Made by a program: the position numbers and the translations under genes. Below the pieces are notes generated by a model. The model searched no databases and had not been told where the DNA came from. It saw nothing but the letters and a program-made list of their open reading frames with translations. 46,422 nucleotides of DNA from Chiloscyllium plagiosum (taxonomy: Eukaryota): the NCBI RefSeq assembly GCF_004010195.1, contig NC_057749.1, positions 17,545,843 to 17,592,264 of the forward strand. Direction: 5' to 3'. Shown piece after piece: positions 1 through 46,422 of this stretch (the first letter of the stretch is position 1; each line of letters opens with the position of its first letter).

Positions 1-324
1 TCAGGCTTGCATCCTTCCTGATGGACTCGGCAGATGGCTCTATGCAGCACACAAACAAGGCAGGAGAGAGGGGGCAGCCCTGCCTGACTCCAGATCTGAC
101 TGGGAAGCTATCTGATTCCCACCCATTGATTGAGACTGCACTGACAATGTTGGTGTAGAGCAGTCTGATCCAATTGCAGATTCCCTCCCCAAAGCCCATT
201 TTGGAGAGAACATCTCTCATATACGTGTGTGATATCCTGTCAAAGGCTTTCTCCTGGTCCAGGCTGATCAGGCAGGTGTCCAACCCTCTGTCCTGCACGT
301 AGGCAATCATATCCCTGAGGAGTG
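1..324 (-). mobile_element. Tx1/L1-clade LINE reverse transcriptase fragment (runs off window start)
   Basis: Manual minus-strand translation gives LLRDMIAYVQDRGLDTCLISLDQEKAFDRISHTYMRDVLSKMGFGEGICNWIRLLY...SGVRQGCPLSPALF, i.e. the LDxEKAFD and GVRQGCPLSP motifs of L1/Tx1 RTs. Confidence 0.9.
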
Positions 325-1228
325 TGTCAGCCTAGCTCCTGAAGAACATAACTTTCCTCTTGGTCTCAGAATAGTCTTTGTCCTGCTGATCATGGAGCTG
401 TTGCCAGACAATCTGCTCTTCAGTGCAGGTGACTGCTTCCAGGCTCTAATGTATGCGCCAAAATGATGCCTCTCCCTCTCAGTCACCCTCTGCTGGATTC
501 CTTCATTGTAAATTGGACGATAAGGTATTGGATTGTCTTTAGAAAACAGAAGTGATTAGCCAGTTTTCCGTTCTGTTCCCTTGACAATTGCCACTGATTT
601 CTCCTTCCCTTTGAACTTTTCGGTTACATTCACGTTAGCTTCGCTTGTCTATTTTTCTTTAATGGGATGAAAATTTATAATATGAAAGTAATTTGTTTTT
701 CTCCCTTCCATTTAAAATTACTTGTTCAAAGCTGATCCTTAGAATCAAAGTAATTTTTAATATTAAATTCTTTTGAAGTCCGCAGCAGAGCTCTTCATGA
801 TGTCACCTTTCAGAAATGTCTGTCTTGCTAACAGTGGAAGCTTGCTGTAGTTCATAAACTTGTTATTTGATGGATTTGTCAACTAAACAGTCAGACAAAC
901 TTGCCGAGGTAATTAGCACACAAGGTAAAGTGGCTGAGAGATCTAATCATTAATTGGTTTTAGTTTTTTGCTGTGGCGTTCTGTACTTCTGCTTTTTGGT
1001 ATTTACAGAATACTGTCCACTAATTGTTTAGATGCTGCAAATGTGAAATTTTGTACTTTTCCATAATACTTCAGTTAAGGATTCTGAGTTGCTTCATACA
1101 CTCATTCCCTCCAGATAATCCTTTAGTGTATGTCAAACATTACTTGTTTGGTTATGAAATTATGGAATTAGTAATCTATTTGTCACAAGTCCAAAACTAA
1201 AGCTGCAATATTGTCTACTTTGCAAATA

Positions 1229-1753
1229 AATAGGCTGGGACTATTTCCCTTGGAGCGTCGGAGGCTGAGAGGTGACCTTATAAAGGTTTATAAAATCATG
1301 AGGGACATGGATAGGATAAATAGACAAAGTCTTTTCCCCGGGGTGGGGGAGTCCAGAACTAGAGGGCATAGGTTTAGGGTGAGAGGGGAAAGGTTTAAAA
1401 GGGACTGAAGGTGCAACTTTTTCATGCAGAGGGTGGTGTGTGTAAGGAATAAGCTGCCAGAGGAAGTGGTGGAGGCTGGTACAATTACACCATTTAAAAG
1501 GCATCCGGATAGGTATATGAATAGGAAGGGTTTGGAGGGATATGGGTTGACAATGTGGTGCTGGAAAAGCACAGCCGACCAGGCAGCATCTGAGGAGCAG
1601 GAGAATCAACGTTTGAGCATAGACACTTCATCAGGAATGAGGCTAGATGGATATGGGCCAATCCCTGGCAAATGGGACTAGGTTAGGTTAGGATATCTTG
1701 TTGGCATGGACGAGTTGGACCCAAAGGGTCTGTTTCCATGCTGTATGACTCTA
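1229..1753 (+). mobile_element. CR1 LINE 3' end, interrupted by a Penelope-derived insert
   Basis: ORF2 C-terminus RLGLFPLERRRLRGDLIKVYKIM...RTRGHRF; 3' tail aagggtctgtttccatgctgtatgactcta. Confidence 0.9.
1547..1648 (-). mobile_element. Penelope-like pLTR fragment with decayed hammerhead motif
   Basis: Homologous to the 3' module at 27966-28060 (reverse strand); flanked by ggatatggg at 1538-1546 and 1649-1657. Confidence 0.75.
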
Positions 1754-1761
1754 ATACCAAC

Positions 1762-2349
1762 AAGTGACCTTATAGAGGTTTATAAAACCATGAGGGGCAT
1801 GGATAGGGTAAATAGACAAGGTATTTTCCCTGGGGTAGGGGAGTCCAGAACTAGAGGGCATAGGTTTAGGGTGAGACTGGAAAAATGTAGAAGGGACCTA
1901 AGGGGCAATGCTTTCATGCAGAGGGTGCTATGTGTATGGAATGAGCTGCCAGAGGAAGTGGTGGACAAGCAGGAGGCTGGAAGAATACAGCAAGCAAGGC
2001 AGCACCCTCAGAGTCCTAATGAAGGGTTATACCCAAAACATTGACTTCTCCACCTTCTGATTCTACCTGGCTTGCTGAGTTCTTCCAGTCTCTTGCTTGT
2101 CTACCTTGGATTCCAGCACCTGCAGTTTTTTGTCTCTAGCTAGAGAAAATGGTGGAGGCTGGTACAATTACAACATTTAAAAGGCATCTGGAGGGATATA
2201 GGAGTAGGAAGGGGTTTAGAGGGATATGGGCCAAGTGCTGGCAAATGGGAATAGATTAAGTTAGGATGTCTGGTCAGCATGGACAAGTTGGACTGAAGGG
2301 TCTGTTTCCATGCTGTACGTCTCTATGACTCTATAACACTATGACTCTA
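1762..2349 (+). mobile_element. CR1 LINE 3' end, interrupted by a fold-back Penelope insert
   Basis: DLIEVYKTMRGMDRVN...WNELPEEVV; tail ending in ctctatgactcta repeats. Confidence 0.9.
1966..2138 (+). mobile_element. Fold-back Penelope-derived mini-element
   Basis: 5' part (caagcaggaggctggaagaa...) is the reverse complement of 2060-2100; decayed core ctaatga-aggg..ccc-aaaac at about 2016-2040; degenerate 18-bp TSD 1948-1965 / 2139-2156. Confidence 0.75.
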
Positions 2350-2419
2350 ATTACAACTGCACTGCAGTGTGAGATGTGTAACCTCTTCCATTGATCGTGA
2401 ATTCTTACATTTACTGCTA

Positions 2420-4832
2420 TTGGAAGGATGTTGTGGAACCTCAAAGGGTTCAGAAAAGATTTTCAAGAATGTTGCCAGGGTTGGAGGGTTTGGAGGTATG
2501 GGGGAGAGGCTGGGGCTATTTTCCCTGGAATGTCGGACGCTGAGGGGTGACCCTTCTAACGGGAAACTAGAAGATTGGGAAAGCTTTAAAGGTCAACATA
2601 AATCCCCAAAAAGAGCTAGAAAGAAAAGTAAGATAGAACATGAGAAAAAACTAGCACAGAATGTAAAAGCAGATAGCAAAAGTTTCTATAAATATATAAA
2701 ACAAAAAAGAGTGGTTAATGTCAACATTGGTCCTTCAGAGGATGAGAAGGGGCAGTTAGTCATGGGATATGAGGAAATTGCCGAGGCATTGAACAAGTAC
2801 TTTGTATCGGTCTTCACAGTGGAGAACACAAATAACATGCCAGTAATTGACAAGGAGACAAAGGGAGGTGAGGACCTGGAAACAATCATTATTAAGGAAG
2901 AGGTAATATTGGCCAAGCTAATGGAGCTAAGATAGACAAGTCTCTTGGTCCTGATGGAATGCATCCCAGGGTACTAAAGAAATGGCAGGAGAAATAGCAA
3001 GTGGTAAATTTCCAAAATTCACTGGACTCTGGGCATGTTCCAGCAGACTGGAAAACAGCAAGTGTTTAAAAGGGGAAGTAGACAAAAGATGGGGAATTAT
3101 ATTCAGTTAGCTTAACCTTTGTAGCGGGGAAGATGCTAGAGTCTATTATCAAGGAAGAAATACCAAGGCACCTCGATAGAAATTGTCCCTTCGGGCAGAC
3201 GCAGCATGGGTTCATGGAGGGCAGGTCATGCTGAACAAATCTTCTGGAATTCTATGAAGACATTACAAGCACGGTGGGCAACAGGAACCCAGTGGATGTG
3301 GTGTACCTAGATTTCCAAAAGGCATTTGACAAGGTGCCGCACAAGAGGCTGCTGCATGAGATAAAGATGCACAGTGTTACGGGTAAAGTATTAGCAAGGA
3401 CAGAGGATTGGCTGACTAACAGGAAGAAAAGAGTGGAGATACATGAGTGCTATTCTGGCCAGCAATCAGTAACTAGTGGTGTGCCTCAGGGATCAGTGTT
3501 GGGACTGCAATTAGACACAGTTTATATGGATGATTTGGAGTTGGGGACCACATGTAGTGTGTCAAACTTCTGCAGATGATACAAAGATGAATGGCACAGC
3601 AAAGTGTGCAGAGGACCCAGAAACTTTGTAGAAAAACAAATACTTTGAGTGGGCAAAGGGTCTAGCAGATGGGATACAATGTTAATAAATGTGAAGTCAT
3701 TCATTTTGGTAGGAGTAACAGTAAAAAGGATTGTTGCTTGAATGGTAAAAAGTTGCAGCATGCTGCAATGCAGAGGGACCTGGGTGTCCTTGTGCATGAA
3801 TCTCAGAAGATTGGTCTGCAGGTACAACAGGTAATTAGGAAGGCAAATGGAATTTTGTCCTTCATTGCTAAATGGATGAAGTTTTAAAGCAGGGATATTA
3901 TGTTGCAGCTGCACAGGGTGTTGGTGAGGCCACATCTGGAGTACTGCATGCAGTTTTGGTCTCCTTACTTGAGAAAGGATTAGTGGCACTACAGGGGGTG
4001 CAGAGGAGGTTCACTGGGTTGATTCCGGAAATTGATGGGGTTGGCTTATGAGGAAAGACTGAATAGATAGGGATTATATTCATTGGAATTTTGAAGAATG
4101 AGGGAGGATATTATAGAAACATATAAAATATTGAAGCAAATAGCGAAGATAGAAGTAGAGAGAGGATCTTTCACTGAGAACACAGCCTCAAGATTAGAGG
4201 AAGCAGATTTAGGACTGAATTGAGAAGGAACATCTTCACCCAGAGGGTTTTGAATCTGTGGAGTTCCCTGCCCAGTGAAGTGGTTGAGGCTTCCTCAGTA
4301 AGTGTTTTTACAGCTAAGACAGATAACTGTAACAGAATTAGGGGACATGGTGAGAGTGTAGGTAAGTGGAGCTGAGACCCTGAAAAGCTCAGCCATGATC
4401 TTATTGAACAGTGGAGTAGGTTTGAGGGGCCAGACAGCACACTCCTGCTCCTAGTTCTTATGTTTTTACAGAGGTTTATAAAATCATGAGGGGCATGGAT
4501 AGGGTAAATAGCCAAAGTTGTTTCCTTGGGTTGGGAAGTCCATAACTAGAGGGCGTAAGTTTAGGGTGAGTGGGGAAAGATTTAAAAGGGACCTAAGGGA
4601 CAACTGTTTCACGCAGAGGATGGTACGTGTATGGAATAAGCTGCCAGAGGATGTGGTGGAGGCTGGTACAATTGCAACATTTAAAAGGCATTTGGATGGG
4701 TATATGAATAAGAAGGGTTTGGAGGGATATGGGCCAAGTGCTGGCAGGTGGGACTAGATTAAGTTTGGTTATCTGGTTGGCATGGATGAGTTGGACTGAA
4801 GGGTCTGTGTCAATGCTGTTCAACTCTATGAT
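2420..4832 (+). mobile_element. CR1 3' fragment (2420-2553 plus 4468-4832) split by a second CR1
   Basis: [15 protein letters not shown] stops near 2553 and the expected continuation (gaggtttataaaatcatg, EVYKIM) resumes at about 4470. Confidence 0.8.
2556..4465 (+). mobile_element. Nested 5'-truncated CR1 LINE (ORF2 RT region and 3' UTR), frameshifted
   Basis: KSFYKYIK, LNKYFVSVFT, VDVVYLDFQKAFDKVPH, SGVPQGSVLG, NVNKCEVIHFG, QRDLGVLV motifs; tail ctcctgctcctagttcttatgtt. Confidence 0.92.
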
Positions 4833-6200
4833 TATACTTTGACAGAGGGTATAAATACAGATCACGAGCCTCCTTCACAACCTGATGTCAAAAGGCGCTT
4901 TGCCCCCTTTGTATGGGACTAGTGAATCCTATACTCTGTGCTGCAGCTCGGGTAGCAATGGTAATAGATTGTTAGTAGAGCCAACTCTGATTGGTTCAGT
5001 GCTCAGGTACAATTATGGTGAAAGCACTGGAGAAAACTGATTGATTCAGATTGGATTTATTTTCCCTTTGATTCTCTCTCTTGCGCAGGCTGCTGAGTTC
5101 CTGCTGGGCACTGACTATCCATGTGTTCATCTCCTTTTCTAAGGGGACCTCTTTCAGTTTGAGGCTAGACAGTGGTGTTGATTACTCATTTGATCTCGAG
5201 GGATCATCCGTTTATTCCTGCTGATTACCCAGAGAGAAATCCGGTCCTCACTGAATACACATTGCAGTCGGAATCACTGATAGTGTAGAGAGTCAGAATG
5301 GGAACTGGATAGTGTGACCCTATCGTGATGAGGAGCAGGGATGATACACTTACATTTGTACAATCACAATTTCCTTTTATCAATCGGTACAATATTTCCC
5401 ACAGGTTGTGTCGTGCTCCCGTCATTAAACTAAACATATTTTAATCACCAGCCAGGGAAACTTGAACTTTCCAATACTTGTTTTGATAAGCTGATAACAT
5501 TACTGGGATATTTGCCATGAGCACAATGCTATAAACATGCTCCATCGAGCATTTAAAATGACAGTACACCATCATAAAGCTTCTGAATAGCCTTGAAATG
5601 GCTATGTGAACTCATGAATAATACAATAAATTCCACTCTTCACAAACAACAGCACATCCCAGTGAATAAAGAGCTCATTTTATCCGATCAAGGGCAAAAC
5701 TGTTTACAGAATTAGTTATTTCCAAGCCACAAGAGTCACACTTTTCCATGAGGATTGAGTGCTTCTCTCTGAACTGGGTTTGACAGGAATCATATATCGA
5801 TGTGCTCTAACCCAGAAAGGCAAATCCTGCTGATCTGGCTGTCTGATATTCCCATTTCACATCATTCCATTTGAACAGTAAGCTGGACAAATGGATAGCT
5901 CACACCTTTTGGAATCTACCTTAAAATAAACAGCAGAGAGTTCTGAATGTGCTGAAGTCAGCTTCATCAATGACTAACATGTAATTAAACCCAAGTTTCG
6001 CAGGTTACATCTGAACACATGGTCAGCTATACCCATGGAAGATCTTTCATTCTCTTCCAGTGCATATTATTCAGCTGCTTTCCTCAGAATTACTTTAGAT
6101 TTAGAGGAAAACTTATGAATATGTGTGTTTAAAAAAGCAAGAGGTTTTGTGCATATCATTGAAGAAAATGAGAGAGATGCATACATTTTGTAGCTATTAT

Positions 6201-6285
6201 AGTCATAGAATCATTCAGTGCGGAAACAGACCCTTCAGCCCAACTTGTCCATGCTGACCATATTCCCAAACTAAATTAGTCCCAC
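6201..6285 (-). mobile_element. CR1 3' tail fragment
   Basis: Reverse complement of the atggacaagttgg..gaagggtctgtttcc..gactct tail seen at 2278-2349. Confidence 0.7.
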
Positions 6286-6300
6286 ATTGTTCTGTGGGCT

Positions 6301-7077
6301 AAAGACAGAAAGTGCTGGAAATCACAATGGGTCAGGCAGCATCGGTGACGAGAAGGCAAACTAACGTTTCTAGTTGAGATGACTCTTCCTCAGTGTGGGC
6401 ATTCCTCACAGAGATATGGCAGTGCATCAAAGCAGACCTTGGCAGGACTTATACACTTAATGGTAAGGTCCTAGGGAGTGTTGCTGAACAAAGAGACCTT
6501 GGAGTGCAGGTTCATAGCTCCTTGAAAGTGGAGTCGCAGGTAGATAGGATAGTGAAGAAGGCGTTTGGGATGCTTTCCTTTATTGGTCAGAGTATTGAGT
6601 ACAGGCGTTGGGAGGTCATGTTGCGGCTGTATTGGACATTGGTTAGGCCACTGTTGGAATATTGCGTGCAATTATGGTCTCCTTCCTATCGGAAGATGTT
6701 GTGAAACTTGAAAGGGTTCAGAAAAGGTATGGAATGAGCTGCCAGAGGATGTGGTGGAGGCTGGTACAAATGCAGCATTTAAGAGGCATTTGGATGGGTA
6801 TATGAAAAGGAAGGGTTTGGAGGGATATGGGCTGGGCGCTGGCAGGTGGGACTAGAGTGGGTTGAGATATCTGGTCGGCATAGATGAGTTGGACTGAAGG
6901 GTCTGTTTCCATGCTGTACATCTGTATGACTCTATGACAAATCTGAACTCTGAAGCGTCGTCTAGACTTGAAACATTAGCTTGCTCTCTCTCCACGGATG
7001 CTGCCTGACCAGCTGTGATCTCCAGCATTTGTTATTTTCAGTACAGATTCCAGCAGCTGCAATAATGTGCTCCTACT
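6301..7077. mobile_element. Older fold-back Penelope-derived element split by a CR1 insertion
   Basis: 6301-6390 (tgctggaaatcac..gggtcaggcagcatc..ctaacgtttc) is the approximate reverse complement of 6945-7040 (gaaacattagc..gatgctgcctgacc..gtgatctccagca). Confidence 0.65.
6427..6937 (+). mobile_element. CR1 3' fragment with internal deletion
   Basis: GRTYTLNGKVLGSVAEQRDLGVQVH...LVRPLLEYCVQLWSP, then a jump at about 6727 to WNELPE and the CR1 tail. Confidence 0.9.
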
Positions 7078-7194
7078 TTATTTTATGTTCTACGGTCTTC
7101 AGAAGTTAGTTAAAGAGAGAAAGAGTGTATCTTTGTTCATGGTAATGTGAGTTGAAGTTTGAAAATTCAAAACCTGTTTCAGTCTGAAGCTGGA

Positions 7195-7305
7195 CAGAAG
7201 TGGGTACTGCAGATGTTGGAGATTACAGTCAAGCTCAGAGTGGTGCTGGTGAAAGGCTTCCTGATGAAGGGCTTTCGCCCAAAACATCGATTTTCCTGCT
7301 GCTCA
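7195..7305. mobile_element. Penelope pLTR fold-back remnant with hammerhead motif
   Basis: ctgcagatgttgga..gtggtgctgg joined to CTGATGA(7261-7267)-agggctttcgccc-aaaacatcga. Confidence 0.7.
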
Positions 7306-7526
7306 ATCTGCAGCTGGCCAACATCCTCACTCCTGTTTCCCTTCAGTTATTCAGGATAACTGTCATAGTTACTGACACCAGTGAGACAGAGGGTGAGGGA
7401 GAGGACAGTGACAATAAAACATGTACTCCTTCTTCAGAACAAAGAAATCTTCAAATTTTAAAAATGAAGAAAGCACATTTGAGAGGGAGGAAGCCAGGTG
7501 AAGACAGGAAGACAGGTGAAGGTGAG

Positions 7527-7707
7527 GGAAACAGAAAACTGGAAAAACTCATCAGGTCTACAAAGGGAGAAACAGAGTTAATATTTTGAGTCAAATATGG
7601 TTCTTCTGAAGTTGTGATGAAGGGTCACTGGATTCAAAATGTTAACTGTTGCTTTCTCCACAGATGTGACTGGACCTGCTGAGTTTCTCCAACACCTTCA
7701 GATTGCA
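7527..7707. mobile_element. Decayed fold-back Penelope-derived element (stem II gggtc-actg-gaccc type)
   Basis: ggaaaaactcatcaggtc..agagttaatattttgagtc mirrored by gattcaaaatgttaactg..gacctgctgagtttctcc; decayed core tgatgaagggtcactggattcaaaa. Confidence 0.65.
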
Positions 7708-7894
7708 TGTTTCCCACACGTGGAGGATTTTGCTTTGGTTTGAAGATGTGGGAGCTCCTGTTGTTCACCACCTGCTCATGACGAAGGTGATTAGAAGTTG
7801 GAAGGTTAGATTGGTTGGTTACTGCTGAGATAAGTGACATTGGGGCTGGAGTGGTGACCTGAATGAGAAAGGCAATTCCCTCCCTAAGGGCATT

Positions 7895-8032
7895 GAGGGT
7901 CAACCCACAGCAGCTGGACTGCAGCGGTTCAAGAAGGCAGCTCACCCCCACCTTCTCAAGGGGCAACTAGGGACGGGCAATAAATGCTGGGCCCACACAG
8001 CGACACCCACATCCCATGAGAAAATTTTAAAA
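7895..8032 (+). mobile_element. CR1/L2-group LINE 3' tail
   Basis: ggactgcagcggttcaagaaggcagctcacc..gggcaataaatgctgg..cacatcccatg; the same tail is present inverted at 26580-26690, attached to RT sequence. Confidence 0.7.
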
Positions 8033-8389
8033 AGAGAGAAAAAGTGGAAGGGGACAGAGAGAGGAGCGAAAAGGTTAGAAGCAGAGGAGGATGAAGAGAA
8101 ACAGCAAAGGCAGCACACATTTGTAGGGAGAGAGGATATTCTCTGACCTACTATGCTCAATGCCCTGAGACATCAAACTAAATTTCTCTTAAAATTGGGC
8201 AGCGGATAACTCTGTGCTTGGACTTATTCCTACGTCCTGTCGGGGTGCAGTCATCCAAAAGTTCAATGAAGAAACACAGAACAAACACAGAATCCAAACC
8301 CTGGGACCCTCACTACCTCCTTTTCACAAAACGCCAAGCAGCCAGGTCCCTGGTAATGAGCCTGGCTCTGTGGCTCAGAAGGGAAGGGG

Positions 8390-8882
8390 AGAGAATAGGA
8401 GAGCAATAATGATAGGAAATTCAATGGTTAGAGGAACAGCCAGGAGATTCTGTGATTGTGAGTGAGACTCCCGGATGGTATGTTGCCTCCTGGGTGGCAG
8501 GGTCATGGGTGTCTCGGATCGAGTCTACAGGATTCTTAAGGGGGAGAGAGTCGTGGTACACATCAGTACCAATGACATAGGTATGGAAAGGGAGGAGGAG
8601 CTGAAAAGAGAATATAGGGAGTTAGGTTGGAAGCTAGAAGGCAGGACAAGCAGAGTAGTAATCTCAGGATTGCTAGCGGTGTCACGGGCTAGTGAGGCTA
8701 GGAACAGAGATCAAGTGCAGATGAACTGGTGTAGGAGGGAGAGTTTTAGATATGTGGATCATTGGGAGACCTTCTGGGGAACATGGGTCCTGTACACGAA
8801 GGGTGGGTTGCACCTGAACTGGAGGGGCACCAATATCCTGGGCAGGAGGTTTGCTACAGCTCTTCAGGAAGGTTTAAACTAG
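8390..8882 (+). pseudogene. CR1 ORF1 SGNH/GDSL esterase domain remnant
   Basis: AIMIGNSMVRG (GDS block), VVVHISTNDIG (GxND block), GLHLN (DxxH block); in-frame stop at 8463-8465. Confidence 0.8.
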
Positions 8883-10606
8883 ATTGGCGGAGGGAGGAGG
8901 TGGGGTGGGGTGGGGGTAGGAGACTGAGCATTTTAATTCAAGAAGTATCAGGAATAAGGGTGATGAATTTAGGGCATGGATCAGTACTTGGAACTATGAT
9001 GTTGTGGCCATTATGGAGACTTGGATATCACAGGGGGAGGAATGGTTGTTGCATGTTCCAGAGTTTCAAAAGAAATAGGGGGTGAGGGTGGCATTGCTAA
9101 TCAGGGATAGTATCACAGCTACAGAAAGGGATGTCGTTGAAGAGGGTTTGTCTACAGAGTCGCTATGGGTGGAGAAACAGGAAAGGAGCAGTCACTTTAC
9201 TGGGAGTTCTCTACAGACCCCCCAATAGCAACAGAGACATGGAGGAGCAGAATAGGAGGCAGATTTTGAAAAGGTGCAGAAGTAACAGGGTTGTTGTCAT
9301 GGGTGACTTCAACTTCCCTAATATTGTTTGGAATCTCCTTAGTTCAAATATTTTGGATGGAGCAGATTTTGTCAGGTGTGTCCAGGAAGGATTCCTGGCT
9401 CAATATGTGGATAGGCCGACTAGAGGGGAGGCCATATTGGATTTGGTACTTGGCAACGACCATGCCAGATGTCAGATCTCTCAGTGGGAGAGCACTTCGG
9501 TGATACTGATCACAGCTTCCTGACCTTCACTGTACTCACAGAGAGGGATAGCAGCAGACTGTATGGAAAAGGATTTAATTGGGGGAAGGGGGAATTACAA
9601 TGCTATCCAGCAGGAACTGGAGTGACTAAATTGGGAACAGATGTTCTCGGGGAAATGCACGGCAGAAATGTGGCGTTTGTTTAGGGAGCACTTGCGGATA
9701 GTGCTGGACATTCCCGCTAAGGGAAGGAAGGGATGGTAGGGTGAAGGAACCTTGGGTGACAAGGGATATGGAACGTCTAGTCAAGAGAAAGAAGGAAGCT
9801 TACTTAAGGTTGAGGAAGCAAGGATCAGACAAGGCTTTAGAGGGTTACAAGGTAGCCAGGAAGAAACTGAAGAATGGACTTAGGAGAGCTAGAAGGGGGC
9901 ATGAAAAAGTTTTAGCGGGTAGGATTAAGGAAAACTCTAAGGCATTTTGCACATATGTGAGGAACAAGAGTTTGGCCAGAGTGAGGGTAGGGCCAATCAG
10001 GGATAGTGGAGGGAACTGGCGCCTGGAGTTGGAGGAGGTAGGGGAGATCATTAATGAATAATTTGCTTTAGTATTCACTACTGAGAGGGACTTTGATGTT
10101 TCTGAGGACAACATGAAACAGGCTGATATGCTAGAACTGGCTGATGTTACGATGGAGAATGTGCTGAAAATTTTGAAAAACTTAGGGATAGATAAGTCCC
10201 CTGAACCAGACTGGATATACCCAAGGTTACTACAGGAAACGAGGGAAGAGATTTCTGTGCCTTTAGCAATGATCTTTGTGTCCTCGCTGGAGTAGTGCCA
10301 GATGATTGGAGAGTGACAAATATTTTTCCTTTGATCAAGATAAGGAATAGGAATAAACCTGGAAATTTCAGACCAGTCAGTCTTACGTCTATGGTGGGTG
10401 AAGTATTGGAAGGGATTCTGAGAGACAGGACTTATGATTACTTGGAAAACCATAGTATCAAGATAAGGAATAGGAATAAACCTGGAAATTTCAGACCAGT
10501 CAGTCTTACGTCCTGTCTCTCAGGGATTCTGAGAGACAGGACTTATGATTACTTGGAAAACCATAGTTTGGTTAGAGATAATCAGCATGACTTTGTGAGG
10601 GGAAGG

Positions 10607-11087
10607 TAGAAACAATGACTGCAGATGCTGGAAACCCAGAGTCTAGATTAGAGGTGCTGGAAGAGCACAGCAGTTCGGGCAGCATCAGAGGAGCAGTAAA
10701 ATTGACGTTTCAGGCAAAAGCCCTTCATCAGGAATACAGGCAGAGAGCCTGAAGGGTGGAGAGATAAGCTAGGGGAGGGTGGGGGTGGGGAGAGAGTAGC
10801 ATATTCATCTTCCCTTCCCCCACCTCACCTCAGTTCCAAACTTCCAGCTCAGCACTGTCCCCATGACCTGTCCTACCTGCCTATCTTCTTTTCCACCTAT
10901 CCACTCCACCCTCCTCCATGACCTATCACCTTCATCCCCTCTCCCACTCACCTATTGTACTCTATACTACTTTCTCCCCACCCCCACCCTCCTCTCATTT
11001 ATCTCTCCACCCTTCAGGCTCTCTGCCTGTATTCCTGATGAAGGGCATTTGCCCAAAACGTTGATTTTACTGCTCCTCGGATGGTAC
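10607..11087. mobile_element. Fold-back Penelope-derived element inserted in CR1 ORF2
   Basis: 10680-10800 is the reverse complement of 10965-11083; core CTGATGA at 11035-11041; 16-bp TSD ctttgtgagggg(a/c)agg at 10591-10606 / 11088-11103. Confidence 0.88.
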
Positions 11088-12424
11088 CTTTGTGAGGGGC
11101 AGGTCATGCTGCACAAGCCTTCTTGAACTCTTTGAGGATGTGACAAAACACGTTGATGAACTTAGAGCAGTGGATGTGGTGTACATGGATATTTGCAAGG
11201 CATTTGATAAGGTTCCCCATGTTAGGATCATTCAGTAAGTAAGAACATGGAATACAGGGAAACCTGGCTGTCAGGATGTTTGACAGTGTGGAGGAACAGA
11301 GGGATCTTGGAGTCCACTTCCATAGATCCCTTAAAGTTGCCACCCAAGTTGATAGGGTTGTTAAGAAGGCGTATGGTGTGTTGGCTTTTATTAGCAGGGG
11401 GATTGAGTTTAAGAGCTGTGAAGTTATTCTGCAGCTCTATAGAGCCCTGGTTAGACCACACTTAGAATATTGCGTTCAGTTCTGGTCACCTCATTATAGG
11501 AAGGATGTGGAAGTTGTAGAGGGGGTGCAGAGGAGATTTCCCAGGATGCTGCCCAGACTGTCTTATGAAGAAAGATTAAGGGAGCTAGGGCTTTTCTCAT
11601 TGAAACAAAAAAAGGATGAGAAGTGACTTGATAGAGGTGTACATGATGATGAGAAGCATTGATAGAGTGGATAGCCAGAGACGTTTTCCCCAGGGCAGAA
11701 ATGGCTATTGTGAGGGGGCATAATTTTAAGGTGATTGGAGGAAGATTTAGGGGAGATGTCAGAGGGAGGTTCTTTACACAGAGAGTGATGAGTGTGTGGA
11801 ATGCACTGTCAGCAGTGGTAGTAGAGTCAGATACATTCAGGACATCTAAGTGACTCTTGGATAGGCACATGGTAGATAGTACAATGAAGGGTATGTAAGT
11901 TAGTCTGATCTTAGAGTAGGATAAAAGCCCAGCACAATATCGAGGGCTGAAGGGCCTGTATTGTACTGTTCTATGTTCTATGTTCCACACTATGCACACA
12001 GAGCCTGGCTTTGAACTGGGCAGTTGGTGGCTTCATTAAAACTGCAGCAAGGTAGACAGTGGCTAGGAAAGGGTTACGTTACTTTAGTGTCATTGGCTCC
12101 TGAATAGGCTAATGTGTTTATGAGAAGTGAGTACTTATTGCCTGCAGTAACACTGTACTGAGATCAGCAAAAGGGACACGTTAATGTAGTGGCTTTGACA
12201 GATAGCACTGTGTGCCCCGAGGATGAGGACTGTACAATATGATAGATTTGATTCAATAATTTCCCACAACTTCATCTCCCACACCATGCACTGGCTAGTA
12301 TCGTTTTACAAGACACTTCCCTTTCCAGACTTCAGATTTCTTATTGTAAATAACATGAAATGAAGTTTGCAGCAAATTCTTTCCTTTGGCAAATACAGCA
12401 AGAATGCATTGCTTGCTTACTCAT

Positions 12425-12500
12425 CTGTGTCTGTCTGTGTCTTCGTTAGTGTGTGTGTGTGTGACTGTGTGTGTCTGTGTGCGTGTGTATGCATGCATGC
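12425..12500. repeat. Degenerate (TG)n microsatellite
   Basis: Direct inspection. Confidence 0.85.
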
Positions 12501-13321
12501 ATCTGGCTGTCTGTGATTAAACCCTCTTCTCATTTATGTCCATACTTCCATCTGACCCAACAGTGTGGATGGTGGCTGTGTGCACATCTGATTCACTCTC
12601 CCTTCGATCTCTCCATGGTCTAGCTAGTCCCTGTCCATGCTTTAATGGTAACCCCTGTTTATCTGTGAATTCCAAGACCATTTTCTATCATTTGGTCTGG
12701 TGAGTGCTGGTAGGATCAAAATTGCTTTGGAGTATGCCAGCAGATGAGCTAATGTTTTAGATGCTGCTACTTTTTCCAAGGTCTGGACAGGGGAACATTA
12801 ACTGACATGTCCTGAAAAGTAATGGACCAGAGAGCCAGCTTAATGGACCCATTATTTCCTCTGCTTCATTCCAGCACTGACTTAACTTCACAAATACTTA
12901 GTTAGCGATGAAGCACTTTGGCACATCCTGGGAACATGAAGAGCACTGGGTAAATGTACATTTTTTCTTTTTTTTATTGTTTCCAAGAAATAGTCACCAA
13001 AAGGACGCAAATGTGAAGGTGAAGTTGCCATAGTCCCAGAGGAGTATCAGGCCACTCTCTGACTAGAGAGCGAGGGATGACTGGAGGTGGTTTAAGCTGT
13101 GAGTCACCACCTCAGGGTGAGATTGGGAAGGAGAGTCCTTCATGGTAACCCCACATGGTGTGGGATGTGGGGAATCAGCCGCCTGGTGGTATTGTCACTC
13201 GGGCTGGTTTTAGAGTCTGAGGCAGATTCTCTGGGATCATAGGTTTGAATCCCACCGTGGCAGATGGTGAAATTTGAAATCAATAGAACTCTGCAGTTAA
13301 AAAGCTGGCCCAGTGATTGTC

Positions 13322-14180
13322 ATGATTTGAGATGCCGGTGTTGGACTGGGGTGTACAAAGTTAAAAATCACACAACACCAGGTTATATTCCAACAGGTTT
13401 ATTTGGAAGCACTGGCTTTTGGAGCGCTGCTCCTTCATCAGGTGGTTGTGGAGTATAAGATTGTAAGACACAGAGTTTATAGCAAAAGTTTGTGGGCGCC
13501 ACGGTGGCACAGTGGTTAGCACTGCTGTCTCACAGCGTCTGAGACCCGGGTTCAATTCCTGCCTCAGGCGACTGACTGTGTGGAGTTTGCACGTTCTCCC
13601 TGTGTCTGCGTGGGTTTGCTCCGGTTTCCTCCCACAGTCCAAAGATGTGCAGGTTAGGTGAATTGGCCATGCTAAATTGCCCGTAGTATTAGGTAAGGGG
13701 TAAATGTTGGGGCATGGGTGGGTGGTGGGTCGGTGTGGACTTGTTGGGCTGAAGGGCCTGTTTCCACGCTGTAATGTAATCTAATCTAATTTACAGTCTG
13801 ATGTAACTGAAATTATATATTGAAAAAGACCTGGATTGTTTGTTACGTCTCTCATCTTTTAGAGTGACCATGTCAGGTTCAAGTGTCCTCCCCCACCCCA
13901 CCACACACACCCACGTGCACACATACATATATAAGTTTATGGGGGTGAATCTGTTATGCAGAATTACATTTTACTTTGCTCAAAAACTGCATGAATCCAT
14001 GTAAGATTCTGTAAATCCATTTTTTTGATTAGAATCAGTCTGACCATTGTGGCACAGACAGTCTCACACAGGGAAGCTCACACCTTCAATACATTATCTG
14101 GGCCAAAATGACACCAATTGTTAAAATTCACTTGAGAATGTAACTTCAAAAAAGTTTTGGGATTTACATGTGAAAGAATC
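13322..14180 (-). mobile_element. Penelope-like element 3' region with pLTR and hammerhead motif (AGCU family)
   Basis: 13322-13445 is the reverse complement of 20210-20332; minus-strand CTGATGA-aggagcagcgctcc-aaaagcca; continues after the HE1 insert. Confidence 0.75.
13494..13790 (+). mobile_element. HE1-type V-SINE
   Basis: tRNA-like head (ggtggcacagtggttagc..gggttcaattcc), V-domain tgtgtggagtttgcacgttctccc, CR1-like tail, (taatc)n end. Confidence 0.93.
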
Positions 14181-14554
14181 CTTCAGGGAAGGAAATCTGC
14201 CATCCTTACCCAGTCAGTCCCACATAGAACTCCAGACCCACAGCAACCTGGTTGACTCTTAACTGCCTTCAGGTCAGTTAGTGACCGACAATAAAGGCTG
14301 ACCCAGCCAGAGACATACCCTTTTCTATAAGCGAACAAAAACAATTGAACCCATGCATCGCAAACCAGCTGTCCAGCCAACTGAGCTAAAGGAGAGGAGA
14401 TTAAACCCAAAGCAATTTCAAACTGGACAGTTAGAAATGGATGTCAATTTCTGCATTAAAGCTGCAAGGAAGCTGAGGAGAGTCTGAGTGGACGTTGGGA
14501 AGTCTTTCTTAGAATGAGGGTGGGTCTACAACACTGGAGAATGTTACGCCCTAA

Positions 14555-14735
14555 AAAGAAACGAAGAACTGTGGATACTGGAGATCGAACCGAAAAAAAA
14601 ATTACTGGAGAAACTCAGCAGGTCAGGCAACATCTATGGGCAGAAAGCAGAGTTAATGTTTTGAGTGCAGCGACTCTTCTCCCCACAGATGCTGCCAGAC
14701 CTGCTGAGTTTCATCAGTAATTTCTGCTTTTGTTG
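14555..14735. mobile_element. Fold-back Penelope-derived element
   Basis: aaattactggagaaactcagcaggtcaggcaacatctatggg mirrored by cccacagatgctgccagacctgctgagtttcatcagtaattt; same family as 7527-7707. Confidence 0.75.
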
Positions 14736-14919
14736 TAAATGTAAGGGGTCAAATTTGAAAAAGATACAAAATATACAAAAGACCAGAAACTAGGTATGAG
14801 AGACAGGTGCTTCTAAAGGAAATGAGAAACATGTTGTGACAGGAGTGGACAGAAAGTACAAATGTAAGAGTGAATCAACAGGAAAGGCAAGAGATTTCAA
14901 CCTTAATAAAAGGACAGAA

Positions 14920-17220
14920 CTAAAGGACTGATTCTAAACTGAATGCAGATTGAATTTGAAACAAAACTGACTGGGTGATGGAACAAACAGAAAGAAAGAG
15001 GATCTGAGATCCATTTCAGAGACATAGCTGCAGACTGTTGGGACTTGGATATTGAAGGGTCTGTGACATTCAGGGGGCATGTAAACAGGAGGAAGTGGAC
15101 AGTATCTCTATTAGTATATTTATTTATTATTTATTTATTTGATTTTATTGTTGTCACGTGTACCTGAGTACAGTGAAAAGTTCTGTTTTGTGAGCAGAAC
15201 AGACAGATCATAGCAAACAAGGACACACAGATCAGAGTGTGGAGTACAGGGTTATCGCTGCACAGGAGGGGCACAAAGCAAGATCACCATTAGCTTGAAG
15301 TTAGAGAGGGTCATTCAGCAGTCCAGTAACTGTGGGAAAGGTGTTTGTGAACCGATAGGTAGGTACGTTGAAGGTCCTGTATCTTTGACCTGACAGAAGA
15401 CGTTGTAGGACAGCATTACTGGGGTTGGAGGGGTCTTTTTCTTTGATGTTTGCAGCCTTTCTGTGGCAATGAGCTGTGCAAATGGAGTCCATGGATGGGA
15501 GGTTGGCTTCTGTGATGGTCTGGGCTGAGCACACCACCCTCTGTAGTTTCTTATAGTCCTGGGCAAAGCAGCTGCTGTACCAGGCCATAATGCACCGGGT
15601 AGAATGTTTTCTGTGGTGCATCTGTACAAGTCAGTGAGGATCCTTATGGGCATGATGACATTAATGAAGATGATTATTAATGATGACATTAGCACAATAG
15701 AAAGGGATGACCAACATTTAGGAAATCGGAATGTACAAAAGGTTTTGTTACAGATGAGAAATTACATGTTAAGGAATCACTTGTCAGTGTGGTGTACAGG
15801 CTCCTATGTATGGACAGAGTATAAAGAAGAAATGATGGCAGCTTTTAGGGTAAGTAGGATGATAATGGTGGGGATTTTAATGTAGATCTAGACTGGAATA
15901 ATCAGATGGACCTAGATACGTTGTCATAGAATGTTTTAGGGATAGTTTCTTAGAACAGCCCATTCCAGAGCCAATCAGAGGACAGGCAATTCTGGATCTG
16001 GTATTGGGCAATGAGGAAAAATTAATTCTGATCACTTAGTGAAGGACCCCTCGATAGCATTGATCATGAAATGATTGAATCTTATATTCGGTTTGAAGAA
16101 AAGAACAGAGAGTTCAACACTGATATTTTAAACTTACTTACGTTATATGGACATGAGAGCTGTGCAGGTTAAATTGAATGGGAAAATGAGGTTAAGGGAT
16201 AAGTCAATAGAGATTTAAAATGCAGACATTTAACAGGATAGTTCACAATACACAAAATAGATACATTCCAACAAGAAAGAAAAATTCCAAGGAGTGGACA
16301 TTCCATCTGCAGATATCTAGAAAAGTTAAAGCTAATATCAAGTTTAAATAAAAACATACAATTGCACAGATATGTGGCAGATCAGAAAATTGGTCTTAAT
16401 GTGAAAAAAACAATGAATGACTTTATAGTAAGGAATGAAAAATTTGAGTACAAGAGAAAACTATCTGGAAATATATAAGCACAGGGTATATAGATATTTT
16501 ACAGAGTATGAACAAATGATCATTGTCCAACAGAAAGTGAGACTCGAGAATAAGGAGATGGCTGATGGATTGAACTGGCATTGCTTTCTCAGAGAGTCAT
16601 GAATCTTTGGAATTATCTTCCTCAAAAGGCAGTGCAAGCAGATCTTTGAATATTTTTAAGGCAGAGGCAGATAAATGTTTGATAAACGAAAAGATAAAAG
16701 GTTATCTGCGGTAGGTAGGAATGTGGACTATTCAGATCAGTCATGATCCTATTGAATGGCAGAGCAGGCTCGAGGGGCCGAATGGCCTACTCCTAATTTG
16801 TATGTATGCGTGACCCTTTGTTCTTCCTGATATATGTCAATGAAGTAGACCTCAGTGTACATGGCACAATTCCAAAATTTGCAGAAAATCAGAAACGGAG
16901 TTGTGAACTGTGAGAAGGATAATGTTGACTGTTTAAAGGACACAGACAAGTGGCAGATGAAGTTCAATAAGGAGCAATAGAGAGGTTCACTTGAGGAGGA
17001 AGAATGTGGAGATGAAATGTAAAATCTATCTCTGAAAGAGGTGCAGGATCTGAGGGACCTGGGTGTATGTTCATAAGTTGATGAAGTGGCAGATTGTGAG
17101 AACAGTTAATAAAGCAAACAACATCCTAGATTTCATTAAAATAAGGTCATAGAGTACAAGATCAATGGTGTTGTGTGAAACTTACAAAAAGGTATTACTT
17201 CAGACTCAACTGGATGGCCA
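14920..17220 (+). mobile_element. Old, heavily decayed CR1 (endonuclease and RT remnants, with a CR1 3' end inserted at about 16580-16810)
   Basis: Remnants of MVGDFN (15865), AILDLVLGN (15985), KWQMKFN (16950), RDLGV (17053). Confidence 0.7.
15117..15655 (-). mobile_element. Rex1/Babar-like LINE 3' end
   Basis: LTDLYRCTTENIL..CIMAWYSSCFAQDYKKLQRVV..KAANI..DPSNP..LLSGQRYR, typical of the Rex1-type ORF C-terminus; (aaat)n tail at 15117-15150. Confidence 0.8.
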
Positions 17221-17241
17221 CAGAAAACTCCTGAACTACCT

Positions 17242-17484
17242 AAGCAAAAGTGAGGACTGCAGATGCTGGAAACCAGAGTTTAGATCAGAGTGGTGCTGGA
17301 AAAGCACAGCAGGTCAGGCAGCATCCGAGGAGCAGGAAAATCGATGTTTCGGGCAAAAGGCCTTCATCAGAAATAGAGGCAGGGAGCCTCTCTGATGAAG
17401 GCCTTTTGCCCGAAACAGCAATTTTCCTGCTCCTCGGATGCTGCCTGACTTGCTGTGCTTTTCCAGCACCACACTGATCTAAAT
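17242..17484. mobile_element. Fold-back Penelope-derived mini-element with two opposed hammerhead motifs
   Basis: Arms about 17278-17371 / 17391-17483; cores at 17392-17415 (+) and 17370-17345 (-); 13-bp TSD tcctg(a/c)actacct at 17229-17241 / 17485-17497. Confidence 0.92.
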
Positions 17485-17499
17485 TCCTGCACTACCTGC

Positions 17500-17970
17500 C
17501 TATCTCACTTACCTTTCCTGGAGTTAACCCATCTATGTGACTGTATCTACGATTTTCCCCCCTTCCTATAACTGCCATCCATCACATCCCCTTGCTCTTG
17601 TAAATTCCTCATTGCCTCTGTCTCTCTACCAGATCCATTTGATCTGATAGGATTTGCAACCAACGGCATTTATTGCAGATATAATCCTCAGTAACACGTA
17701 ACCTCTCACTAAACTCCCACATCTGACAAGAAGAGCATATCACTCAACTAAAGGCCATTTTTGCTCGTTCACAATCTACAGACCCAGAAAATTGCACTGT
17801 CTTATTCCTCTACAAAACACTGCCCCAGGTTAAATTAATCGTTATGGCTTGTATTTTAAGTTTAATTAGAGACATATTTCAATAAAACATATAATCAAGA
17901 AAGAACCCACTTTACCCACTACTGCAGACTTACTGTACTTAAATATTCACTTCACTGTTTCTGTACTGTG
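17500..17970 (-). mobile_element. CR1 5' region with ORF1 N-terminal zinc-finger/leucine-zipper remnant
   Basis: Minus translation from ATG at 17758: MAFS*VICSSCQMWEFSERLRVTEDYICNKCRWLQILSDQMDLVERQ (CxxC..CxxC followed by heptad-like residues). Confidence 0.7.
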
Positions 17971-18344
17971 CCCTCTCAGTGTACATGACACAATTCCAAA
18001 ATTTGCAGAATATCAGAAATGGAGTTGCATTGTGAATTGTGAGAAGGATAATGTTGACTGTTTAAAGGACACAGACATGTTGATGGAATGGGCAGACACG
18101 TGGCAGATGAAACTGACAGACCTGAATCGAACTGAGAGTTTCGAATACTTTATACTATAGAGTACAACAGGAAACTGGGATTGAGTTACAGACTCAAATT
18201 CAACCTCTGGTTGCTATCTACTGACCCCTGCTGGAAAGTGAAAAGGTTCTATCATCAAACAATCTCATTCCTCAGATGCAGTGTTCACGAGGATGATCTA
18301 TGGGATAGGGGGATTGTCACGAGCAAAGGTTAAACAGGTTAAGA

Positions 18345-18770
18345 TTCTACTCCCCTGGAGTTTAGAAGAATGAGAGGTGATCTCATTAAAACATTTCAGA
18401 TTCTTAAGGAGCTCGACAAGGTCAATGCTGAGAGGGTGCTCCCCCTCAGGGGAGAGTCTTGGACCAGAGGGTGCAGTCTCAGAATAAAGGGACACCAATT
18501 TCAGATGGAGAGGAGAAGGAATTTCTTCTCTCAGAGGGTTATGTGCCTTTGGAACTCCTTACCACAGAGAGAGTGTTGGGAGAGGAGTTCTTGTGCATAT
18601 TTGTGGCTGAGATAGAGAGACTCTTGATCAGTTGAGGAATTGAAGGTTATGGGAAAAGGGCACGATTGTGAATGTGAGGAATGTCAGATCAGCCAGGATC
18701 CCATTGAATAGGGAGCAGGTTTGATGGGCCAAGTGGCCTACCCCTGTTCCTGTTTCTGATGGTCTTGTGG
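18345..18770 (+). mobile_element. CR1 3' end
   Basis: MRGDLIKTFQILKELDKV..RRNFFSQRVMCLWNSLPQ plus tail. Confidence 0.88.
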
Positions 18771-20118
18771 AAGAAAGAATGAGCTCATTGTCCACCTGCT
18801 GAACTTCCCCTGAGGTTGGAAACTCTTGGTGTGGCTGGTGCTCATTTGAATCTCAGCAAGTTGTCTGTGTGCTTGGAGCAAGCCAGGGAGATGCTGGGCA
18901 CTAACTGTATTCTGGCTGGTTAGTGTCAGTAAAAACTGGGGGAGAGGTCACTGCAGGCTCAGTAACAAGGCAAGAGATTTCTGCTGACATCAGGTGACTC
19001 AGTGTGGGAAATACATACCCAGAACCTTTTTTGGTAGCAGCATTTGAAATCTTTGGAATTCTCTGCCTCATACATACATAGTCATTACATATATTCAATA
19101 CTGGGATTGATAGATCCTTAGGTCTTGGGTAGAAGCATGAGGTTAAGATGGAAGATGTGCAGCTGCTTGACATCCTCTTGCTCTCATTGCAAACATTCTG
19201 AGGTTTTACATGGAGCTGAATTGGGCAAGACTTGGCTACGCACTTGCAGTGTATTGGATGATGGGAATGAATGAGACTTCTGCCTCTTCTGGGTGTCAAT
19301 ATTGTCCTACTGTTGCCCAGCTACTGGTAACTATTGAACTATCATTTTCATCTCAAAGCACCGGAGGGGGCCGAATGGCCTGCTTCCACACTGTAGGGAT
19401 TCTATGATTCTATGATGATAACTTGAGACAAAAAAAGGCCCAAATATGGGAGTGCAGGACTGGAGACATGCAGGAGGGAGGATCATGTTTTTGACTGCTC
19501 TCCCCACCAACGGATATAATGTACAATTCTCACTGCTGAGCAGATACAGAAACACAATTACTTGACTCCAAAGGTTGTCTGGCCTTTCTGGAATCACAGT
19601 CGACATGTTTGAAAAAGAGGAGGTTCATATTGAAGACATTCTCTGTATTCTCTATGATGCAGAAAGTAATGTTTTAAAATCAATTTCAGGCAGAGCTCAA
19701 ACACTGACAGGGAGTGGGAGCTGCACACAGATTTCGGAGTCCTCCTCCATGTCTCCACATCTCGTTGAGAGACTGGAGCCTGTCTTTAATCACCAGCCAA
19801 TGTGCCAGGCAACATCAAATTGAGAATTTCACACTGTCTTGAATTGTGGATTGTAAATAAAAACAGTGGTATTGATTCACAAACCTTCTACACCAAGAAC
19901 ATATTTACACTTGGGAATAGCTGAGCTGCTTCTCCAGAGTCTTTCAGTTTTTTTATACAATGTCCAACCCTGTGAAAACCCACTTGTTCTTTGGAACATT
20001 TAAAATGTCTATTTCAGAATTGGTGTTTCCCCTCATTTTGTGCTCATTGAAGTGAGAGATGTTGGTGTTGGGGAGGAGAACAGTCTCTCTCACACAAACA
20101 CCGTGCTTCAGTGATAAC

Positions 20119-20329
20119 AGTTAAAAATCACACAACACCAGGTTATCGTCCAACCGTTTATTTGGAAGCACAAACTTTCAGAACGCTGCTCCTTTATCAG
20201 GTGATTGATCACCTGATGAAGGAGCGTTGCTCCGAAAGCTAGTGCTTCTAAATAAACCTGTTGGACTATAACCTGGTGTTGTGTGATTTTTAACTTTGTA
20301 CACCCCAGTCCAACACTGGCGTCTCCAAG
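20119..20329. mobile_element. Fold-back Penelope-derived mini-element (AGCU family)
   Basis: Inverted arms 20119-20205 / 20208-20295 with a 2-nt loop; TSD tcagtgataac at 20108-20118 / 20330-20340. Confidence 0.92.
20210..20244 (+). ncRNA. Minimal hammerhead ribozyme motif
   Basis: CAC-CUGAUGA-A-GGAGC guu GCUCC-GAAA-GCUA-GUG: stem I CAC/GUG, stem II GGAGC/GCUCC, palindromic AGCU in place of stem III, predicted cleavage after CUA (20241). Confidence 0.8.
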
Positions 20330-20368
20330 TCAGTGATAACGGTTGCAGTGAGATATAGAAATGGTCAA

Positions 20369-20679
20369 ATACACAGTAAAGCTCCCTCTACATTCTCCCC
20401 TATCAAACACTCCCAGGACAGGGAGAGCACGGGGTTAGATACAGAGTAAAGCTCTCTCTACACTGTCCTCCATCAAACACTCCCAGGACAGGGACAGCAT
20501 GGGGTTAGATACAGAGTAAAGCTCATTCTACACTGTCCCCCATCAAACCCTCCCAGGACAGGTACAGCATGGGGTTAGATACAGAGTAAAGCTCCCTCTA
20601 CACTGTCCCCCATCAAACACTCCCAGGACAGGGACATCACAGGGTTACATACAGAGTAAAGCTCCCTCTACACTGTCCC
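20369..20679. repeat. 70-bp minisatellite, about 4.4 copies
   Basis: aca(c/g)agtaaagct recurs at 20371, 20441, 20511, 20581 and 20651. Confidence 0.97.
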
Positions 20680-21068
20680 TATTAATGTGTCCCAGAACTG
20701 TAGATTAACTCCCTCCAATATATCTGGATGCTTTTTCTGTTTGCAGTATTTATGTAGGGGAGTCCTTTTATTAATTTTTGAATGTCACTGTCAATGGACT
20801 AATCTTTCACTGAAGAGTGACTATTGTGCTCAAACTGTGTCTACTTGCTGTTTTCAGGAGGAGTTACTGAATAGCGGATTGTCAGGAGCCCTGGCTGTTA
20901 TTTCAAACAGTTTCTGTAATCCCGACTGAGAATGGACTCTTCAGCTCAGACACGGCACCACACCCGCACATTGCTGTTCTCTAAATCTGAGCAGCTGTTT
21001 GGGAAACGCTGCAGGACTCTGGGGAGGGGAGTGGACACTGTACTTTGGGAATATTTTCCAAAAGCAAG

Positions 21069-24000
21069 TTAGATGCTCTTCAACTCCTTTACTATAGCAC
21101 TCCAGTATCTCTGGATTTTACAACATGACCAGTAGCAGTGTGTAAGAGTGCTCATACTAGTGTTACATTTGGAACACCCTGGTGACACTCCTCTATTGAA
21201 CTTAGCTAGCCTCTCTGATGCCATATGAGCCCTGTATAAAATCATCAATTGCATGGCAGTGCTTTGTGAGATATTGAGATTTTCTTTACATTTTCCCAAA
21301 TATCTTCCCATGTCTCCAGTGAAATACCCTCTCCTAGTTCCTGATTCCTACAGAGACTCCCCACATCCGCTGAGACACGTCCTTTCTGTAAATAATGCAA
21401 AGTACCGACTGACAGAGTGTCTGTGCACTGGAGCATTCTTTTCTCCACGTCTGACTTGTAACACTGAGCCTGGAGCATGGTCTTCCTCTGTATGTAGTCC
21501 CTTATCTGAAAGTACAGGAAAAGGTCCATATTAGACAATCCATATTTCTGACCTATCTGGCTAAATGACGTCAAGACCTCTCCCTCGAATAAATCTCCCA
21601 AACAAGAGATTCCCTTATTCTCCCAGGCCTTAAAGCCAGAGCCCATTGTCCCATGTTTAAATCCTGGGGCTCCCACCCACAGGGTAAACGGCGAGGTCTT
21701 AGAACAATTGCCCTCGTCTTGCCTCATTATCCTCCAGGCCTTCACCGTATTTGAAATGATTGGGCTCTTACACTGCTCGGTCACGGATTGCAACTTATCC
21801 ATGAATAAATAATTAACTAGGGGACATCGTGACTGTGAGGCTTCAACGTCAAGCCAAATTGACTCTGAGTGTCCCTGCACCCAGTTACCAACATATGCTA
21901 ACAGGGCACTTATTTGATATCTCTTCAAATCCGGGGGATCCACCCCTCCCTCACCTTGCGAAAGCTGCAATTTAGTGAATTTAATTAGGAGGCTCCTGCG
22001 GCACCAAATGAAGGACCCAAACCAACCATTGAGCCTCTGTAACACTCATCTGGGTAACAACAATGGGAGCATTCTCATGGGGTACAACAGGCAGAGAAGA
22101 ACATTCATTTTAATCAGGGCTATTTGGCCTAACCATGATAATGGTAATCCCTCCCACTTCTGCAAATCCTGTTTTATCCTTTCCAATAGTCGTACATAGT
22201 TAGCTTTATACAGCTGGTGGATGGAAGGGGTAATAAAAATTCCCAAATACAAAAAGCCTTCTGACGACCATCTAAACAGGAACTGCATTCCATCCTTCAG
22301 ATCAGGCACCTCCAGTGATCCTCCCCACTGGCATGGCTTCCACTAGTTGATCCCCTATCCCAAAAAACTGCCAAATAAATTAATTTTTTGAATCAACCAA
22401 GGAACGGACTCCTCCGGATTGGCCAAGAACAAGAGGATGTCATCAGCGTATAAGAAGATCCTATGCTCCCTATTCCCACCCTTGACACCACTATTTCAGG
22501 ATCCCTCTTGATAGCCTCAGCTAATGTCTCAAGTAGGTAAAAACAATGACTGCAGATGCTGGAAACCAGATTCTGGATTAGTGGTGCTGGAAGAGCACAG
22601 CAGTTCAGGCAGCATCCGAGGAGCAGCAAAATCGACGTTTTGGGCAAAAGCCCTTCATCAAATGAAGGGCTTTTGCCCGAAACGTCGATTTTACTGCTCC
22701 TCGGATGCTGCCTGAACTGCTGTGCTCTTCCAGCACTACGAATCCAGAATAATGGCTCAATTGCCAAGGTGAATAAGTGCACTGAGAGAGGACACCCCTG
22801 TCGACTACCTCGCCCAATATTAAAATTATCTGACTTGGTGCTGTTTTGTGATGACTGCGCCTTAGAATCATTATACAATACAGCCACCCATCTAGCAAAG
22901 GATCCTCCCCAGACCAAAGCACTCTTGGAACCCAAACAGGTACGGCCATTCTACCTAGTCAAACACCTTTTCTGCATCTAGGGAGACCACCAAACCCAGG
23001 ATCAGTCTTTGCTGGCATCCCTGCACCATGTTCAGTCCCCTCCTGATATTGTTGGAGGAGTTATGGCCCTTAACAAAACCCGTCTGATCTTCTTTTATAA
23101 TATGGGGCAGGACCTTCTCCAACCTCCGAGCCAGCATTTGGATAGAATTTTAAAATCTACATTCAACAGTGAGGTTGGTCTACATGAAGCACATTCTCTG
23201 GGGTCTTTCCCTTTCTTTAAAATGATGGAGATATTAGCTTCGCGCAGAGACAGCGGCAGATAATCCTGGGTATATGAATAGCTATACATCCCCAAAAGTG
23301 GCTCCACCAACACATTTATGAATTCCTTATAAAACTCACTTGGGAATCCATCTGGCCCTGGTGTTTTGCCACCCTGGAGATGCTTTATTGCTTCCTGCAC
23401 CTCTTGTATCATCATGGGTGCATTTAACAGGGAGACCTGTTCAACGCCTATACTGGAGAGGTCCAGGATCTCAAACGAGGACTGCGTTCTCCCTGCCACC
23501 CTCCAACCGGTATAACTCTGCAAAATATTCCCGAAATCTAGCATTGATCTTCTTCAACTCACAACTAACTGTGCCAGCCCTCTCTCTGATAGATGTAATG
23601 GATTGGGAAGCATTTTTCTTTCTAGCCAGATATGCCAGATATCTACCTGGCTTATCTCCAAATTCAAATAGCTTTGTTTAGCAAAGGAGACCTTTTTTTT
23701 TGCCACCTGTGCGTGCAATGAGTCGAGAGCCACATGGAGGGCCGTGAGCCGCTGCAGCTTGACCAATGAAGGCCTATTATAATATGCTTCCTCAGCTACT
23801 TTCAGTTGGGTCTCCAGCATCAATTACTACTCCTCCCTCTGCCTCCTTCTAGTCGCAGAATACAAAATGATCAGGCCTCGTAAATACGCCTTCGTGGCCT
23901 CCCAAAGTATTGCCAGATTACAGGCCGTACCTGAGTTGATATCCCAGAAGGCCGTGATCTCTCTTGTAATGTACTCAACAAATTTGCTATCCCTTAACAG

Positions 24001-24749
24001 GAATGGGTCCATGCACCAGTGCTATGCATCCATTCCACCACACTTGATTTTAACATCTAAATACACATGGCCCAAGATAGTTATATTCCCAATTTTGCAT
24101 GCCAATGTTCTGTCGATGGCATAAAAAACATGTCAATCCACTTATGGCTCTTGTGTGGGTTGGAGTAGAATGTAAAGTCTCTTCCATTGGGGTAGAGATG
24201 CCTGTACACATCTACTAATCCTAACTCCTCACACAAGTCCACCAGCTGCTCAGATTGCGCGGGCATACCTACTGGGCCCCTTGGCACCCTGTCAGCCTCA
24301 GGATCTATTAGGCGATTAAAGTCCCCTCCTATGATCATGTGGCGCACTGCAAGATTCATTAATTTAGCCACTGCATCAATTAGAAATTTAAGAAGGTGCA
24401 CCCGGGGACAATACACATTCAGGATGCCACACTCTTCTCCATGTATTAGAGCTTTAAGAGTGATAAACCTTCTATGTTAGTCCTTAATTTGCTCCATTAC
24501 CTGGAAAGGTAGGTTCCTTCTTCCCAGTATAGCCACTCCTCTGCTATTGGAGATAAAGGAGCAGAAGAATACCCTGTCATAACCCGCCTGCTGCAGTTCC
24601 AGATGCTCCTTATCAGTTAGATGCGTCTCTTGCAGCAGGACGATGTCCACCCTTTCCGTCCTAAGGCTTGACAGCTCCTTCTTTCTTTTAATGGGGGAAT
24701 GAATCCATTTTACACTCCAGGTGCACCACCTGAACAAATCACTAGCCAT
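21069..24749 (-). pseudogene. L1 ORF2 (APE endonuclease, RT, C-terminal Cys-rich domain), multiply frameshifted
   Basis: DIVLLQETHL, IIGGDFN, GKTPGPDGFP, RPTSLLNVDFKILSK, SLDAEKVFD, RGSRQGCPLS, YADD (22450-22439), YLGI, CSKC..THCYWSC. Confidence 0.93.
22533..22749. mobile_element. Young fold-back Penelope-derived mini-element inserted in the L1 RT
   Basis: Arms 22570-22658 / 22662-22750 with few mismatches; TSD taatg(t/g)ctcaa at 22522-22532 / 22750-22760. Confidence 0.93.
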
Positions 24750-25342
24750 GGTCGTTCAGAGCAGCCTGTGGTATCCCAAGAGGAGGAAGCTTACCTGAGG
24801 TGCAGCAAGTGACAAAGACATTAACTCTATAAAGTCTAAAAACTACTCCTATAAAAGCTACTACAACTCAAAAACTAATCACGACATTTAACTTAAACAT
24901 ACACCCAAATAAACCCCAGTTCACTAGCGATCTCCCCCCTTGCCCGTAGGGGCAATCCTCCTAATCCTTGCGACCATCCTGGCTCCTTCCAGCTGAGGCC
25001 AGACCCTGCACAGATAAAGGAAACATGTTATTTACATCTTGAGAGTTAACAATGGAAGCCCACCCTTCCCCCTCCACATCTCTTTTCCACACATCTTAAC
25101 CACAGGTATAACCACCCCGATTCTAAGATCGAAGGACAGCAGCAAAATAAATCCCCAGACAATAACCAACCCAACCGAAATGATAAATAAATCAGGTTTT
25201 ACACCAAGGCAGTACAAAAACTATAAAACTGATAACCACAAAAAGGGGAGAGAGGAGAAAAAGTAGGTAGAAAAAGTAAAGAAACACTGTACCATTGTCC
25301 GTAATAGTTCCCCTTCCTCCCCCCACTCCCAACCCAAGTCTT

Positions 25343-26179
25343 TCATTTCAAAGAAGTCACAAAGTCCTTTGCCTTTTCTGCTGAATCAAAGTTATTTACT
25401 ATCCTTCCGTGAGCGATACACAACATTGCCAGGTACTTCAAGGAATTTTGAGTCTTCAGATCCCTTAATTTTGTCTGAACTTCATCAAATGCCTTTCTCT
25501 TCTTAACTATGGCTCCTGAGATGTCTTGAAAAAACATTATTTTTGAGCCTTTGTACATTAAAGCCTGTGGAGCTCTTCCCAGTCTTCTTGCTGTTTCAAT
25601 CACTAACTGTTTTTCTTTATAATGTTGGAGTCACACTAGGACCACGTGGGACCGCGGGTCTGGCCTGGACCTGTGCATTGCGACCTGGTGGGCCGACTCC
25701 ACACTCACCACGACTCTAACTCCAGCCCCAGGAACTTTGGGAGCCACTTCTCCAGGAATCCAACGATGTCCTCGCCTTCCTCGCACTCCAGGAGACCCAC
25801 GAACCATATGTTTTTCCTACTACTTTTGTTTTCCAGGTCGTCCACTTGTTCCTGACGGACCTGAACCTGGTCTTCCAGCGTTTGGACCCTTCCTCCCGAG
25901 ATCTCCGCCATGGTCTTCGATGCCACGGTCCTCTGCCCCAATGCATCTACCTACTTCGGTCCAGTGTTTGAATCTCCTGCTCCTGCTTTTTCAGCATGGC
26001 AGATATTGGCTCCATCGCTGCTTCAATCTTCTCTCTGAGTTTGGCCATCTCTGAGTGTAACTGCTTCTGTCCTGTTAGATCCAAAGGGGCTGTCCCGGGA
26101 GTTTGAACACTGGCTGCAGGCACCCTCCTGATGCAGTAGGGGAATGCCCTGCCTGCTGTACTCCTTTACTTGCCTTCAT
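25343..26179 (-). pseudogene. L1 ORF1 (coiled coil, RRM and CTD; Transposase_22-like), frameshifted
   Basis: VDDLENKSSRKNIWFVGLLECEEG and YKGSKIMFFQDISGAIVKKRKAFDEV..LKYLAML motifs; candidate ATG at 26179. Confidence 0.85.
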
Positions 26180-26243
26180 CCTGATCTTAGAGCTGTCAAA
26201 CCACAATTCTAGCAGCACCAGATGCTCAGTAACTTTATATTAT

Positions 26244-26427
26244 TGTTAAAAATCACACAACATCACATTATAGTCCATCACATTATCGGGCGGTTGTCAA
26301 CCACCTGGTGAAGGAGCAGTGCTCCGAAAGCTAGTGTGCTTCCAATTAAACCTGTTGGACTACAACCTGGGTGTTGTGTGATTTTTGACTTTGTACATCC
26401 CAGTTCAACATCGGCATCTCCAAATCA
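26244..26427. mobile_element. Fold-back Penelope-derived mini-element (AGCU family) in the L1 5' UTR
   Basis: Short inverted arm 26245-26278; core ctggtga-aggagcagtgctcc-gaaagcta at 26305-26333; 10-bp TSD tttatattat at 26234-26243 / 26428-26437. Confidence 0.88.
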
Positions 26428-26535
26428 TTTATATTATCGATTTTTCTCCTGGGGTGGTTAGCGAGGAGGGGCGTAAAGGCCCACCTTACCAGGGGGTATG
26501 GCACAGTGCCCAGCACAGCAGACCACTCAGACTGT

Positions 26536-26546
26536 CGCCATCTTGG
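26536..26546 (-). promoter_or_regulatory. YY1-type motif at the L1 5' end
   Basis: cgccatcttgg matches the YY1 consensus CGCCATNTT and lies at the inferred L1 start. Confidence 0.6.
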
Positions 26547-26576
26547 ATTTCCAATCTACAGCTTCTTGACCATCTT

Positions 26577-27117
26577 ATTTTTTTAAAAAATCATTCACGG
26601 GACATGGTCCTCTGTAGCTGGCCAGCACTTATTGCCCATCACTAGTTGCTCTTGAGAGGGTAGTACAGCCTTGAACTGCTGCAATCCATGTGCAATCATC
26701 AGTGAATCCCCCCATCTCTCCTTATGATGGAGGGAAGGTCATTGATGAAGCAGCTGAAGATGGTTGGGCCTAGCACACTACCCTGAGGGAATCCTGCAGA
26801 GCTGTCCTGGAGCTGGGATGACTGACCTCCAACAACCACAACCATGTTCCTTTGTCCCAGGCATGACTCCAAGCACTAGGAGAGTTTGCCCCCTTATACC
26901 CATTGATTCAGGATTTGGCAGGGCTCCTTGGCGTCAAAGGCTGTCCTTCTCCCCTCCCCTCTGGAATTCAGCTCTTTTGTCCATGTTTGAACCAAGGCTG
27001 TAATGAGGTCAGGAGCTGGTGGAACCCAAACTGGGTGTCACTGAGCAGATGCTGCTTAGTAACATTATTACCTTCCATCACTTTACTGATGACTGAGAGT
27101 AGGCTGATGGGATGTTA
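26577..27117 (-). mobile_element. Internally deleted CR1/L2-group LINE
   Basis: Minus strand PQGSVLGPTIFSCFINDL (about 26788-26735); tail shared with 7895-8032. Confidence 0.8.
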
Positions 27118-27228
27118 ATTATATTATCTACTTGTCATTCTGCTGGCAAAGATCTATGGTCATGCACAGCAAGATCTCTCTGACCCTCTGTATTTCCTAG
27201 GGTCTGAGTATTCATACGTACAACACAG

Positions 27229-27879
27229 ATGGCCTCCTTCTTCAAGGACCGCAATTTCCCCCCCGACGTGGTCGACGGTGCCCTCCACCGCATCTCCTCC
27301 ACTTCCCGCTCCTCCGCCCTTGAGCCCCGCCCCTCCAACCGCCACCAGGACAGAACCCCACTGGTCCTCACCTACCACCCCACCAATCTCCATGTACAGC
27401 GCATCATCCGCCATCACTTCCGCCACCTCCAAACAGACCCCAGCACCAAGGATATATTTCCCTCCCCTCCCCTATCAGCTGTCCGTAGAGACCACTCCCT
27501 CCGCGACTCCCTTGTCAGATCCACACCCCCCACCGACCCAACCTCCACTCCCGGCACCTTCCCCTGCAACCGCAGGAGGTGCAAGACTTGCGCCCACACC
27601 TCCCCCCTCACCTCCCTCCAAGGCCCCAAAGGAAACTTCCATATCCGCCACAAATTCACCTGCACCTCCACACACATCATCTACTGCATCCTCTGCACCC
27701 GATGTGGCCTCCCCTATACTGGGGAGACAGGCCGGCTACTAGGGGAGCGTTTCAGAGAACACCTCTGGGACACCCGGACCAACCAACCCAACCACAACCA
27801 ACTCAACATTTCAATTCCCCCTCCCACTCCACCAAGGATATGCAGGTCTTTGGACCCCTCCATCGCACCCTCACCTTGA
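27229..27879 (+). pseudogene. PLE ORF C-terminal part: RT thumb/linker, Cys-rich linker, GIY-YIG endonuclease
   Basis: PLVLTYHP, GTFPCNRRRCKTC, FTCTSTHIIYCILCTRCGLPYTGETGRLLGERFREH; frameshift near 27795. Confidence 0.9.
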
Positions 27880-27967
27880 CCTCTTTCCACCTATCACATT
27901 TCCAACGCCCCTCCTCCAAGTCCCTCCTCCCTACCTTTTATCTTCTCCTGCTGAACACTCTCAGCTC

Positions 27968-28003
27968 ATTCCTGAAGAAGGGCCTGTGCCCGAAACGTCA
28001 AAT
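27968..28003 (+). ncRNA. Minimal hammerhead ribozyme motif in the PLE pLTR
   Basis: AUUC-CUGAAGA(27972-27978)-A-GGGC cugu GCCC-GAAA-CGUC-aaau; ACGU palindrome; predicted cleavage after GUC (27999). Confidence 0.78.
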
Positions 28004-28491
28004 CTCCTGTTCCCTGGATGCTGCCTGACCTGCTGTGCTGTTCCAGCAATAAAGTTTCAACTTTGATCTCCAGCATCTGCAGACCTCACTTTCTCCTCTG
28101 AGTATTCATCATATACTCTCTTGCCCTGTTAACACCTGCCGAATGCATCAACTCAGGCTCTATGTGTTACCATTTGTCCAATTGACCAGCCTGTCACCAG
28201 CATCCGCTACGTGTTCTGTGAACTTACTGACCACCCCTCCTATATTCCTGCCTAGATAAAATGTGCTCTAAAACAGCAATTTCTGGATCAATATAAATAC
28301 TGGCTCAGTCAGCAGGGGGCTGTGCTGCCCTATGTTAGCAGAGAGTGCAGCTCAGTTGCAGACAGACTTGGGGAATTTATAAGCTTGAAAAAAACTTGTC
28401 TCTGAACCCCTCTTTGTCATTCCTTAGTGAAAGGCAGGCAGAGGCTGGAACTGATGTCATCAGTTTGTCACTGTGTGTGTTACGGTGTATT

Positions 28492-28797
28492 GGGGCAGCA
28501 CGATGGCTCAGTGGTTAGCACTGCTGCCTCATAGCGCCAGGGACCCGGTTCAATTCCAGCCTCAGGTGACTGTCTGTGTGGAGTTTGCACATTCGTACCG
28601 TGTCTGCGTGGGTTTCCTCCGGGTGCTCTGGTTTCCTCCCACAGTCCAAAGATGTGCTGCTCAGGTGAATTGCCCATTGTGTTAGGTGCATTGTTCGGGG
28701 GTAAATATAGGGTAGGGGAATGGGTTTGGGTGGATTACTCTTTGGAGAGTTGGTTGGGCTGAAGGGCCTGTTTCCACACTGTGGGGAATCTAATCTA
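28492..28797 (+). mobile_element. HE1-type V-SINE
   Basis: tRNA head, V-domain, CR1-like tail. Confidence 0.92.
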
Positions 28798-29184
28798 AAC
28801 TACATGTGAACAGCTGAACTAGGAGCAGGAGTCAGTTATTCGGCCCCTCAGGCCAGCTCTGCCATTCGATAAGATCATGGCTGATCTGATACAGGCCTCA
28901 ACTCTCCATTTCCACCTTGCTAACCTGTCACCCTGTTGTTACTCACAATTCTACCGCCCTCGCCTTAAAAATAAGTGGCGTCAGGTTAAAATGAGCTGCA
29001 ATTTCAGTTTTTTACAGTGCCCTCTGTAAGATACACATCGGAACACTGAGAACATGCGTTATCTCTAGACACTGGGAGATTATGTTTTATGCTCAGAATT
29101 ATTTTTTTTCACAATGCAAAAACACCTCTGGTTATCGTGATTCAAAGCTAGGTCAGGTTTAGTTACAGATCAGCTGAGAGTGAG

Positions 29185-29446
29185 GTTTTGTGTGTGAAAG
29201 TGTGTGTGTGAGAGAGTGTATGTGCGTGTATGAGAGAGATGTTGGGGCTGGTATCTGAGAGTGCGGCTGAGTGTGTGTGTGTGTGTGAGAGAGAGAGAGC
29301 GGGAGTGTTGTGAGTGAGTGTGTGTGTGCACGAATGGTATAGCTGGTATCAGGGAATGGGGCAGAGTGTGTTTGGGTATGAGTGAGTGAGTGTGTATGTC
29401 TGACTGTGTGTGTGTGTCTGAGTGTGTATGTGTGCGTGCGTGTGTG
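29185..29446. repeat. Compound degenerate (TG)n/(GA)n microsatellite
   Basis: Direct inspection. Confidence 0.85.
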
Positions 29447-30138
29447 ATGGTGGGGCTCGTATCTCAAGTAGTGCAGCGAGAGTCTGAGGGAGTGGATAGA
29501 GCTTCCTAATTCCGATATACTAAATGAGATGGTGAGTGTGTCCTGGCTGTGTTGTTACCCTCCTTTAAGGTACAGTTTTCATGAGCACTTACACTGACTG
29601 CAATGAGTCTGATTCTTTGCTGTTCAGTGTCTCAATGGGAGTCTAGAGCAAGGAAATAATAATTCTGACCATGACTGGAAATATATCGCTCTATTGGACC
29701 ATCCCACCAGTTACACAGCCCAGTACAAACTCTGACAATTCTTCACACTGCTCTACATAAAATACCTGGGTTCGAATTCCTGCTCCCCCACTTCATGGTG
29801 AAAATGTTCATTGTTAGAATGTGTGAAGGTGCTGACTGCAACTCATCCTGTCATGAATATTTCACAATTTGCGGTATCTAGGTCTTATTTGCTTGTGAGC
29901 TCAGAACATGTGGGATTTGCTGCCTGAAAACAATGCTTTAATATCTCTGTGCTATGGCAGCCTCTGGTAAAGGCAATGAATCATTCCTCCTACAGTCTCT
30001 GTACCTCGACGTGGGAAGGGAAATTGGGGTAGATGTCAGGAAGTAAATTGGGGTAAATATCAGGAAGAGCTTGGCTGTGATGTAAGTGTATGGACAGTGA
30101 CTATGTGTGAGAGGCAACAATGTCTTTGTGAGGTACAG

Positions 30139-30249
30139 AGTTAAAAATCACACAACACCAGGTTATAGTCCAACAGGTTTAATTGGAAGCTTTCGGAGCG
30201 TCACTCATTCATCAGGTGAGCGACACTCCGAAAGCTAGTGTGCTTCCAG
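30139..30249. mobile_element. Fold-back Penelope-derived fragment (AGCU family)
   Basis: gttaaaaatcacacaacaccagg..gctttcggagcgtcactcattcatcaggtg followed by inverted gagcgacactccgaaagctagtg. Confidence 0.8.
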
Positions 30250-30264
30250 GTAAAATATATTTTG

Positions 30265-30510
30265 GAATTAATATCCAGACTCATGGACTGGAGACATGAG
30301 TTCAAATCCCACCAGCACACCTGGACCATTGACCACAGTTGGGACTAAAAATCAGTTGTCAGTAATGGTGACCATGAGACTACCTAGTTGTTGTAAAAAC
30401 CTACCTGGTTCACTGATGCTCTTTAGGGAAGGAAATCTGCCATCCTTCCTTGGTCTGGTCTACATATGACTCCAGACCCACAGCAATGTGGTTGACTCTT
30501 AAGTACCCTG
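30265..30510 (+). mobile_element. tRNA-derived SINE (same family as 13225-14330)
   Basis: gagttcaaatcccacc B box; shared body sequence. Confidence 0.75.
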
Positions 30511-31094
30511 AAAAATGTCCCATGTTCACGAGTAATGAATATTGATCTTGCTGGGGAAACTAACAACTCATCAAAGAATAAAGATAAGTCATGGAGTACC
30601 AGGAAGCTATTAAAAATGTGTCATAATTTGAACAATTTGCAGTGATTTATACAAGGTCCCATAAACCAGGCAGTCATTTGCAATCAGTGCCAATCTCTTA
30701 GTCAGCACACATTTCCCACTTGTTCATTTTTCTTTGTTGATGACCTATCACTCTTTCAGCTCTCTCTTTCATTAATAACTTATTGGATTAAATGCATGAG
30801 GTGTTCAATAAATAATTAATTGACAATTGTTTTAGACAACTGTTTTCAATAAGCCTTAAAGTGTCCCACCACTAAAGTGACTGAAAATAATTTCAACATG
30901 AGAGATGCCAATCTTTCATTCCTATTTGATTGATAAAGTTTTTGTGGGATATCCTGCAGTCATGGCAAACAGCCCAGTACAGTCCTCAGGAGTGAATGGC
31001 TCCATTGAGAACATTGTCTTCCTATTAATTGTAATCCCATTGACAGGTCACTGCTTTTGTTGCTCATGATGTGAGGTGTCATTACTGCAGGATG

Positions 31095-31850
31095 GAACAG
31101 TACAGCACAGCACAGGAGCAGCCCTTCAGCCCACCATGTCTGTGCTGACCATGATGCCATTCTAATCTAATTCCATCTGCCTGCACACAGTCCATATCTC
31201 TTTATTCCCTGCCTGTTCATGTGTCTGTCTGAATGTCTCTTAAATGTTGCTATCATATCTGCTTGTAACACCTCCCTTAGATTCCCTACACTATGGGAAC
31301 AGCCCATTTGACTCAACTAGTTCACACAACCCTCTGAAGAGTAACCCACCCAGACCCATTTCCCTATGCTATATTTACCCCTAACTAATTCACTTAACAC
31401 TATGGACAATTTAGCATGACCAATTCACCTAACCTGCACATCTTTGGATTATGGGAAGAAACTGGAGCACCTGGAGGGAACCCACGCAGACACGAGGAGA
31501 ATGTGCAAACTCCACACAGTCACCCGAGGCTGGAATCGAACCTGGGTCCCTGGTGTTGTGAGGCAGGAGTGCTAACTGCTGAGCCACCGTGCCACCCACC
31601 TAGCTGAACGTTCCAGATACCTACCACCTGCTGTGTAAAAAACTTACCTCACACACCTTGTCTAAATGTCCCACTCTTGCCTTAAACCTATGAACTCTAG
31701 TGGTTGCCATTTCCACCCTGGGAGAAAGATTCCAACTGTCCGCCCTATCCATGCCTCTCACCAAGTTATATATTTCCATCAGGTTTCCCCTCAGCCTCCG
31801 ATGCTTTAGCAAAAACAGTTGAAGTTTGACTAATCTCTTCATATAGTTAA
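31095..31850 (-). mobile_element. CR1 3' end interrupted by HE1
   Basis: RRLRGNLMEIYNLVRGMDR..TRVHRFK; tail at 31095-31170. Confidence 0.85.
31277..31597 (-). mobile_element. HE1-type V-SINE
   Basis: Reverse complement of the HE1 head, V-domain and tail. Confidence 0.9.
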
Positions 31851-31978
31851 TGGAAGCAACATACTGGTTCCTTTTCTTTGCATCCTCCCTCTGGCCTCCA
31901 GATCTTTCCTAAAGTATGGTGACCTGAAACGCACTTTTCTAATTTCACCACTCAACACCAGCCTTCAGTAACAGATTG

Positions 31979-32057
31979 AGGAGAAAGTGAGGTCTGCAGA
32001 TGCTGGAGATCAGAGCTGGAAATGTGTTGCTGGAAAAGCGCAGCAGGTCAGGCAGCA
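31979..32057 (-). mobile_element. Penelope pLTR terminal fragment
   Basis: Reverse complement of 28020-28096 (ggagaaagtgaggtctgcagatgctggagatca...). Confidence 0.8.
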
Positions 32058-32109
32058 CTGTTCCTCCTCCCTGTGCCCCTCCCAATGTGGAGTCTAAGAC
32101 TGATTTTCA

Positions 32110-33460
32110 ATGTACTGCAAGGAATTGTGGTGGCTACGTTGTTGGAGGGGATTCTGAGAGACAGGTGTTCGAAAAGGCAAGGACTGATTAGGGACAGTCA
32201 GCATGGCTTTGTGCGTGGGAAATTATGTCTCACAAACTTGACTGAGATTTTTGAGGAGGTGACAAAGAAGATTGATGAAGGAAGAGCGGTAGACATTGTC
32301 TATATTGACTTCAGTATGGTATTTGGCAAGGTTCTGCATGGTAGACTGGTTAGCAAGGTTAGATCACATGGAATCCAGGGAGAGCTAGCCAATTGGATTC
32401 AAAATTGGCTTGAAGTTAGGAGGCAGAGGATGGTGGTAGTGGGTTGTTTTCTGTACTGGAGGCCTGTGACCAGCGGTGTGCTGCAAGGCTCAGTGCTGGG
32501 TCCACTGCCTTGTGTCATTTAAGTAAATGATTTGGATGTAAATATAGGAGATATGGTTAGTAAGTTTGCAGATGACAACATAATTGGTGATGTAGTGGAC
32601 AGTGAAGAAGGTCACCTCAGAGCAAATTGGGACCTTGATCAGATGGGCCAAGGAGTGGCAGATGGTATTTAATGTGGATAAATGTGAGGTGTTGCAGTTT
32701 GATAAGGCAAACAGGGACAGGATTTATACAGTAAATAGTAGGCCTCTGGAGACTGTTGCCATACAAAGATACATAGGAGTACAGGTGCAGAGATCCTTGA
32801 AAGTGGAGTCTCAGGTAGACAGGATAGTGAAGAGGTCATTTGGCTTGCTTACTTTCATTGTCAGTGAATTGAGTGTAGGAGTTAGGAGATTATGTTGCAC
32901 TGTGCATGACATTGATTAGGCTGCTTTTAGAATACTGCGTTCAATTCTGGGCTTTCTGCTCGAGGAAAGATGTTGTTAAACCTGAATCTGTCAGAAAAGA
33001 TTCACAAAGATGTTGCCGGAATTGGAGGGTTTGACTTAAACGGAAAGACTGAGTAGGCTGGGACTATTTTTCCCTGGACCGTGGGAAGCTGAGGGGAGAC
33101 CTTATAGAAGTTTATAAAATCATGGATGGGGTGAAAGGACAAGGTCTTTTTTCCAAAGTAGAGGAGTCCAAAACTAGAGGGCGTTGGTTTAGGGTGAGTG
33201 GAGCAAAATTTAAAAGGGACCTAAGGGGCAACATTTTCACGCAGAGGGTGGTAAGTTATGGAATGAGCTGCCAGAGGGAGTGGTGGAGGCTGGTACAATT
33301 GCAACACTTTAAAGGCAATTAGATGGGTATATGAATAGGAAGGGTTTAGAGGGATACGGGCCAAATGCTGACAAATGGGACTAGATTAATTTAGGATATC
33401 TGGTCAGCATATCTGGACCGAAGGGTCTGTTTCTGTGCTGTATAGCTCTATGACTCCATG
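32110..33460 (+). mobile_element. 5'-truncated CR1 (RT domain to 3' tail)
   Basis: QHGFVRGKLCLTNL, VDIVYIDFS, SGVLQGSVLGP, SKFADD (about 32560-32577), NVDKCEVL, CR1 tail. Confidence 0.92.
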
Positions 33461-34950
33461 TCTCTCTGAATTCATTCTTTCCCAGGAGGTCAAAACTGTC
33501 CCAGTCAAGCATCACAATCTCGAACCATCAACAGTGATGATGCCCTGCATCATAAGCTTTGGCCCTGTTTAGTTTCTTGGTGTTGCTAGGATAGCTGTTA
33601 GTGCAACTACACTTGGTCAAACATAATGGCGAAGAGCTTAGACAGCTGGTACGGGTACATGTGCTCCCCCTGAGAATTAGAGTGAGGATCTCTCAACACA
33701 GCCTGAAGTAACCAGTTGTAGCGAGGAACAACCATTTAATACATGCTCTTACCAATATAGGCAGCAGTACAATGGCTTCTTAATGTAAATAACATGACAA
33801 CATGGCTTCTCGGCTGCAAATTAAAATGCATAAAATGGCTTTTAATCCTGCTAAGTTTGAACCAACAAGATTAACAGACAATGCCTCCTTTACAGTGTGG
33901 AAATAACTAGACTAGATAAGACATTACTAACCATCCTAACTTGCAAATGCAGGTGCAGAGACAAGGTTCGCGAGATAGAAGTACTTGGATGTTGGAAAAC
34001 GAGTTTGGTTCCCAGGAAATATCATTGGGCTAAGTTGCTGTCAATAAAGTCATTTCATTAAAATTGATTGTTAGTTGTTTGAATGTGCTCTGTGATTATG
34101 GCCTGTACTTACCTCAAAAAAAGTATAAAAATGTCTTTGTCTTAAACCATGTGTGCAGTTTCTCTGAGGAACACGGAAGTTTTTAACCCCTGTGTTACTG
34201 GAGATTGAATGAAGTGTGAAATCTTATGGAACCAGACCGAAATGCTAGACCGGGGGTGGGGGTGGGTGGGGGTTCCAGTTCTCCCAGAGGACGACTCTCT
34301 GTCTCCATCTACAGACTGTGCATTACATCAGTAAAATGGGTGGAGCCAATGTATCATGAACATTAACTCCTTCAAAACCAGTGGGTTATCCAACAGTCAT
34401 GTGCAGACGAAAGCTTCCAGGCACACCAAGGGTTAGGATGTTCGGTGAAACAGCCAGTGCAGTGACCATAGAAATATGTCTCAGGGAGGGAGATGCAGCC
34501 CGGGTCAGGATTGCAGGTGTAACTCACCACAGCCTGGTATATTAAATGGAATAAAAATGAACATCTCTTGTGCTGATTGCTAATGAGCGTGTTTAGTTGT
34601 TCCTGAGTGCAGACTGAGAGAGTGGGTGTCCTGTGATGATAACGTAAGGCTCGGCCTCCTATAGTCAGCTGAGAGCTTTCTCGTTTTCCCTTTACCTTTA
34701 ACGTTGAGATGGTCCTCACTAGACAGGCTATCTGCTGGAATTCTCAGTCCTATTATGTTCACAGAAAAACATGGCTGTGAATTATTGTGAATTAAAAAAG
34801 CAACTAAATGTGTAGCACTGGAAAGTGAGAATGAAAAAAACTGATACTTTGCTTTTTGTGCTAATAAATCAACTCGAACAGGAAAGTATAAGTCCCAGGC
34901 TCTGTGCTGTTACATGATTTCAACTGGGAGATAAATTGAGTGAAAATTGA

Positions 34951-35045
34951 CGTTGAAACTTTATTGCTGGAACAGCACAGCAGGTCAGGCAGCATCCAGG
35001 GAACAGGAGATTCGACGTTTCGGGCACAGGCCCTTCTTCAGGAAC
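34951..35045 (-). mobile_element. Penelope pLTR fragment with intact hammerhead motif
   Basis: Nearly identical reverse complement of 27969-28062; minus strand UUC-CUGAAGA-A-GGGC cugu GCCC-GAAA-CGUC-GAA. Confidence 0.88.
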
Positions 35046-35159
35046 CTCAGTCCCCTTGGATTAGGAGGAGGAACGAAATGAGCCAGAGGGTCCTCTCCTG
35101 ATCATTATCCAAATATAATGCTGAGATCACCACACCAGGGGAAGATTCTGATCCAGAGT

Positions 35160-35336
35160 GTGGAGATGTCAGTGTCGGACTGGGGTGGACAAGGTCAGAA
35201 TCACACCACCCCAGGTTCTAGTCCGACAGGTTTATTTGAAACCACAAGGTGAACCTGATGAAGGAGCAGCGCTCCGAAAGCTTGTGATTTCACATTAGCC
35301 TGTTGGACTACAACCTGGTGTGGTGTGACTTCTGAT
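35160..35336. mobile_element. Fold-back Penelope-derived mini-element (AGCU family variant)
   Basis: Arms about 35194-35248 / 35281-35336; core CTGATGA(35255-35261)-aggagcagcgctcc-GAAA-gctt. Confidence 0.85.
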
Positions 35337-35369
35337 GTAATCCAGAAGAAAGTGAACAAAACTTTCGAC

Positions 35370-35660
35370 TGATTCTCCCAAGTAAGGGAGTGCTGCACTG
35401 TCAGTGGATGTGACCTTTCACATAATGTATCAAACTGAATTTTAATTTGCCTTCTGAGGTGCATGTGAAAGATCCCAAGGTGATAATTCTAAGAAAGGCA
35501 GGGGCTGTTCTCCCTAGGGCCGTGGTCAATGCCTTTAACCAATGTGATCGCGAGAGGGCATTATCGCACTGCTGTTTGCAGGCACTTGATTGGTTACAAA
35601 GTGCTTTGAGATTCTGGGGATGGTGGAAAATGCAACAGAAATGCAAGTTAAGCCTGTCTT
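35370..35660 (+). mobile_element. Decayed Deu-domain SINE (SacSINE1/AmnSINE1-related)
   Basis: gggagtgctgcactgtcag..aaagatcccaagg..gcaggggctgttctccc..cattatcgcactgctgtttg..aaagtgctttgag..aaatgcaagt follows the DeuSINE consensus as I recall it. Confidence 0.7.
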
Positions 35661-36229
35661 TTGTTATGTTTCTCAAGAATTTGATGAAATGAGCTCACAT
35701 GGCATCAGTAAGAAAGGTAATGGCTCATGAAATGATTAATAAAGTGATCCAGCAGGGATCTTTAGATTTGATTATTGATTACAGCAATCAGATCCTGTGT
35801 GTATGAGCGAGACAGAGTTAAATTGCTGTCGCTGAGATGATAGGCAAGTCAATTGCAGTCCTCGGGCAGTATGTAGTTACACCTCATGCAAAGTGATTTC
35901 AAAGAAAAGTACTCATTAATGAAATTAATTTTCTTAATTTTTAATTCAATTTCATGAGAATCCAGTTAACTGGCAGTTTATAGCAAAATAATTACAAATG
36001 GATTAGGATCAGGAGGAGGCCATTTGGCCCCTTGCGCCTGCTACCTCATCAGTAAGATGTACCTGATTACTCCACATTCTCAGTTACCCCTGCAATAACC
36101 TTTCACCTCCCCCCTTGCTTTTCAGGAATATCACCACCCTGTCTGAAAGGCATCCAGACTCTGACTCCACCAATGAAAAATTAATGTAGTGAGACCTAAT
36201 TCTTCTGAATGTCTCTACCTTGCAGCCAT

Positions 36230-37200
36230 CCCATATTTGCAAAGGGATATAGAAAGTTTAAGTGAGAGTGGAAAATTTTGGCCGATGGTGTAAGATGTGG
36301 GAAAATATGTACTTGCCATCTTCAGCAGGAAGAACAAAAGAACCTCTTTTGATTTAATATAGAACTCCTGGGCACAGATCTGAGTGTCCCAGTATGTGTT
36401 GGGCAGGAGCAGTAACTGATTGGGAGGGTAAATGGAATATTGTGTTTATTGCAAGGGGAGAGGAATATAGAAATGGGATGTTTTTACTGCAGCTGTGCAG
36501 AGTGTTGTTGAATCCTCAGCTAGAGTACTGTGTATAGTTTTGGTGTCGTTTTTTGAATGTGGATGTAATTGTATTTAATACAGTTCAGAGAAAGTTCATT
36601 TGACTGATTCCTGGGATGGAAGTTTTATCCTATAGTCAAAGTTTGGTCAGGTGAGTCTTTATCTCCTGGAGTTTGGATGAATGAGAGGGGATGGTGTCCA
36701 GGAAGGTGTTGGTTAGGTAGGTTAGCCATGGGAAATGCAGGGTCACAGGGATAACGTAGGGGTGGGAGTCTGGGTGGGATGCTCTTGGGAGTGTCAGTGT
36801 GGACTTTTTGGGCTGAATGGCCTGTTTCCACATCCGATCCTGAGGGGGCTTGACAAGATGGTTGCTGAGAGGATGTTTCCTCTTGTGGGAGAATCTGAAA
36901 CTAGGGGCAACGGTTTAAAAATAAGGGGTCTTGTATTTAAGACTGAAATCAGGAGTGTTTTCTTTCTCTGTCTGAGGGTAGTGAAGTTGTGGAATTCTCT
37001 TCCCCAGAGAGGCTGGGGCATTTAACATACTCAAGGCTGAGTTAGATAGGTATTTGATTGATTAAGGAATAAATGTGTAGAGGGCATTGAGATGAAAGCT
37101 TAGTTAATGCTGCAGTCAAATCAGCCATGATCTTGTCTCATAACGGAGCGGGCTCCTGGCCAAGTGGCCTATTCCTGCTTCTAATTGTGGGCTTCTATTT
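36230..37200 (+). mobile_element. Old CR1 3' half with a partial HE1 insert (about 36710-36832)
   Basis: LEYCV-like 36520; ILRGLDKMVAERMFPLVGESETRG..LWNSLPQ; HE1 tail gggctgaatggcctgtttccaca. Confidence 0.8.
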
Positions 37201-37346
37201 CTAAGAACATAAGAAGTAGGAGGCAAATGCCCATTGAGAGCCTGTTCTACCAAAAGATCATGAATGTTATTCTCAACTTCACAATCCCACCCCCTTCCCA
37301 TGTGCCCCTATTCCCTTAGTGTCTTACTGGCCTCGGTCTTAAATAT

Positions 37347-39394
37347 TATAGAACATAGAACATTACAGCGCAGTACAGGCCCTTCGGCCCTCGACGTTGC
37401 GCCGCCCTCTCATACCAATCTAAAGCCCATCCCACCTACACTATTCCATGTACGACCATATGCCTGTCCAATGACGACTTAAATGTACTTAAAGTTGGCG
37501 AATCTACTACTGTTCTAGGCAAAGCATTCCATACCCTTACTACTCTCTGAGTAAAGAAACTACCTCTGACATCTGTCCTATATCTATCACCCCTCAATTT
37601 AAAGCTATGCCCCCTTGTGCTCGCCGTAACCATTCTTGGAAAAAGGCTCTCCCTGTCCACCTTATCTAACCCTCTGATTAGCTTATAAGTCTCTATTAAG
37701 TCACCTCTCAACCTTCTCTCTAACGAAAACAGCCTTAAGTTCCTCAGCCTTTCCTCATATGACCTTCCCTCCATACCTCCTCGTAGATCTCCTCTGCACC
37801 CTTTCCAAAGCTTCCACATCCTTCTTATAATACGGTGACCAGAACTGTACACAATACTCCAAGTGCGGCCGCACCAGAGTTTTGTACAGCTGCAGCATAA
37901 CCTCATGGTTCCGGAACTGAATCCCTCTATTAATAAAAGCTAAAACACTGTATGCCTTCTTAACAACCCTGTCAACCTGGGTGGCAACTTTCAAGGATCT
38001 GTGTAACTGAACATGGAAATCTCTCTGCTCATCTACACGACCAAGAATCTTACCATTAGCCCAGTACTTTGCATTCCGGTTACTCCGATCAAAGTGAATC
38101 ACCTCACACTTGTCCACATTAAACTCCATTTGCCACCTCTCAGCCCAGCTCTGCAGCTTATCTATGTGTCTCTGTANNNNNNNNNNNNNNNNNNNNNNNN
38201 NNNNNNNNNNNNNNNNNNNNNNNNNNNNNNNNNNNNNNNNNNNNNNNNNNNNNNNNNNNNNNNNNNNNNNNNNNNNNNNNNNNNNNNNNNNNNNNNNNNN
38301 NNNNNNNNNNNNNNNNNNNNNNNNNNNNNNNNNNNNNNNNNNNNNNNNNNNNNNNNNNNNNNNNNNNNNNNNNNNNNNNNNNNNNNNNNNNNNNNNNNNN
38401 NNNNNNNNNNNNNNNNNNNNNNNNNNNNNNNNNNNNNNNNNNNNNNNNNNNNNNNNNNNNNNNNNNNNNNNNNNNNNNNNNNNNNNNNNNNNNNNNNNNN
38501 NNNNNNNNNNNNNNNNNNNNNNNNNNNNNNNNNNNNNNNNNNNNNNNNNNNNNNNNNNNNNNNNNNNNNNNNNNNNNNNNNNNNNNNNNNNNNNNNNNNN
38601 NNNNNNNNNNNNNNNNNNNNNNNNNNNNNNATAACATTGTCGTTTTCTAGAGTGAATACTGTTGAAAAGTATTTATTTAGTGCTTCCCCTATCTCCTCTG
38701 ACTCCACACACAACTTCCCACTACTATCCTTGATTGGCCCTAATCTTACTCTCATCATTCTTTTATTCCTTAAATACCTATAGAAAGCCTTAGTGTTTAC
38801 CCTGATCCTATACGCCAACAACTTCTCCTCTTGGCTCTTCTGAGCTCTCTCTTTAGGTCTTTCCTGGCTACCTTGTAACCCTCAAGCGCCCTAACTGAGC
38901 CCTCACATCTCATCCTAATATAAGCCTTCTTCTTCCTCTTGACCAGAGATTCCACTTCCTTCGTAAACCACGGCTCCCGCGCTCTACAGCTTCCTCCTTG
39001 CCTGACAGGTACATACTTATCTAGGACACACAGGAACTTTTCCTTGAATAAGTTTCACATTTCTAATGTGCCTATCCCCTGCAGTTTCCTTCCCCATCCT
39101 ATGCTTCCTAAATCTTGCCTAATCGCATCATAATTGCCTTTCCCCCAGCTGTAACTCTTGCCCAGTGGTATATACCTATCCCTTTCTATCACTAAAGTGC
39201 TCACCTACTTCCAAGTCTAACACCTGGCCGGGCTCATTACCCAGTACCAAATCTAATGTGGCTTCGCCCCTTGTTGGCCTGTCTACATACTGTGTCAGGA
39301 AGCCCTCCTGCACACACTGGACAAAAACTGACCCATCTATAGTACTCGTAGTATAGTGTTCCCAGTCAATATTTGGAAAGTTGAAGTCCCCCAT
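37347..39394 (-). mobile_element. Relatively young CR1 spanning an assembly gap
   Basis: [68 protein letters not shown]; tail tagaacatagaaca; many CpGs retained. Confidence 0.93.
38177..38630. other. Assembly gap (454 N)
   Basis: Run of N. Confidence 1.
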
Positions 39395-39649
39395 CTTCCA
39401 TGTCCTTTTCCATATAGAAAACTCCCAACAGGGTGACCTCTCCTTTCCTGTTTCTGTGACTGAGGAGTTCGTCCACCCCTGTAACGGAGTATCTCAAAGA
39501 TCCCCTGCCCTTTGAGTGAAGGAACTCCTTCCCATCTCTGTCTTGATTGGCTGACCCGTTATCATGATACTGTGCCCCCTTTGTTCCTCACAGCCCAGTC
39601 CAGGAGAAGCAGCTTCTCAATATCCGTCATGTCGGGAGCATTGGAGGCG

Positions 39650-39985
39650 GGGGGAGTTTATAAAATCAGGAGGGGCATGGATACGGGAAATAGTCAAGGT
39701 TTTTTCACCAGGGTAGGGGAAGTCCAAAACGGCATAGGTGTAGGGTGAGAGGGGAAAAATTTAAAAGGGACTAAGGGGCAACTTTTTCATGCAGAGGATG
39801 GTGCGTGCATGGAATGAACAGCCAGAAGAAATTATGGAGGCTAGTACAATTACAACAATTAAAACACATCTCTTTGGGTTTAGAGGGATATGCTGGCAAA
39901 TGGGGCTAGATTAATTTAGGATATCTGGTCGGCATGGACAAGTTGGACCGAAGGGTCTGTTTCCATGCTGTATAACTCCATGACT
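39650..39985 (+). mobile_element. CR1 3' end
   Basis: VYKIRRGMD..; tail ggaccgaagggtctgtttccatgctgta. Confidence 0.85.
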
Positions 39986-40249
39986 GTCTCCAGCCCTCTG
40001 TAGAATTGAACACACTTCAATCTGTATGCCTCTCATTCTTCTAAACTCCAGAGATTATAGGCCCATTCAACTCAATCTGTCCATTAGACTGTATTCCCAG
40101 GAGTCAATTTATAGCATGTTTTCCTTCCTCTGTATCTCTCTCCTGCTCTGTCTGTATTTAATTGACACCTTTTATTCAGGAGTATGAAGGGAGACAATGT
40201 GAACTATGCCACATGATTTCAAAAGGGATCAGGATCAGAGTTGGTGAAG

Positions 40250-40858
40250 TGTTGTACATACACACACCTTTGAAGGTGACCGGATGCTTTGAAAAGCCTC
40301 TAAATTAAATATTTGAGATTTTTGTCTTTATCAATAAGTTACAACATTTTGTAAAGCATGGTTAGTGCGTTCAGGTAGAGAATTGTGTTTCCGTCTGAGA
40401 GTGGATTTCAACACCCTGGAAAAATTAAAGAAGAGTTTTACCAGAATGGCATCAGGATGAGAGGCTGCCGTTCTGTGGAGAGTCTGCAGGAGCAGGAGCA
40501 TTCTCTTTAGGTGAAAGAAGGTTAAGTGGAGGATTGATAGCACTAATAGAATCATGAATGGTTTTGTTAGAGTAAATAAAGAGGTGCTGTATCCAGTGGG
40601 AGGATGATTGGTTAACAGCAGTCACAGGTTTAGGGTGAAAAGACTAGATGTGATATGAGAAGATGTTCTTTTCCCCACCGTGGGCTATTGTTGTCTGGGG
40701 AGGAGGGAAAACAGGCACAACATTCAAAACAGAATTGAATAAACACTTGAAAGATAAAAATTTGTAGGAATTCAAACTGGATGAGTCTGGCACTGACCTG
40801 ATGTAGACTTGATGAGCCAAATCGCCTACTTCTGTACTATCCAATTCTGTGATTCTCT
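40250..40858 (+). mobile_element. Very old CR1 3' remnant
   Basis: Faint LGVHVH..LKV, RRFTRM and RLRGDLI-like segments and a decayed tail gagccaaatcgcctacttctgtact. Confidence 0.55.
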
Positions 40859-40971
40859 GAACCACGTTTTCACTTTTTTTTCCTCTGTTTCACAGGACTG
40901 TACCTGAAGCAGTGTGTGCCTTTCACTGTCCCTCTATTTACAAATGTATTTTTCTCTCATGCTTTGATCAC

Positions 40972-41530
40972 AGAAACATAGAAGACAGGGCAGGTGGAGG
41001 CCATTCAGCCCTTTGAGCCTGCTCTGCCATTCATCACCATCATGGCCGACTGTTCAACTCAATGGCTGAATTCTGCTTTCTCCCCATAACCTTTGGTCCC
41101 ATTCACCTCAAAGTGCTATATTTAGCTGCCTCTTGAATACATTCCATATTTTGGCATCAACTCCTTCCTGTGATAATGAATTCCACAGGCTCACCCCTCT
41201 TTGGGTGAAGAAATGTCTCCTCATCTCCATCCTAAATGGTCTACCCCAAATCCTCAGACTATGGCCCCTGGTGCTGGGTGTACCCACTATCGGGAACATC
41301 ATCCCTATATCTACCCTGTCTAGTGCTGTTAGAATGTTATAAGTCTCTATAGATTCCCCCCTGACACGTCTGAACTCCTGTGAAAATAATCCTAACCTAT
41401 TCATTCTCTCCTTGCAAGTCAGTCCCGCCTTTCCTGGAATCATCCTGAGAAACCTTCACTGCACTCCCTCAAAGACAAGAGCATCCTTCTTCAGAAAAGG
41501 AAACCAGAACAGCACACAATATTCCAGGAG
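40972..41530 (-). mobile_element. CR1 3' end
   Basis: MIPGKAGL..RLGLFSQEFRRVRG..TRGHSLRI..FFTQRGVSLWNSL. Confidence 0.88.
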
Positions 41531-41564
41531 ATCTTGAGACTCTGTCGCGTGAAGGAGGTGATAC

Positions 41565-41810
41565 CAGGTCAGAGGGTCGTGAATCTGTGGAATTCTTTAT
41601 TGCAGGGGGCGGTCGAAGCTGGTTTAGAACTATATTCAAGACTGAGACAGACAAATATTTGTAATTAGTGAGGGAAACAGGGCTTATGAGGAAAAGGTAG
41701 GGAAGTGGAATTAAGGATGATCAGATTAGCTGTGACCTCATTGAATAATGGAGTAGACTCAATGGGCTGAATGGCCTACATCTACTCCTGTGTTTATACC
41801 CTTTTGATGT
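41565..41810 (+). mobile_element. CR1 3' tail fragment
   Basis: cagagggtcgtgaatctgtggaattct..gggctgaatggcctacatctactcct. Confidence 0.75.
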
Positions 41811-41899
41811 TCTGGCCACTATCTCATTTGCTTCTCTCTCCTATTATAATATTAAGGAATCTGAAGAGAATTCCTCACAAAGTCTGTTACTCCAATCAC

Positions 41900-42125
41900 T
41901 TTCCCTCACTCTTCCAACTCTCCAATGCCTTTCCACTTCTCAACAAAATCCTGGTGCTTCTTTTGGAATCCTTCAAATCTCACTCCACCCTGTCCCTGTG
42001 GGCCTCTCCAGTCAGAATTCCAGCATGTGCAATCTGTTCTGCCTGACCCTCCCAGTCCTTGCCTCCAGACCTCCTTGCCATCAATGGTGAGTGAAGCTTT
42101 TGACATCATTTGCCTGTGACCTGTA
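41900..42125 (+). mobile_element. Possible ancient L2 3' ORF remnant
   Basis: NKILVLLLESFK resembles the L2 FKILxLxFKxL motif; weak. Confidence 0.35.
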
Positions 42126-42159
42126 TTCTTTTATTAAACTAAGGAATTATATTTACATT

Positions 42160-42956
42160 AAGGACCAGAGGGTAACAAAGGGTAGAATAGGGCTCCTCAA
42201 AGATCAACTGGGAGAGAGTGAGGACTGCAGATGCTGGAGATCAGAGTCGAGGATGTGGTGCTGGAAAAGCACAGTCAGTCAGGCAGCATTCGAAGAGCCG
42301 GAGAATCGACGTTTCGGGCATAAGCTCTTCATCAGGAATGAGGCTCGTGTGAGACCTCATGATGAAGTGCTTATGCTCGAAACATCAAGTCTCCTGCTCC
42401 TTAATGCTGCCTGAATGACTGTGCTTTTCCAGCACCACACTCTCGCCCCCTCAAAGATCAGCAAGGCAGCTTTTATGTGAAGCTGCAGGAGATGTGGGAG
42501 ATACTAAACGAGTATTTTGCATCAATGTTTACTGCAGAGAAGGACATGGAAAGTATAGAATGTGTGGAAATAGATGGTGACATCTTGAAAAATGTCCATA
42601 TTACAGAGGAGGAAGTGCTGGATGTCTTGAAACATATAAAAGTGGATAAATCCCCAGGACCTGATCAGGTGTACCCTAGAACTCTGTGGGAAGCCAGGGA
42701 AGTGATTGCTGGGCCCCTTACTGAGATATTTGTATCCTCGATAGTCACAGGTGAGGTGCCGGAAGACAGGAAGTTGGCTCATGTGGTGCCACTGTTTAAG
42801 GAAGGTGGTAAGGACAAGCCAGGGAACTAGAGACCATTGAGCCTGACCTCGGTGGTGGGCAAGTTGTTGGAGGGAATCCTGAGGGACAGGATGTACATGT
42901 ATTTGGAAAGGCAAGGACTGATTCGGGATAGTCAACGTGGCTTTGTGCGTGGGAAA
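42160..42956 (+). mobile_element. CR1 ORF2 internal fragment
   Basis: RIGLLKDQ..ILNEYFASMFT..KSPGPDQVYPRTLWE..VVPLFKEGGKDKPGN. Confidence 0.9.
42209..42446. mobile_element. Fold-back Penelope-derived mini-element in CR1
   Basis: Arms about 42248-42333 / 42360-42445; TSD cctcaaagatca at 42195-42206 / 42449-42460. Confidence 0.9.
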
Positions 42957-43254
42957 TTAGATTAGATTCCCTACAGTATAGAAATAGGCCGTTGGGCCCA
43001 ACAAATTCACGCCGACCCTCCGAAGTGCAACTCACCCAGACCCATCTCCCTCTGACTAATGCACCTAACACTATGGGCAATTTAGCATGGCCAATTCACC
43101 TGACCTGAACATCTTTGGATTATGGGAAGAAACCGGAGCACCCGGAGGAAACCCACGCAGATACAGGGAGAACGTGCAAACTCCACCTGGGAATCGAACC
43201 TGGGACCCGGCAATGTGAGGCAGCAGTGCTAACCACTGAGCCACCGTGCCGCCC
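42957..43254 (-). mobile_element. HE1-type V-SINE
   Basis: Reverse complement of the HE1 head, V-domain and tail. Confidence 0.92.
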
Positions 43255-43339
43255 ACTAGAATGCGTTTTGAAAGATCTGAAGCCTGCAAATATTGGTATC
43301 TCGAGTCCAGTGCTGTTGTGTCACCATAGTCTTGATTAG

Positions 43340-43395
43340 ATTAGAGTGGTGATGGAAAAGCACAGCAGTTCACTGCTCCTCGGATGCTGCCTGAC
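43340..43395. mobile_element. Fold-back Penelope-derived fragment cut by a gap
   Basis: gagtggtgatggaaaagcacagcagttca joined to opposite-orientation ctgctcctcggatgctgcctgac. Confidence 0.7.
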
Positions 43396-43895
43396 NNNNN
43401 NNNNNNNNNNNNNNNNNNNNNNNNNNNNNNNNNNNNNNNNNNNNNNNNNNNNNNNNNNNNNNNNNNNNNNNNNNNNNNNNNNNNNNNNNNNNNNNNNNNN
43501 NNNNNNNNNNNNNNNNNNNNNNNNNNNNNNNNNNNNNNNNNNNNNNNNNNNNNNNNNNNNNNNNNNNNNNNNNNNNNNNNNNNNNNNNNNNNNNNNNNNN
43601 NNNNNNNNNNNNNNNNNNNNNNNNNNNNNNNNNNNNNNNNNNNNNNNNNNNNNNNNNNNNNNNNNNNNNNNNNNNNNNNNNNNNNNNNNNNNNNNNNNNN
43701 NNNNNNNNNNNNNNNNNNNNNNNNNNNNNNNNNNNNNNNNNNNNNNNNNNNNNNNNNNNNNNNNNNNNNNNNNNNNNNNNNNNNNNNNNNNNNNNNNNNN
43801 NNNNNNNNNNNNNNNNNNNNNNNNNNNNNNNNNNNNNNNNNNNNNNNNNNNNNNNNNNNNNNNNNNNNNNNNNNNNNNNNNNNNNNNNNNNNNNN
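43396..43895. other. Assembly gap (500 N)
   Basis: Run of N. Confidence 1.
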
Positions 43896-44112
43896 AACAT
43901 CGAGGAGGCTGAATTCAATAGCGCCCACAGTTAGGCACAGGGACTTTGATGCACACTGACCCTGCATCCATTCAAAGGAAGGCACACTGAATACTGCTGC
44001 CTGCTGGCTGTAATTATAGTGACAGGCAGCTGCTGGGGAGGAATCTAAATTATACCTGAGGCTAGTACCACTTCAGGCACTGACACCATTTGAAGACAGA
44101 AAGCAACCCTTT

Positions 44113-44431
44113 GGGCGGCACGGTGGCACAGTGGTTAGCACTGCTGCCTCACAGCGCCAGAGACCCGGGTTCAATTCCCGCCTCAGGCGACTGACTGTGT
44201 GGAGTTTGCACGTTCTCCCCGTGTCTGCGTGGGTTTCCTCCGGGTGCTCCGGTTTCCTCCCACAGTCACAAAGATGTGCAGGGTCAGGTGAATTGGCCAA
44301 ACTAAATTGCCCGTAGTGTTAGGTAAGGGATAAATGTAGGGCTATGGGTGGGTTTCGCTTCGGCGGGTCGGTGTGGACTTGTTGGGCCGAAGGGCCTGTT
44401 TCCACACTGTAATGTAATCTAATCTAATCTA
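44113..44431 (+). mobile_element. Young HE1-type V-SINE
   Basis: CpG-rich head with A and B boxes, V-domain, (taatc)n tail; TSD aaccctt at 44105-44111 / 44432-44438. Confidence 0.95.
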
Positions 44432-44533
44432 AACCCTTAAAGATTCTGGCTACACATCAAACTGCACAATGCTCTCAGTTCTCAGGGTTCATGCCTTTGA
44501 CCTTGTTGCAGGAGGTGGATCAGGCCAGATATA

Positions 44534-44611
44534 AATCACACAACACCAGGTTATAGTCCAACAGGTTTAATTGGAAGCACACTAGCTTTCGGAGCGACGC
44601 TCCTTCATCAG
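44534..44611 (-). mobile_element. Penelope pLTR fragment (AGCU family) with intact hammerhead core
   Basis: Minus strand CUGAUGA-A-GGAGC guc GCUCC-GAAA-GCUA-GUG; the fragment ends exactly at the C of CUGAUGA. Confidence 0.85.
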
Positions 44612-45178
44612 AACAAAGAAAATTTACAGCCCTGGAACAGGCCCTTCAGCCTCTAAGCCTCAGCCGATCGAAATGTACTGTCTATACCTGTCAGTCAATT
44701 CCGAAGCATCTGTATCCCTCTGCTCCCCACCTACTCTTACATCTGCCCAGACGCATCTTAAATGAATCTACCGTGCCTGCCACTACCACCTCTGCTGGCA
44801 ACGCGTTCCAGACGCCCACCACCCTCTCTGTGAAGTACTTGCCGCGTGTATCCCCCATAAACTTTCCACCTCTCACCTTGAAAGCATGACCTCTCGTTAC
44901 TTAATCCTTCACCCTGGGAAAAAGCTTGTCTCTATCCGCCCTGTCTATACCCTTCATGATTTTGTAAACCTCAATCAGGTCCCCCCTAAATCTCCTTTTT
45001 TCTAGTGAAAATAAACCTAACCTACTCAACCTCTCTTCATATCTAGCACCTTCCATACCAGGCAACATCCTCGGAAACCTTCTCTGCACCCTCTCCAAAG
45101 CGTCCACATCCTTTTGGTAATGTGGCGCCCAGAACTGTACACAGTATTCTAAATGCGGCCGAACCAAAGTCTTGTACA
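44612..45178 (-). mobile_element. 5'-truncated CR1 3' end
   Basis: [55 protein letters not shown]. Confidence 0.93.
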
Positions 45179-45202
45179 AAAATTGTATTCTTACACAATT
45201 CC

Positions 45203-46088
45203 CACTGCCGCAGACATCAGACCCAGAGTGTACACACTGTCACATACAGACTCAGTGTGTACACACTGCCGCTGACATCATTCTCAGTGTGTGCACACTG
45301 CCGCTGACATCATTCTCAGTGTGTACACACTGCCGCTGACATCATTCTCAGTGTGTACACACTGTCGCTGACATCATTCTCAGTGTGTACACACTGCCGC
45401 TGACATCATTCTCAGTGTGTACACACTGCCGCAGGCATCATTCTCAGTGTGTACACACTGCTGCTGATATCATTCTCAGTGTGTACACACTGCCGCTGAC
45501 ATCATTCTCAGTGTGTACACACTGCCGCTGACATCATTCTCAGTGTGTACACACTGCTGCTGACAGACTCAGTGGGTACACACTGCCGCTGATATCATTC
45601 TCAGTGTGTACACACTGCCGCTGACATCATTCTCAGTGTGTACACACTGCCGCTGACAGACTCAGTGGGTACACACTGCCGCTGACATCATTCTCAGTGT
45701 GTACACACTGCCGCTGACACCATTCTCAGTGTGTACACACTGCCGCAGACACACTAAGTGTGTACACACTGCAGCTGACATCATTCTCAGAGTGGACACA
45801 CTGCTGCTGACATCATTCTCAGTGTGTACACACTGCCACTGACATCATTCTCAGTGGGTACACACTGCTGCTGACAGACTCAGTGTGTACACACTGCCGC
45901 TGACATCATTCTCAGTGTGTACACACTGCCGCTGACATCATTCTCAGTGTGTACACACTGCCGCAGACACACTAACTGTGTACACACTGCAGCTGACATC
46001 ATTCTCAGAGTGGACACACTGCCGCTGACATCATTCTCAGTGTGTACACACTGCTGCTGACATCATTCTCAGTGTGTACACACTGCCT
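45203..46088. repeat. 32-bp minisatellite (with 29-bp variants), about 27 copies, each with a 16-bp palindrome
   Basis: Unit cactgccgctgacatcattctcagtgtgtaca; cagtgtgtacacactg across the unit junction is self-complementary. Confidence 0.97.
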
Positions 46089-46299
46089 GCAATTCAATGG
46101 AGCACCACAGGTGTGTACATTGCCAAATACTGTCTGATACATTTCTTTCTGTTGCTGTGAAACTAGGTCTTCCTCGATATGTGGATTGGGGCAACCTAAA
46201 GGATGCCAGCAGGAAATTATTTGGAAATTATTTGAATAGCAGTCACTGAGGCAGTTTTCAGCAGGATGGTCAAATCCTTGCAGTTACTGCAGTGCACCG

Positions 46300-46422
46300 A
46301 ACACAGGTCATCACTGAACCCTCACTGCAGTTAATGCGATGTACCTAACACAGGTCACCACTGACCCCTCACTGCAGTTAATGCAATGTACCTAACACAG
46401 GTCATCACTGACCCCTCACTGC
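46300..46422. repeat. 47-bp tandem repeat running off the window end
   Basis: aacacaggtca recurs at 46300, 46347 and 46394. Confidence 0.92.

Follow-up and report, generated by a model that had tools for sequence, protein, structure and literature searches.

Fold-back pieces of Penelope-like element ends in a 46-kb stretch of the Chiloscyllium plagiosum genome

A stretch of 46,422 nucleotides of Chiloscyllium plagiosum contig NC_057749.1 (hereafter the window, numbered from its first letter) is strewn with short repeats, many of which consist of a sequence joined to an inverted copy of itself. An earlier note, made from the sequence alone, read them as Penelope-derived and mostly hammerhead-bearing, and offered two accounts of the inverted form, a stereotyped abortive insertion or a self-propagating non-autonomous family. 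The question that this locus raises is whether the hairpin is an element in its own right or a product of the insertion of something larger. The modules are very probably 3'-terminal pieces, from the pseudo-LTR or terminal-repeat region, of several canonical endonuclease-bearing families of Penelope-like elements (PLEs), with the fold-backs arising de novo in single insertions.

Terminal pieces of Penelope-like elements

All 20 starts in the earlier list are short pieces of PLEs, of at least four families. In Blast comparisons with natural arms of the window as references, 19 of them fell in families A/A2, B and C, and the twentieth, at 7527, is kin to the module at 14555 (76-82% over 75 nt), which bears out the earlier count of about 20 Penelope-derived pieces in 46 kb. 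The families are very large: exact anchors of two of them match 34,903 and 46,974 times genome-wide, with none for the reversed-pattern controls. Local PLE density is only a few-fold above the genome average; the window has one A and three B anchors, where the genome mean predicts 0.46 and 0.61.

The Penelope origin claimed in the note is upheld by longer copies, which run into an ORF for reverse transcriptase (RT) and a GIY-YIG endonuclease. Within the window, the module listed at 27216 is a 5'-truncated A2 element (27217..28097, + strand, 13-bp target site duplication, TSD) that encodes an ORF C-terminus with a GIY-YIG motif (27217-27879), followed by a hammerhead (27972-27996) and a 3' end with a tail. 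Elsewhere in the genome, one copy carries an 893-aa open frame with matches to RVT_1 (E 6.4e-8) and GIY-YIG (E 3.5e-4), and with no AP endonuclease in that frame, followed by a hammerhead and 3' end; the GIY-YIG score of the PLE ORF lies under the Pfam cut-off (21.2 against 22.6 bits). Upstream of the arm, long family A copies have this ORF tail as well.

An arm begins about 8 nt before a minimal type-I hammerhead and stops at either of two adjacent 3' ends, which are separated by some 38 nt and differ in whether the stretch termed the tail is included; they match the two RT start sites reported for an anole PLE (PMC11167929). In 6 of 10 long family B copies the sequence TATAAAT occupies positions -38 to -32, and the TATA-containing upstream region of long copies is absent from the arms. 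The 5' ends of truncated family B singles cluster at a hot spot, within 21 nt in 7 of 8 cases (P 1e-4), and those of family A singles within 17 nt in 10 of 34 (P 0.01).

Seven of the 20 modules are single arms. Besides the A2 element, these are, all on the minus strand, a tail-less A-like arm (listed at 1547; 1546..1641, TSD 9 bp) with a decayed hammerhead about 8 nt downstream of its 5' end; a family C arm (6301; 6296..6420) with a CTGAGGA..GAAAC core at 6366-6393; a family B arm with a tail and a TATAAA motif (13322; 13317..13490), extending some 50 nt upstream of the hammerhead; a 79-nt A2 3' end with tail (31979..32057) adjoining an unrelated RT-coding, LINE-like stretch; an A2 arm (34951; 34941..35044) with its core at 35017-35041; and a tail-less family B arm (44534; 44521..44611) that begins exactly at CUGAUGA, with its core at 44586-44611. 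A further C-like arm, absent from the earlier list, lies at 6900-7076.

The remaining 13 are fold-backs or inverted pairs, in keeping with the description of many modules as bearing an inverted copy. Those of family A are 17241..17486 (listed at 17242; TSD 13 bp), in which both hammerhead cores are intact, at 17346-17370 (-) and 17392-17416 (+); 22534..22750 (22533; TSD 11 bp, 2 mismatches), in which neither core is complete because the junction falls inside the CUGAUGA box and cuts both arms there; 42209..42450 (core 42311-42335, -; TSD 12 bp); and 43337..43395 (43340), which has its junction well downstream of the hammerhead and enters a masked N stretch (43396-43895), so that it is not fully readable. 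The first three carry a tail on the left arm only. Family B contributes 20119..20339 (core 20213-20238, +; tail on the right arm only; TSD 11 bp), 26245..26433 (26244; short tail-less left arm, tail on the right; TSD 10 bp), 35161..35331 (35160; core 35255-35280, +; tail on the left arm only; TSD about 12 bp with an indel) and 30133..30254 (30139; core 30190-30215, -), which has a truncated right arm and neither a full tail nor a clear TSD.

More diverged is 1966..2141, a self inverted repeat of 63% over 134 nt with a mutated hammerhead core, whose left arm is antisense and terminates at the tail-less site, the right arm being sense and bearing the tail (TSD 18 bp, 15/18 with 3 mismatches). 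The C-like fold-back 14555..14730 (74% over 129 nt) has an old, decayed relative at 7527..7700 in which the core is lost. Two inverted pairs differ in layout: 10604..11089 (10607; TSD 11 bp) has long arms, antisense with tail (10604-10830; core 10707-10731, -) and sense ending inside the element (10963-11089), with a 159-nt spacer, and 7195..7306 (TSD 11 bp, 1 mismatch) consists of non-overlapping parts, an antisense 3' end with tail and then a sense hammerhead segment. TSDs are thus seen at 11 modules, range from 9 to 18 bp and share no target sequence, where the note had counted at least nine; its view that such elements insert with inverted 5' segments is also supported.

MITEs or foldback DNA transposons, with no more than a resemblance to PLE ends, might also be small, with long inverted arms and duplications on either side. 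That reading is scarcely credible, however, as the TSDs have no fixed length (9 to 18 bp), the ends are unequal with a tail of about 38 nt on one, single arms are as common as pairs, and long copies continue the same sequence into the PLE ORF.

A probable single insertion for each fold-back

In all likelihood each fold-back is a pair of arms set head-to-head and made de novo in one insertion, rather than copied from a master hairpin. TSDs flank the pair as a whole, with a score of at least 10 in 31 of 39 family A fold-backs against 2 of 746 mismatched-flank controls, and the two arms of a locus are more alike (mean identity 91%, median 94%) than arms of different loci (82%). Recognition of PLE sequence by PLE nucleases has been reported (cited in PMC11167929) and could place two independent insertions back-to-back by self-targeting, as could chance or later rearrangement. 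This is most improbable, because TSDs surround the pair and not each arm, locus-private variants are common to both arms, and close anchor pairs are exclusively (-,+), that is, head-to-head (12/12 and 18/18, or 30/30).

The self-propagating alternative, a retrozyme-like but inverted hairpin family retrotransposed by PLE enzymes, draws on abundance. Exact fold-back centres match 1,561 and 2,207 times, again with none for the reversed-pattern controls; whole 217-nt fold-backs are matched at 88-95% identity at at least 40 loci; and some junctions recur, one form in 18 of 50 loci. Junctions are nevertheless private at most loci, with junction strings varying among 7 top matches, 50 family A loci and 50 family B loci, and the recurrent ones are those expected from run-off at a fixed end. 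Thirteen loci with one common junction belong to different subfamilies without consistent arm-specific differences, and 20 asymmetric-junction loci that include them are divided between those with the tail on the long arm (11) and those with it on the short arm (9). Tail-less arms have their outer ends gathered at a defined site, without the 5' truncation or source flanks of a copied hairpin; the arms have no promoter region; and the fold-back duplex (-174 kcal/mol) would block both ribozyme and RT. A self-propagating hairpin family is therefore largely refuted and very unlikely. With private junctions and modules that match PLE ends, no distinct mobilised system is indicated, and of the two accounts in the earlier note the data favour the stereotyped abortive insertion. 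Its description of the fold-back as the dominant product is overstated: fold-backs make up 13 of 60 family A and 19 of 40 family B sampled loci. These loci were the first ones of one contig, found with exact 20-22-mer anchors, so that sampling is biased towards young copies, and a fold-back whose arms are both intact was twice as easily drawn.

The one-tail rule and a possible mechanism

Exactly one of the two arms carries a tail in nearly every fold-back (39/39, 12/13, 20/22 and 19/19 in the genomic sets; 9 of 10 assessable in the window), compared with tails on 31 of 47 single arms in family A and about 10 of 19 in family B (binomial P 5e-17 and 6e-5). L004, with two tails, is an exception, and L145, L157a and window module 30139 also depart from the rule. 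Family B junctions are palindromes with a single apex nucleotide in 37 of 50 cases; the apex is nucleotide -8 itself in 18 of 50, one extra C:G stands at the apex in 15 of 50, and the even -8/-8 form occurs in none of the 50. Family A palindromes are mixed (6 even and 3-4 odd among 50), which limits the single-apex rule to family B. Guanine is in excess at position -9 (78/100); only about 19 of 100 lie beside unrelated flank, and the excess, being mostly explained by the partner arm, does not establish a cap signature.

One tentative sequence of events, which falls somewhat short of probable in its details, would accommodate these features. Target-primed reverse transcription would begin at an RT start site, and the cDNA would run off at the RNA 5' end, which is probably capped and in family B would lie about 30 nt downstream of the TATA box. 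The enzyme might then turn around and copy its own product, and the resulting hairpin-capped intermediate would be opened on one or the other strand at the boundary of the tail; copying through it would yield an inverted pair with exactly one tail. The opening may be the work of the element's own nuclease; were it to occur at the hairpin tip instead, the outcome would be the single arms, which are equally common. Arms made in this way would be dead on arrival because they lack the upstream promoter region. RNA reads run across -8 into upstream sequence with no begin or end hot spot reported, the library being poly(A) single-cell and unsuited to 5' ends.

A less likely but substantial competitor is twin priming, in which both nicked target strands prime cDNAs on the element RNA, the tail site serving one strand and the tail-less site the other, and the two cDNAs are joined head-to-head. 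The anole PLE protein cleaves and extends both DNA strands in vitro and has two adjacent internal RT start sites (PMC11167929), and two start sites on one RNA would likewise give exactly one tail per fold-back. Window module 7195 has the non-overlapping layout of a classical twin-primed inversion, and microhomology with the TSD is frequent at tail-less arm ends. Independent cDNA ends, however, should often yield the even -8/-8 junctions that family B lacks; instead, its junctions have nucleotide -8 at a single apex or the form -8/C:G/-8. Furthermore, if the tail-primed enzyme displaced the other cDNA on one RNA, the tail arm would always be the longer, which neither the 11:9 count nor a second count of 13:6 shows. 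The run-off and turn-around sequence thus remains our preferred, if provisional, reading.

Candidate hammerheads and known systems

The modules carry candidate minimal hammerheads, as the earlier note had it, although an intact CTGANGA..GAAA core is present in 11 arms of 10 modules, which is half of the 20 and not most. The check with hammerhead models that it proposed gave no support: Rfam models returned nothing at the gathering score, and the 25 hits at E<=10 included no hammerhead, so the call rests on motif and structure counts. Among 83 distinct core segments, helix II has at least 4 bp in 67 (shuffled: mean 4.7, maximum 11), an extra A follows CUGANGA in 82, and the four bases 3' of GAAA are GCUA in 27 segments and CGUC in a further 26; read together with the A before them, these give palindromic AGCU or ACGU. 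In a fold-back transcript the hammerhead would be locked by the complementary arm into a duplex of about 90 bp.

L1 twin priming, too, leaves inverted 5' segments enclosed by a single pair of TSDs. Those of L1 are non-overlapping, whereas the present arms duplicate the same stretch. In parvovirus rolling-hairpin resolution, a nick beside the hairpin end is followed by unfolding and copying, a likeness of mechanism only.

The PLE pseudo-LTR hammerheads of Cervera and de la Pena (2014, PMC4209133), in the consulted parts of that paper, share the CUGANGA core, the extra nucleotide before helix II, the G10.1-C11.1 pair, palindromic positions 15.2-16.2 and the lack of a stable helix III, the last of which suggests that they act as dimers. 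The present candidates differ in that no Rfam model matches them and that, in fold-backs, they would be base-paired to the complementary arm. Metazoan non-LTR retrozymes (Cervera and de la Pena 2020, PMC7229834; Li et al. 2026, 10.64898/2026.07.22.740005) are likewise short, non-coding, hammerhead-bearing relatives of PLE pseudo-LTRs that presumably depend on PLE enzymes, but are head-to-tail tandem units yielding circular RNAs, whereas the present modules are dispersed single arms or inverted pairs; the consulted parts of both papers contain no description of inverted or hairpin forms. In the anole PLE PAc (Frangieh et al. 2024, PMC11167929), the tail is defined by a pair of neighbouring RT start sites separated by about 30-40 nt, with a hammerhead about 100 nt upstream of them. 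That hammerhead is at the ORF start, while here one is also found about 8 nt or less from where the RNA is inferred to start, and the PAc study does not report fold-back products.

Earlier work on PLEs has already described inverted pLTRs, tails and junction palindromes, and the fold-backs are a known kind of by-product. From the parts consulted, Arkhipova et al. (2013, PMC3846280) described inverted pLTRs with a tail on one of them and junction palindromes, and proposed self-priming, and Craig et al. (2021, PMC8557442) described a tail at one end and 'EN-mediated resolution'. The one-tail rule and junction statistics are quantified here, and no such counts were found in the same parts of these papers. 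The canonical EN+ PLEs described there have in common with the present families an RT and GIY-YIG ORF, strong 5' truncation, TSDs of variable length, and an adjacent inverted, 5'-truncated copy placed head-to-head, with junction palindromes and a 30-40-bp tail at one end only. In the present fold-backs, by contrast, the coding body is absent and each copy breaks off a little way upstream of the hammerhead, which leaves hairpins of 170-250 bp in tens of thousands of copies.

Identity of the modules and their hammerhead motifs

All 20 of the short modules whose starts the earlier note had listed were mapped by Blast against natural arms from the window, an arm being the stretch from ~8 nt upstream of the hammerhead to the 3' end of a Penelope-like element (PLE). 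The module at 7527 was placed through its relatedness to that at 14555, and both are fold-backs, in which two arms are joined head-to-head. Fold-backs or inverted pairs account for 13 of the 20 modules and single arms for the other seven. The TSDs, which the earlier note had described as variable in length and without a common sequence, proved to be so, measuring 9-18 bp at the 11 modules where they are visible. A plain search of the window for CTGANGA..GAAA gave 15 sites, 11 of which lie in repeated modules and are PLE arms. The families are labeled here A (core CTGATGA-A-GGGC-TTTT-GCCC-GAAAC-GTC), A2 (a coding relative of A with CTGAAGA and a CTGT loop), B (core CTGATGA-A-GGAGC-GTC-GCTCC-GAAAG-CTA), and C, with one copy among the core-bearing arms of the window. 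Two stretches inside the window are masked (38177-38630 and 43396-43895).

Other repeats share the window with the PLE arms. Another abundant family, with LINE- or SINE-like 3' ends, is found at 1244-2338, 4474-4841, 6671-6939, 33068-33463 and 39656-39993, and the arms at 1547 and 1966 sit inside copies of it, their TSDs consisting of its sequence. A satellite-like array with a period of 29-32 nt and inverted segments within it occupies 45171-46178, and a 70-nt tandem repeat of ~5 units (20363-20712), over which RNA reads are strongly strand-biased (mean depth 97 vs 8), lies directly downstream of a family B fold-back.

The module at 27217-28097 is a 5'-truncated element inside a 13-bp TSD, and its open frame ends in a zinc-knuckle-like CX4C..C..C stretch and a GIY..YxGE motif (Pfam GIY-YIG, E 0.018), followed ~90 nt past the frame by the hammerhead and then by the 3' end. 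The terminal part of this ORF has 138,949 first-look candidates genome-wide, and is 94% identical to an 893-aa open frame at another locus of the same assembly (L116:583-3261:-). The L116 frame matches RVT_1 above the cut-off (E 6.4e-8) and GIY-YIG just below it (E 3.5e-4, 21.2 bits against a Pfam cut-off of 22.6 bits), Pfam finds no AP endonuclease in it, and a hammerhead lies ~160 nt after its stop codon. Its N-terminal ~190 aa, upstream of the RT domain, contain 4-5 tandem ~37-aa units in a stop-to-stop frame. Furthermore, in long copies from an unselected family A sample the arm is preceded by this ORF end, with 70-86% amino-acid identity. Judged by sequence, the modules thus appear to be pieces of canonical EN+ PLEs; a PDB sequence search with the PLE ORF returned no match. 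Heavy 5' truncation next to an inverted copy that is itself 5'-truncated, and TSDs of variable length, are traits of such PLEs that the modules share.

Several coding stretches near PLE sequence were set aside. The '1212-aa open frame' of one full-length candidate (L115) proved to be produced by a stretch of masked Ns. At another locus, an AP-endonuclease ORF (L119:1207-2160, + strand; Exo_endo_phos, E 4e-19) overlaps the start of the PLE frame by 70 nt in a different frame, and is read as a piece of a neighboring LINE because the 893-aa L116 frame contains no such domain, although L119 may alternatively be a chimeric element. The sole Pfam match among nine window ORFs, RVT_1 at 31980-32522 (+ strand, E 7e-8), is foreign to the PLE, being unrelated by tblastn to the PLE ORF, and is probably a LINE fragment adjoining a 79-nt PLE end.

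The claim that the modules carry minimal hammerheads was borne out at the level of PLE-type motifs, as the conserved core (CUGANGA ... GAAA ... UH), helix II pairing and an extra A are all present. Counted over 83 distinct segments with a core, taken from the window and from sampled loci, helix II has at least 4 bp in 67, where shuffled strings average 4.7 and never exceed 11, and 82 have an extra A between core and helix II. The helix II stems are GGGC/GCCC in family A and GGAGC/GCUCC in family B, with one GGGUC/GACCU variant, such that families differ by paired changes while the loops are free to vary. The four bases following GAAA are GCTA in 27 segments and CGTC in 26, which with the preceding A create the palindromes AGCU and ACGU. 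The segments match features listed by Cervera and de la Pena in passages on minimal PLE hammerheads, where forms with such features are thought to act as dimers (PMC4209133). By these criteria of sequence and pairing, the hammerheads are real motifs of the minimal type I, PLE type, and as such candidate ribozymes. Rfam gave no match on the window at the gathering score and no hammerhead among 25 matches at E<=10, which we attribute to minimal forms without helix III; its best weak matches are sub-threshold microRNA families at 22601-22718 and 17353-17409, explained by the hairpins there. At four family B loci (L162, L163, L170 and L177) the G of GAAA, at arm position 22 and in a CpG site, is A in the longer arm only, with no case in the shorter; this bias may be chance or strand-biased decay.

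Abundance, probable independent origin and the one-tail rule

The 3.56-Gb assembly contains 34,903 exact matches to a mid-arm 20-mer of family A and 46,974 to a mid-arm 22-mer of family B, with no matches for either reversed control. Fold-back centers with both cores exact and a spacer of at most 30 nt were found at 1,561 loci for A and 2,207 for B, again with none for the reversed controls. In the window, one exact family A anchor was present where 0.46 were expected, and three of family B where 0.61 were expected. All genome-wide fractions are sample-based, drawn from pattern counts and 10 region fetches. Within the first 100 matches listed for each anchor, all close pairs were in (-,+) order (A, 12 of 12; B, 18 of 18), so that the arms diverge from a head-to-head center. 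Non-LTR retrozymes, which are head-to-tail tandems bounded by hammerheads and give circular RNA, were rejected on this ground, as all 30 close pairs are inverted and few direct pairs were seen.

Unselected samples on contig 1 give the proportions of each form. Of the first 60 anchor loci of family A, 13 are fold-backs, 34 are simple copies cut off no more than ~130 nt from the anchor, and 13 are longer. The first 40 anchor loci of family B break down into 16 tight fold-backs, three inverted pairs with 137-190-nt spacers, one ambiguous locus and 20 single arms. Fold-backs are thus a large minority in family A and about half in family B. One family B fold-back is duplicated in tandem with a ~155-nt period (L156/L157, G000:C1:3864310-3865970), evidence that a local array can grow from a fold-back.

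Of the first 40 fold-back centers of family A, 39 were resolved, and the best match between their flanks scored at least 10 in 31 of the 39, compared to 2 of 746 mismatched flank pairs. Arms within a locus are on average 91% identical (median 94%), as opposed to 82% between loci, and junction strings vary from locus to locus. The 13 loci that share one recurrent family B junction are spread over different subfamilies, with loop variants, and a 2-nt deletion, that are private to a locus and shared by its two arms; no consistent arm-specific differences were found among them. It is therefore highly probable that each fold-back stems from a single insertion event and was made de novo. The suggestion in the earlier note that the hairpin itself might be mobilized did not hold, since junctions differ between loci and the recurrent ones are not clonal.

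Arms end at two sites ~38 nt apart, at reference positions ~189 and ~227 in family A and ~160-170 and ~198-204 in family B. This spacing corresponds to the 30-40-bp 'tail' that PLEs carry according to passages in PMC8557442 and PMC3846280, and the two ends match the neighboring pair of internal RT start sites in an anole PLE (PMC11167929). Tails are present on 31 of 47 single arms in family A and ~10 of 19 in family B, and fold-backs have almost invariably one: exactly one tail was found at 39 of 39 family A fold-back centers, 12 of 13 fold-backs in the family A anchor sample, 20 of 22 in the family B anchor sample, 19 of 19 family B asymmetric junctions, and 9 of 10 assessable fold-backs in the window. 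Under independent choice of end by each arm, this pattern would have a probability of 5e-17 for A and 6e-5 for B. A two-tailed exception (L004) was among the best blast matches. A MITE or foldback DNA transposon, with its symmetrical terminal inverted repeats, was rejected as the source, because the two ends differ by the tail and the 9-18-bp TSDs have no fixed length.

Inner ends, junctions and a proposed route of insertion

Inner ends and 5' truncation points cluster immediately upstream of the hammerhead. In family B, 7 of 8 truncated singles begin within 21 nt of the CUGANGA box (P 1e-4), and both inner ends of the fold-backs lie in that zone in 14 of 22 cases; within 17 nt in family A are 10 of 34 single arms (P 0.01) and 6 of 13 fold-backs. 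An A at -8, counted upstream from the box, is the most frequent inner end and lies ~30 nt downstream of a TATAAAT found at -38 to -32 in 6 of 10 long family B copies. From this clustering and spacing we infer that arms are run-off copies to the 5' end of a transcript that would start ~8 nt before the hammerhead. Two sources are conceivable for it, the mRNA of the element itself, with reverse transcription from the start site nearer the 5' end, and a short transcript from a 3' pseudo-LTR.

The RNA evidence comes from one poly(A) single-cell library, another raw run having yielded no reads, and in this library no hot spot of read beginnings or ends was reported at -8, and reads cross that position. 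Reads pile up only over PLE modules, on both strands, and 95% run on into other flanks, so the signal represents the families as a whole and not the window locus. In sense arms of family B, reads stop at window positions 20271 and 26362-26365 (~+58) and continue into non-genomic A runs (178, 226 and 213 reads). This site lies just after an AUUAAA/AAUAAA-like motif, at an unusually short distance from the hexamer, and precedes both RT start sites; it may serve for polyadenylation, either of the pseudo-LTR itself or through exaptation.

Junctions were listed for the first 50 of 182 family B loci in which both arms reach at least -7. Nucleotide -8 occurs once, at the apex, in 18 of the 50, and in another 15 a -8/-8 junction has one additional C:G at its apex. 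Three more have an extra C:G on both arms and one A:T at the apex, one is -9/-9 with C:G at its apex, three are even palindromes and 10 take other forms. The plain even -8/-8 junction, which would often be expected if two independently ended cDNAs were joined, is present in 0 of 50, and the odd forms are those that one strand turning on itself would give. The extra apex nucleotide is C:G in 15 of 15 cases, which would fit copying of the cap. A cap-derived extra G at -9 was considered and dropped, as G makes up 78 of 100 non-C bases there but is mostly the complement of the partner arm. Both kinds occur in family A, where 50 junctions include 6 even perfect palindromes and 3-4 odd ones. Passages of Arkhipova et al. 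(PMC3846280) infer self-priming from junction palindromes.

One route to these structures begins with cDNA primed at the tail site, which would run to the RNA 5' end and turn back, leaving a hairpin that caps the broken chromosome end. Opening of the cap at its tip would give a single arm, while a nick in one strand at the tail boundary, with the hairpin unfolded and copied, would give an inverted pair with exactly one tail. The tail would fall on the first-made arm if one strand is nicked and on the second if the other is. In passages of the literature, PLE nucleases are cited as recognizing the tail-boundary region (PMC11167929), and 'EN-mediated resolution' is proposed in general terms by Craig et al. 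(PMC8557442). Together, these steps would account for the one-tail rule, the clustered tail-less ends, the microhomology there, and the split of tail side relative to junction asymmetry (11:9 and 13:6). At 20 family B asymmetric-junction loci, including the 13 that share a junction, the tail is on the arm with the longer inner end in 11 and the shorter in 9. Simple snap-back of a tail-primed cDNA with the loop kept was rejected, because the longer inner arm is tail-less in 6 of 19 loci (A) and 9 of 20 (B).

The main rival is twin priming from two RT start sites, in keeping with the extension of both strands in vitro (PMC11167929). It leaves both the missing even junctions and the tail-orientation split unexplained, and we consider it unlikely. 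Turn-around plus opening, taken in its details, is itself tentative, with slightly less than an even chance of being correct. A broader and somewhat improbable reading is that fold-backs are frozen read-outs of an obligatory Penelope integration step, in which the element's own GIY-YIG would nick either strand at the tail boundary. If true, a mechanism resembling terminal resolution would explain the inverted pseudo-LTRs and one-sided tails of all PLEs, a long-standing puzzle.

Consequences and relation to known elements

The arms do not include the TATA region, and therefore cannot transcribe themselves. A read-through transcript is predicted to fold into a ~90-bp duplex (minimum free energy -174.2 kcal/mol with z -27 in one case and -126.9 kcal/mol with z -19.6 in another), which in the model buries the ribozyme and would be a plausible Dicer substrate. 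Annotation is liable to mistake the ~200-bp perfect hairpins, of which there are tens of thousands, for MITEs or microRNA precursors, a risk evident from the weak microRNA-family matches at 22601-22718; they are better masked as PLE ends. If the inner ends mark a cap site, the hammerhead would sit right at the 5' terminus of the PLE transcript, a placement that bears on the purpose of the ribozyme.

The PLE insertion cycle is still called undefined in the literature, and the minimal products constitute a large natural junction library for the mechanism. Any model has to accommodate the one-tail rule, the apex of a single nucleotide and the lack of a link between tail side and junction asymmetry, and these constraints are directly testable in the published in vitro system. 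In the papers that a literature search brought up, Penelope and twin priming are mentioned together only in passing, and a search on Penelope elements and sharks found nothing on fold-back structures; word searches of two retrozyme papers gave no passage on inverted or hairpin forms. PLEs with inverted pseudo-LTRs, with a tail on one side, with palindromic junctions and with hammerheads in the pseudo-LTR have been described before, and the present analysis adds the scale that the minimal form reaches in this genome, together with the quantitative rules that it follows.
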